From Macrostomum lignano (lineage: Eukaryota), in assembly GCA_002269645.1 (NCBI GenBank), contig NIVC01000221.1, positions 1 through 64,000 on the forward strand: DNA of 64,000 bases, given 5' to 3'. Positions 1-64,000 of this stretch are shown here, piece after piece. Both the position numbers and the translations under genes were made by a program. The notes below the pieces were generated by a model. That model was not told the origin of the DNA. It searched no databases and was given only the letters and a program-made list of their open reading frames with translations. Every line of letters starts with the position of its first letter. Position 1 is the stretch's first letter.

Positions 1-178
1 GATAGTCATGCAGTGTGGTACAAGATATTACTGCGCGATCTGCGTGTAGTGACACTTAGTTACAAGGTTTCATAGTCTGAATAAGCATTCTCATATCTAA
101 AAAGCTACTGAAGCAAAGAAATCTCTACTTGAGTCAATCAATGTCAGATTTAAGAGTTAGGAATTCTCCAGAAAATTG

Positions 179-1076
179 TCAACCAAAAGCAGAATCAACA
201 AGCTTAGCGACGCCGACCACAGGACTCGCAAGGATTGCTCCAGCCCCCTGTCCGATGCTGCTCATAATGTCCACAAACCTGGCTGGGGCTGTTGGCACTG
301 CGCATTTAGTAATTGCTGCTGCTCTTCTAGAAGTTTGACCTTGGCTTTCATCTTATCCATCTTCTTTGCTTCATCCCGCTGTTTCTGGGCCTCCGCCTCC
401 TCTCGGCGTTTCCGCTCCTCAGTCTGTTTTTCCAGGTCCTTCTTCAAGTACTTGCTCGGGTTCAGCTTCGATACCTCATCGATAAGGCCCATCAGCGTTG
501 CCACCTGCCGTTCCTGCATACCCGGGTCGCACCTCTTGCCGTGTCCATCAGCACGTAGCGGTCTCCGAAGTCCTTCATCATCTTGTCGAGCTCAGGAATT
601 TCTTCTCGCGCGACTTTCAGCTCTTTATTTTTAAATTCGTTGATGTCGTTGTCAAAATGGTCACCTCTGCTGAACACCACGATGACGCGCTTGCACGACT
701 CCGGACCGAACACTTCCACAGTCTGGCGGATAGCCAGGCACTCTTCGTTTGTGAAGCGGACGTCCGCTCTGGCGACCACGAGAAAGGCGTCAACGCCGCA
801 CGGACACTTGTTCAGCGTGCGCAGCAGCTCACCCTGCGGCATGTTAACGTCCTTGGAGTCCATGGTTCCGGGAGTGTCCACCACCAGCAGGCTGCGACCG
901 CGGACCGTTCGCATCTGCGCCTCGCACTGCTTCGTCTGCGACCTCATGCCATTTCCGACTTTGAAGCTTTCCTCCTCCATTAGGGTGTTGGCTAGAGAGC
1001 TCTTTCCGCTGCCTGTCTTGCTCATCAGCACCACCGTTGTCATCTGGCTGGAGTCTTGCGGCTGATCGGCTGACAT
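179..1076 (-). pseudogene. GIMAP: AIG1/GIMAP-family GTPase, copy 1, with two apparent 1-nt deletions (pseudogene or assembly error)
   Basis: ORF 492-1076 has the P-loop SKTGSGKS, DTPG, the AIG1 conserved box RFTNEE and G4-like SRGD. Versus copies 2/3 one T is missing at ~542 (gccgtgtcc vs gccgttgtcc). The frame continues in ORF 262-519. A further 1-nt loss at ~275-277 hides the tail GFVDIMSSIGQGAGAILASPVVGVAKLVDSAFG* ending at 179. Confidence 0.8.
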
Positions 1077-1788
1077 TGCTGTAGTGCAGTCTTCTCTGTA
1101 GGTTAGAGATGGCTTAGTAGTTTTCTGTTCTTGGAGCTTTGAACACCCGCTGTATATATAGAGTTTTTTGAACAGGGTAGTGCCTAGAGCTTTAGGTAAA
1201 GCTCATCATTAAGTTCTATTTGCTATTGTCTAGAGCAGGTACTACCTGTACTCCCTGTGGTCCTCTTCGTACCGCTTTTCGATTTTCGCATTTCGCATTT
1301 CGCATTGAAGCTGCGCATTGATGAGCCTGCATGTACTCTTCAAATTTGGTCCAGAATATGCGCCTAAACTATTTATAGCACACCCAAAGTGGCCCAGCAG
1401 GTTCTCTAATAGTTTCTCTGTTTTGCTTTATCTGTCTAGTCTGCGGCAGTCATTCCAGCTGAAAGTACACAAAATAATTTTCCATGATGGAATAACCAAG
1501 AAATCTTTGAAAACGACAATAATCAAATTGAAATATCTTTTGTGACAGCTGAGATTGGAATAAAGACAAACACGCCTAAAAGTGAATATTTTTAAGTTGT
1601 TCCTGATTCTGGATAGGCTACCTATGTTGAAGTACTGGGGTTATTGTACTTGATAGTGAAGAATTACCATGCCCCCATATCCCACACTCCTTGTTTGGTC
1701 GGCTTAACACAAAAAGAAACTGGAGACGTAGGTAGCATCTAGGAATTAAGGTGAGTCTTGTCTGGATTAAAGCTTAACTCAGGACTAG

Positions 1789-2214
1789 TATAGTATTTGT
1801 CATGCTATCTCAGCCCAGAGACATCCAAACTCAGCCAGTCCCATTCCGCAATGCGTTTTTTTGGCTCGAGCTAGTCGACTTTTACCATAGACATGCTTCC
1901 CAAGGCCATGCCATCTCAGCCCGGGACATGCAATCTCAGCCAATATAGATTTCAATTGCAAACACTTCTCGCTTCGTCTTCGTCGCTTGTTGCTCTCATT
2001 CTGTTTCATTTGCTTCGATCACAGACTAAGCCACGGACAGCTTGACATAGCATCTGAAAAGTGGCTGAGATTGCATGTCCCAGGCTGAGATAGCATGGCC
2101 CCAAGAAGCATGTCTATGGTAAAACTTGACTGGCTTACGTAAAAAATCGCACTGTCGAGATGGGCTGGCTGAGTTTGGATGTCTCTAGGCTGAGATAGCA
2201 TGACAAATACTATA
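1789..2214. mobile_element. MITE (foldback, long TIRs, TA at both ends)
   Basis: Left end TATAGTATTTGTCATGCTATCTCAGCCCAGAGACATCCAAACTCAGCCAG is the reverse complement of 2165-2214. A second inner inverted pair lies at ~1880-1945 / ~2060-2125. The element is absent from the paralogous site at ~6295-6310. Confidence 0.85.
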
Positions 2215-2685
2215 GTTTTTCAACACTGAGCGCAAACTTTCTACTTCACCGATATTAATTGGTTTGCATAGCAGAATGAGGCATAAATTCTTGAGCCTGC
2301 TGTAATGGATAGCAAGCTGATCAAGCAAAGAATCACTATTGATAAGCTTCTGGATAGGCAGTGAGGCACAATAGTACAGCATAATTTGAGTCAATTTCAG
2401 CAACAACAACAAAATACTTCTCCCGCCAGCCACGCAGTGGCCAGAAAGGGTAGAAGTCAGAGAGCGTGTCTCTGGGCCATAGACCTCAAAAAGTCCATTT
2501 CGCAAAATTTGTTGTGTCACTAATTTACAAGGTTTCAAAACTGAATAACCATGGAGTATTCAACAAAACTACCGAAGCAAAGAACTCAGAAATTAACTCA
2601 ATCTCATAGGACAGCGGTTGTCTATAGATAGGAGAGTGTAAGGAGTTCTTAATAAAACTGTCAGCCAAAAACTTTATCAAATAGC

Positions 2686-3675
2686 TTAGCAGCGTCGACC
2701 ACAGGACTTGCAAAGATTGCTCCAGCCCCCTGTCCAAGACTGCTCACAATGCCCACAAAGCCTAAACTGAGCTGTGGCTGTTAGCGCTGCGCATATATTG
2801 ATTGCTGCTGCCGCTGATGCTGCTGATGCTGCTGCTGATGCTGCTGCTGATGCTGCTGATGCTGCTGCTGCTGCTGCTGATGCTGCTGCTGCTGCCGCTG
2901 ATGCTGCTGCTGCTGTCGCTGATGCTGCTGCTGCTTTAAAAGCTTGATCTCGGCTTCCATCTTTTCCATCTTCTACGTCATTCTGCTTCTGCGCCTCAGT
3001 CTCCTCTCGGCGTTTCCGCTCCTCAGTCTGCTTATCCAGGTACTTGTACTTGCTCGGGTTCAGCTTCGATACCTCATCGATAAGGCCCATCAGCGTTGCC
3101 ACCTGCCGTTCCTGCATACCCGGGTCGCACCTCTTGCCGTTGTCCATCAGCACGTAGCGGTCTCCGAAGTCCTTCATCATCTTGTCGAGCTCAGGAATTT
3201 CTTCTCGCGCGACTTTCAGCTCTTTATTTTTAAATTCGTTGATGTCGTTGTCAAAATGGTCACCTCTGCTGAACACCACGATGACGCGCTTGCACGACTC
3301 CGGACCGAACACTTCCACAGTCTGGCGGATAGCCAGGCACTCTTCGTTTGTGAAGCGGACGTCCGCTCTGGCGACCACGAGAAAGGCGTCAACGCCGCAC
3401 GGACACTTGTTCAGCGTGCGCAGCAGCTCACCCTGCGGCATGTTAACGTCCTTGGAGTCCATGGTTCCGGGAGTGTCCACCACCAGCAGGCTGCGACCGC
3501 GGACCGTTCGCATCTGCGCCTCGCACTGCTTCGTCTGCGACCTCATGCCATTTCCGACTTTGAAGCTTTCCTCCTCCATTAGGGTGTTGGCTAGAGAGCT
3601 CTTTCCGCTGCCTGTCTTGCTCATCAGCACCACCGTTGTCATCTGGCTGGAGTCTTGCGGCTGATCGGCTGACAT
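2686..3675 (-). CDS. GIMAP: AIG1/GIMAP-family GTPase, copy 2 (329 aa; poly-Ala and CxxC..CxxC tail)
   Basis: Uninterrupted ORF with LMSKTGSGKSSLAN, VVDTPG, RFTNEE, VFSRGD and a coiled-coil-like EERKRREE segment. TATA-like motif ~80 nt upstream. Confidence 0.9.
   Translation of the reverse strand: MSADQPQDSSQMTTVVLMSKTGSGKSSLANTLMEEESFKVGNGMRSQTKQCEAQMRTVRGRSLLVVDTPGTMDSKDVNMPQGELLRTLNKCPCGVDAFLVVARADVRFTNEECLAIRQTVEVFGPESCKRVIVVFSRGDHFDNDINEFKNKELKVAREEIPELDKMMKDFGDRYVLMDNGKRCDPGMQERQVATLMGLIDEVSKLNPSKYKYLDKQTEERKRREETEAQKQNDVEDGKDGSRDQAFKAAAASATAAAASAAAAAASAAAAAASAASAAASAAASAASAAAAINICAALTATAQFRLCGHCEQSWTGGWSNLCKSCGRRC
2800..2935. repeat. CTG/CAG-type trinucleotide tract (GCT/GAT mix) inside GIMAP copy 2
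   Basis: Run of gctgctgat units. The homologous tract in copy 3 (~6893-6976) is shorter, and copy 1 has only ~3 units. Confidence 0.9.
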
Positions 3676-3751
3676 TGCTGTAGTGCAGTCTTCTCTGTAG
3701 GTTAGAGATGGCTTAGTAGTTTTCTGTTCTTGGAGCTTTGAACACCCGCTG

Positions 3752-3759
3752 TATATATA
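3752..3759 (-). promoter_or_regulatory. Putative TATA box of GIMAP copy 2 (same motif at 1153-1160 and 7798-7805)
   Basis: TATATATA followed by CAGCGGGTG on the minus strand, ~77 nt upstream of the ATG in all three copies. Confidence 0.5.
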
Positions 3760-4330
3760 GAGTTTTTTGAACAGAGTAGTTCCTCGAGTTTTAGGTAAAG
3801 CTCATCAATAAACTCTATTTGCCATTGTCAAGAGCAGGTAGTACCTGCACAACATTCTTTAATGTGGTCCTCGTACCGCTTTTCGATTTTCACTTTTCGT
3901 ATTTCGCATTGAAGCTGTGCATTGATGAGCATGCATGTACTCTTCAAATTTGGTCCAGAATGTACGCCTAAACTATTTATAGCACACCCAAGTGCTCCAG
4001 TAGTTTCTCTGTTTGCTTTAGCTGTCTAGTCTGCTGCAGTCATTCCAGCTGAATGTACACAAAATAATTTTCCATGATGAAATAACCAGGAAAATCCTTG
4101 AAACCGACAATAATCAAATTGTAATATTTTCGTGACAGCTGAGATTGAAAGAAAGACAAAACACGCCTACTGGCCTTGTAAAAAGTGCATCTTTTTAAAG
4201 TTGTTCCTGATTGTAGATAGGCTACCTATGTTGAAGTACTGGGGTTATGCACTTGACGTACCATGATAGTGAAGAATTACCATGCCCCTTTATCCCACTC
4301 CTTGTTTGCTCGGCTTAACACAAAACGAAA

Positions 4331-4666
4331 CTGGAGCCGCAGATTCAGTCCTAGAGACGCAGGTTCAGTCCTGGAGACGCAGGTTCAGTCCTGGAGACGC
4401 AGGTTCAGTCCTGGAGACGCAGGTTCAGTCCTGGAGACGCAGGTTCAGTCCTGGAGACGCAGGTTCAGTCCTGGAGACGCAGGTTCAGTCCTGGAGACGC
4501 AGGTTCAGTCCTGGAGACGCAGGTTCAGTCCTGGAGACGCAGGTTCAGTCCTGGAGACGCAGGTTCAGTCCTGGAGACGCAGGTTCAGTCCTGGAGACGC
4601 AGGTTCAGTCCTGGAGACGCAGGTTCAGTCCTGGAGACGCAGGTTCAGTCCTGGAGACGCAGATTC
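4331..4666. repeat. 20-bp minisatellite (AGGTTCAGTCCTGGAGACGC)x15 plus degenerate flanking units
   Basis: 15 perfect units at 4361-4660 with no spacers. Only ~1.5 units at the paralogous site ~8380-8408. Confidence 0.97.
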
Positions 4667-5918
4667 GTGACGGTGAGCGCTTCCTGCAGCCGCCATGACT
4701 TGCTGTTGGAAAATAATTGGAAGCGAAATGTTCTTTATACTATATTGTGTCAAATATTGTATTGTTATTTGCTATTGAATATTAAATGAGCCCGACAAGG
4801 AGGCCGCTCCTGGGGAGGAGCAGCGGGCGCACCCAAGACCGGCGGCCAACCCTGAGGGGCATAGCAACCGAGGGGTGGACGCGCGGACCGGCCCGCACGA
4901 AAAGACAGGAAAAGAACTCAGAACTGGCTTCCCCCAAACACTCTAACTCAAACAGAGTAAAACTGATGAGTCTAACCGCCTAACCCTCGCCCCCGTAGCA
5001 ACCCGCGTGTCAACCCCCGCGTTTTAAATCTTATTGCTTGAGCTGTGTTATGTAAACCTTGTCGTCGTTAGCTCACGATATCTCACCCCATCGACGCCAG
5101 GGGATGAAATTGTAGGAAGTCTGCTCAGTTATGTAACTTGAGTATTCATCTAAGAATCGTCAAGAGGCTTCGTCAAGCCTCAGTGGTATCTCTCTGCCTC
5201 TTTCTACAGAAGTGCTGAAATTTTGTCATCGGAAGTTTTCGTCCGCCTGAGGTTATAACGGAATACGAGAGTTTACAATGGCATTGCTGCAGATTCATAA
5301 TTTTTTCCTTCCTTGCCTATCCAATCCAGCCCTACAAACTCGCGCACTTGTCTTTAAACAAAGAAACTATCCTTCATCAAAAAAGCCTTACAATAGTTGC
5401 TGAATAACCCCATCGATTCCTCAGTGTCAGAATCAGGAAAAGTTTCCAGTGTGTCAGAAGCAGAACAGCAGTCACCCGAGACGGCTCGCAGAATTTGAAA
5501 GCTCACGATGGAGTCAAAAACAGTTTTTGCGCCTCTGCTCTCAATTCCTTCCATCGCCTACTTGTGTTCTGCTTGCCTGCCTTGGGAACTACTTTCAGAA
5601 AAGCAGCTTCAGCCCAGAGCTGCGGGGGCCATTGTCTCTGACTACAAGCTCACGTGAGGCGGCTGTGGTGAAATTCTGATTAATCTACATTTGTGTCTTT
5701 TCTGTTATTTGTATTTTATTTTCTAGTTATGCAGTATTAGTTCAAAATCCTACCAGAAGATTAGCAGCCTTTGACTGCGCAAATCGCAGATATACAAAAA
5801 ATAATTTACGTAGTAAAAAATTTACAGAGATTCTGTAGTCTCGACAATAATTCATTAGTTTGTATGAACACAGGCTGTTTCTTTTATTTTCTATTGAACA
5901 ACAATGACCTTGTCATTG

Positions 5919-5976
5919 ATGCGGCCCGAACGGAATCGAACTCGGGACTTTGACACAAGAGTCCAACGCAATTCTA
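5919..5976 (-). other. tRNA-like/SINE head fragment
   Basis: Minus strand reads ...TTGGACTCTTGTGTCAAAGTCCCGAGTTCGATTCCGTTCGGGCCGCA, with a B-box-like GTTCGATTCC. No complete cloverleaf can be supported. Confidence 0.4.
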
Positions 5977-6304
5977 TTTAACTACTTGCCCCCAATTTAG
6001 TGAAATCAGATTGAAGAACATAGGAACTTCCTAGCAGAACTATCTTCAATGATTTTTTCTGCTAGGCCCTTGATTAAGTTACCACAGGCACATAATATCG
6101 CGTAGAACACGGATAACTTTATATTTATTCTTGGCTATTAAAAGTTTATGCAATCGGAAGGAGCCATGCTCGAAGTGTGGCTTGTTGGTACAAATACCTG
6201 TATTAAATATTTTATATTTATTCTCACTGTTTTTACACCAATAGCATCTAGGACTTTAATTAAGGTGAGTCTTGTCTGGATTAAAGCTTAACTCAGGACT
6301 ACTA

Positions 6305-9300
6305 ATTTTTTAACACTGAGCGCAAACTTTCTACTTCACCGATATTAATTGGTTTGCATAGCAGAATGAGGCATAAATTCTTGAGCCTGCTGTAATGGAT
6401 AGCAAGCTGATCAAGCAAAGAATCACTATTGATAAGCTTCTGGATAGGCAGTGAGGCACAATAGTACAGCATAATTTGAGTCAATTTCAGCAACAACAAC
6501 AAAATACTTCTCCCGCCAGCCACACAGTGGCCAGAAAGGGTAGAAGTCAGAGAGCGTGTCTCTGGGCCATAGACCTCAAAAAGTCCATTTCGCAAAATTT
6601 GTTGTGTCACTAATTTACAAGGTTTCATAAACTGAATAACCATGGAGTATTCAACAAAACTACCAAAGCAAAGAACTCAGAAATTAACTCAATCTCATAG
6701 GACAGCGGTTTTCTATAGATAGGAGAGTGTAAGGAGTTCTTAAGAAAACTGTCAGCCAAAAACTTTATCAAATAGCTTAGCAGCGTCGACCACAGGACTT
6801 GCAATGATTGCTCAAGCCTCCTGTCCGAGACTGCTCACAATGCCCACAAAGCCTAAACTGAGCTGTGGCTGTTGGCGCTGCGCATATATTGATTGCTGCT
6901 GCCGCTGATGCTGCTGATGCTGCTGCTGATGCTGCTGCTGATGCTGCTGATGCTGCTGCTGCTGCTGCTGATGCTGTTTCTTTAAAAGCTTGATCTCGGC
7001 TTCCATCTTTTCCATCTTCTACGTCATTCTGCTTCTGGGCCTCAGCCTCCTCTCGGCGTTTCCGCTCCTCAGTCTGCTTATCCAGGTACTTGTACTTGCT
7101 CGGGTTCAGCTTCGATACCTCATCGATAAGGCCCATCAGCGATGCCACCTGCCGTTCCTGCACTTCCGTGTCGCACCTCTTGCCGTTGTCCATCAGCACA
7201 TAGCGGTCTCCGAAGTCCTTCATCATCTTGTCGAATCCAGGAATTTCTTCTCGCGCGACCTTCAGCTCTTTATTTTTAAATTCGTTGATGTCGTTGTCAA
7301 AATGGTCACCTCTGCTGAACACCACGATGACGCGCTTGCACGACTCCGGGCCGAACACGTCCACAGTCTGGCGGATGGCCTGGCACTCTTCGTTGGTGAA
7401 GCGCACGTCCGCTCTGGCGACCACGAGAAAGGCGTCAACGCCGCACGGACACTTGTTCAGGGTGCGCAGCAGCTCACCCTGCGGCATGTTAACGTCCTTG
7501 GAGTCCATGGTTCCGGGAGTGTCCACCACCAGCAGGCTGCGACCGCGGACCGTTCGCATCTGCGCCTCGCACTGCTTCGTCTGCCACCTCATGCCGTTTC
7601 CGACTATGAAGCTTTTCTCGTTCATTAGGGTGTTGGCTAGAGAGCTCTTTCCGCTGCCCGTCTTGCTCATCAGCACCACCGTTGTCATCTGGCTGGAGTC
7701 TTGTGGCTGTTCGGCTGACATTGCTGTAGTGCAGTCTTCTCTGTAGGTTAGAGATGGCTTAGTAGTTTTCTGTTCTTGAAACTTTGAACACCCGCTGTAT
7801 ATATAGAGTTTTGTGAACAGAGTAGTGCCTAGAGCTTTAGGTAAAGCTCATCATTAAGTTATATTTGCTATTGTCTAGAGCAGGTAGTACCTGTACTGCC
7901 TCCCTGTGGTCCTCTTCGTACCGCTTTTCGATTTTCGCATTTCGCATTTCGCACTGAAGTTGTGCATTGATGAGCCTGCATGTACTCTTCAAATTTGGTC
8001 CAGAATGTACGCCTGAACTATTTATAGCACATCCAAGTGGCCCAGCAGGTTCTCTAATAGCTTCTCTGTTTGCTTTAGCTGTTTGATCTGCTGCAGCCAT
8101 TTCAGCTGAAAGTACGCAAAATTATTTTCCATAATGGAATAACCAGGAAATCTTTGAAACCGACAATAATCAAACTGTAATACTTTCCTGACAGCTGAGA
8201 TTGAAAGAAAGGCAAAACACGGCTACTTGCCTCGTAAAAATTGCATCTTTTGTTTCTGATTGTAGATAGGCTACCTATGTTGAAGTACTGGGGTTATGCA
8301 CTTGACGTACCATGATAGTAAAGAATTACCATGCCCCTTTATCCCACTCCTTGTTTGCTCGGCTTAACACAAAACAAAACTGAAGACGCAGATTTAGTCC
8401 TGGAGACGAATATTAAATTCAATAACAAATTACAATACAACCCCCGAGGGGCGTAGCAACCGAAGGGTGGACGCGCGGACCGGCCCGCACGAAAAGACAG
8501 CAAAAGAACTCAGAACTGACTTCCCCCAAACACTCTAACTCAAACAGAGTAAAACTGATGAGTCTAACCGCCTAACCCTCGCCCCCGTAGCAACCCGCGT
8601 GTCAACCCCGCGTTTTAAATCTTATTGCTTGAGCTGTGTTACCTGTGTAAACCTTGTCGTCGTTAGCTCACGATATCTCACCCCATCGACGCCAGGGGAT
8701 GAAATTGTAGGAAGTCTGCTCAGTTATGTAACTTGAGTATCCATCTAAGAAGCGCCAAGAGGCTTCGTCAAGCCTCAGTGGTATCTCTGGCTCTGTATAC
8801 AGAAGTGCTGAAATTTTGTCATCTAAGCAGGTTTTCTTCCGCCTGAGGTTATAACGGAATACGAGAGTTTACAATGGCATTGCTGCAGATTCATAATTTT
8901 TTCCTTCCTTGCCTATCCAATCCAAACCCTACAAACTCGCGTACTTGTCTTTAAACAAAGAAACTCTCCTTCATCAAAAAAGCCTTCAAAAGACTTCGTA
9001 GTTGCTGAATAACCCCATCGATTCCTCAGTGTCAGAATCAGGAAAAGTTTCCAGTGTGTCACAAACAGAACAGCAGTCACCCGAGACTGCTCGCAGAATT
9101 TGAAAGCTCACGATGAAGTCAAAAACAGTTTTTGCGCCTCTGCTCTCAATTCCTTCCATCGCCTACTTGTTTTCTGCTTGCCTGCCTTGGGAACTACTTT
9201 CAGAAAAGCAGCTTCAGCCCAGAGCTGCGGGGGCCATTGTCTCTGACTACAAGCTCACGTGAGGCGGCTGTGGTGAAATTCTGATTAATCTACATTTGTG

Positions 9301-9390
9301 TCTTTTCTGTTATTTGTATTTTATTTTCTAGTTATGCAGTATTAGTTCAAAATCCTACCAGAAGATTAGCAGCCTTTGACTGCGCAAATC
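6305..9390. repeat. Tandem segmental duplicate of ~2215-5785 (GIMAP unit)
   Basis: Colinear near-identical sequence from ...AACACTGAGCGCAAAC to ...GCCTTTGACTGCGCAAATC. It differs by the MITE, the minisatellite expansion and a ~180-bp segment. Confidence 0.95.
6777..7721 (-). CDS. GIMAP: AIG1/GIMAP-family GTPase, copy 3 (314 aa)
   Basis: Intact ORF with the same motifs as copy 2, a shorter poly-Ala tract and the tail CGHCEQSRTGGLSNHCKSCGRRC. Confidence 0.9.
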   Translation of the reverse strand: MSAEQPQDSSQMTTVVLMSKTGSGKSSLANTLMNEKSFIVGNGMRWQTKQCEAQMRTVRGRSLLVVDTPGTMDSKDVNMPQGELLRTLNKCPCGVDAFLVVARADVRFTNEECQAIRQTVDVFGPESCKRVIVVFSRGDHFDNDINEFKNKELKVAREEIPGFDKMMKDFGDRYVLMDNGKRCDTEVQERQVASLMGLIDEVSKLNPSKYKYLDKQTEERKRREEAEAQKQNDVEDGKDGSRDQAFKETASAAAAAASAASAAASAAASAASAAAAINICAAPTATAQFRLCGHCEQSRTGGLSNHCKSCGRRC

Positions 9391-9489
9391 ACAGGCATAC
9401 GAATGCAATATTTTACATCAGTATAAATTCTACTCAAGGTGATTCAGACTACTGTAAATTACTGTTTTTAACACATGCACAGGCTGTTT

Positions 9490-9660
9490 ATGTTCTGCCT
9501 CTCCGGCGTCGAGAATGCGGAGCACTTTATCTGTAAATGCCCCACCTTTACTCAGGACAGGCTCACCTACCTCGGCCCAAACCCGGACCTCTCCGACGTT
9601 TTCAGTCTCGAGAATCTCTGCCAGCTCGTCCGCTACCTAAGAGCTACCGGGCGGACGACA
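9490..9660 (+). mobile_element. 3' fragment of a non-LTR retrotransposon ORF2 (C-terminal Cys/His knuckle)
   Basis: Translation [28 protein letters not shown]...LVRYLRATG resembles the C-x-E-x3-H-x4-CP-x-F-x3-R C-terminus of RT ORFs of R1/LOA/I-type LINEs. Confidence 0.6.
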
Positions 9661-10395
9661 AACCACCTCCTGGACTCTCCGGAGGGGGACCGCGCTGCGG
9701 ACACCGGCACCACTGGAACTCCCTGCGCGACACCGCGCAGCACCAGCTGCCCGTGGTCACCAGGGTTTAGCGAAATGGGCGGCAACGCCTCCTCGCTGTT
9801 TCCGGACTCCGGACTCCGGCCCCAGAGAAAAACGCGTATACTGATCGATTCCTCAGTGCCAGAAGCAGACAAGTCTTCAGTTCGTTGGTCGCAGGAAAAA
9901 TTTTCAATGCTGCAAAACTGCTTCAAAAATGCTTCGAAACTGTTTGATGCTTTAGCATCTGAGTTCGAGCATCAGTGCGCAATTGCACAGGTTGCTAAAC
10001 TGGTTGTGATGTGACTGTTTAGAAAAAGTAAAAAAGTATTTCTAATCAATCACCGATGCTCCACGGTGCGTAATAACAATTAAAAAGGCACACGTTGTGT
10101 CAGCAGCAGTATAACAGTCTCATGTGGCTCCAAAAGTATTCGTCCTACGACGTTTACCACAATTTCTTGCCAGTATTTCCCTCATCGTAGGACAAAGAGT
10201 CAGATAGTGTGGTGAAGATTTTTGCTGATGAGTGTCAATCTTAAAGTTTTTTCCGTGTTGGAAAATTTTATATGGGAAGTGAGCCTTCGGACTCAGCCAA
10301 TTTCACAGGTATAGGTGTGCAAGAACTAGAGGACATCAAACGGCTTGAAAAGTCGGCATCTACCTTAGCAGCTACTGAGAATTCTTAAAACCTAG

Positions 10396-10570
10396 AGCCT
10401 AGTGGTTAGAGCGTCGGACTCACGACTGGAAGGTTGGAGGTTCGATTCTCGACCCAATTAGAACAATTTGTGTCCTTGAGCGAGACAACTTAACTCTGCA
10501 TTGCTTCAGTTCACCCAGCTGTAAAATGGGTGCCAGCATTAGCTGGAGTAATTCAGGGTGTGTGTGTCGA
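10396..10570 (+). mobile_element. tRNA-derived SINE
   Basis: A-box TAGTGGTTAGAGC and B-box GGTTCGATTC, followed by the core GTGTCCTTGAGCGAGACAACTTAACTC...CACCCAGCTGTAAAATGGGTGCCAGCA. A reverse copy of the core lies at ~13341-13436. Confidence 0.75.
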
Positions 10571-10975
10571 CCAACCAGTCCTTGGACTGAATAGCCGTAC
10601 GCTGCTTTCAGATGTCGTTTGTTTATCTGCCCATTAAGTCAGTAGTAATCAGTTATTTAATTATTATTTATTGTACTCGAAATCTGGTCGGCATCTGAAC
10701 TGCAGCAAATTTAGACCTATTTCTAACTTATCACTTTATCTGCGATCATAGGTAATCAGCATTCAGTAGTGCGTAGCCAATCGCAATAGGCTTTCTAGCA
10801 TTTTCCAGAATGTCGTAGACAATAATGGAAACCACCTGATTGGATAGTAATCTACATCTAGTTACTGCCTGCACTCGCAACAGGATAAAAGACTGATTCG
10901 ACTAAGAACTAAGATAGCACTAGCACTATCATTAAGACTCCAAAGACTTAAACTGTCGCCTTGTAGTTCTTCTCA

Positions 10976-11694
10976 ATGAGCATTTCCCAGCTGCAGTCGG
11001 CGTTGCTGTGCGCCCTCTTGACCTGTGCGGCTGGCAGGGTGGCTCATTTCTCTTATGTCGGTTGCTACCAAGACGCCGCTAACCCAAACAGAGACTTGAC
11101 AGGCCTGAAAACACTGAAAGGACTTAACAATCTGGGATCGTACATCACCGACGGTGCATTAATGTACAGCCCTGACATGACGCTCGGGGTCTGCAGCAAC
11201 TTCTGCTCTCTGTTCGGCTTCCCCTACTTCGGCGTGCAGGTCGGCAAGCAGTGCTTCTGCGGCAGCTCCTACGGACTCCACGGACAGCTCAGCGATAGCA
11301 AATGTAACAGCCAGTGCAAGGGAAACCCAGAGCAGATTTGCGGTGGCTTCACCATCAACTCCGTGTTCGCTCTGCACTACCCAAGTAAGTTAACATTGCT
11401 CCGTTCTCTTGGAGTTGCGAATTTATCTAATTGAGTAGGTTTTTGTTGGAACCACAACTTCCAGAAAGCAATGCCTACACTGTGCTGAAGGACATCACGG
11501 TGACCTCTGCCGTGGACTCGTCCTGGCCGGCCGCTGCCCAGTCTGACGCGGACTGCCTGCTCCAGTGCAGCGCCAGAGCCAACTGCAGCGCCGCCGTCTT
11601 CTCGAAGCAGCTGCTCGCCTGCCGCCTGCTGCCGTTCGCCTTCCCGCCAGCCAGCCTGACCGGACCGGAGTGGGCTGTGTTCATCAAAACTTAG
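10976..11694 (+). CDS. Secreted WSC-domain + PAN/apple-like protein, copy A (exons 10976-11384, 11465-11694; 212 aa)
   Basis: Signal peptide, then YVGCYQD...C..FC...YFGVQVGKQCFCG...C...C.G..EQICGG (WSC). Donor A|gtaagt and acceptor ccag| are both phase 1 (80-nt intron). Exon 2 CLLQCSARANCSAAVF...CRL is PAN/apple-like. Confidence 0.9.
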
Positions 11695-13340
11695 GTGATT
11701 TCAGAGAAAAGGACAAGCGGCTTCGAAGCCAAACAGCATGACAACGATTCGACTCTGAACAAAACTGAAAAAGATTTATCTCAGAAAAAAATCGGTTTTT
11801 GATCTAATAAGATTTTTGATGTGCTGGAATTCGCTTTGTTACTGTGAGATAGTGTGAGTTAAATAAAAAATGTTTTAAATCGATTGTCAATCAGCTTTTT
11901 GGCAATTAACAAATGGCATTAAACCATGCATCTTCCTGGGATTAAGATTTATTTCAATAGTTTTCCTGAGTGTGCTATTCGAGTTTTCACTTCCCCCGTA
12001 ATCCCATTAATTCTACGAAGTATATTGATTATTCTAAAAGAAAAAAACAAAATCATCTTAGTTCGAAAACCTTCCTAATATACTACTTTTACTCACTACT
12101 TGTATTAGTCCTCTAATTATCCACTTTCCATACGTATTCTTTAAACCTCATTCAATTTGCTGCCCAAAACCAGAGTCCCAACAACTTTCAACCATCAGTG
12201 CAGGGCCACCTGCACCTTCCTAAAAATTAATTTACAATTGAAGTTTTCTCATTTGTGCCACTAGGTTCCTATTATAAGCAGCATGATCCTAAGTTCGAAT
12301 CCAAATACCAGTGCAAAAAGGAATGCACCCAGTACACGCAATGGATCTAGACAGGATGGATCTAGAAATTAGGGATTTTGACAAGAATGCGTATTTATGC
12401 ACATTAGCGCACAATTTAGGTAACGACGCAAACCTGACTACTTTAATCAGCTCATGCGCTGCTTTTGAGACACTCGAAGGGCAGAAATCCACCTTCCAGC
12501 AGGAAGCTGCTAGCGACGCTGCATGGTTCCTCCGTGATCGTCGCAAAAGCTCGATCTCTTCTTTTTCGGGCGGTCGCGCTTTCCGCAGTATCTCGACAAT
12601 AAAAGATGGACGAAAAAAATTTGACGAATTGATTTTTTTTAGTTTTCATTTTGGTTCGGTCCTTCCAAGGATTTCTATTGTTTTGGGAAATACCTGATAA
12701 GAAAAGAAAAAAAGCTGCTCAAAAAATAGGAAAACCTTCGTTTTGAGGCTTGCTTCCTATGTTTAAAAACAGTATTGTATATAGAAGAAATTTTTTCAAT
12801 AACGGAAACTCACAGGCTAGGGAGCCAGTAACTGGGGGAGGCGGCCACCTTCCGAACAAAGGGCGAGACAAAGCTGTTGTAGTCAGTGGATTGGGTCATT
12901 GCGAGCATGGTTGCTCTGTGTCCACATGGTTGCCTTTAAAGACACAACAGGGATGTGGAGGGATCGACGGAGTATCAGGTGGCGTTGCAATCTGTGCTGC
13001 AGCCTGCTTGAAGCTGTCAAACCGCCACTGAGTGTCGGCTCTCGACAGCTTCCATCATCTTCTCCTGTGCTGCGAGTATCTCCCGTAGCTCTGCTTAGAG
13101 CCTGCAAAGTTTAGGGTCAACGTCCCTACAGTTTTATGCGTGTACTGAAAAGTTTAAACTTTTGTAGCTCGCCAAAAATATTGCCTGTGCTGCGGGAAAA
13201 TTTTATAACTTTCGTTCGCTCGCTTTCACGATTTCGTGAAAGGACCCATTTTGGGGGGAGTTTGTGCACGGAACTTGCCCGAGGGTTGTTGTGCAATTGA
13301 CAACCAATGAGGGACAGAGATTGTACATGCCTGACGATTA

Positions 13341-13436
13341 ACACACCCTCAATTACCCCAGCTATTGCTGGCACCCATTTTACCGCTGGGTGAACCGAAG
13401 CAATGCAGAGTAAATAAGTGTCTTGCTCAAGAACAC
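13341..13436 (-). mobile_element. SINE core fragment, inverted homolog of 10470-10565
   Basis: Its reverse complement matches the SINE core at 10470-10565. Confidence 0.65.
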
Positions 13437-13906
13437 GAACTATATACTCAGCAACATCGAAAAGTCGTCATCACAGAAGATCCAGTCTGTGGTCGCCACT
13501 TTTGAGAGCGCAGGTAAAGTCTCTCAATCCTTTGCGAGTGACGCAACTTAGCTACGCCACGCGGCAGACTTGAGTCGAGGAATGAAGTGGGGGGGGGCGG
13601 TGTGCGAGGGTTGGACGGATTAAAGCTTGTTTTGATTCATTGTTGTTTACGGGAATGAAGTTGTAGTACGCCACTGTCGGAGTTTTAGATACGCTCGCAA
13701 CTGTTTTAATCATCCTATGATCCGTCGCTAGTATCTGTGAATAATCGAGCATGGCTAATTCAAAGCTTACAGAACCGTCTGATTAGATAAAATCTGAATG
13801 CCTGTACTCAGAAAAGGATAAAAGGATGACGCTCGTGAGAGAATTGCTTCCAAGCTCCGGATGTTGAGATTCGATAGCTTTAACCCGTAACTATTCTTGA
13901 ATTAGA

Positions 13907-14614
13907 ATGAGAATCTCACTGTTAGAGTCGGCGTTGCTGTGCGGCCTCCTGACCTGTGCAGCCGGCAGGGTGGCTCATTTCTCCTACGTTGGTTGTTATC
14001 GAGACGGTGATAACTCGAACAGAGATATGACAGGTCTGAAAGGGTTAAAAAATCTGGGGCCGTACAGTATTGGTGTTGGCGACCTAGTGCACAGCCTCAA
14101 CAACATGTCGCACGAGTTCTGCAGCAACGTCTGCTCTCTGGGCCGCTTTCCATACTTCGGCGTGCAGGTCGGCAAGCAGTGCTTCTGCGGCAGCTCCTAC
14201 GGACTCCACGGACAGCTCAGTGATAGCATGTGCAACAGGCAGTGCACGGGAAACCCAGAGCAGATTTGTGGCGGCTTCTCAATCAACTCCGTGTTTGCTA
14301 TGACCTTCCCGAGTGAGTTAGCTCGACGCTGCCTCTTAGAATTTCAACTGAGAGAAAATCTTAATAAAATTACACAACTTTCAGGCAACAATGCATACAC
14401 TGTGCTGAAGGACATCACGGTGACCTCTGCCGTGGACTCATCCTGGCCGGCCGCTGCCCAGTCCGACGCGGACTGCCTGCTCCAGTGCAGCGCCAGAGCC
14501 AACTGCAGCGGCGCCGTCTTCTCCAAGCAGCTGCTCGCCTGCCGCCTGCTGCCGTTCGCCTTCCCGCCAGCCAGCCTGACCGGACCCGGATGGGCTGTGT
14601 TCATCAAAACCTAG
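13907..14614 (+). CDS. Secreted WSC + PAN/apple-like protein, copy B (exons 13907-14312, 14385-14614)
   Basis: Same architecture as copy A. Donor CCG A|gtgagt and acceptor ttcag|gc bound a 72-nt intron that is in frame and stop-free. Confidence 0.9.
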   Translation: MRISLLESALLCGLLTCAAGRVAHFSYVGCYRDGDNSNRDMTGLKGLKNLGPYSIGVGDLVHSLNNMSHEFCSNVCSLGRFPYFGVQVGKQCFCGSSYGLHGQLSDSMCNRQCTGNPEQICGGFSINSVFAMTFPSELARRCLLEFQLRENLNKITQLSGNNAYTVLKDITVTSAVDSSWPAAAQSDADCLLQCSARANCSGAVFSKQLLACRLLPFAFPPASLTGPGWAVFIKT

Positions 14615-15529
14615 TTGAGTCTTGTAAGGACGGACAAGCAGCTTCGAGGCCAAACAGCGTGACAACGATCTGAAAATAATAAGTTCTAGAGCTAGAGGCA
14701 AAAGAAACATTCTGTTGGACAATATTTTGAGTTTCGGTCTAATTAACTTTTGGATACCTGCACTGCAGAAGAAGATTGACAATTTTATGAGCATAGAATC
14801 TACGTAAAAGAAGTTTTTTGGAGAAGAAAGTTCCCTTCAATCGTGTCAAGACGATTTTTGCTCGCCAAATAAATAAAGTCGAGTTGAGAGGAAAGGAGAG
14901 GTTGGCTCTCACCTAATAAGCTATAGTGCTCAATGTGCATGTACATTTTCTTACTGATAGATGTAGTAAATCAGTGCATTTTATACGTTAAATAATCGCA
15001 TAGAGCATGCAAATTCACCGCAGATTTATCGTCAACAATCCAGTACCTAGTCTCCACATCCCTGGGAGCTGCTGACGCTACTGATGCACCTCCGGAGACA
15101 TCGGGGCTCACGTTTTCCAGCCTGCAATCTTCCGGAACTCTACCTGTAAAAAGGTACTTGCTGAGGAAGATAACAAAATGCATTGTGAGGGCATGCAGCA
15201 AGCTCATTTCCTGGTAACGGACACAAATACTTCCGGAGCAAAAAGCAGTGTGGATGGCAGAATTAAAAAAATTGAATTCAATCTCAGAAAACAATAGTTC
15301 GAAGAAAAACTTGGTCCTTGGATCGTTCTCAAGTTTTTTCAATCCAGTATAGCCGCGGTGCGGGAGCTACTGACGCTGCAGACATCCTATTGATGAGGAC
15401 AGACGTCGGATTTCTGTGGGCTTATGGCGTGTCACTTCGGACTCTGTTGTGATGCTGCTCTATTCGGTATGAGTATTGGCACGGCCAGTCAAGGTTGCAT
15501 GAAGGTGATGGGGCAAGGATCATGATTTC

Positions 15530-15935
15530 GAATGATTGAAAGGTTTAAATTTTCTCTCAGTCTCTCATCTCTGGATAGGCCAAACTGACACTTGTCTGCC
15601 TGCATGCAGAGTTGCTGTGCATACTCACGAATGCTCATTGATGCCGTGCGAGTGATATGCTGGAAATTGAATCTCTCAGCCATGACGAACGTCTTTGGTT
15701 CCAGGATGCTGGCCAGTAGTTTGGTCAGTTCATCGAAGCTCTTTTCTCCCGGCTTCTTGGAGCGGCTCGATCTGCCAATGCGTCGTACAGCTTGGTGCTG
15801 AGCTTCATCAGCAGCAGCTTATTTTTCGTGTCGTCCTGCCAGCCGTTGAGTTCGCTGCACAGTGTGAATCGGTCCAACCACCTCTGGAAGTTCGAACTTT
15901 CATCGAGTTTTTCGATGTCAACTTGCTGTCCTCTT
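15530..15935 (-). mobile_element. Degenerate Gypsy-like gag fragment
   Basis: Two adjacent frames give FQRWLDRFTLCSELNGWQDDTKNKLLL..KLYDAL and ERFNFQHITR...SIREYAQQLCMQADKCQFG...DERLRENL, the usual pattern of Gypsy-type gag capsid regions. Confidence 0.65.
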
Positions 15936-16522
15936 GATACTTGTGCGCTTGGGTTCTGCGCTGTCGCTGTTGCCGACTTTGTCGCTTGGACTGATTTCGA
16001 CGAGATCGCAAGCGGTGGTGCTTTGTCGCTCGAAACCGTTTTACCAACTCCTTTAGTTGGCGATGCTGGCGTACTTCCAGGCATTTTCGTAGCCTATGCT
16101 TGCGACGCCACTGTTGTGCTTTTGGCTTTTAGCCTTTAGCAATTGTCAGTCTAGCGGTCTGTTGACCTCTGACGCGTCTATTATTTATTCCATAACTCAA
16201 TAGCATGGTTCAATTCATCAACGCAGTCGCGTAACAAAAATGTCTATGGCAAAGCCATCAACCCACAACAACATCTAAAAACCTTCAACTGTCACTTGTT
16301 ATCTGATTTAAGACACGAATGTGTTTACTTATTAAAAACTGATGCTTGCTTGAATGGGATTTTGAGCGTGTTGTGACACTTTTACCGGCAAAACTGAACT
16401 TAAAATATTTGTATTTAATCTTTGACTGTTTATGGCAAGTCTAACTGAACGTCTTAACTCAGCACCTGGACCGCCTGTAACAAGCCAGTTCTGGAAATCA
16501 TTAATAAAATTTGTAGTTTTAA

Positions 16523-16640
16523 GACTACGTATCGTGCAGATTGTTGTCGATTTTTAGACAGATTTGACGCAAAAAAACGCAAATTATACTACTATTTGAA
16601 AATGAAGTAAGTAGTATATGAAAACGCTATCCTAAGCGTG
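16523..16640 (+). repeat. Left TIR (looser TGTACA/ATTAATCCC-rich subterminal similarity to ~17000)
   Basis: GACTACGTATCGTGCAGATTGTTGTCGATTTTTAG...AGTAAGTAGTATATGAAAACGCTATCCTAAGCGTGA matches the right end. Confidence 0.92.
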
Positions 16641-17376
16641 AAATATGTATACATAGCATATTTCTATATGTACTTGCATATGTACATTAATCCATGTACT
16701 GCATTAATCCCTATCTATCTCAAATGGATATGTACATTAATCCCATGTACATTAATCCCTATCTATCCCAAATTGTACATGTTCTATCCCCAATTCTATA
16801 TGTACGCAGTACATACTTCTACATTAATCTACATGTACAGTGTCTTCCCCAGACGGCCGGCGCGCTCTGTATGAATCACCAAGATTACATGTACAACTCG
16901 AAACCCTACTACATGTACAGTTGTGCGCAGAGGTGAGAATTGGTGTACAATCTCATCTAAATGAGTCAACTAATTGTACAGCTCACATCGTATATAAACT
17001 ATTTACAAAGAAGATATATTTACAATAAATCAGTAGCATATTACAGGAAAAATTTTATGTACATTACCAGCAAATAGAATAAACGGAAAATTTTACATTG
17101 TTTTTCAATATTTTTCTCTTCATAAATGATTTTAAGCAGGTCTGACACGCAAAATATGAACAATAGATTTTTACATTGGCAATTTCACCGCATACAATAC
17201 AAAAATACTTTATGCACATGAATTATGTACAACAAATAGATTCACGCTGATAAATTTGGCAATAGTACGAGCTACAATGCAAAAATGCTTTATGTACATT
17301 GATATGCAAATTATGTACAACAAATAGATTTTACTAATTTTATAATGCAAAATGTACATTGAATTGTCAGTCAGCA

Positions 17377-20300
17377 TTATTTATAGCCATAAGGCCTGCT
17401 GCAGGCCCCGTACACGCGTTTCGTCAGCACGCGCTGAAACGTCTTGTCCATACTGATCGTGTGTATGGTACAAGACGCCTTGTCGCGCCTGAACTGAAAC
17501 TGCGGCAGCTGCAGAGAGCCGCCGTGTAGCAGGGTGTTGCGCAAGTCATCGCTACGCTCCCGTATCTCCGGAGTCAGGCGGATGCCCTTGCATTTCAGGA
17601 CTTGGCTGCGGACACCGGCCGCATCCTCGACAATGTAAGTGTAGAGCTTGGGCCCCCCACTTACAAAGTCGGTCATCCGGCTGCCTGCGGGCACCTCATC
17701 GGTCCACATTCCGAGGCTCGTGCCATGGGGCGGCTCCCATTGGCCCTCGGAATGCCGGTAAACGACCCTGTGTGGGGGAGAGAAAAACGAGATAATTAGT
17801 TCCACATGCTAACTATTCAATTCTAAAAGAATTTTTCCAATGCAATACTTACGAGTCAGTGTCGCAGTAAATGGCCCGTTCGCCGAGCCCCTCCAATGCC
17901 TCGTACAGGCGCAGCCGGGCCTGCGTGGTCGTAAAGACTCCGATTGGCACATTGGAGTACCTGAATGGCCGCTGATTAAAGTAACGGTGCCGGTACTCTA
18001 GCAGCATAAACTCGCTGCCAATCGGTTCGCAGGCCTTGACTTTGAGGTTGGGGTCGGTCAGCCGGGCGAGCCAGTCCTCGTAGCTGGACACAATCTCGGT
18101 CGATGTCAGGTTGTCACGCTGACAAAATTTGCCCCAGAGCCTGTGTAGTGAAAAGAAAAGCTACTGTTAGTAGAAGAAAATCATTTAAAAAACAAAATTT
18201 ATGAATACTTACGAATTCAAAAAGATTTTCGCTACAAAGCGAAGTCCTGGGTTGGGTTCGACCTTGTCCAGCGTGACGCCCTCCTTGGCGAAGAAATCGG
18301 CAATATAGGCCGCCTTATCTTCATCCGACATGCCGGGGGAGCCGCTCGATTCGGCCTTCAGCTTCAGGAAGGCATTCACGTAATCACCGAACAGACCGGT
18401 CCGCTTCTCTGTCCAGTAGGCTAGCGCGTGAACAGCCTGCAGACGGTAGCCCAACTGGAAGGCCTTTTGCAGCTCCGGCGTTGCCCAGGTGCCAGTCAGC
18501 GCCCGTTCCTCGTCTGAGTGGTCGCAGCACTCGCCACCGCACTGCTGCTCCATACAGGTGCGGCAAAGCCCAAAAAAGAGCTTCTTTTGCACCCTGTACG
18601 GCAGCAGCGGAATATGCAAATCCGACGGCGGTAGCACAGTCACTTTGGCAATGCCAATTAAAGTAGCTGGCCAGCGCGTCAGAGTTGAGCGTCTGCGGCG
18701 TCTGATGCTGCACCGGGTGGCCAATCGGGTATGGGTCTTTCGACTGCACCGTCGGGTACAGAGAGACCTGCAAGTTGAAATAAAGCATTATTTTTCATAA
18801 ACTGTATTTTTACAAAATATTCTACTATATCAGTAGTATCACTACTCACCACATCCCGATATTTGAGCGTCTCAGTCTCGCTGGCCACAGCATGCGGGAT
18901 AAAACACTCTACGCGGCCGCCATAGAGCGCATCCTCCATCTTGAGTGGAGCGCGCAGATGGGCAGTTGCGGCGATAAAATCGGTCTGCGGTGCCAATACA
19001 GCGTCGTATTCGTGCTCCCAAATGACTCGAACACTGTAATTATCGAGTGCAACTCGCGAGTGAACCACTCGGTTTCGTGGCGAATGTGGCTCAGAGGCTG
19101 CCGTTTGAGCGGGTGGACGACATCCTGATCGGGCATGCACTGCTCCCAGCCATGGTAGAAACAACCAAGAAACTGCAAAACAGTGTTGCTAGCCTCATCA
19201 AAGCCGTCCACCTTGCGGCCGAGAATGACCGCCTCGCCGCCAGTCGAGTCGCAGGTGCGCAGCCGCCCGCCAAATTCGGTGGCATTCAAATAGGCCAGCC
19301 ACTTGCGCGCCTTGAATGACTGCTGGTCGGCCTGCCGGGCAATCACGCCGACCGAGTTGGGCTCCATGAATTTAGTAGTAAATACGGCCATTGCCAAACT
19401 GGCAATCGTATTGGCCTGAACAAACGGTTCCAGGCCGTCGCAAATGTCGCCAATTATTGCCCTGTACTTGATGCAGCCCTCGCGAAGCAGAACTGTGTCA
19501 CTCAAACAATAATCGAGATACTCCCGATTAAAGTTGAACAACTCGCCCTGTCGCGAGGCCAGCCAAGCACAGATGGAGTCGTAGTCATTGTTTGCTTTGC
19601 CGCCATAATATTCAATAGCCGGGTAGGGGCCCACGTAGTTCCAATTAGCCGGCTTGTTAAACTCGTGGGGAAAGGTCCCCTTGGCCAGCTTTGTGTCAGC
19701 GAGCCCCAGCGCTTTGGGGAATTGCGCAAGCGGGATTGGTATAAATTTTAACGAATCTTTAAATACCAATTTATCCACCGTCATGCTCATTAGCCGGCTG
19801 CCCTGGAACAGTACTTGGGGCCGCTTCTTGGCCAGGCCGTTGAGCAGAGCGCCAAGCAGTAGAAACGCATCATAGCCTGATGCATTGTGCGCGACAACAA
19901 TGGCGCCGCCTCGGAATGTGGTGCTCAGCCAGGCGAAAAACGCATTCAGCGAGGCCGGGCCCACAGCCACAAAATCGGCCATTTGGCAGGCGCAGTCTGA
20001 GTGGCTGACGCAATTGGAGAATTCCTCCCCCAGATCGCGGCCAGTCAGACAATTGGCGGCGCTATGCAGGCCATTGCAGAGGCGGCAAGTCTCGCGCGGA
20101 AACGCCCGGCCGGAGCAGGTCTCGCAGCACGTGACGGCAGTCACCAGATGCACGTGATGCTGCTTCTCCTCGTCCGTGTACGTTTCCGTATCGTAGAACA
20201 CGTACGGCATAGTCGAAGCTTTCACTTTGGGAGCCTTGACGAAACACAAATGTGAGCCGGCCTCGTCGTACTGTTTACACAGTGGGCACTTGACATGCCC

Positions 20301-21422
20301 GCACTTGTGCTCCGGCTCCTTCTGGCCCGCTTTCATCTCCTCCAAATATCCGCATTTGGAGCAGACGCGTATGGAGCTGCAGCGAGACCTGCCGGCTCGG
20401 TTTTTTGGCGGTGATTGTTAAAGCACTGCTGATTGTAGCACTTGAGGCCACAATCAGCGCAGCGCTTATAGTCACACCGCAGGCTCTTGCAATTGGAGCC
20501 GGGCACTTTACACTGAGGGCAGGTGTTGGCGCACTTGTGTTCTCCAGACACGCAGTCGTACGGCTGCTGGCAGCTTTCACAATAGCGGCGAGCACCGAAA
20601 AATGGCGGTACCTTGCACACCGCGTTAAAGTGTTCGCCAATTAGGTGCAGATTCAGCACCGTGTTGCCGGGCAGGGCATACACACACGTGTTGCCTTCCT
20701 CAGCACTGTACACACGAACGCCGAAATCCCGGCCGGGTGACTGAGCGTTCATGGCGGCGAGCAGTTGAGGGAGCACGTCAACCCAGAAAGGCCCGGCCTG
20801 TGCAATGGTTGATAAAGACTAAAACATTTGTATATTAATAAAAATGCAAATTAAAATGTGCAAGAACATTTTTACTCACCGAATACGGATTGGCAGCAAT
20901 CTGAAGCTCCCCAGTCAGCTTCGTCTGCAGTGAGGAGTCGGCTTTGATAGTCCGCCAAGCCCGCTTAGTGATGGCCTTGGCCTGCAGATCGGCGTATGCC
21001 TTGGCGACAATCAGCGCCCGGATAAGGCACCGCTTGTCGCGGTTGGCAATGACAACGTAATTATAGCCCATTGAATGGCGTGCCTGGATGTGGCGCTCCG
21101 CCGCATCTAGGCTGCCGCAGCCGCCCCGCGGGACCCAGGCCTTGAGTAAAAACAATTTAAAGTTGTTGCCCAAGACACTGGAGTCCGACTGCAGAACCTT
21201 GTTGATATGTTTAAATATCAACTCTGCAGTGAAGCGGGCGGCGCGGACCGGCGGGACATTGATGGCGAGCATCATATTGTCCGCTGTCAGCTTAGATGCG
21301 ACGAAGTCATCTGCATTCAGGTCGCTGCAAAGCACAGAAATTATATTCTCAAATGTTGAGCGAATATCGCTCAAATTTGTGAATACTATCTCGTATTCGA
21401 CCCCTTTTGCCTTAAAGGGCAT
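17377..21422 (-). CDS. pPolB: Protein-primed family B DNA polymerase, Polinton type, multi-exon (21422-20880, 20797-18850, 18767-18213, 18140-17853, 17767-17377); ~1240 aa after correcting three 1-nt indels
   Basis: Exo motifs FYDTET, HNASGYD, FKDSLKF and YCLSD; polymerase motifs DVV|SLYP, KIFLNS|LWGKF, YCDTDS|VVY and GPKLY; C-terminal KRVY..SRPYGY. All four introns are GT-AG and phase-matched (82, 82, 72, 85 nt). Frame breaks at ~20403, ~19044 and ~18658. Confidence 0.92.
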
Positions 21423-22163
21423 ATGAACTTAGGAGTCAGAATGGAGCCTGAAGCATTGGGTCCCGATTTCTCTACGCCAATCCCTTCATTTGGAGCCAAA
21501 TGGCTCCCGTTATGCCGAAAACCCGACCACTTTAGCGTTTGGGGATCTCTGTGGGGAGAAAGGGGATAAATGTGGATTTCATGTGAACTTAAGGCTCTTA
21601 AGGCTCTTAAGGCTTGCAGCGGTGATTACATCATACATCACCCCCGAGCCCAAAAAATCGGGGGTTGATTTTATCACTGCCAGAAAGCCTGCATGCCCGC
21701 TGAGTCACGTTCGCGCCGCAGGATTGCTGTTTTTTGCTTCTTCTCTCTCTAGTTCAAGGATGAGTCAAATACTGCCCCTGGAATTTTATGACTATCCTCT
21801 ACAGGTATTATCCAACTATACTGCTGTTGCGGATATTCTCCGAAACTCTGTTATTTCAATAGGCCTGAATTGAGAAATCCAAATAAATCTAAAGCAAAAG
21901 CAGTTTCTTCCCTTTTACTTCAATGTGATATCTATGGCAGGAGGACGGCCTGACTTCAGAAATTTTAAGCCAAAACGAATGTTAAAGATGGAAAGCTGTG
22001 GTTTCAAAGAAAGCCCATATTTCAACAAGCGTGAAGTTTGCAAATCACACAAATGCTAAAGCTGAAAAGCAGTTATACAGCCCTATTTTTCTGAATTTAG
22101 ATTTCGCAAATGCTAAAGATTAAAAGCATAGTTTTACACACAGAGACTTGCAACAAGACTCAC

Positions 22164-22323
22164 CTAGCTGTCGCCCCCTCTTTGCGGCCGGAGGCTGATG
22201 CTGATGCTGCTGCTGCTGTGGTTGCTGCTGCTGCTGCTGTGGTTGCTGCTGCTGCCTGGATGGGCCGGCATGCCCCCACAAGGCTGAAATAGCCGCTTCC
22301 GCGGCAGAGCGCTTCGATGCCAT
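22164..22323 (-). other. Putative Gln-rich first coding exon upstream of pPolB (MASKRSAAEAA...QQQQ...PAAKRGRQL|gtgagt)
   Basis: First ATG downstream of a TATATAAA box (22542-22549), ending at a strong donor CTAG|gtgagt (phase 1). The downstream acceptor is not certain. Confidence 0.4.
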
Positions 22324-22541
22324 TTCGATGGGGAAGGTAGATGGTTGTTGATGCTGCTGGTGATGTTGTTGAGGCAGTTGGCGCTGCTGTTGTTGCTTTT
22401 GTTGCTGCTGCTGCTGTGCTGATGCTGCTGCTGTGTTGCCGCTGTTGCAGGCTGATGCTGTTGAAGCAGTTGATGCTGCTGTTGTGGCTTCTGCTGCTGC
22501 TGGCTGCTTTTGCTGATGCGGCTGCAGCAGCTCTCACCCGC

Positions 22542-22549
22542 TTTATATA
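22542..22549 (-). promoter_or_regulatory. Putative TATA box for the pPolB-side transcript
   Basis: TATATAAAGCGGGTG on the minus strand, followed by a CAG-rich ATG-free leader. Confidence 0.45.
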
Positions 22550-23761
22550 CCCCGCGAGAGGGAGGATGGGGTAGGGGCACGAGAAGTGTGCGTGATTTTC
22601 TTCCCGGGTCTATATTTTCTAGATTAGTGTACGATTGTACACTCGGTTCCGCATTTGATATAGAAAGTTGGGGGTCAAAAATACCCCGCCAATTCCTTTT
22701 CCATGCGGTATTTTATTGGATCTGAGCGGAGCCAGCCAACCGGCACTCTCGCAGGAGTGAAATTGCGACTTCGCCAGAGTACAGTCTCTCAAAGAAGAAG
22801 ACCGCTTCCTCTTGCAGCATGTCTTTTCGACTCGAATCGGATAGAAAACGGTGTTTATCCAGAAAATAATTGGCAGAAGCTGACCAATAATAGCTAAATA
22901 CAGATGAAAATATGAAAGACAATTTCTGTAGTTATTCAAGGCCTGTCGGTCTCTGTTTACGAAAATGGTTGTCAAAAATCGCTGTATCAATTTAATAACC
23001 CGGGGGGAAACGGAGTTTGTGTGCAAAGCATCTGATTGACAGAGGCTCGGGGAAGAGTAATAGTCGATGAAAAGCTCTTGCCATCTTCTAAAATATCCAC
23101 AAAGAGTAATAAAGGTGACGGAGATCCCCTGTCGCAAGCCAAAACAGAGAGACGGAGTTTTCTACTTCTGTTTACGTAATGTTTGGGGATGCTTCCCTGT
23201 CACCTGGGGTTATAGGGACAGAGAGTCAGTTATGGCATTTACGCGGTAGTAAAGAATTGCCTTGGTGAGGCTGGGGTAGGTGTTGTTCTCTCCATATTTG
23301 CGACATTATTAGTCTCCTGGGTTGAATTTGGAATATGGCTAGAATGTATTGTGGGGAATCGTTGAATTGAAGGGTGATTCAAAATGTAGTGTGTGCAACA
23401 ACACAGATTCAGTGCATCTAAAAGAGGCTGTTGGGAGCTTCAGAACTGAGAATAACGTTTAAAATAGCATCAATGGCATGATTTAGTAATCGATACTGAA
23501 ATCATTCAGTATAATAGCAGACTGTGTTTTTAGCGCCAACTAGCAATCTACGCCCCCCGTTGGGGAGCCAAAGATATGCTATACACGTTTTTTTAATAAG
23601 CAACATGTATCCTTGAAATCTTAAAAAATCTCCTGTCAAACCTTGTAAGCCTTGACATGTCAGTAATTCCCCCCCCCAGCTTTAACATATCAACTTCCCC
23701 CCTTGACATCTCAGCAATGCCCCCAATAAGCCTTGGAAATCTAAAAATATCTGTCAACCTT

Positions 23762-23805
23762 CTAACCCTAACCCTAACCCTAACCCTAACCCTAACCTAA
23801 CCCTA
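23762..23805 (-). repeat. Interstitial (TTAGGG)n tract in H1
   Basis: About 7 TAACCC units on the plus strand. Confidence 0.9.
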
Positions 23806-24574
23806 AAGCATTGAAATTTCAGTAATTCTCTCTAAGAGTCATTATAGCACTACTACAGCATTCGTAGCGATAAGCTTCTTTTATTTTTTACATAACGCTT
23901 TTTTATCAGCGATCCCTCGCCTGAGGAGGCATCAAATAATGTAATAAAAAGTTTTCAATAAACTACATGTAGCTTCTGACTTTAGCCTTGAAATCTCATT
24001 TATACCCCCGTGAGCCTTGACATCTCAGCTATTCCCCCCCGTCCGTAAGCCTTGACATGTCAGCGATGGCCCCCATAAACCTTGAAATCGAAATAATCCA
24101 CTGTTAACCTTGAAACCCGATAAAATATAACCCTCAACCCACACCTGACCTAAACCTAACTTTAACCCAACCTAAAGCCTTGAAATCTCAGCAATTCTTC
24201 TCCCCTAAGCCTTGACATTTTAGTGATTCCTTCTTTAAGAATCAAGCACTATAACGATTTCCACCAAGCTTTGACATCGTAGCAATTCCCAAATTAATCT
24301 TTTAACTTCGACATGACTTTTCTTTTATGTATACGTAGTGCTACTTTTATTTTTTACATGACTCTGCTACATGACCCTGTGGCGAGCCAACAAAGAATGC
24401 AATAAAAAATTGAGTAAAGTACATGAACTTTGAAGTAGCTTCTGACTTTTGCTTTGAGATCCCAGAAACAACCCCCCCCCCCTCGTAATCTCAGTTATTC
24501 TCTGAGAGCCTTTACGTCTCAGTTTTTCTTCCCAGCACAGCATTATAGCTGCATTTCATTTTTACATGACATCC

Positions 24575-27500
24575 TTCATGTCTGACATGACGCTTCTTTT
24601 GATTTTTACATTACACTTCTTTTATTCTTCCATGATGCTTCTTAATTTTTTAAATGATGCTTTAATTAGTTTTTAAATGAGGCTTCTATGATTTTTTCAT
24701 GACGCTTCTATGATTGTTTACATGACGCTTCTATGCTTTTTACATGACGCTTCTATGCTTTTTACATGACGCTTCTATGATTATTTCATGACGCTTCGAT
24801 GATTGTTTACATGACGCTTCTATGATTGTTTACATGATGCTTCTACGATTTCTGCAGGATGCTTCCATGATTTTTACATGATGCTTCTATGATTTTTTCA
24901 TGACGCTCCTATGATTTTTTTATGACGCTTCTATGATTGTTTACATGACGCTTCTATGCTTTTTACATGACGCTTACATGCTTTTTACATGACGCTTCCA
25001 TGATTTTTTACATGACACTTCTATGATTTTTACATGATGCTTCCATGATTTTTTCATGACGCTTCTGTGATTGTTTATATGACGCTTCTATGCTTTTTAT
25101 ATGACGCTTCCATGATTTTTTACATGACACTTCTATGATTTATACATGACGCTTCCATGATTTTTTCATGACGCTTCTGTGATTGTTTATATGACGCTTC
25201 TATGCTTTTTATATGACGCTTCTATGATTGTTTACATGACGCTTCTATGCTTTTTATATGACGATTCTATGATTGTTTACATGACGCTTCTATGATTTTT
25301 ACATGACGTTTCTATGATTTTTTCATGACGCTCCTATGTTTTTTTCATGACGCTTCTACGATTTTTTCATGATGCTTCTATGATTTTTACATGACGCTAC
25401 TATGATTTTTACATGACGCTTCCATGATTTTTTACATGACGCTTCTATGATTATTTCATGACGCTTCTATGATTATTTCATGACGCTTCTACGATATCTG
25501 CAGGACGCTTCTATGATTGTTTACATGACGCTTCTATGATTTTTACATGACGCTTCTATGATTTTTTCATGACGCTCCTATGTTTTTTTCATGACGCTTC
25601 TATGATTTTTTCATGACGCTTCTATGATTTTTTACATGACGCTACTATGATTTTTACATGACGCTTCCATGATTTTTTACATGACGCTTCTATGACTTTT
25701 TACATGACGTTTCCATGATTTTTTACATGACACTTCTATGATTTTTACATGACGCTTCCATGATTTTTTTTCATGACGCTTCCATGATTTTTTACATGAC
25801 GCTTCCATGATTTTTTCATGACGCTTCTATGATTTTTACATGACGCTTCCATGATTTTTTACATGGCACTTCTATGATTTTTTGCATGACGCTTCTATGA
25901 TTGTTTACATGACGCTTCTATGATTTTTTACATGACGCTTCTATGATTGTTTACATGACACTTCTATGATTTTTTACATGACGCTTCTATGATTGTTTAC
26001 ATGACGCTTCTATGATTTTTTACATGACGCTTCTATGATATTTTCATGACGCTTCTATGATTGTTTACATGACGCTTCTATGCTTTTTACATGACGCTTC
26101 TATGCTTTTTACATGACGCTTCTATGATATTTTCATGACGCTTCCACAATTTTTTACATGACGCTTCTATGATTGTTTACATGACGCTTCTATGATTTTT
26201 ACATGATGCTTCTACGATTTCTGCAGGACGCTTCTATGATTTTTACAAGATGCTTCTATGATTTTTTCATGACGCTCCTATGATTTTTTCATGACGCTTC
26301 CATGATTTTTTACATGACGCTTCTATGATTTTTTACATGACGCTTCTATGATTTTTTACATGACGCTTCTATGATATTTTCATGACGCTTCTATGATTGT
26401 TTACATGACGCTTCTATGCTTTTTACATAACGCTTCTATGCTTTTTACATGACGCTTCTATGATATTTTCATGACGCTTCCACAATTTTTTACATGACGC
26501 TTCTATGATATTTTCATGACGCTTTCACAATTTTTTACATGACGCTTCTATGATTGTTTACATGACGCTTCTATGATTTTTACATGATGCTTCTACGATT
26601 TCTGCAGGACGCTTCTATGATTTTTACATGATGCTTCTATGATTTTTTCATGACGCTCCTATGATTTTTTACATGACGCTTCTATGATTTTTTACATGAC
26701 GCTTCTATGATATTTTCATGACGCTTCTATGATTGTTTACATGACGCTTCTATGCTTTTTACATGACGCTTCTATGCTTTTTACATGACGCTTCTATGAT
26801 ATTTTCATGACGCTTCCACAATTTTTTACATGACGCTTCTATGATTATTTCATGACGCTTCTATGATTTTTTCATGACGCTTCTACGATATCTGCAGGAC
26901 GCTTCTATGATTGTTTACATGACGCTTCTATGATTTTTACATGACGCTTCTATGATTTTTTCATGACGCTTCTATGTTTTTTTCATGACGCTTCTATGAT
27001 TTTTTCATGACGCTTCTATGATTTTTTACATGACGCTACTATGATTTTTACATGACGCTTCCATGATTTTTTACATGACACTTCTATGATTTTTACATGA
27101 CGCTTCCATGATTTTTTTTCATGACGCTTCCATGATTTTTTACATGACGCTTCCATGATATTTTCATGACGCTTCCACAATTTTTTACATGACGCTTCTA
27201 TGATTGTTTACATGACGCTTCTATGATTTTTACATGATGCTTCTACGATTTCTGCAGGACGCTTCTATGATTTTTACATGATGCTTCTATGATTTTTTCA
27301 TGACGCTCCTATGATTTTTTACATGACGCTTCTATGATTTTTTACATGACGCTTCTATGATATTTTCATGACGCTTCTATGATTGTTTACATGACGCTTC
27401 TATGCTTTTTACATGACGCTTCTATGCTTTTTACATGACGCTTCTATGATATTTTCATGACGCTTCCACAATTTTTTACATGACGCTTCTATGATTATTT

Positions 27501-28195
27501 CATGACGCTTCTATGATTTTTTCATGACGCTTCTACGATATCTGCAGGACGCTTCTATGATTGTTTACATGACGCTTCTATGATTTTTACATGACGCTTC
27601 TATGATTTTTTCATGACGCTTCTATGTTTTTTTCATGACGCTTCTATGATTTTTTCATGACGCTTCTATGATTTTTTACATGACGCTACTATGATTTTTA
27701 CATGACGCTTCCATGATTTTTTACATGACGCTTCTATGATTTTTTACATGACGCTTCCATGATTTTTTACATGACACTTCTATGATTTTTACATGACGCT
27801 TCCATGATTTTTTTTCATGACGCTTCCATGATTTTTTACATGACGCTTCCATGATTTTTTCATGACGCTTCTATGATTTTTACATGACGCTTCCATGATT
27901 TTTTACATGGCACTTCTATGATTTTTGCATGACGCTTCTATGATTGTTTACATGACGCTTCTATGATTTTTTACATGACGCTTCTATGATTGTTTACATG
28001 ACACTTCTATGATTTTTTACATGACGCTTCTATGATTGTTTACATGACGCTTCTATGCTTTTTACATGACGCTTCTATGCTTTTTACATGACGCTTCTAT
28101 GATATTTTCATGACGCTTTCACAATTTTTTACATGACGCTTCTATGATTTTTTACATGACGCTTCTATGATTTTTTACATGACGCTTCTATAATT
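24575..28195. repeat. 22-23-bp satellite A (CATGACGCTTCTATGATTKTTTA)n
   Basis: Continuous tandem array with a ~650-bp higher-order block duplication. Confidence 0.97.
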
Positions 28196-28882
28196 TTTTA
28201 GTTTTTTTTTTGTGTTAAAAGGCTTTAATTAAAAAAATTCCACTCTCTAAAAATTCGAACCATCGTCCCTGCATTTAGCAGTCAGTCTGTTTAAATCAAG
28301 TCTGGTGTTTCGCTTCCACACTGCATTTTCAATACTGTGACGCAATTCAAGTCGGAGTTACAATTCAGTTATGATGCAATCTATTTTAGAATCAGAATTC
28401 AACCAGTCAATTTTTTTCTAGCATTCTTACAATGCATTTCAAGTCGAAAAGTTTGCTTGACCTTTGCAAAAAAGCATGTTTTTCGAGTATTTAATGCCTT
28501 TAGCATCGAGCAATTTCTTAGCCAAGACACATGTACCGTCACGGGAAAATTTCTGATCGAACAGTGCAAGTCTCATGAAAATCGGTTAAGCCATTTTTTC
28601 TCTAATCGATTACAAGCAAGCAAGCAAGCAAGATTTTCATTTTTAGTATATAGGACTAGCAATCTACGCCTCCCGTTGGGGAGCCAAAGAAATGCAATAC
28701 ACGTTTTTTTTAATAAGCTACATATATATCCTTGAAATCTTAAAAAATCTCCTGTCAAACCTTGTAAGCCTTGACATGTCAATAATTCCCCCCCCACAAG
28801 CTTTAACATATCAACTTCCCCCCTTGACATCTCAGCAATGCCCCCAATAAGCCTTGGAAATCTAAAAATATCTGTCAACCTT

Positions 28883-28943
28883 CTAACTCTAACCCTAGCC
28901 GAACCCTAACCCTAACCCTAACCCTAACCCTAACCTAACCCTA
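28883..28943 (-). repeat. Interstitial (TTAGGG)n tract in H2
   Basis: TAACCC units at the position homologous to 23762-23805. Confidence 0.9.
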
Positions 28944-29759
28944 AAGCATTGAAATTTCAGTAATTCTCTCTAAGAGTCATAATAACACTACTACAGCATT
29001 ATAGCGATTCCCTGCAAGCCTCGACATCGTAGGGATTCCCAAATGGATATCTTAACTTCGACATGAAGCTTCTTTTATTTTTTACATTACGTTTTTTTAT
29101 CAGCGATCCCTCCCCTGAGGAGGCATCAAATAATGTAATAAAAAGTTTTCAATAAACTACATGTAGCTTCTGACTTTAGCCTTGAAATCTCATTTATACC
29201 CCCGTGAGCCTTGACATCTCAGCTATTCCCCCCGTAAGCCTTAACATGTCAGCGATGGCCCCCATAAACCTTGAAATCTAAAAAATCCCCTGTTATTCTG
29301 TTAACCTTGAAACCTGATAAAATATAACCCTCAACCCACACCTGACCTAAACCTAACTTTAACCCAACCTAAAGCCTTGAAATCTCAGCAATTCTTCTCC
29401 CCTAAGCCTTGACATTTTAGTGATTCCTTCTTTAAGAATCAAGCACTATAACGATTTCCACCAAGCTTTGACATCGTAGCAATTCCCAAATTAATCTTTT
29501 AACTTGAACATGACTTTTCTTTTATGTATACGTAGTGCTACTTTTATTTTTTACATGACTCTTCTTCTATCAGCGCCCCCCGTGGCGAGCCAACAAAGAA
29601 TGCAATAAAAAATGAGTAAAGTACATGAACTTTGAAGTAGCTTCTGACTTTTACTTTGACATCTCAGAAACCCCCCCCCCCCGTAATCTCAGTTATTCTC
29701 TGAGAGCCTTTATGTCTCAGTTTTTTCTCCCCAGCACAGCATTATAGCTGCATTTAATT

Positions 29760-31235
29760 TTTACATGACACCCTTCATGTCTGACATGACGCTTCTTTTA
29801 TTCTACCATGATGCTTCTTAATTTTTTAAATGACACTTTCATTAGTTTTTAAATGAGGCTTCTATGATTTTTTCACGACGCTTCTATGATTTTTACATGA
29901 CACTTCTATGATTTTTTACATGACGCTTCTATGATTTTTTACATGACGCTTCTATGATTGTTTACATGACGCTTCTATGATTTTTAAATGACGCTTCTAT
30001 GATTTTTTACATGACCCTTCTATGATTGTTTACATGACGCTTCTATGATTGTTTACATGACGCTTCTATGATTTTTTACATGACGCTTCTATGATTTTAA
30101 ATGACGCTTCTATGATTTTTTACATGACGCTTCTATGATTGTTTACATGACGCTTCTATAATTTTTAAATGACGCTTCTACAATTTTTTACATGACACTT
30201 GAATGATTGTTAACATGACGCTTCTATGATTTTTTGCATGACGCTTCTATGATTTTTATATGACGCTTCTACGATTTTTTACATGGCGCTTCTATGATTG
30301 TTTACATGACGCTTCTACGATTGTTTACATGACGCTTCTATGATTGTTTACATGACGCTTTTATGATTGTTTACATGACGCTTCTACAATTTTTTACATG
30401 ACGCTTCTATGATTGTTTACATGACGCTTCTATGATTGTTTACATGACGCTTCTATGATTGTTTACATGACGCTTTTATGATTTTTTACATGACGCTTCT
30501 ATGATTTTTTTACATGACGCTTCTATGATTTTTTACATGACGCTTCTATGATTGTTTACATGACGCTTTTATGATTGTTTACATGACGCTTCTACAATTT
30601 TTTACATGACGCTTCTATGATTGTTTACATGACGCTTCTATGATTGTTTACATGACGCTTCTATGATTGTTTACATGACGCTTCTATGATTTTTTACATG
30701 ACACTTCTATGATTGTTTACATGACGCTTCTATGATTGTTTACATGACGCTTTTATGATTTTTTACATGACGCTTCTATGATTTTTTACATGACGCTTCT
30801 ATGATTTTTTACATGACGCTTCTATAATTGTTTACATGACGCTTCTATGATTGTTTACATGACGCTTCTATGATTGTTTACATGACGCTTCTATGATTGT
30901 TTACATGACGCTTCTATGATTGTTTACATGACGCTTCTATGATTTTTTACATGACGCTTTTATGATTTTTTACATGACGCTTCTATGATTTTCACATGAC
31001 GCTTCTATGATTTTTTAAATGACGCTTCAATGATTTTTATATGACGCTTCTACGATTCTTTACATGACGCTTCTATGATTGTTTACATGACGCTTCTATG
31101 ATTTTTTACATGACACTTCTATGATTGTTTACATGACGCTTCTATGATTTTTTACATGACACTTCTATGATTGTTTACATGACGCTTCTATGATTGTTTA
31201 CATGACGCTTCTATGATTTTTACATGACGCTTCTT
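29760..31235. repeat. 23-bp satellite A, second array
   Basis: Same monomer as 24575-28195. Confidence 0.97.
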
Positions 31236-32789
31236 TTTAAAAAGTCTTAGTTTTCCTGACGTTGAAAAGCTTTAATTAAAAAAATTATACTCTATGAAAA
31301 TTCGAACCATCGTCTTTGCATTTAGCAGTTCAGTTTGTTCACCTCTAGGTTAGCTCTCATCGTTTTGATAACATCAAATTTTGCACTTATATAATTCAAC
31401 ACTTTAAAATCCAAGCATAGAGTAAATCACACGAAGCAGTTATGACATAATCAATATCCAGTCAGTCAGTATCAGTTAACAATATGGTTACGCAATTTAA
31501 ATCAAGTCTGGTGCTACGCTTCCACACTGCATTTTCAATTCAAGTCGGAGTTACAATTCAGTTATGATGCAATCTATTTCAGAATCAGAATTCAACCAGT
31601 CAGTTTGTTCTCTAGCATTCTTACAATGCATTTCAAGTCGAAAAGTTTGCTTGACCTTTGCAAAAAAGCATGTTTTTCGAATATTTAATGCCTTTAGCAT
31701 CGAGCAATTTCTTAGCCACGATGCATGTACAGTCACGGGAAAATTTCTGATCGAACAGTGCAAGTTCGAACAAAATCGGTCCAGCCATTTTTTCTCTAAT
31801 CGATCACATAGACACAGACAGACCATTTTTAGTATATAGGACTAGCAATCTTTGCCCCCCGTTGGGGTACATCTGTATAGAATCTCTGTCTGTTTTCTTT
31901 GTGAAAGCTTTATTTGGCTATCTTCTTATTACTTGTAGAGAACAGAGATTCTATACAGATGTCCCCCAATGGGGGCGAAGATTGCTAGTCCTATATACTA
32001 AAAATGGTCTGTTGCTAGGTACGAGTATGCGATCAATTTTAGCAAAATTGGCTGGACCGATTTTCTTCGAACTTGCACTGTTCGATCAGAAATTTTTCTG
32101 GGACGGTACATGCAACGTGGCTAAGAAATTGCTCGATGCTAAATGGATTAAATATTCGAAAAACATGCTTTTTTGCAAATTTCAAGCAAACTTTTCGACT
32201 TGAAATACATTGTAAGAATGCTAGAGAAAAAACTGACTGGTTGAATTCTGATTCTGAAATAGATTGCATCATAACTGAATTTTAACTCCGACTTGAATTG
32301 AAAATGCAGTGTGAAGCGTAGCACCAGACTTGATTTAAATTGCCTAACCATATTGTTAACTGATACTGACTGACTGAGAAACTGATTATGTCATAACTGC
32401 TTGGATTTTAAAGTGTTGAATTACATAAGTGCAAAATTTGATGTTATCAAAACGATGAGAGCTAGCCTAGAGGTGAACAAACTGAACTGCTTAATGCAGC
32501 AACGATAGTTCAAATTTTCACACAGTATAATTTTTTTAATTAAAGCTTTTCAACGTAAAGATTTGGGTGATGCTTGCTATCTAGGGATGCTTGCTATCCG
32601 GGGGATGCTTGCAATCCAGGGGATGCTTGCTATCTGGGGGATGCTTGCTGTCTTGGATGATTTCTTTTTGCATTGCACTTCATTTGAGTAGTTTGTCTGT
32701 TTTCTTTGTGAAAGCTTTATTTGGCTATCTTCTTATTACTTGTAGAGAACAAACTACTCAAATGAAGTGCAATGCAAAAAAAATCATCC

Positions 32790-33255
32790 CAAGACAGCAA
32801 GCCTCCCCCAGATAGCAAGCATTCCCCGGAATGCAAGCATTCCCCGGAATGCAAGCATTCCCCGGAATGCAAGCATTCCCCGGATAGCAAGCATCCCCCA
32901 GATAGCAAGCATCACCCAAATAGCAAGCATCCCCCAGATAGCAAGCATCCCCCAGATGGCAAGCATCCCCAGATAGCAAGCATCCCCCAGATAGCAAGCA
33001 TCCCCCAGATAGCAAGCATCCCCCAGATAGCAAGCATCCCCCAGATAGCAAGCATCACCCAAATAGCAAGCATCCCCCAGATAGCAAGCATCCCCCAGAT
33101 AGCAAGCATCTTGCAGATAGCAAGCATCTTGCAGATAGCAAGCATCCCCCAGATAGCAAGCATCCCCCAGATAGCAAGCATCCCCCAGATAGCAAGCATC
33201 CCCCAGATAGCAAGCATCCCCCAGATAGATAGCATCCCCAAATAGCAAGCATCCA
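32790..33255. repeat. 18-bp satellite (GATAGCAAGCATCCCCCA)n; also at ~32570-32650 (inverted), ~39970-40200 and ~43400-43845
   Basis: Tandem 17-18-nt units. They explain the IASIPQ/GDACYL/MLAIWG pseudo-ORFs. Confidence 0.95.
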
Positions 33256-33339
33256 CCAGACAATAAGTAGCTAGTGCGACAGTTTCCTTAGCATTATAGT
33301 GGCTCCTTTAAAATTCGCTCTCTTTTACGTTTGAAATTG

Positions 33340-36300
33340 TGCATCTTTTATGTTTGACATGGTGGCTCTTTTATGTTTGAAATGAAGTCACTTATATGTT
33401 TGACATGGTGAATCTTTTAAATGTTTTACAGGTTGGCTCTTTAATTTTTAACATGGTGGCTCTATTATGTTCGACATAGTGGCTCCTTTATGTTCGACAT
33501 GGTGGCTCTTTTATATTTATATTAGACATGGTGGCTCTTTTATGTTCTACATGGTGGTTCTTTTATGTTCGACTTGGTGGCTCCTTTATGTTCGACATGG
33601 TGGCTCTTAAATGTTCGACATGGTGGCGCTTTAATGTTCGACATGGTGGCTCTTTAATGTTTGACATGGTGGCTCTTTAATGTTTGACATGGTAGCTCTT
33701 TAATGTTCGACATGGTGGCTCTTTAATGTTCGAAATGGTCGTTTTTATGTTTTACATTGTGGCATTTTAATGCTCAACATGGTAGCTATTTTATGTTTGA
33801 AATAAAGTCTCTTATATGTTTGACATGGTGGCTCTTTAATGCTCTACATGGTGGCTCTTTAATGCTCTACATGGTGGCTCTTCAATGTTCTACATGGTGG
33901 CTCTTTAATGCTTGACAATGTGGCTCTTTAAGGTTCGAAATGGTGGCTCTTTTATGTTTGACATGGTGGCTCTTTAATGTTCGACATGGTGGCTTTTAAG
34001 GTTTCGAAATGGTGGCTCTTTAATGTTTGACATGGTGGCTCCTTAATGTTTGACATGGTGGCTCTTTTATGTTCAAAATAGTGGCTCTTCAGTGTTCGAC
34101 ATGGTGGCTCTTTATTATTCAACAAACTGGGTCTTTAATGTTTGACATGGTGGCTCTTCAATGTTTGACATGGTGGCTCTTTAATTTTTGACATGGTGGC
34201 TCTTTAATGTTCAACATGGTGGCTCTTTTATGTTCGACATGGTGGCTCCTTTATATTCGACATGGTGGCTCCTTAATGTTCGACACGATGGCACTTTAAT
34301 GTTCGACATGGTGGCTCTTTTATATTAGACATGGTGGCTCTTTAATGTTTGACATGGTGGCTCTTTAATGTTCTACATGGTGGCTCTTTTATGTTCGACA
34401 TGGTGGCTCCTTTATATTCGACATGGTGGCTCCTTAATGTTCGACACGATGGCACTTTAATGTTCGAAATGGTGGCTCTTTTATATTAGACATGGTTGCT
34501 CTTTAATGTTTGACATGGGGGCTCTATTATGTTTACATGGTGGCTCTTTAATGTTTGACATGGTGGCTCTTTAATGTTCGACATGGTGGCTCTAATGTTT
34601 GACATGGTGGCTCTTCAATGTTTGACATGGTGGCTCTTTAATTTTTGACATTGTGGCTCTTTTATGTTCGACATGGTGGCTCTAATGTTTGACATGGTGG
34701 CTCTTTGATGTTTGACATGGTGGCTTTTTAATTTTTGACATTGTGGCTCTTTAATGTTTGACATGGTGGCTCTTTAATGTTTGACATGGTGGCTCTTTAA
34801 TGTTCTACATGGTGGTTCTTTTATGTTCGACTTGGTGGCTCCTTTATGTTCGACATGGTGGCTCTTAAATGTTCGACATGGTGGCGCTTTAATGTTCGAC
34901 ATGGTGGCTCTTTAATGTTTGACATGGTGGCTCTTTAATGTTTGACATGGTAGCTCTTTAATGTTCGACATGGTGGCTCTTTAATGTTCGAAATGGTCGT
35001 TTTTATGTTTTACATTGTGGCATTTTAATGCTCAACATGGTAGCTATTTTATGTTTGAAATAAAGTCTCTTATATGTTTGACATGGTGTCTCTTTAATGC
35101 TCTACATGGTGGCTCTTTAATGCTCTACATGGTGGCTCTTCAATGTTCTACATGGTGGCTCTTTAATGCTTGACAATGTGGTCTTTAAGGTTCGAATGGC
35201 GCTCTTTTATGTTTGACATGGTGGCTCTTTAATGTTCGACATGGTGGTTTTAGGTTCGAAATGGTGGCTCTTTAATGTTTGACATGGTGGCTCCTTAATG
35301 TTTGACATGGTGGCTCTTTTATGTTCAAAATAGTGGCTCTTCAGTGTTCGACATGGTGGCTCTTTATTATTCAACAAACTGGGTCTTTAATGTTTGACAT
35401 GGTGGCTCTTCAATGTTTGACATGGTGGCTCTTTAATTTTTGACATGGTGGCTCTTTAATGTTCAACATGGTGGCTCTTTTATGTTCGACATGGTGGCTC
35501 CTTTATATTCGACATGGTGGCTCCTTAATGTTCGACACGATGGCACTTTAATGTTCGACATGGTGGCTCTTTTATATTAGACATGGTGGCTCTTTAATGT
35601 TTGACATGGTGGCTCTTTAATGTTCGACATGGTGGCTCTTTTATGTTCGACATGGTGGCTCCTTTATATTCGACATGGTGGCTCCTTAATGTTCGACACG
35701 ATGGCACTTTAATGTTCGACATGGTGGCTCTTTTATATTAGACATGGTTGCTCTTTAATGTTTGACATGGGGGCTCTATTATGTTTACATGGTGGCTCTT
35801 TAATGTTTGACATGGTGGCTCTTTAATGTTCGACATGGTGGCTCTAATGTTTGACATGGTGGCTCTCATGTTTGACCATGGTGGCTCTTTAATTTTTGAC
35901 ATTGTGGCTCTTTTATGTTCGACATGGTGGCTCTAATGTTTGACATGGTGGCTCTTTGATGTTTGACATGGTGGCTTTTTAATTTTTGACATTGTGGCTC
36001 TTTAATGTTTGACATGGTGGCTCTTTAATGTTCGAAATGGTCGTTTTTATGTTTTACATTGTGGCATTTTAATGCTCAACATGGTAGCTATTTTATGTTT
36101 GAAATAAAGTCTCTTATATGTTTGACATGGTGGCTCTTTAATGCTCTACATGGTGGCTCTTTAATGCTCTACATGGTGGCTCTTCAATGTTCTACATGGT
36201 GGCTCTTTAATGCTTGACAATGTGGCTCTTTAAGGTTCGAAATGGTGGCTCTTTTATGTTTGACATGGTGGCTCTTTAATGTTCGACATGGTGGCTTTTT

Positions 36301-39245
36301 AAGGTTCGAAATGGTGGCTCTTTAATGTTTGACATGGTGGCTCCTTAATGTTTGACATGGTGGCTCTTTTATGTTCAAAATAGTGGCTCTTCATGTTCGA
36401 CTGGTGGCTCTTTATTATTCAACAAACTGGTCTTTAATGTTTGACATGGTGGCTCTTCAATGTTTGACATGGTGGCTCTTTAATTTTTGACATGGTGGCT
36501 CTTTAATGTTCAACATGGTGGCTCTTTTATGTTCGACATGGTGGCTCCTTTATATTCGACATGGTGGCTCCTTAATGTTCGACACGATGGCACTTTAATG
36601 TTCGACATGGTGGCTCTTTTATATTAGACATGGTGGCTCTTTAATGTTTGACATGGTGGCTCTTTAATGTTCTACATGGTGGCTCTTTTATGTTCGACAT
36701 GGTGGCTCCTTTATATTCGACATGGTGGCTCCTTAATGTTCGACACGATGGCACTTTAATGTTCGAATGGTGGCTCTTTTATATTAGACATGGTTGCTCT
36801 TTAATGTTTTGACATGGTGGGCTCTTTATGTTTACTGGTGGCTCTTTAATGTTTGACATGTGGCTCTTTAATGTTGACATGTGGCTCTTTAATGTTTGAC
36901 ATTGGTGGCTCTTAATGTTTGACATGGTGGCTCTTTAATTTGACATGGTGGCTCTTTTATGTTGACATGGTGCTCTAATGTTTGACATGGTGGCCTTAAT
37001 GTTGACATGGTGGCCTTTTAATTTTGACATGGTGGCTCTTTAATGTTTGACATGGTGGCTCTTTAATGTTTTGACATGGTGGCTCTTTAATGTTNNNNNN
37101 NNNNNNNNNNNNNNNNNNNNNNNNNNNNNNNNNNNNNNNNNNNNNNNNNNNNNNNNNNNNNNNNNNNNNNNNNNNNNNNNNNNNNNNNNNNNNNNNNNNN
37201 NNNNNNNNNNNNNNNNNNNNNNNNNNNNNNNNNNNNNNNNNNNNNNNNNNNNNNNNNNNNNNNNNNNNNNNNNNNNNNNNNNNNNNNNNNNNNNNNNNNN
37301 NNNNNNNNNNNNNNNNNNNNNNNNNNNNNNNNNNNNNNNNNNNNNNNNNNNNNNNNNNNNNNNNNNNNNNNNNNNNNNNNNNNNTTAATGTTTTACATGG
37401 TGGCTCTTTAATGTTCGACATGGTGGTTCTTTAATGTTCGACATGGTGGCTCTTTAATGTTCGACATAGTGGCTCTTTAATGTTAGACATGGTGACTCTT
37501 CTATGTTTGACATCGTGGCTCTTCTATTTTTGACATGGTGGCTCTTTAATGTTCGACATGGTGGTCCTTTAATTTTTGACATGGTGGCTCTTTACTGTTA
37601 GACATGGTGGCTCTTTAATGTTCGATATGGTGGCACTTTATTGCTTGACATCATGCCAGATTTATGTTTGACATGGTGGCTCTTTAATGTTCGACATGGT
37701 GGCTCTTTTAGGTTTGACATGGTGGCTCTTTAATGTTCGATATGGTGTCACTTTAATGTTTGACATCATGCCAGATTTATGTTTGACATGGTGGCTCTTT
37801 AATGATCGACATGGTGGTTCTTTAATGTTCTACATGGTGGCCCTTTAATGTTCGACATGGTGGCTCTTTTAGGTTTGACATGGTGGCTCTTTTATGTTCT
37901 ACATGGTGGCCCGTTAATGTTCGACATGGTGGCTCTTTACTGTTAGACATGGTGGCTCTTTAATGTTCGATATGGTGGCACTTTAATGTTTGACATCATG
38001 CCAGATTTATGTTTGACATGGTGGCTTTTTTCTGTTAGACATGGTGGGTCTTTTTGGTTTGACATGATGGCACTTTTATGTTTTGACATGGCGGCTCTTT
38101 AATGTTTTACATGGTGGCTCTTTAATGTACGACATAATGGCTCTTTTATGTTTAACAATGTGGCTTTTTAATGTTTTACATGGTGGCTCATTAATGTTCG
38201 ACATGGTGGCTCTTTAATGTTCGACATGGTGGCTCTTTAATGTTCGAAATGGTGGCTCCTTAATGTTTCACATGGTGGCTCTTTAATGTTCGACATGGTG
38301 GCTCTTTAATGTTTGACATAAAGTCACATATATGTTTGACATGGTGGCTCTTAAATGTTTGACATGGTGAGTCTTTAATGTTCGACATGGTGGCTCTTAA
38401 ATGTTTGACATGGTGGCTCTTTAATATTCTACATGGTGGCTCTTTTATGTTCCACATGGTGGCTCTTTAATGTTTGACATAAAGTCACATATATGTTTGA
38501 CATGGTGGCTCTTAAATGTTTGACATGGTGGCTCTTTAATGTTCGACATGGTGGCTCTTAAATGTTTGACATGGTGGCTCTTTAATATTCTACATGGTGG
38601 CTCTTTTATGTTCCACATGGTGGCTCTTTAATGTTCTTCATGGTATAGCTCTTTTATGTTAGACATGGTGGCTCTTTAATGTTCGACATAGTGGTTTTTT
38701 AAGGTTTGAAATGGTAACTCTTTAATGTTTGACATAAAGTCACATATATGTTTGACATGGTGGCTCTTTAATGTTCGACATGGTGGCTCTTTATTGTTCG
38801 AAATGGTGGCTCTTAAATGTTCGACATGGTGGCTCTTTATTGTTCGAAATGGTGGCTCTTAAATGTTCGACATGGTGGCTTTTTAATGTTTGACGTGGTG
38901 GCTTCTAATTGTTTGACATGGTGGCTCTTAAATGTTCAAAATGGTGGCTCTTTAATGTTCGAAATGGTGGCTCTTTAATGTTCGAAATGGTGGCTCTTCT
39001 ATGTTTGACATGGTGGCTCTTTTATGTTCGACATGGTGGCACTTTTATGTTTGACATGGTGGCTCTTTTATGTTTGACATGGTGGCTCTTTTATGTTTGA
39101 CATGGCGGCTCTTTTATGTTTGACATGGTGGCTCTTCAATATTCTACATGGTGGCTCTTTAATGTTCGACATGGTGGCTCTTCTATGTTTGATATGGTAA
39201 CTCTTTTATGTTCGATATGTTGGCTCTTCTATGTTTGACATTGCG
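33340..39245. repeat. 23-bp satellite B (GACATGGTGGCTCTTTAATGTTT)n
   Basis: Tandem array with ~1.05-1.25-kb higher-order repeats; spans the N gap. Confidence 0.97.
37095..37384. other. Assembly gap (290 N)
   Basis: Run of N inside satellite B; true array length unknown. Confidence 1.
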
Positions 39246-39842
39246 CTTCTTTGATGTTTAGCAGTTTTGTTGTGTTTTTAAGGTGTTTTAATAAAAAAAA
39301 TCTTTTTGTACTACTAAGATTCGAACCCAGGTTGCTACATTAGCATTCCAGTCTGTTCGCATCAGGGCTATCTCTTTTCAATTGGAGAACATGAATTGTG
39401 GCCCTTATAATTCAATTCTTACAGCAAGTCAATTGGGGTAAAAAGTTATGACATAATCAATTTCTCAGTCAGCCAGTATCAGTCTCAATTCAAGTTAGCA
39501 ATATGGTTACGCAATTTAAATCAAGTCGTGAGTGCATTTCTTCGGCACTGTTTTCAACTTGTTGTGATGCAATCTTTATCACAATCGGAATTCAGTCAGT
39601 CAGTTTTTTCTCTAGCATTCTTACAATGCATTTCAAGTCGAAAATTTGGCTTGACCTTTGCAAAAAAGCATGTTTTTCGAATATTTAGTCCCTTTAACAT
39701 TGAGCAATTTTTTAGCCAAGATGCATGTACCGTGCCAGGAAAATTTCTGATCGAATGGTGCAAGTTTGAAGAAAATCGGTTGAGCCAATTTTTCTGAAAT
39801 CTATCGCATAGCTACAGACATTTCATTTTTAGTATATGGGAA

Positions 39843-42800
39843 CTAGCAATCTTCGCCCCCCGATGGGGGACATCTGGATAGAATCCTTGTTCTTTACAAA
39901 TAACAAATAGACAGCGAAATAAAACCTTCAAAAAACAACAACAGACATTCCCTCTAAAAACAAAACATCCCAAGACAGCAAGCATCCTCAGACAGCATTC
40001 AAGCATCGATCCCCAAATAGCAAGCATCCCCCAGACTGCAAGCATCCCCCAGGTAGCAAGCATCCCCCAGGTAGCAAGCATCCCCCAGGTAGCAAGCATC
40101 CCCCAGTTCGCAAGCATCCCCCAGATTGCAAGCATCCCCCAGTTCGCAAGCATCCCCCAGATTGCAAGCATCCCCAGTTCGCAAGCAACCCCTGATAGCA
40201 AGCATAACCTGGATACAAAGATACCTTATAGATATCTAGCAACCCCCTCTCAGATAGCAAGTACCCTCCACCCACAAGAGCAAGCATCCCCCTGTAAGCA
40301 AGTATCCATCCTTAAAAAGCAAGCATCCACCAGAGAACAAGTAGCTAGTGCAACAATTTCCTTAGCTTTATAATGGTTCCATTTTGTTTGGCATGACACT
40401 TCTTTTATGTTTGAAATGGGGTCTCTTTTTTGTTTAAAAAGGTGGCTCTTTAATGTTTGACATGGTAGCTCTTCTATGTTTGACATGGTAGCTCTTTTGT
40501 GTTTGACATGATAGCTCTTTAATGTTTGACATGGTGGCTCTTCTATGTTTGACATGGTAGCTCCTTTGTGTTTGACATGATAGCTCTTTAATGTTTGATA
40601 TGGTGGCTCTTTAATGTTTGACATTGAGTCACGTATATGTTTCACATGATGGCTCTTTCATGTTTGACATGATGGCTCTTTAATGTTTGACAAGGTGGCT
40701 CTTTAATGTTCGCCATGGTGGCTCTTTAATGTTTGACATGGTGGCCCTTTAATGTTTGACATGGTGGCTCTTTAATGTTTGACATGGTGGCTCTTTTATG
40801 TTTGACATGGAGGCTCTGTTATGTTTGACATGGAGTCACGTATACGTTTGACATAGTGTCTCTTCTATGTTTTACATGGTAGCTATTCTGTGTTTGACAT
40901 GATGGCTCTTTAATGTTTGACATGGTGGCTCTTTAATGTTTGACATGGAGTCCCGTATATTTTTGACATAATGGCACCTTTATGTTTGACATGGTGGCTC
41001 TTTTATATTTGGCATGGTGGCTCTTTTATGTTCGACATGGTGGCTGTTTTTTGTTCTACATGGTGGCTCTTTTATGTTCGACATGGTGGCACTTTTATGT
41101 TTGACATGGAGTCACGTATACGTTTGACATAGTGTCTCTTCAATGTTTGACATGGTGGCTATTTTGTGTTTCACATGATAGCTCTTTAATGTTTGACATG
41201 GTAGCTCTTTAATGTTCGCTATGGTGGCTTTTTAATGTTTGACATGGTGGCTCTTTTATGTTTGACATGGTGGCTCTTTACTGTGTGAAATAGTGGCTCT
41301 TTAATGTTCTACATGGTAACTCTTTTATGTTTGATACGATGGCTTTTTAATGTCTGACATGGTGGCTCTTTTATGTTTGACATGGTGGCTCTTTTATGTT
41401 TGACATGGTGGCTCTTTTATGTTTGACATGGTGGCTCTTTTATGTTTGATACGGTGGCTTTTTAATGTCTGACATGGTGGCTCTTTTATGTTTGACATGG
41501 AGGCTCTTCTATGTTTAACATGGTGGCTCTTTTATGTTTGACAAAGTGGCTATTTAATATTCTACATGGTGGCTGTTTTTTGTTCTACATGGTAACTCTT
41601 TTATGTTCGACATGGTGGCTGTTTTTTGTTCTACATGGTAACTCTTTAATGTTTGACACGGTGGCTCTTTAATGTTCGACAAAGTGGCTATTTAATATTC
41701 TACATGGTGGCTGTTTTTTGTTCTACATGGTAACTCTTTTATGTTCGACATGGTGGCTGTTTTTTGTTCTACATGGTAACTCTTTTATGTTTGATACGGT
41801 GGCTGTTTAATGTTCAACAAAGTGGCTATTTGATGTTTGATATGGTGACTCCTAAATGTTTTACATGGTGGCTCTTCTATGTTTGACATGGTGGCTCTTT
41901 TATGTTTGACACGGCGGCTCTCTAATGTTTGACAAAGTAGCTATTTAATGTTCGAAATGGTGGCTCTTTAAAGTTTGACATAAAGTCACATATATGTTTG
42001 ATATGGTGACTCCTAAATGTTTTACATGGTGGCTCTTCTATGTTTGACATGGTGGCTCTTAAATGTTTGACATGGTGGCTCTTAAATGTTTGACATGGTG
42101 GCTCTTAAATGTTTGACATAATGGCTCTTAAATGTTTTACATGGTGGCTCTTAAATGTTTGACATAATGGCTCTTAAATGTTTGACATGGTGGCTCTTAA
42201 ATGTTTGACATAATGGCTCTTAAATGTTTGACATGGTGTCTCTTAAATGTTTGACATGGTGGCTCTTAAATGTTTGACATGGTGGCTCTTAAATGTTTGA
42301 CATGGTGGCTCTTAAATGTTTGACATGGTGGCTCTTAAATGTTTGACATGGTGGCTCTTAAATGTTTGACATAATGGCTCTTAAATGTTTGACATGGTGG
42401 CTCTTAAATGTTTGACATAATGGCTCTTAAATGTTTGACATGGTGGCTCTTAAATGTTAGACGTGGTGGCTTGTTTAGGTTTGACATAGTGGCTCTTCTA
42501 TGTTTGAAATGGTGGCTTTTTAATCGTTGACATGGAGTCACGTATATGTTTGACATAGTGCTTATTTTATGTTTGACATGGTAACTCTTTTATATTCGAA
42601 ATGTTGGCTCTTTAATGTTCGAAATGGTGGCTCTTCTATGTTTGACATTGCGCTTCTATTATGTTTAGCAGTTTTGTTGTGTTTTTAAGGTGTTTTGATA
42701 AAAAAAATCTTTTTGCACTACTAAGATTCGAACCCAGGTCGCTACATTAGCATTCCAGTCTGTTCGCATCTTGGCTATCTCTTTTCAATTGGAGAACATG

Positions 42801-43257
42801 AATTGTGGCCCTTATAATTCAATTCTTACAGCAAGTCAATTGAAGTAAAAAGTAATGACATAATCAATTTCTCAGTCAGCCAGTATCAGTCTCAATTTAA
42901 GTTAGCAATATTGGTTACGCAATTTAAATCAAGTCGTGTGTGCATTTCTTCGGCACTTTTTTCAATTTGTTGTGATGCAATCTTTATCAGAATTGAAATT
43001 CAGCCAGTCAGTTTTTTCTCTAGCATTCTTACAATGAATTTTAGGTCGAAAGAGCTGCTTGACCTTTGCAAAAAAGCATGTTTTTCGAATATTTAATCCC
43101 TTTAATATTGAGCAATTTTTTAGCCAAGATGCATGTACCGTCCCAGGAAAATTTCTGATCGAATGGTGCAAGTTTGAAGAAAATCGGTTGAGCCATTTTT
43201 TCTGAAATCTATCGAATAGCTACCCACATACAGACAACTCATTTTTAGTATATAGGA
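39843..43257 (-). mobile_element. Non-autonomous Helitron H4 (subfamily B); satellite B at ~40400-42655
   Basis: CTAG + CCCCCATCGGGGGG hairpin at the low end and TCCTATATAC at 43257. One extra base at the H3/H4 junction (39842). Confidence 0.85.
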
Positions 43258-46200
43258 CTAGCAATCTTCGCCCCCCGATGGGGGACATCTGGATAGAATC
43301 TCTGTTCTCTACAAGTAACAAAAAAACAGCTAAAAATCCTTCAAAAAGACAACAGACAAACTGCTCAAATGAAGTGCATTGCAAAAAGAAATCATCCCAA
43401 GACCGCAAGCATCCCCCAGATAGCAAGCATCCCCAAGATAGCAAGCATCCCCCAGATAGCAAGCATCCCCCAGATAGCAAGCATCCCCCGGATAGCAAGC
43501 ATCCCCCAGAAAGCAAGCATCCCCCAGATAGCAAGCATCCCTCAGATAGCAAGCATCCCCCAGATAGCAAGCATCCCCAGATAGCAAGCATCCCCCAGAT
43601 AGCAAGCATCCCTCAGATAGCAAGCATCCCCCAGATAGCAAGCATCCCCAAGATAGCAAGCATCCCTAGATAGCAAGCATCCCCCAGATAGCAGGCATCC
43701 CCAGATAGCAAGCATCCCCCAGATAGCAGGCATCCCCCAGATAGCAAGCATCCCCCAGATAGCAAGCATCCCCCAGATAGCAAGCATCCCCAAGATAGCA
43801 AGCATCCCCAAGATAGATAGCATCCCCAAATAGTAAGCATCCACCAGATAATAAGTAGCTAGTGCGACAATTTCCTTAGCATTATGGCGGCTCCTTTAAA
43901 ATTCGCTTACTTTTACGTTTGAAATTGTGTATCTTTTATGTTTAACAAGGTGGCTCTTTTATGTTATACATTGTGGCTCTTTTATGTTATACATTGTGGC
44001 TCTTTTTTGTTCTACGCTCGTACATGGTAACTCTTTTATGTTTGATACGGTGGCTTTTCAATGTCTGACATGGTGGCTCTTCTATGTTTGACATGGGGGC
44101 TCCTCTTTGTTTGACATGGGGCTCTTCTATGTTTGACATGGGAGCTCTTCTATGTTTGACAAAGTGGCTTTTTAATGTTTGACATGGTGGCTCTATTATG
44201 TTTGACATGGTGGCTCTATTATGTTTGACATGGTGGCTCTTTAATGTTCAAAAAGGTGGCTCTTTTATGTTTGACATGGTGGCTCTTTAATGTTTGACAT
44301 GGTGGCTCTTTAATGTTTGACATGGTGGCTCTTTACTTTTTGACATGGTGGCTCTTTAATGTTGGACATGGTGGCTTTTTAATGTTAGACATGGTGGCTC
44401 TTTAATGTTCGACATAAAGTCACTTATATGTTTGACATGGTGGCTCTTTAATGTTTGACATGGTAGCTCTTTTATGTTCGACATGGTGGCTCTTTTATGT
44501 TCGAAATGGTGTCGCTTCAATGTTTGACATGGAGTTACGTATATGTTTTACATGGTGGCTCTTTTATGTTCGACATGGTGGCTCTTTAATGTTTGACATG
44601 GGGTCTCTTCAATGTTTGACATGGAGTTACGTATATGTTTGACATGGTGGCTCTTTAATGTTTTACATGGTGGCACTTTCATGTTTGACCTGGAGGCTCT
44701 TTAATATTTGACATGGTGGCTCTTTTATGTTTGACATGGTGGCTCTTTTATCTTTGACATGGTGGCTCTGTAATGTTCGACATGGAGTCATGTATATGTT
44801 TCACATGGTAGCTCTTAAATGTTCGACATGGTGGCTCTTTAATGTTCAACATGGAGTCATGTATATGTTTGACATGGTGGCTCTTAAATGTTCGACATAG
44901 TGGCTCTATAATGTTTGATATGGTGGCTCTTCAATGTTTGACATGGTGGCTCTTTAATGATCGACATGGCGTCATGTATATGTTTGACATGGTAGCTCTT
45001 GAATGTTCAACATGGAGTCATGTATATGTTTTACATGGTGGCTCTTAAATGTTCGACATGGTGGCTCTTTAATGTTTGACATAGTGTCTCTTTAATGTTT
45101 GACATGGAGTCATGTATATGTTTGCCATGGTGGCTCTTTAATGTTAGACATGGTGGCTCTTTTATGTTTTGCATGGTGGCTCTTTTATGTTCGACATGGT
45201 GTCTCTTCAATGTTTGACATGGCGTCATGTAAATGTTTTACATGGATGCTCTTGTATTTTTAACATGTTGACTCTTTAATGTTCGAAATGGTGGCTCTTA
45301 ATTGCCTAACATGGAGTCACGTATATGTTTGACATGGAGTCATGCATATGCCTGATATGGTAGCTCTTTAATGTTTTACATGGAGTCACGTATATGTTTC
45401 ACATGTTGGCTATTTTATGTTTGACATGGTGGTTTTTAAATGTTCGACATGGTGGCTCTTTAATGTTTTACATGGTGGCACTTTCATGTTTGACCTGGTG
45501 GCTCTTTAATGTTTGACATGGTGGCTCTTTAATATTTGACATGGTGGCCCTTTTATGTTCGACATGGTGGCTCTTCAATGTTTGACATGGAGTCATGTAT
45601 ATGTTTGACCTGGTGGCTCTTTAATGTTTGACATGGTGGCTCTTTAATGTTTTACATGGTGGCACTTTCATGTTTGACCTGGTGGCTCTTTAATGTTCGA
45701 CATGGTCGCTCTTTAATGTTCGACATGGTGGCCCTTTAATGTTCGACATGGTGTCGCTTCAATGTTTGACATGAAGTTACGTATATGTTTTACATGGTGG
45801 CTCTTTTATGTTCGACATGGCGTCATGTATATGTTTGACATGGTAGCTCTTGAATGTTCAACATGGAGTCATGTATATGTTTGACATGGTAGCTCTTGAA
45901 TGTTCAACATGGAGTCATGTATATGTTTGACATGGTGGCTCTTAAATGTTCGACATGGTGTCTCTTTAATGTTTGACATGGAGTCATGTATATGTTTGAC
46001 ATGGTAGCTCTTGAGTGTTCGACATAGAGTCATGTATATGTTTGCCATGGTGGCTCTTTAATGTTAGACATGGTGGCTCTTTTATGTTTTGCATGGTGGC
46101 TCTTTTATGTTCGACATGGTGTCTCTTCAATGTTTGACATGGAGTCATGTATATGTTTGACATGGTGGCTCTTGTATTTTTAACATGTTGGCTCTTTAAT

Positions 46201-47733
46201 GTTCGACATGGTGGCTCTTTAATGTCTAACATGGAGTCATGTATATGTTTGACATGGAGTCATGTATATGTCTGATATGGTAGCTCTTTAATGTTTTACA
46301 TGGAGTCACGTATATGTTTCACATGGTGGCTATTTTATGTTTGACTTGGTGGTTCTTAAATGTTCGACATGGTGGCTCTTTAATGTGTTACATGGTGGCA
46401 CTTTCATGTTTGACCTGGTGGCTCTTTAATGTTTTACATATAGTGTCTCTTTAATGTTTGACATGGAGTCATGTATATGTTTGACATGGTAGCTCTTGAA
46501 TGTTCGACATAGAGTCATGTATATGTTTGCCATGGTGGCTCTTTAATGTTAGACATGGTGGCACTTTCATGTTTGACCTGGTGGCTCTTTAATGTTTGAC
46601 ATGGTGGCTCTTTAATATTTGACATGGTGGCCCTTTAATATTTGACATGGTGGCCCTTTAATGTTCGACATGGTGGCTCTTCAATGTTCGACATGGAGTC
46701 ATGTATATGTTTGACCTGGTTGCTCTTTAATGTTTGACATTGTGGCTCTTTAATGTTCGACATGGTGGCTCTTTTAGGTTTGAAATGGTGGCTCTTAAAT
46801 GTTTGACATGGTGGCTTTTTAATGTTCGACATGGTGGCTCTTTTATGTTCGACATGGCGTCATGTATATGTTTCACATGGTAGCTCTTGAATGTTCAACA
46901 TGGAGTCATGTATATGTTGGACATGGTGGCTCTTTAATGTTCGACATGGTGGATCTTTAATGGTCGACATGGTGGCTCTTTAATGTTCGACATGGTAGCT
47001 CTTTAATGTTCGACATGGTGTCTCTTTAATGGTCGACATGGTGGCTCTTTAATGGTCGACATGGTGGCTCTTTAATGTTTGACATGGTGGCTCTTTAATG
47101 TTTGACATGGTGGCTCTTTAATGTTTGACATTGTGCTTTTTTGTGTTTAGCATTTTGTGTTTTTAAGGTTTTTGAATAAAAAAATCTTTTTGCACTACTA
47201 AGATTCGAACCCAGATCGCTGCATTAGCAGTCCAGTCTGTTCGCATCTATGCTATCTCTTTTCAATTGGAGATCATGAATTGTGGCCCTTATAATTAAAT
47301 TCTTATAGCAAATCGGTTAGAGTAAAAAGTTATGACATAATCAATTTCTCAGTCAGCCAGTATCAGTGTCAATTCAAGTTAGCAATATTGTTACGCAATT
47401 TAAATCAAGTTTTGTGTGCATTTGTTCGGCACTGTTTTCAACTGGTTGTGATGTAATCTTTATCACAATTGGAATTCAGTCAGTCAGTTTTTTCTCTAGC
47501 ATTCTTACAATGCATTTCAGGTCGAAAGAGCTGCTTGACCTTTGCAAAAAAGCATGTTTTTCGAATATTTAATCCCTTTAATATTGAGCAATTTCTTAGC
47601 CAAGATGCATGTACCGTCCCAGGAAAATTTCTGATCGAATGGTGCAAGTTTGAAGAAAATCGGTTGAGCCATTTTTTCTGAAATCTATCGCATAGCTACC
47701 CACATACAGACAACTCATTTTTAGTATATAGGA
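43258..47733 (-). mobile_element. Non-autonomous Helitron H5 (subfamily B); satellite B at ~43930-47135
   Basis: CTAG at 43258 abuts the TC of H4. 5' TCCTATATAC at 47733 is preceded by A on the minus strand. Confidence 0.85.
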
Positions 47734-47839
47734 TTTTTAGTATATTGGATTTCATTTTTAGTATATGGGAGGATTTTACTGTGTCTATAGAATACTTCCC
47801 CAGCTTCGTCTTGGGCAATATACATGCCTATTTGAATGA

Positions 47840-48840
47840 TGAAGCAGCATTTGTGATGATTAAGTTGTAAAAATTATGGTTTCTGCTGATGAAGTGATTA
47901 ATTTTGTTTAATAAAGTCCGCATTTTAAAGTTAAAAAGAGTAAAAACTGTGAAAATTGACCTTTTTGAAACGAAAATGTGCAATTTCTAGTAATTTAGCT
48001 TTCAATGAAAATGTCTTGGGTGGAATTCCAACTTGGGCAGGGGTGTGCATATGGAGATCAGTGTGTGACTCATTCCTGCTCGAAAGCTGTCTCTTGCCAA
48101 CTTTGAAATCAGCATTTGGACAAATTAGCGGTTGAAATTATGGCCTTTGGGATGAAACTACTAAGTTTGATCAATTCGCATTTCGCATTTTAACGTTAGA
48201 AAATAATAAAACTGTGAAAATTGGCTTTTATTAAACGAAAGAATGAGAAATTCTATGAATTAGCTTTAAAAAAACCATGGCTTTAGTGGAAATTGGACTG
48301 GCTCGGGTAATCCGTGTGCGATTATAATTCCTGCTCAAAGCTGTCTCAGAGTGGCCAGAAGTAGCATTTGTGATAATTTTGTGTTAAAATTGTGTTTTTT
48401 AGTGATGAATTACTGATTTTGATCAATAAAGTATGCATTTTAACGTAAAAAATGCGTAAAAACTGTGAAAATTTGTATTTTCTTATGAAAAAATGCTCAT
48501 TTCTAGCTATGTCTTTGGTTGATTCTGGGCTGGCTTGTTGATGTTTGTGTGGGATTCATTCTTGCTTCAAATCTGTCTAATTAGGTCAAGTTGAAAACGA
48601 CATTTGGACAAATTAGCTGTTGAAAGTATCGTTTCTAGTGATGAAACTACTGCTTTTGGTCAATAAAGTCTACATTTTAACGTTAAAATCGTTAAAAACT
48701 GTGAAAAATTGTATTTTTCTTATGAAAAAATGCGCATTTCTAGTCATTTAACTTTCAAAATAACCAAATTTCTTCTTTGAAATTCCAACTTGACTTTGTA
48801 TATGGAGAGGTCAGTGCATGATTCATTCCTGCTTCGAACA
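47840..48840. repeat. Four diverged ~240-270-bp tandem units
   Basis: TTTTAAMGTTA...AAAACTGTGAAAATT recurs at ~47925, ~48190, ~48440 and ~48675, and GCATTTGG/TG recurs at similar spacing. Confidence 0.7.
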
Positions 48841-50059
48841 GATTAAACCATCTCAGGACCAAGTCTGAAAGCTTGAAGTAAATAAGGGCAGGAGAGGCGT
48901 GGCGGAGAGGTAGAATTGCATACTTCTAGTATAACGCAAGGGTAAGAGACACTATGCAAATGTGTTAGAATCAAGTATATCAGAATTGCATTGCGGTGGA
49001 GACACTGATTCATAGATTGTGTACATTGACAAAAGCAGGGTATTATGTCAATGCAGGTAGAGGTTGGTGGACACGGATTTGCGGTGTTCATATGTGCATT
49101 AACAGTTAGTTTCTTGCTAACTGGGGGCGGCATGGATGACGTAATCGGAGAAGAGGGTTTTGCTGAATAATGTTTAATATAGGGTCTGTGCTGTGGATAG
49201 ATCTGTCTGTACACTGAAAGTGGGCGGAATTCCTTGACAGTTAGTAATAGGGAGGTCGGAGAACAGGGACGAGTGGTTCTATTCGATTTGCTATATGGGC
49301 CTGCACTGTGAAGACGAATCTGTTGACCATTGGAGGGTGGCTGTTTTTGAACAGTCTTGGGGTTGATTTTGAATATGGGCAGAGTTGAAGTGTGATTCAA
49401 CATGTACAGGCCCAAACTCTATATGATTTGTACAGGCTTGATTTAATCTCTTGATTTGTACAGGCCCAAACTCAATATAAAGGCAATGTATTATAGGTTA
49501 TTGTACAATTTCAAGTGTAAGGAAATATGTCTCAGAGAGAGAAATCGCGTGCCGTGCATCCATGATTCTTACTTTTAGAGGTCGATATGCATAGTGATTC
49601 CAATATATATAGGTTGTAACACAGAAAATAGTATACAATGGAGATTTAGTATATTTGGATGTATCGTTTTTGTAAATATTCCGCGCATGCAACGGATTGT
49701 ACAGCTGTCGCGCGCGCACCGACCCACCTCTGCATATACTGCGCTGTACACGTAACAATTAGTGTTTCGAGTTGGAATTGTACATATAATCTTGGGGGGT
49801 TGGCGATTCAAATACGCAGAGCAGGGGCTGTCGTGTAAGATTGGGGATTAATGTATACACTGTACATATAGAAATTGTCATAGAAGTAGATTAATGCGCA
49901 AGTGTACATATAGAAGTATGCACTGTACAAGTTGACAATGCACATGTAGAATTGGGATAGACATAGAAGTAGACATGTACATATACAATTTGAGATAGAT
50001 AGGGATTAATGCAGTACATGGGATTAATGTACATATACGACTACATATTGCCATGTATA

Positions 50060-50177
50060 TCACGCTTAGGATAGCGTTTTCATATACTACTTACTTCATT
50101 TTCAAATAGTAGTATAATTTGCGTCTTTTGCGTCAAATCTGCCTAAAAATCGACAACAATCTGCACGATACGTAGTT
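50060..50177 (-). repeat. Right TIR of the 33.7-kb element
   Basis: Reverse complement of 16523-16640 with few mismatches, followed by TTAA. Confidence 0.92.
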
Positions 50178-50790
50178 TTAAGTCACTTTCTGACGACATC
50201 TTTGTAACGCAGGCATATCTACAAAAATATAATTTAGATACAGTTTAGACTACTTTTCTCGGTAGAAAAATGGAAAAAGTGGTGCTGAAATTTATTCGAG
50301 AACAGTTTAATCAGAAATAGGGACAATAAATTCTTTTGTATTCAGTAGACTATAAAAATCTGATGCCAGTAGTCTGATGCGATTCTTGTTTACTGCCTTT
50401 AATGGCGTTCAGGTTCTAGCTTTTTCTGTTCATATGGCTTTTGTTCTGAAACCACACGCATGCCATTAATTAATTGTGCTGTTAACATAGGAGTATGCTT
50501 GATTGCTGCCATGGATCCTCTAATTCAGCACTGTTTACCAAGCCTCTCGGGCACCCAGTAATTGATTTCTTGATTGGGGAATTGCATCACTATGGCAACG
50601 AATCCCAGAGCCTTTCCCATTCCAATGGATCACGGATCCAGATGGGAACAAAGCATTGTCAATAATAGAACCAAATATCAGCAGAAAGCTTCTATTGGCC
50701 ATCCATGTCCAATTAACGACATTGCTTTGGAAGATAAAAGCGTGAGCGTGAGAACCCAAAAAGCGCTTTAACACTTTTCCTTCAGGAAAA

Positions 50791-51524
50791 ATGAATCAAC
50801 TTGAGCAACTGCTTATATGGCTTCTGGCCTTCATGACCTGCTCTGAGTCCATCAGTTTCTCTTACAGAGGCTGCTATGTGGACAGCTCAAGCTCAAGGGA
50901 CTTGAATGGATTACTCGGAGTCAGCAACATCGGTGAACTCAGCATCACATTTGGCGGTTACGTGTACAACAAGACCACAATGACGCACGAGCTGTGCGGT
51001 AGCGTCTGCTCTCTAGGCGGCTTCCGGTACTTCGGTATCCAGGTTGGTGAGCAGTGCTTCTGCGGAAACTCCTTCGGAGTCCATGGTGCAGCCGGAGAAA
51101 GCCAGTGCAGCAATCTCTGCACAGGAAATTCGGGGCAGAAGTGCGGAGCGGCTAACCGCAATTCCGTCTTCGAGTTGAGCTACCCCAGTGAGTGAATTGA
51201 TTCTGTTTGCCACAGTGGAAATAATACCCGTTTTATCGGTATGGGTGAAAAGTAAAACTGCCATCTAAACTGACAAAACTGATTTCAGACAAACACGTCT
51301 ACACTGTGCTAAAGCAGAACAGTCTCACCGTCATCTCGTCCGAGACCTCATCCTGGCCGGCTGCTGCCCAATCTGACGCGGACTGCCTACTGTGGTGCAG
51401 CGCCACAGCCGACTGCCAGGCCGCCGTTTTCTCCCAGCTCCAGCTTGAGTGCCACCTGCTGGCGTTCGCCTACCCGCCAGCCAGCTTGACCGGACCCGAC
51501 TGGACTCTCTACCAGCGTGGCTGA
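50791..51524 (+). CDS. Secreted WSC + PAN/apple-like protein, copy C (exons 50791-51187, 51289-51524)
   Basis: Signal peptide and WSC Cys pattern. Phase-1 intron CCC A|gtgagt ... tttcag|ac (101 nt); conserved SWPAAAQSDADCL exon. Confidence 0.9.
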
Positions 51525-51660
51525 GAGAACGCAGCACCAGACTGGGATGTCTTGCGAATATTATTAAACAGTTTAGTTGACTATTTTAACCCATTTTGTG
51601 TGGACGCGACACGATCTCTCGCTTTTAACGCAACTAAAAGCATCTTGAAGCAATGATTGT

Positions 51661-52244
51661 AAAAGCTCCACCCTCCAAGCGAGATGAAAATTTGCTCACT
51701 TATTGCGACAACTTCTCACTCACAATTCCACCCTCCAGTTACGCAACTAAGCCGCCACGAGGAAGGTAAAGTTTATTGAATCAGTAATAAACGTTTAGTC
51801 GCACAAAATCAGAACAGTTTTTTATGCATGCAATATGCAGTTAGAATCGCGATGCTTAGTACCGCGTGTGGGATCCCTTCGCACGCAGAACTGCGGATGA
51901 GGATGAGGATCAGGATGAGGCGGCGCAGAAAGTCCTGGGGAAGCTGCTGCCAAGCGTTTTCAGTGGCAACATTCTGTGGTGGATTCTCTTTTCGAAAGCT
52001 GCGTTTTAGGAAGTCCCAGACATGATTCATGTCTGGGGACCGGGAAGACCAGCGCAGAGTGCGCAGCTGCAGCTATTCTTTCAGTTGACTAACAGCATCG
52101 GCTCGGTGTGGCGGCTTTTGTTTTGTACCATGCGTTATGCAGTCCCAAGCCACCCCAAGTTTCAATAAGCTTCGCGTTTGCCGGTAAGTTGCGTCTCTCG
52201 CAATAAGTGAGAAAAATTCACCTCACTTGGAGGGTGGAACTTTT
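51661..52244. mobile_element. MITE-like insertion with ~48-bp TIRs
   Basis: AAAAGCTCCACCCTCCAAG...CTCACTTATTGCGA is inverted at 52197-52244. Flanks are GATTGT/GACTGT. A paralogous site lacking the insert lies at ~54895-55035. Confidence 0.7.
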
Positions 52245-53002
52245 GACTGTTGCTGAGTGTAATTGGAGTATAAATAAAAATCGAGACGCAAATCAAAACA
52301 TAAAATAATTCCTTCTCATTTATTGAAGAACTCACTCACTTTGCGGACCTTGCTGATGTGAGTTCCGGGTATGCAGGGATCCAGACCGAACAATGGCCGA
52401 TCTTAGGAAAAAAAAATATTTTATCCAATTCGGTCGATAGAAATCTGATTGCTCGAGTGCTTACAAAATGCACTTAGCAAAACGACAAATAAACGTGCCT
52501 TTCCGGTTACCGGCCTCCAGTCCATTTCTAAGAAAATCTCGCCGCAAGATACTCACAAAATCATACTAGCTTTTGGCATAATTATTACCATGCAACAGTA
52601 GATTCACTGCTTCGTGAACAACACAGTTGGAACCAGACACTTTAATAAGAATAAGATTGACAAAAATTCGGAATAACCAGCCGCATGTTTGCTAGCTCTA
52701 TTTTTGTTTTGAACGATTTCCAGACCTAATTACCTGGACTGATACGATCCATTTATGAAAATATAAGCATGTCCTAAAAATTATTGTCACCTCCAAGAAG
52801 GCTGGACAAGGCACCAGTTTTTGAATTTACGACCTAGTCACCTAGGTGACATCGCTAATAAAACTTTAGCGATGTTATTAACGGTTTTAAGTACATTTTA
52901 CTAAGGTATACCAGCCTTGTATGGATTTAGTAATGCACTTTTTTAGAAACAGCAAATGAATTTCAATATGGTATTCTTACTGACATAGACGCTGATTTTC
53001 AG

Positions 53003-53212
53003 ACGTCTACACAACGATGAAGCAAAACAGTCTCGTCCAACTAGTGCTTGAACTCCTCCTGGCCGGCCGCTGCCCAGTCTGACGCTGACTGCCTGGCCCG
53101 GTGCAGCGCCACAGCCGACTGCCAGGCCGCCGTTTTCTCCGAGCGGCTGCTCGCCTGCCACCTGCTGGCGTTCGTCTACCTGCCAGCCAGCCTGACCGGA
53201 CCCGACTGGATT
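53003..53212 (+). pseudogene. Orphan PAN/apple-like exon 2 of the WSC family (frameshifted, no exon 1)
   Basis: Acceptor ttttcag|ac, then VYTTMKQNSL, a frame break at ~53052, then SSWPAAAQSDADCLARCSATADC. No WSC exon upstream. Confidence 0.75.
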
Positions 53213-53737
53213 GTCTCAAAAGTGTCCGTGTCTGAAACTACATCCAGAACTGTACGCCACTTAGGAATGCAACTAATACACATAATCTACTAGATGTTGG
53301 AAGAGAAGCTAAGAACAAATATATTTTGATTGAGTGACAAAATCAGGTTTCCATTCGACATAATTTGTTTCGAAGTGCTTCTCAGATGATCCTGGCATGT
53401 GTGCGAGTAGCTTACTCGTACGAATATGTAGTATATGATAAATGAAATTCAGGTAAAGTTGCTCGCTTGGCAAGTACGATGAATAGGAAGGCAAAATCAA
53501 CATTAAATTAATTTAATTGAACGACGCGTTTCGCACGATACTGTGCATCTTTAGGTTTATTTTTGAGCGAAAGAAACGAGTGAGATCGGCAGTAAATAAA
53601 TACAAAATTTTGGGTGTAAAATCAATCAATATTTGAAGTACATGTTTGTTGGTCCAAAAGTCGAGAGGCAAAGTCTAGGGACGGAATGATAGTCGAAATA
53701 GTTAGAAGTCTATAATGTACATCCAGTGTCCCCTCCC

Positions 53738-54490
53738 TCAGAACACACGGAGAACATGTCCCGCGCCACTGTGTTGGAGTTGAGTGTTGAGGTTGGGGGA
53801 ATGCGCTTTAATGTACAGCGCTTCAATTATCTGGAGTTTGGAGTCAAATGAGCATTGATCAATGACTTTGAAGCGCTCTTCGGGTTTGCAGTTGTAGCAA
53901 ATAATACACTCTAAGAGATGGTTTTGGAAAGCCGACGGTTTCAGCCAGTGCTCCCTGATTCTAGTGTGCAGGTGCCTTTTTGTCTTCCCCACGTAGGAGA
54001 CGCTCTGGTCATCAGAGCAGTTGAACTGATAAACGACACCAGCACGAAGAGCACAGGGAACACGTGACTTCAACCGACCGACAAAGTTGCCAACCTTAGC
54101 AGAACGAAAGATGACACGGCCATGTTGCAATTAAGCGAGTTGCGGAATGATTTGCAGATTTTATTTTTGAAAAGTTGAGAAGGATAGCCAAAGAAAGGGA
54201 GGACAAGAGTTGGTTCGTTGAGATCGATGGGATCGGCTTTAGCGCTAGGCTGATTAGCGATTTTCTCAAAGACGAATTTGTGAATGAGAGAGTGGATAAA
54301 CGCACGAGGATAGCCATTTTGTTGAAACATTTTGGTCAGAAAAATCACTTCTTGGTCAAAGTTAGTCCAGGTGTTGCAGACACTGAAAGCTCTGTGGAGC
54401 AGACATCTAATCAGGCCGGATTTCCACTGTCTTGGACATAAAGCATTGAAGTTGAGGATGAGATTGGTCAACGTGCTTTTCCGAAAAACT
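53738..54490 (-). mobile_element. 5'-truncated Penelope-like element (RT thumb + GIY-YIG endonuclease)
   Basis: KSGLIRCLLHRAFSVC...NGYP, LVLPFFG, and VVYQFNC...SYVGKTKRHLHTRIREH...IEALYIK...PNLN. One frame break at ~54125. Confidence 0.85.
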
Positions 54491-55436
54491 TTGGTGGAGA
54501 GAGTTCCGCAATTAAAATCAATGTTGAATAGGAAATATGAAATATGAAATATGAAAATGAAATATTTTGGAGCTTCACTTATCATCTCCAGAGCCCGTGT
54601 TTTTTTACAACTACATATATAAATGATTTCAAAACGTCTTTGATTCCGAACTAGGATTTGCTGGAATTATGAGTACTCAATGCTTGAGTAGCTATTTTGC
54701 GAGCAGGAAGGCACAGGCGTTCACGAATGCTTACGCCATCACTAGAAGCATGTCATCAAAAAATTCACAAAATTTTGCTAAGTTAGGTGCAGCCAATGAC
54801 TACCTAGAAGTCCTTGGGTGCAGCCATAAGTAACATGTTATATTTCATTTCTTAGATACTTCAACACAGAAATTATAAGAAGGCTTTTATTGCAACTAAA
54901 AGCATCTTGAAGCAATGATTGTTCTACGAGTATTTGCAATATAAGTAGAAATCAAGATGCAAATCAAAAATAAAATAATTCTTTCTCATTCATTGAAGAA
55001 CTCAGTCACTTTGCGGACCTTGCTGATGTGAGTTACAGCAAGTGTGCCGTGCCGGGTATGCAGGGTATGCCGGGTCTAGAAAGTATCAGTACGTAGGAGC
55101 GTATAAAATATAAAAAAGATACTCGAAATGGCCCTCAATGCTCAACATCGGTTGTTTTTTTGTAGCTTGGGCGGCAGAGCATTGCATGTTTCTCCTGAAT
55201 AATGAGCGTTGCATTCGCGGTGAACAAGGGAACGATTACGTTCAACTCGATTGAAAAACAATTTACCGAAAATGATCACCTATGCACATTAAAAAAATCT
55301 TGACTTGGCTGAGGAACTGCATCTGATTGGTTTAATCAAAGCTGGTACGCCATTGGACGAGCGGACAGATTCTCAACTTTAAAAGCTCGAAGTCGCGAGC
55401 TCCAGCTAAGTAGCTTGCAGTTGAGAAACTGAGAAC

Positions 55437-56165
55437 ATGCTTTGGGTGCCGAAACTGCTAGTTCTGATCTACGCCCTCCTGACCTGCGCGGAATGCAGGG
55501 TCGTCCGCTTCTCCTATGTTGGCTGCTACATGGACACTAACACAGTCAGAAACTTGAACGGGCTAAGCGGTGTCACAAGGATTGGCGAATACGAAATCGC
55601 CTACAGAAAGTGGATAAACAAGACCGAAATGTCGCACGAGCTCTGTAGCAGTGTGTGCTCACTTGGTGGCTTCGCCTACTTTGGTGTGCAGAATGGAAAA
55701 GCGTGCCTCTGTGGCAACTCCTTCGGATCTCAGGGCAAAGCCAACGAAAGCGACTGCAGCACAAAGTGCAGAGGAAACTCTTTGCAGATCTGCGGAGCTC
55801 CATGGCGAAACTCGGTGTTCGCTCTGACCTACCCGAGTGAGTAGCTTTGTTCTTGCGACGATTGATTGACCTTCAAGGCTATCTACAGGGGGCCTTTCTA
55901 AAACACACCTCAACCACAATCTGTTTTAGACCAAAACTTCTACAAGATGATGAAGGATTCTACCCTCGCCGTGGAGACCATCAAGACCTCGTCCTGGCCG
56001 GCCGCTGCCCAGTCCGACGCGGACTGCCTGCTCCGGTGCAGCGCCAGAGCCGACTGCCAGGCCGCCGTTTTCTCCAAGCGGCTGCTCGCCTGCCACCTGC
56101 TGGCGTTCGCCTACCCGCCAGCCAGCCTGACCATACCCGACTGGACTCTCTACCAGCGTGGCTGA
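55437..56165 (+). CDS. Secreted WSC + PAN/apple-like protein, copy D (exons 55437-55836, 55930-56165)
   Basis: Signal peptide and WSC Cys pattern. Phase-1 intron CCG A|gtgagt ... ttttag|ac (93 nt). Confidence 0.9.
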
Positions 56166-56969
56166 GTTACAAAGCACTTGACGAAACATTCTGGCACGAT
56201 CAGTCTGAAACTTTGAAGTTTTGTGGCGGTTCTAAACTTTGCAGTCTGTTCCGATCAATTCCGCTTGTCAATCAATAAAAAGTGTGGGAAATTTATCAAG
56301 AGAAATTTTTTTGGCATCGAGAAATAATGTCATTTATTCTTTATTTCACTGAGAAAGGGCAATGAAAGATGTGTTTTTCAGCAATTATTGGCAGCAATTC
56401 TAGCTCCGATTCGAGAATACATGCACCATGGCTCACAAAAGCAGTAGCAAACCGTGTCTGGAAGAAAGGGTCGAAAAAGCAGGGATTCAATGATAGTTTA
56501 CAAGGCACATACATCTCAGTTTCCATGCAGTCAGGACTGCGTCAATGATGTGTTAAGACGAAGTTTCATATTTTATTTGTTGACTACCGATCAACGCCGG
56601 GACTAATGGTAGAGCAAACAGTTTCTCAGGCTGGTCAACACTGCTGCTTCCCTGTTTAAACACACAGGTCTTAGAAGGGAATTACCGATTTGTTTCTTGC
56701 TACCTAAATATAGGACAGAAAAATGAGTTCAATAGCATTAGCTTGCTGCCGCCAGATCATTTTCAGGTTTGCAAGCGCCTCTTTGACTGCAGTTGGAGTT
56801 TTTAAGTCTCTTAAGAATGGCCGAATAGACTTCAAGAAATCGCGTATTCTGTGTTGCGAAGTTGCGATGTGTCTTAACTGATGAAATCTATTCAAAAAGT
56901 AGTTTATTGAGTAGACATACGCTTAAAGTGTATTCGTATCAGATTTTATATTCACGAACGTTCTCTCCC

Positions 56970-57038
56970 AGCCGTTTCTCCCATGCCCGCCAGCCGGCCT
57001 GACCGGACCCGACTGGACTCGATTCGTGGGTGGCTGAG
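56970..57038 (+). pseudogene. Degenerate 3' scrap of the PAN-like exon
   Basis: CCCGCCAGCC..CCTGACCGGACCCGACTGGACTC...GTGGCTGAG matches the ends of copies C and D. Confidence 0.55.
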
Positions 57039-58117
57039 CGCCCAGCACTCACACGTACATTATTTTGTAATTTTGCAAATTACGAGCTAGCTATGAAAAG
57101 TTTTTGCCTACAAAAGTTTTACTTTAAAAAGTGAATTTAGTCTGGGTTCATTCAACAGAGACAATTATTCTGTGAATAGTGAAAGAAGCTTCTTCCTTAA
57201 ACGGTATTTTTGACTTGAATTATTGTCGTACAAATCATATGCTGTGTCGATAGCTGCCTCTTTTAATGGTGGGTGAGTCTTCCACAGATCCATTACTTCA
57301 TTAACAGCCAAAATGCTGGGTAGCCTCTACGCACCTCGTGCATTCTTTCTGTCAAAATTTGAAACCTTTTTTATCCAGATTGATGGAGTCTGCCAGTCTT
57401 GCTACAAAGATCCCGACTTCCCAAACATTTTAAACGCTTTTATCTCTCGTTTCGGTAAGCAAAGTCGCTGTGTAATCAGACTTGGCCTCCGCTAAGGCAG
57501 ATTCAGTGCCGGATGAAGTCTGCCACAACTTCTGCTGCCAGTGCTTGCTTGGTTGCAGAAGCGGATAAGTAGTGTTTCACCTGACTCAGGGACTGAAAGC
57601 AGCAAATGCGGCAAATCGAAGCTAATTGTAACTAATGGAAGTTTCAGTGGCTCTGCAAAACTTTACTGCCGTATATCTGCCGTATCCGGTACTACATGCA
57701 ACTATAGATCCAGAAAATTGTTATAAGCCTTAACATATACACTGAGCTGCTTGAGTTCTTTTGCCCTTAGATGTCAATTACAATTACTATGCTGTGATAG
57801 TGGGGCCGCTGGCGCAAAAAAATTGCCAATTCCCACTTAAATCAACATCTACTAAAATCTTATTATACATAATGCTCTTATATTTAAAACTAGCAATCAC
57901 AATGCATTACCTACAGTCCCTCATCTAAAGGGGACAACAAAAAGCGACCAGCCCCCCCAAAAAATCCCCCTTAGATCAACATCTACTAAAATCTATTGGC
58001 ACATAATACCCTAACACCTAAAACCATTCACCCCATCACAATACTTACAGCTACTGATCTAAGGAGGATTTTTTGCGTTTACACCAGACAGTAAAAAATT
58101 ATACATAATCACCCAAA

Positions 58118-59200
58118 ACCCAACATCTGACGCCCAACACTTAACATCTGACACCTGACACCCAACACCCAACACCCAACACCCAACATCTGATACCCAA
58201 CACCCAACGCCCAACATCTGACACCCAACACCCAACACCCAAAACCCAACACCCAACACCTGACACCCAGCACCCAACACCCAACACCCAACATCCAACA
58301 CCTGAAACCTGACACCTGACACCCAACACCTGACACCCAACACCCAACACCCAACACCCAACATCTGACACCCAACACCCACAACATCTGACATCCAACA
58401 CCCAACACCCAACACCTAACATCTGACGCCCAACACCCAACACCCAACATCTGACACCCAACAGCCAACACCCAACACCTAACACACAACATACAACACT
58501 CAACAACTAACACCCAACACCCAACATCTGACACCCAAAAACAAACACCCAACACCCAACACCTGACACCTGACACCTGACACCTGATACCTGACACCCA
58601 ACACCCAACACCCAACACCTGACACCTGACACCTGACACCTGACACCCAATAACCAACACCCAACACCTGACACCCAACACCCTACACCCAACACCCAAC
58701 ATCTGACACCCAACACCCAACATCTGACGCCCAACACCCAACACCCAACATCTGACACCCAACACCCAACACCCAACACCTGACACCTGAAACCTGACAC
58801 CTGACACCTGACACCTGACACCCAACACCCAACACCCAACACCTGACACCTGACACCCAACACCTGACACCCAACACCCAACAACCAACACCAAACACCT
58901 GACACCTGACACTCAACACCTGACACCCAACATCCAACACTCAACAACTAACACCCAACACCCAACATCTGACACACAACACCCAACACCTGACACCTGA
59001 CACCTGACACCTGACACCTGACACCTAACACCTGACACCTGACACCCAACACCTGACGCCCAACACCCAACATCCAACACCCAACACCCAACGTACAACC
59101 CTCAACACCTGACACCCAACATCCAACACTCAACAACTAACACCCAACACCCAGCACCTGACACCCAAAACCCAACACCTGACACCTAAACCCTGAACCC
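58118..59200. repeat. 7-bp simple satellite (CAACACC / CTGACAC mix)
   Basis: Interleaved CACCCAA and CACCTGA heptamers, the source of the VLGVGCW pseudo-ORFs. Confidence 0.95.
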
Positions 59201-59753
59201 TAGAACGGTTTCTTTGTAGCTCTTTCTGGTTTTCGTCATTGCATACAAAAAGTTATGCACAGCTCACTGGCCACAGATGTCGCTGTTAAGCTCTTGAAGG
59301 ATAAAGTCTGAGCGATAAAGTTCTGCCCTTTCAAGTAATTTCTTAGTTCTTCAGGTGGAGCTGTTCCATAGCTATCGAAGTAGTATTATTTATGCTTGCG
59401 ATCACGATCGATCACCCAGCAAACCCAATGAGAACCAGGTTTATCAGAGGTGTCAAAGTTTATGATACCGCATTCTTTTTTTTTTGGGTAGGAGTATTGT
59501 GTAATTTGGGAAGTGCATCTCTCATGAAGACCCCTCGGAAGTTTGGGATCTCCAACCCATTAGCTAAATCTTGCAGAAAAGTACCGGGTATTTGTTGTCA
59601 TTTTTTTCATTATAAATTAAAAATAGTTTCCCGCATTCTAAAATGACCAAAGGGTAGACTTTAATGTTGTCATCAAAAACAAATCGTTTATTATCAGCAC
59701 CTGACAGGCCAATCTTCTTCTGTTGAATTGTATAAATATTGTGGTCTTCTGAT

Positions 59754-60175
59754 TACGGACTCCAAGGACAGCTCAGCCAAAGCAAGTGCAACAGGCAGTG
59801 AAAGGGAAACCCTGAGCAGATTTGCGGTGGCTCCTCCATCAACTCCGTGTTCGCTCTGAACTATCTAAATAAGTTAGCCTTGCTCTGTTTTCTTGGAGTT
59901 TCGAATGAGATAATTGAGAAGGTTTCTTGTTGGAACCACAACTTGCAGACAACAATGCCTACACTGTGCCGGACATCACGGTGACCTCTACCGTGGACTC
60001 GTCCTGGCCGGCCGCTGCCCAGTCTGACGCGGACTGCCTGCTCCAGTGCAGCGCCAGAGCCGACTGCCAGGCCGCCGTCTTCTCGAAGCAGCTGCTCGCC
60101 TGCCGCCTGCTGCCGTTCGCCTTCCCGCCAGCCAGCCTGACCGGACCCGAGTGGGCTGTGTTCATCAAAACCTGA
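59754..60175 (+). pseudogene. 5'-truncated WSC + PAN pseudogene (A/B type)
   Basis: Starts mid-WSC (YGLQGQLSQSKCNRQ*), with an in-frame TGA at 59799-59801 replacing Cys. The donor is mutated to ATAAGT at 59869. Exon 2 (59949-60175) is still open. Confidence 0.85.
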
Positions 60176-60968
60176 GTCTTGCAAGGACGGACAAGCGGCT
60201 TCGAGGTCAAACAGCCTGAGAACGATTTTGCAATAAACAGTTCCGTAAAATAACGTTTTAAAGTATCCGTTTTTGCATCCAATTAATCTGGAAATCGTTC
60301 TTTTGATTGAGAAATTCATATGCATGACATCTTTGAAATGCGCAACATTAGTATTGAAATACATGAACCGATATTTTGTCAAGCATGTGAATTAGATATT
60401 TAATATTGACAACTGGCATTGAATTGTTTCACGTAGTTGTCTTTTTACCTGATATTGGTTTCTGAACCCAGACAGCCCCGAAGCTGTAGCCACTTTTCCT
60501 TTCAACCAAGAAACAAAAAGGATGCAGGACAATGACTTGAACAAATGTTAATTTAGCATGGCTTAATTTTTGAACCCTGCAGCTCTTTAGCCGCCAAATA
60601 GGAAAAGAACATTTTAAGAAAAGAGGCTGAATAATTTGAGAATCGGAAGCGCAATTAACAAGAATAGTCGTGATTCAGAAGCGATTGATTGTATAAAAAC
60701 ATACAAAACGTTTGGTCAAGACGATTTATGGTTAAAATTCAATGGTTCGAATGAGGCTTACTTGGATAAATAGCTCTGTTCGAATTCTGAATACATTTGA
60801 ATTCTTGATGGCTAATACTCGTAGCTGTGAAAACTGCTTTCAGCCGTGAAATAGAAAATTCTATTTCTATTTGCATACTAAATAATAGAACCCAACACTA
60901 ATCCAAACATAGGGAATCCTGCAAACCTTGCTTATCTTTGAACGACGGCCACCAGGCATTATGGATGG

Positions 60969-62641
60969 TGTAGATTTTCTTTAATAGATTATTGAATAAG
61001 AGCAAGGCGGTGGTTCATTTAGTAGTTTATCAACGGAAATCAGATCGAAGAGAAAACAAGGGGAGCGTGATTCGTGTCACTGCCGTCGCCGTATATTTAT
61101 AGATTTGTATCTGTCTTCCGGAAATTTCTAGAAAGATTGAGCGCATCTTAACAAAGCGATTAAACACTTAATTATATACGTTACGCAAATACGAGTAGAA
61201 TATTAACAGTTAAGTAATAAATAGTTATTTACTATTTATATGCGTATATTATAGATAAGATGCTAACTTGAAGAAGTTTCTGGAAATATAAATCTTTTTG
61301 ACTTTAGAAATCTAACGAAATTTCGAGAAAGTTATTAAAGTACGCTACAACAGTTCCCCCCACGGAAGACGGAGTCCCCAAGGTATGACAGGTTAATTTA
61401 AATGTGTAGCACTGGGTTACTGTGAATGTAGTCCAGGTCGAAATTGCGCTGCTGAAAGGATGCAGATGTCACTGGGTTCACCGCGAGACGGATATGGGCA
61501 GCTGGGCTCGCACTGCAGTCGAGGATTTCAGACTGATTGTAAATTGTGGTGGCTAGCACATCCGTGGTCTCTGCGGCACTGCTCCAGGATGGCGGTAATT
61601 GACGCTGTAGTGTAGAACGATCTGCGGGGTATTGCCGGTTTGCAGACAGACGACTCCCGAACTACGGTAGGCGCCAGGGATCAAGGCGGGTAGTCGCTCT
61701 GCGGCTGAAACAGAACCGAGAAGATTCACGGATGTCGACCGGTTAGGCCAGCTGGTTGACCACTGGCTTATCGATGAACCTCGTGGAAGGTTGCGATGTG
61801 TAGACTCGCCAGTAGCGCCAGCCGGTTAGTAGATTGCTAATTGAGTTTGTCGATGGATGGGACCCAGCTGTGCTGCTAGTCGGTCTGCGCGGTGCTGCGG
61901 GTGATGTCGCTGGTATGTATACGTATGCGTGGAGAGCATACATGTAGCTGCGCGGATGACTCGATCGGATAGCCGTTTGTGAGCCCGTGTTGGCGTAGTT
62001 TTTTGGTCACCGACGAGATATCGTGCAGTTCGTCGGAAAAGTGAGGTTGACGACTGTGGCTGCATATTTATTACATGACGGCGATGGTAGACACACTGAG
62101 AAGTGATGACAGCGGACAGTAGACAGTGGTGTGCTATGATGTTTCGGCGTTGGTAGCGACGGCGGTGCTGATCGCGAATGATGGCGTGATGAGCGGGCAC
62201 AACGTGCGTGCGTATGCACACATTCTGAAATAGGTCGCTCGACGCCTCACCGGACCATTTGTAGAATTTTCTTTAATAGATTATTGAATAAGAGCAAGGC
62301 GGTGGTTCATTTAGTAGTTTATCAACGGAAATCAGATCGAAGAGAAAACAAGGGGAGCGTGATTCGTGTCACTGCCGTCGCCGTATATTTATAGATTTGT
62401 ATCTGTCTTCCGGAAATTTCTAGAAAGATTGAGCGCATCTTAACAAAGCGATTAAACACTTAATTATATACGTTACGCAAATACGAGTAGAATATTAACA
62501 GTTAAGTAATAAATAGTTATTTACTATTTATATGCGTATATTATAGATAAGATGCTAACTTGAAGAAGTTTCTGGAAATATAAATCTTTTTGACTTTAGA
62601 AATCTAACGAAATTTCGAGAAAGTTATTAAAGTACGCTACA
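60969..62641 (-). mobile_element. Short non-autonomous LTR retroelement (TRIM-like): LTRs 60969-61349 and 62260-62641, TSD ATGG
   Basis: TG...CA direct repeats of 381/382 bp with only one indel seen, and ATGG on both flanks. PBS-like TGGTCCGGTGAGG and a G-rich PPT-like tract on the minus strand; ~910-bp internal region without recognisable gag/pol. Confidence 0.92.
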
Positions 62642-64000
62642 ATGGCTTTTGTCCCCCCCCATTTGAGCCTTGAAATCTTGGCTGTTCCACCATGAGCCAG
62701 AGCATTTCAATAATTACTTAATTAACCTTGAATTTTCATGACTTCCCACAGAGATAATTAATGTTAACAATTCCGTTCTGAAATCTTAGCAAAAACCCAC
62801 TGATAAGATTAGAAAGACAAAGCCGACAAGAAAAATTTATTTTTTGAGTATTTGTCGATACTGATGGCGAATAAAACTTCGTCGGCTTTGTCTCTCTAAT
62901 CTTATTAAAGAAAAGTAGCCTGCCTCAAAAAAACTCACTGAGTATTTGATGAAGAAGTAAAAATACACAAAGCCAATTTTAATGCCTAAGAAAGTTTTTA
63001 AAAAGAATCTGCAGAATAAATCAAACGGTTTTAACACAACCTGTCTGCCACAGGTATCGCTACCAGATCGGAACGAATGAGCCAAGAAAAGTTGCTGGCG
63101 CCAGAAGAAACCTCACCAGTTCAAGCTCTCCGACTCTACGCTCGAATGCGAGAGGAAGTGGAAATAGGAGGAAGTGCTGCTTCCTTCGTTCAGCCACGGC
63201 CACGTAGTGATTAAAATTATTTTTAGCTTGGGCAAACAATGCCCGTTTCTGTCGCAAAGATGCAATGGAGGAAAGCCTGTAGAATCGGCATCAGCTTCCC
63301 AGCTTCCTGGGAATAACTTTTTTTCTCTCGCGCGGCTTGATTGACAGAGAGACGAAGACTGCGAACGAAGACAAAACGATTTCCGTTACATTGTCTTGTA
63401 AGAATCAAGAATATGAAGCCGTAGTTTGTACCTCGCAGCAGTCAGAGTGGTTGAGCTCAAGCCTAACATATTTGCTGAGGCCAGTGTTTAAAGTGAGCCG
63501 AAATTCACAAGATTCAGGACAAGATTCGCTGGCTAGATCTCGTAATAACAAGATTTATTGCATCCAGCCTCCCAGAAATTTCCGCCTGAACAACACTTTA
63601 GGCAATATAAATAATTAGGCAATATGATCTTCAGCGCGCATGCTTCCTGAATGTTCTCGAATAAAATCAATCGAAAGTTCTTCAAAATGGTCTATAAATA
63701 AAAGGCACAACTTTTGACAACGAAAAACTACTGAACAAAACGAAAGAAAAATGAGTCACTGCCTTGGGGCCTCCGTATGATTGAACTTTCTACGTAGAAA
63801 AACGTGGATAGGATGCTGTGAAGACTTGACAACGCGTAGTTTTGTCAATACTAGCAAATGTGCCGGCTTACAAGCCGAGACGCGTATATTTATCTGATTT
63901 GCAACTATTTGCGACAGTCCTCCGTAACGTACACACGCAACCCAGGGTTACACATCGTACACTGTGTCCTATTAAATGTACACTGACCGAAACTAATGCT

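Follow-up and report, generated by a model that had tools for sequence, protein, structure and literature searches.

The closest described systems to the element reported here are the Polintons, or Mavericks, which combine the polymerase pPolB with long terminal inverted repeats (TIRs), a 6-bp target-site duplication and a short repeated motif at the ends, given as (AGT)2, (AG)3 or (AC)3A for vertebrates, to which that list is limited (PMC8097293). A retrovirus-like integrase encoded in cis is part of the Polinton definition (PMC5499653), and large surveys have retained a polymerase only where an integrase was linked to it (bioRxiv 2023.08.22.554363), so that a lineage with the polymerase alone would be invisible to them. 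Several reduced or altered forms have been described: nine Polintons in which capsid, protease and ATPase were lost together (PMC4028283), derivatives in Pieris that lack polB and are incomplete yet mobile, which points to help in trans (bioRxiv 2025.02.07.637071), and the eukaryotic cytoplasmic linear plasmids of the pGKL type, which are polinton-derived via loss of the virion module with pPolB kept (PMC11161782, which also cites a hairpin derivative that arose by deletion from the kalilo plasmid). Dinoflagellate eupolintoviral elements carry introner insertions in Polinton-like proviruses (PMC12166617), and one source notes Polinton insertions in flatworms but gives no details (bioRxiv 2025.04.19.649669).

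The window, i.e., the whole stretch of 64,000 nucleotides of Macrostomum lignano DNA that was analysed, contains an element of 33,653 bp that extends from 16524 to 50176 and has the termini 5′-ACTAC..GTAGT (Table 1). An earlier note on this DNA had drawn the element with GA..TT termini between TTAA duplications. At that boundary, the fifth base differs between the two sides (TTAAG versus TTAAA) and agreement is found only from ACTAC on; in ten other end pairs the common sequence likewise begins at ACTAC with differing flanks, and ACTAC is the terminus common to all copies. The first 32 nt of the true window ends are identical to each other. Other parts of the description were borne out: the TIRs lie 33.6 kb apart with an identity of 96% over 127 nt (~89% over 200 nt), and the subterminal arms are rich in TGTACA and ATTAATCCC, the two arms holding 26 of the 39 TGTACA in the window and 6 of the 6 ATTAATCCC.

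Searching the genome with an 18-nt end motif gave 179 matches for a family A, with ACTACG ends, and 226 for a family B, with ACTACT ends (still a short repeat in both), and none for reversed controls. The first 100 matches of each family, about half of the copies, were sized. Among these listed matches there were 31 (A) and 38 (B) inward end pairs, of which 10 and 19, respectively, bracket pPolB (29 in total); few of the pairs without pPolB (21 A and 19 B) were read. Most of the pPolB-bracketing pairs (25/29) measure 8.7–10.4 kb, and the four longer ones, i.e., the window, C271, C200 and C694, all hold nested elements, which is a full Polinton in C271 and was established for C200 and C694 in the 10 kb examined of each. 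TIR length ranges from ~200 to 1400 bp in 11 pPolB copies.

Kolobok elements are characterized by a TTAA-specific 4-bp duplication, RR..YY ends and a DDD/E transposase (PMC9587614), and TIRs are the sole tested likeness to them, whereas A and B make a 6-bp duplication without sequence specificity and have AC..GT termini. General Pfam profiles, with none specific to Kolobok, found no DDD/E transposase in the same-ended elements that were read. In piggyBac the ends are CCC, and neither these nor a TTAA duplication occurs in A/B. An exact 6-bp duplication of varied sequence was present in 26/26 ACTAC-ended elements scored (19 of family A and 7 of family B) when each end was moved to the closest ACTAC, at most 8 nt away, and a 6-bp match was preferred given a choice; these represent 24 independent sites, with window/C1486 and C4430/C3085 as duplicate loci, and in two of the 26 (C1300 and C986) the length is ambiguous because they lie in simple repeats. 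TTAA lies inside the duplication at only one of the 24 sites, the window locus (the window and its allele C1486), where the duplicated sequence is TTTAAG and not TTAA as had been proposed. The empty allele with a single TTAA that had been envisaged is replaced by an empty paralogous site on C462 (G000:C462), at which the flanks are joined across the single hexamer TTCAAG, without TTAA. A 6-bp duplication of varied sequence is the signature of Polintons, not of Kolobok or piggyBac. Since the duplication is non-specific and the termini are ACTAC..GTAGT, a composite in which a TTAA-specific shell of Kolobok or piggyBac type had captured pPolB is refuted; what spoke for it was the TTAA near both ends at the window locus alone. 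The further suggestion of two unrelated short elements is contradicted by the allele C1486 (98.5–99% identical to the window), which links the same ends at 18.2 kb, and by the 29 inward pairs that bracket pPolB. Taken together, these two explanations retain a negligible probability, and the proposed TTAA composite transposon does not exist.

Table 1. Features of the element and its target site in the window.
Feature	Position	Strand	Basis
Target-site duplication, left copy, TTTAAG	16518..16523	.	direct repeat and empty site
TIR, pPolB 3′ side, begins 5′-ACTACGTA	16524..16740	+	end comparison
Arm, subterminal, rich in TGTACA/ATTAATCCC	16640..17379	.	motif positions
pPolB last coding exon	17380..17766	-	
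Intron 5, GT-AG, 85 nt, directly after the YCDTDS motif	17767..17851	-	splice gap in RNA-like runs
pPolB exon with the YCDTDS motif at its end	17852..18139	-	
Intron 4, GT-AG, within the KIFLN-SLWGK motif; position common to A and B	18140..18214	-	
pPolB palm exon (PF03175); frame change in window copy near 18660	18215..18764	-	
Intron 3, GT-AG, within the RDV-VSLYP motif; position common to A and B	18765..18849	-	
Large pPolB exon: Cys-rich region, exonuclease (PF03175), VSR-like insert	18850..20797	-	
Intron 2, GT-AG; same site in other A and B copies	20798..20879	-	read from sequence
N-terminal pPolB exon (putatively terminal-protein/vOTU-like)	20880..21415	-	
161-bp unit, single in window, ~59 tandem copies in allele C1486	21420..21598	.	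comparison with C1486
Candidate first exon: MASKRS.., Gln-rich, basic end, GT donor (putative splicing)	22164..22323	-	
TATA-like box, 226 nt upstream of candidate first ATG	22541..22549	-	
Nested, non-coding array of Helitron type (from its ends); at least 6 unit ends; internal tandem repeats of 18 and 22/23 bp	23540..47773	-	ends and empty junction
Degenerate repeats, ~250 bp, non-coding arm	47842..48838	.	sequence
TIR, pPolB 5′ side, + strand end GTAGT-3′	49960..50176	-	end comparison
Target-site duplication, right copy, TTTAAG	50177..50182	.	direct repeat with left copy

The window copy is interrupted by a nested array of 24,234 bp that has no ORF >170 aa. Neither the allelic copy C1486 nor any of the four other copies tested at the junction contains the array; its removal leaves 9,419 bp of element, in agreement with the ~9.4 kb estimated earlier. 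Helitrons begin with 5′-TC and end with CTRR-3′, with a hairpin near the 3′ end, and insert between A and T. Read on the minus strand, the array runs 5′-TC..CTAG-3′ with a hairpin ahead of its 3′ end and lies between A and T, features of end and insertion by which it classifies as Helitron-type. The element is flanked by WSC-domain exons, and its insertion site is probably the intron between them. The window copy is defective, with a broken reading frame (in the large exon, frame changes occur near 20400 and 19040) and a missing early exon, the start of the N-terminal pPolB exon being gone together with the exon that precedes it. The terminal-protein and vOTU labels on this N-terminal exon are putative and based on motifs.

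As had been noted, the only recognisable gene of the element is pPolB, which matches PF03175. Profiles built from Polinton proteins of the same genome and their metagenome homologues were run against 9,154 six-frame pieces of at least 25 aa, taken from 24 delimited elements (16 with pPolB), 2 partial elements and 3 controls. The profiles for integrase, major capsid, minor capsid and ATPase found matches in 3/3 control Polintons and in 0/16 of the delimited pPolB copies; the only A/B integrase matches were two ORFs judged by eye to belong to nested LTR-type elements. Profiles for an adenain-like protease (from a single sequence) and TBP, run without a positive control, gave no A/B match, nor did any profile match 301 further pieces from family-B palindromes, or Pfam the 103 arm ORFs. 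The absence of the integrase is a family trait and not damage to the window copy. Apart from pPolB, a PC4-like gene was seen in all 7 delimited B copies and in the A copy C694, and some B copies have an additional ORF of no assigned family. The long ORFs of C126, C538, C2525, C200 and C694 were considered as element genes and rejected, as they belong to nested elements (partly by Pfam for C538, by eye for the others), and the 912-aa ORF in C1945 belongs to a nested reverse transcriptase/RNase H. Searches of the whole genome by family profile overlook true members: the one with PF04665 found no match with 150/375 candidates scored, a false negative since ATPases exist in this genome, and the one with PF21738 missed capsids that are present. 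The PF04665 null was therefore not used as evidence of absence. A and B very probably form a Polinton-derived, integrase-less group with 6-bp duplications, and they are best read as two sister families, an old, high-copy, polymerase-only offshoot of Polintons.

The pPolB gene has at least five introns, all GT-AG, and a candidate first exon, found in 9/9 family-A pPolB copies and 0/4 palindromic copies, would make a sixth. Introns 1–4 are unrelated in sequence between the two families and identical in position, the latter even though synonymous sites between A and B are near saturation (dS ~2.9). Intron 5 was placed in family A only, with a search pattern that did not fit family B. Introns 3–5 lie in or beside the three polymerase motifs. 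Splicing was followed in sequencing runs guessed to be RNA, in which uncovered parts were not counted as evidence: intron 5 is exactly skipped in contigs of 3/3 RNA-like runs from three studies but is not skipped in a fourth run, and, of the four introns covered, it alone was seen spliced, no joint for introns 2–4 being among the joints listed, to which 14 more add that lay beyond the listing. Some copies of the gene, at least, are thus transcribed, and their transcripts spliced.

The gene is also conserved by selection. The large exon is open in 12/16 copies, and among open copies dN/dS is 0.08–0.12 in family A (21 pairs, dS 0.07–0.28) and 0.04–0.22 in family B (10 pairs), values that come from non-independent pairs and that the choice of open copies biases downward. 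These data bear on the view that A and B are simply what deletions have left of a full Polinton, with the decay of each copy following its insertion. Such remnants exist, as 10 loci in C. elegans strains have pPolB and a TIR without integrase (bioRxiv 2024.01.15.575659), and the window copy is itself broken. Against this, many sites that differ in their duplications show one and the same reduced layout, the large exon is mostly open with dN/dS near 0.1, and both the integrase loss and the introns are common to the two sister families, which makes decay after insertion very improbable.

The best PDB match of the protein, by profile and by fold, is the phi29 polymerase, and the best BFVD match is an adintovirus PolB; a weak structure model (pLDDT 64.6, pTM 0.41), made from a database gene model, supports the polymerase class only. 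All named protein matches above 42% identity are labelled Macrostomum lignano, the best others reaching 34–42%, with one from Nematostella, and scans of viral contigs gave no confirmed relative. By these comparisons, the A/B type of pPolB appears to have no close relative outside Macrostomum lignano. In a quick tree, from which C234 and other in-genome polymerases were left out and 13/60 candidates were removed for short overlap, A and B group as a single clade (SH-aLRT 100); its stem is long, at 1.74 changes per column, and its placement is tentative. The metagenome relatives are mostly ordinary Polintons: 7/22 loci of at least 8 kb have integrase, capsid and ATPase together, 14/22 at least one of them, and in 8/22 none was detected, while the polymerase is in a single ORF of at least 900 aa in 39/80. 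The same genome also contains C234, a decayed Polinton that carries the A/B polymerase type. By likeness to its description, the A/B polymerase resembles the VSR-bearing pPolB2 of molluscs and a marine nematode (bioRxiv 2023.08.22.554363).

The VSR-like segment, a weak match (E 0.04), raises the idea that pPolB itself, for example through this insert, carries out both the staggered cutting and the end joining, so that the element is a self-sufficient one-gene transposon with no need for an integrase. The lineage has persisted for long without integrase and has an end motif of its own, as such a transposon would, and if true, this would be a new transposition mechanism in which pPolB also supports palindromic non-coding satellites. 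The same polymerase type, however, is found beside integrase, capsid and ATPase in the seven metagenome loci and in the decayed Polinton C234, so the insert predates the loss of the integrase, and the 6-bp duplication is the same as in integrase-bearing families. Self-insertion is accordingly improbable.

Full Polintons are present in the same genome as a possible source of integrase. At least four families have integrase (PF00665), capsid and ATPase, and the two integrase searches gave ~100 matches each, i.e., at least ~200 among the matches listed. In 4/4 integrase-bearing families the ends seen start with AGTAG, one of them being known from one end only. A 6-bp duplication flanks 3/4 of the full Polintons scored, C67 being without one, and a fifth insert of full type also has one. 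No TIR sequence past the first five-base pattern is shared between the AGTAG families and A or B, and the AGTAG and ACTAC ends have only A-S-T-A-S (S = G or C) in common. In the reading that we consider rather probable, A and B are an old Polinton lineage with the polymerase alone, which is copied by protein priming and relies for its insertion on the integrase of the AGTAG Polintons; this enzyme would act in trans and tolerate the related pattern A-S-T-A-S. One of the earlier suggestions, a pPolB-replicated element integrated in trans by a TTAA-specific transposase, survives here in its first two parts, replication by pPolB and insertion in trans; the TTAA enzyme is at odds with the 6-bp duplication.

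Alternatively, the integrase could come from an ACTAC-ended partner, such as a full-length master present in few copies, a second segment bearing these ends or an extrachromosomal form that was not assembled; segmentation of this kind is known from bidnaviruses. The A/B ends are unlike those of all integrase-bearing families seen, the PC4-like gene kept in some A/B copies could be a relic of a larger genome, many same-ended elements of 8–10 kb are without pPolB, and the end matches listed cover about half of the total, all of which would fit a partner. Among the matches listed, however, no native integrase carrier with ACTAC ends was found, and a Polinton integrase lies between A/B ends only in C106 and C271, by nesting in both. 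C106, the sole ACTAC-ended element with integrase and capsid, was considered as an autonomous helper or second segment and turned out to be an AGTAG Polinton that is flanked by a separate duplication, CTAGCA, has an internally deleted pPolB and lies inside a non-coding family-B shell. The pPolB-less copies examined were palindromes or hosts of nested retroelements. An ACTAC-ended partner is thus a tentative and rather unlikely source.

The proposed replication by protein priming may have left two kinds of traces. Positions 9–32 of the ends vary widely among copies, whereas within a copy the two ends almost never differ: over the first 32 nt, the mean number of mismatches in 17 family-A elements is 0.18 within an element versus 8.3 between elements. 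Family B is less homogenised, with means of 2.3 within (range 0–10, with two copies at 5 and 10 mismatches) and 9.6 between. Same-ended copies without intact pPolB are often near-perfect giant palindromes, with arms of 2.3–4.6 kb that are 99.5–99.9% identical (in C903, C362, C3637, C126 and C2525, 2.4–4.6 kb and 99.5–99.9%). C4430/C3085 is a palindrome with two inverted 3′ halves of pPolB, and 2/2 family-B centres sampled were palindromic. The palindrome arms overlap the non-coding arm of the pPolB copies only partly, and they are ~95–98% alike over most of their length, which indicates that the palindromes multiply as subfamilies. Strand-displacement replication of linear protein-primed DNA, as in adenoviruses and linear plasmids, gives rise to end pairing and copy-back products. 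In the proposed mechanism, an excised linear copy would be primed by the spliced pPolB at its ACT-repeat ends and replicated by strand displacement, and pairing of the two ends would keep them identical within a copy. Template switches could yield the giant palindromic copies, which would then spread as non-coding parasites. Insertion in trans by the retrovirus-like integrase of the full AGTAG-ended Polintons, the step of which we are least sure, might complete the cycle, and the window copy would later have lost its reading frame and gained the Helitron-type array.

To our knowledge, transposition of Polintons has not been shown in the laboratory. Macrostomum lignano is a laboratory model, and here the identical ends and near-perfect palindromes, as genomic traces of the proposed protein-primed intermediate, are present in high copy. 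The insertion step raises the question of whether a Polinton integrase can act on ends of other sequence.

Like Polintons, A and B have pPolB, long TIRs, a non-specific 6-bp duplication and a short repeated end motif. They differ in being without integrase, capsids and ATPase, in a size of ~9.5 kb versus ~17 kb, in having at least five pPolB introns versus none in intact vertebrate Mavericks, and in the ends ACTACG/ACTACT versus (AGT)2, (AG)3 or (AC)3A (PMC8097293 for the vertebrate elements). A and B are therefore Polinton-like in ends, duplication and polymerase, and they stand apart from Polintons in integrase, capsids, introns and end motif; with Polintons being defined by polymerase and integrase, the lineage falls outside. 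The pGKL-type plasmids are cytoplasmic and non-integrating, whereas A and B are chromosomal, spliced and flanked by duplications. In the capsid-less Polintons, no loss of the integrase is reported in the available text of PMC4028283, while in A and B the integrase is gone and the polymerase is under selection. The Pieris derivatives (bioRxiv 2025.02.07.637071) are without polB, and A and B are their mirror image, with everything except polB gone. The dinoflagellate elements keep integrase and capsids, their intactness being unclear according to the authors (PMC12166617), whereas the A/B introns are old, shared and located within a selected, spliced gene. In the open-access literature searched, no polymerase-only, intron-bearing and selected Polinton family was found, and a prior Repbase listing is possible. 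The lineage has the appearance of a virus that has completed the passage to a nuclear replicon: it has lost the virion genes and the integrase and acquired spliceosomal introns, with the polymerase still under selection. The genome also holds many intact intronless polymerases of another type.

The element probably lies in an intron of a gene encoding several WSC domains, since WSC-domain exons are found on either side of it (see the table for these and the surrounding repeats). A GIY-YIG nuclease fragment beyond its right end may be the remnant of a Penelope-type retroelement. The LTR-like repeat close to the left end is found genome-wide, where direct pairs about 4.2 kb apart are often seen.

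Genes, gene fragments and repeats in and around the element (window coordinates)
Feature	Position	Strand	Remark
AIG1/GIMAP GTPase genes	495-1202, 2689-3801, 6780-7847	-	three in tandem
WSC-domain exons	10967-11431, 13901-14611, 50752-51192, 55425-55841	+	flank the element on both sides; one also with PAN
LTR-like repeat	16119-16270		152 bp; genome-wide
(CTAACC)n	23762-23806, 28883-28944		short runs within the nested Helitron-type array
GIY-YIG nuclease fragment	53741-54130	-	
(CACCCAA)n array	58110-59179		~150 copies

Within the gene for the protein-primed polymerase (pPolB), three of the five introns (introns 3-5, window 17767-18849) lie within or adjoin the three catalytic polymerase motifs. 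The same VSR type of polymerase, at 29-41% identity, was found in a decayed full Polinton of this genome (G000:C234:57189-77958) that has integrase, capsids and ATPase; its ends were looked for and none were found. Eight metagenome loci of at least 8 kb with this polymerase type (L163, L165, L177, L194, L199, L210, L214 and L219) gave no integrase, capsid or ATPase match in a profile scan, and are probably incomplete contigs.

Further genes were noted in two full Polintons of the genome. The one nested in a family-B shell on contig C106 has a gene for a TBP-like protein (L137:3523-4083; PF00352, E 3e-21) adjoining that of the polymerase, together with genes for PC4 and a chromodomain-bearing integrase, and another, on G000:C2696, encodes a protein with an F5/8 type C domain (L112:6334-7698) that is possibly a receptor-binding protein. 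In the Polinton copies at G000:C106:360392-372511 and on C84, pPolB is reduced to its C-terminal 307 aa, the ORFs of their relatives being 1220-1313 aa long, and these copies were possibly mobilised in trans.

Elements are repeatedly nested in one another (G000:C1485:44228-62496, C271:276978-317519 and C106), either as a family-A element within an A palindrome or as full Polintons within family-B elements. Many non-coding palindromic copies are about 9 kb long, as are the coding copies (A and B end pairs among the matches listed), and a size constraint, such as a hypothetical packaging in trans, is a possible explanation. At G000:C362:496180-525281, three same-ended units stand in tandem, and the host sequence flanking the array on the left recurs in the later ones, which reflects either a duplication or an assembly artefact. 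A 161-bp unit present once in the window has about 59 copies in the allelic element on G000:C1486, and its head-to-tail joint was found in RNA-like and other contigs.

Follow-up and report, generated by a model that had tools for sequence, protein, structure and literature searches.

Whether Polintons, or Mavericks, are viruses or transposons is debated, and the ends of canonical Polintons read 5'-AG. Screens for these elements have required a polymerase, an integrase and a capsid gene within 20 kb (PMC10748475). Capsid-less replicons of the Polinton lineage are also described, namely the pGKL cytoplasmic linear plasmids and the transpovirons, which have a terminal protein and an active vOTU, the transpovirons depending on a helper virus (PMC11161782). 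Spliceosome-type insertions occur in integrated Polinton-like elements of dinoflagellates, the introner-containing eupolintoviral elements (PMC12166617), group I introns occur in cryptophyte elements (PMC12220804), and the accessible text of two further studies mentions only self-splicing introns (PMC10748475, PMC11296320). The literature searched, which excludes some key older papers, Repbase and supplements, described neither the element presented here nor any Polinton polymerase with fixed spliceosomal introns, and prior annotation is possible.

We analysed the first 64,000 nucleotides of Macrostomum lignano contig NIVC01000221.1 (hereafter the window), which carries on the minus strand of 17377-21422 a gene for a protein-primed family B polymerase (pPolB), as identified by a PF03175 profile match. 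An earlier note on this DNA had proposed four phase-matched GT-AG introns in this gene, and a splicing-frame check confirmed each of them. Introns 1-4 (20879-20798, 18849-18768, 18212-18141 and 17852-17768) measure 82, 82, 72 and 85 nt, have phases 0, 0, 2 and 2 in register with the flanking frames, and are bounded by GTRAGT donors and YAG acceptors. Their GC content is 0.25-0.34 versus about 0.55 in the exons, branch-like CTAAC/CTAAT sequences precede the intron 3 and intron 4 acceptors by 30 and 32 nt, and the intron sizes are, as previously claimed, like those of host WSC gene introns nearby (72, 80 and 101 nt). The 5'-truncated exon 2 (20880-21416) encodes a terminal-protein-like domain and the first half of the vOTU domain, within which intron 1 lies. 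Based on conservation among 101 relatives, exon 3 (18850-20797; PF03175 E 4e-13) codes for the second half of vOTU, a Cys-rich region, exonuclease I-III and a VSR-like insert. It is followed by exon 4 (18213-18767; PF03175 E 1.4e-5), exon 5 (17853-18140), to whose equivalent in a family copy one RNA-like contig corresponds precisely, and exon 6 (17377-17767), which encodes the palm end and thumb up to the stop. Introns 2, 3 and 4 fall in catalytic motifs A, B and C. The cuts in motif B (LNS/LWGKF), where reading through leads immediately to a stop, and in motif C (YCDTDS/VVY) lie where they had been placed, and that in motif A is YRDV/VSLYP, one codon earlier than the DVV/SLYP first given.

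Four introns are not the full count, since a fifth, phase-1 intron had been missed. This intron 0, 0.6-1.4 kb long in other copies, persists as a remnant at 21614-22163 on the minus strand, after a short exon 1 (22323-22164) that encodes a basic, Q-rich 53-codon leader and ends in a phase-1 donor. Family B, introduced below, has an equivalent short basic first exon, and the leader is likely to be a nuclear-import signal. The ATG at 21422 is not the start used by the family. It is incidental, because a foreign piece of a 160-bp repeat (21417-21613, limits approximate) has replaced the 5' end of exon 2 together with its acceptor; this repeat matches another contig with the same insertion at about 60 places and none of the other loci examined. 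Three frame shifts inside exons had also been overlooked, near 20400 and 19050 in exon 3 and near 18660 in exon 4, the latter two being present in two other contigs with the same insertion. Therefore, splicing alone leaves the window copy without an open frame.

The gene belongs to an element, overlooked in the earlier note, of 33,653 bp (16524-50176) flanked by the same hexamer on the left (16518-16523) and right (50177-50182), a 6-bp target-site duplication. Its polymerase-side terminal inverted repeat (16524-16645, plus strand) starts with ACTAC and is 96-97% complementary to the second (50056-50176, minus strand), which ends in GTAGT. Degenerate subterminal repeats follow the first of these to about 17160. 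Approximately 23 kb of the element is secondary satellite: an expansion of TTAGGG-type runs and 22/23-nt and 18-nt tandem arrays (23762-47147) splits the left arm typical of family A between about 23540 and 47770, and the remaining non-coding arm (47774-50055) has no PC4-like gene. The window copy, which also lacks the low-complexity second ORF found in some relatives, is a broken copy swollen to 33.7 kb by satellites.

A search with 150 amino acids of exon 4 gave 117 matches in the genome and revealed two dispersed families, A (that of the window copy) and B, with 65% amino-acid identity. The elements are mostly 8.5-10 kb long, typical copies measuring 8.5-9.8 kb; their terminal repeats have the form ACTAC...GTAGT, and target duplications of 6 bp flank them. 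Exact terminal-repeat words matched the genome 143 and 212 times, and 6-bp duplications were found at 46 distinct insertions (20 family-A, 26 family-B). All five intron sites and phases are identical in A and B, between which the introns are unalignable (identity 0.48) and synonymous difference is saturated (0.73). Median dN/dS was 0.12 for six A-A pairs, 0.09 for ten B-B pairs and 0.11 for six A-B pairs, or about 0.1 within and between families, which indicates purifying selection. Exons 2-6 are open in 9 of 35 polymerase stretches (4/12 A, 5/23 B); 18 are broken (8/12 A, at least 10/23 B) and 8 were incompletely parsed. No B-B pair had a synonymous difference below 0.01, which gives no sign of current activity. 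Exon GC3 is 0.68, equal to that of the neighbouring WSC gene, whereas canonical Polinton polymerases are lower (0.36-0.49). The idea of long nuclear residence as a host-spliced gene holds up on three counts: host-like GC3, families at saturated divergence that share five intron sites, and intron 4 joints in transcripts.

Junction flanks are constant across 30 genomic copies, none of them intron-less, and intron lengths vary over 81-88, 66-78 and 74-112 nt, mostly not multiples of three. GT..AG is kept in 25/27, 26/30 and 26/28 copies in which the junction was found. When 101 outside relatives are aligned, all are free of insertions at the four junctions, and profile matches to relatives are interrupted exactly over read-through intron 2. 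Coding insertions, the alternative named in the earlier note, are ruled out by the variable lengths and by these insert-free homologues. The transcript evidence consists of contigs from family transcripts, with reads not assignable to the window copy. An exact joint skipping intron 4 (78 nt, GT..AG) of a family-A copy occurs in runs X1, X5 and X6, which derive from three studies and are RNA-like, their RNA status being guessed; it is absent in X10, a DNA-like run with even and deep coverage. In X6, contigs break off at the intron 2 and intron 3 donors with 173 and 154 letters remaining; no joints for introns 0-3 appear among the 15 of 38 rows listed. Of the four junctions at which the earlier note had suggested RNA-seq reads as a check, that of intron 4 thus shows a joint and those of introns 2 and 3 contig ends only. 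Run X1 covers introns too. Public gene models, whose basis is unstated, splice the same sites and are labelled DNA polymerase.

An Rfam scan of 16400-24500 detected no ribozyme or intron family and one chance-level sRNA match. Self-splicing group I or II introns are ruled out by the size of 65-112 nt and the lack of a ribozyme core in Rfam. The introns are spliceosomal (U2), as seen from their GT-AG borders, free length variation and, for intron 4, removal from RNA. Similarity scores between introns are near those of shuffles, with a largest excess of approximately 2.6 SD; the introns may descend from old introner insertions.

If five introns are placed uniformly, motifs A, B and C each receive one with a probability of about 7e-6, in a test framed only after the pattern was seen. 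By conservation, these three sites are among the top 0.3-6%, unlike those of introns 0 and 1. Archaeal PolB intein sites presumably lie only a few codons away from introns 2-4. One candidate explanation is that the motif introns were retained since imprecise loss there would be lethal, by analogy with inteins, whose retention in conserved motifs is ascribed to the cost of imprecise loss (PMC4760082). Alternatively, they could protect conserved sites from homing-type nucleases, or could descend from mobile inserts at those sites.

The A/B polymerase has the domain order terminal protein-vOTU-exonuclease-VSR-polymerase and 8126 relatives at E<=0.001. The vOTU Cys and His are kept in 98/101 and 99/101 relatives, and exonuclease, VSR and motif A/B/C residues in 96-101 of 101. 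A structural model of the exon-2 domain (pLDDT 87.5) resembles adintovirus and mavirus polymerase N-termini as well as Y-family little-finger domains, the latter at Z 5-6 (below 8). A little-finger fold match has been reported for Polinton terminal proteins (PMC11161782), and the first domain may, at a Z of only 5-6, be a terminal protein with a little-finger-like fold. B and some A copies additionally encode, head to head with the polymerase, a low-complexity second ORF and an accessory protein whose predicted structure folds like PC4 (TM 0.83 on target, rmsd 1.7); a PC4-like gene is also present in one canonical Polinton group at 29-33% identity. The best 150 matches include no relative outside M. 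lignano above 42% identity. In a FastTree tree of 44 of 45 rows (one dropped for short overlap), A and B group together (100) and are joined with P0063 (100), and the decayed canonical vOTU-type polymerase of the genome is placed elsewhere, the backbone being without resolution. P0041 had no match in viral contigs, the alignment as query found 8 loci, and a metagenome search with P0063 returned a giant-virus nuclease domain only.

No integrase, capsid, ATPase or protease was detected in 16 A/B elements queried with 145 ORFs from canonical regions: 116 had no match, and the further 29 matched polymerase and PC4 only. Integrase queries came from three canonical groups, and the ORF inventories of A/B elements leave no space for an integrase. 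Among the matches listed, no capsid match fell inside 68 terminal-repeat pairs, and the one integrase match belongs to a canonical element that is nested there and has a duplication of its own. Family-search negatives are weak here: a Pox_A32 genome search gave 0 matches, a false negative because ATPases were found later, and the capsid model failed to detect the capsid ORF of canonical group 3.

As separate elements, the same genome holds canonical Polintons with integrase, capsid, ATPase and protease. Their polymerases are uninterrupted (frames of 1281-1312 aa), and all ends examined are AGTAG, in contrast to ACTAC in A/B. Positions 3-4 of the duplication are pyrimidine-purine in 33/46 A/B insertions compared with 6/19 and 3/20 in two canonical groups (p 0.005 and 3e-5, respectively). 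Given this difference in target bias, the integrases of the two tested groups are probably not the A/B helper. Besides these two groups, the genome has one with hairpin ends, two subfamilies and, in about 25 places, an integrase group (58-59% identity). The terminal-word matches inspected were the first 100 of 143 and the first 100 of 212, so an autonomous ACTAC-ended element may exist unseen. Three helper candidates were rejected: an apparent group-3 Polinton with ACTAC ends is a 12,120-bp element whose ends are AGTAG and which lies inside a B-type palindrome, a P-like gene inside a shell has its own repeats and 8-bp duplication, and an LTR gene inside a shell has its own direct repeats. A mariner gene is also present inside a shell.

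Polymerase-less derivatives are often whole-length palindromes, self-inverted at 99% or more. Terminal-repeat pairs measure 8.0-10.5 kb in 31/37 family-B and 13/31 family-A cases, as do 13/17 B pairs without a polymerase match. In contrast, of 27 pairs of one canonical group, the seven that are derivatives under 12 kb have lengths anywhere from 0.6 to 11 kb. Some shells attain 8.0-10.5 kb only via nested insertions. Packaging with a lower size limit would explain the constant length, by analogy with helper-dependent adenovirus, in which undersized genomes rearrange to direct or inverted dimers of approximately 75% of helper length (PMC4189039); length-preserving template switching where two forks meet would explain it too. 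Palindromes of element length are a hint of packaging-size selection.

Based on the observed anatomy and dispersal of the elements, purifying selection, common intron sites and intron 4 splicing in family transcripts, we consider it likely that A and B are self-replicating, host-spliced satellites of about 9 kb, derived from Polintons and integrated by a helper, and that the window gene is a broken copy. The host would transcribe and splice the polymerase gene in the nucleus, after which the vOTU protease would free the N-terminal terminal protein. This protein would prime synthesis at the ACTAC ends, and the polymerase would copy the linear element by strand displacement, aided, where present, by the PC4-fold single-strand-binding protein. 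Template switches during synthesis could yield the whole-length palindromes, and a retroviral-type integrase acting in trans would insert A/B copies. The five introns would have been gained once, before the A/B split, and kept, we propose, because every expression round goes through the host spliceosome. Such a lifestyle, in which an element copies itself and borrows integrase and capsid functions, is likely. A fuller version, in which this animal satellite replicon has its own polymerase, takes its capsid from a helper Polinton, borrows the integrase and carries motif-shielding introns, is tentative and, taken as a whole, doubtful. Its packaging clause draws on the adenovirus analogy, 9 kb being 75% of a 12.1-kb canonical element and hence possibly near a lower limit, and its shielding clause would invoke the nucleases, VSR and endonuclease VII, carried by competing Polinton polymerases.

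The elements could instead be deletion derivatives of a complete intron-bearing Polinton, now extinct or unassembled, which would have spread the short forms and during whose lifetime alone the polymerase would have been under selection. The broken state of most copies, the lack of near-identical open pairs and the PC4-like gene common to A, B and a canonical group agree with such an origin, which we nevertheless regard as rather unlikely. The same reduced layout (second ORF, PC4-like gene and divergent polymerase) occurs in two synonymously saturated families, and the short copies themselves show selection, which implies that replication has long relied on the reduced form as its unit; moreover, the pairs listed include no longer parent. 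We also think it improbable that A/B form one part of a multipartite Polinton-like virus, in which a second ACTAC-ended segment of similar length would carry integrase and capsid and both would be packaged. The tight length class, which extends to B pairs lacking a polymerase, would fit, the integrase group at 58-59% identity could conceivably belong to such a segment, and the distinct ends and target bias point to an integrase dedicated to these elements. However, about 35 polymerase-less ACTAC-ended stretches examined are non-coding palindromes or contain nested LINE, LTR, mariner, P-like or CACTA-like elements, none with a Polinton integrase, capsid or ATPase of its own, and among the matches listed the 68 pairs yielded only the nested element. 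Domestication as a host gene, which the earlier note had offered beside the better-fitting vertically adapted element, has host-like introns, GC3 and transcripts in its favour but is very improbable and was rejected, since this is no single locus (117 dispersed matches and 46 insertions with terminal repeats kept and unique target duplications), the window locus has lost an acceptor and carries three frame shifts, and among the best 150 matches none outside the species exceeds 42% identity.

The satellite reading bears on how such elements are found. It had been suggested that ORF-based screens would miss or fragment the gene, but Pfam finds exon 3 and gene models name the polymerase; it is the element, lacking as it does genes for integrase and capsid, that a five-gene Polinton screen would miss, and a class of this type is invisible to screens for polymerase, integrase and capsid within 20 kb, as outlined in PMC10748475. 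One genome here spans both ends of the virus-transposon range. A/B kept replication only, acquired host introns and codon composition and remained under selection through to synonymous saturation, so that the virus-to-transposon transition, trans-acting Polinton integrases and motif intron gain become testable in a laboratory animal.

A/B elements resemble Polintons/Mavericks, as far as these are characterised in the text available (PMC11161782, PMC10748475), in polymerase domain order, catalytic residues, terminal inverted repeats (within the 100-1500 bp specified), a 6-bp duplication (5-8 bp specified) and a short repeated terminal word. Unlike them, they lack integrase, both the major and the minor capsid protein, ATPase and adenain, measure 8.5-10 rather than 13-25 kb, end in ACTAC rather than AGTAG, and have a polymerase with five spliceosomal introns, the nearest outside relative being uninterrupted across motifs A-C. 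The dinoflagellate inserts derive from introner families that are active; most are young, and most lie outside coding regions (PMC12166617). In A/B, by contrast, five unrelated introns are fixed at sites common to both families, which are deeply diverged and under purifying selection. Compared with pGKL plasmids and transpovirons as presented in the available part of PMC11161782, A/B are integrated with target duplications, host-spliced, retain the exonuclease and carry no helicase fusion or RNA polymerase of their own. Archaeal PolB inteins likewise occupy three sites within the catalytic domain of the polymerase (PMC4760082, in part), but the A/B inserts are GT-AG introns of 65-112 nt without an ORF. 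Helper-dependent adenovirus (PMC4189039, in part), a protein-primed linear DNA retaining terminal repeats only, offers a likeness by analogy to A/B, which are known from sequence.

The window element has inserted among host genes, which comprise AIG1/GIMAP GTPase genes in tandem and a cluster of WSC/PAN genes (window 492-7847 and 10967-14614, 50752-56278), and about 23 kb within the element (23762-47147) is occupied by tandem arrays of 22/23-nt and 18-nt units with TTAGGG-type runs. These array units are also present in six other loci among those analysed, and in a different contig carrying the same insertion a 160-bp repeat has been expanded instead.

Nine of the analysed loci (L103, L109, L110, L204, L205, L208, L209, L214 and L215) are non-coding elements of 8.7-9.6 kb, each a near-perfect palindrome over its whole length and each accompanied by a 6-bp duplication. 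By shells we mean ACTAC-ended A- or B-type stretches without a polymerase. Both arms of the A-type shell at locus L108 hold a copy of a dUTPase gene (L108:795-1316, E 7.5e-31), the DNA of which is also found in PC4-bearing family-A copies. A B-type palindrome in the Macrostomum lignano genome, G000 (G000:C106:353964-375023), houses a nested canonical Polinton of 12.1 kb, and measures 8.9 kb once this insert is subtracted.

Canonical Polintons are represented in G000 by 73 capsid and 143 integrase matches, and comprise at least three groups with endonuclease VII-type polymerases, of about 12-13, 15.5-17 and 18 kb, whose terminal words number in the hundreds. One of these groups joins a PC4-integrase-capsid-protease-ATPase block with such a polymerase. 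A literature search found no paper on these endonuclease VII-type groups. A decayed canonical copy (L128:5211-7400, on G000:C234) encodes a vOTU/VSR-type polymerase in which motifs A and C are intron-free and read straight through. One canonical group is bounded at both ends by palindromes of roughly 95 bp (G000:C67:348668-348760, with about 40 similar places), which are unlike ordinary terminal inverted repeats.
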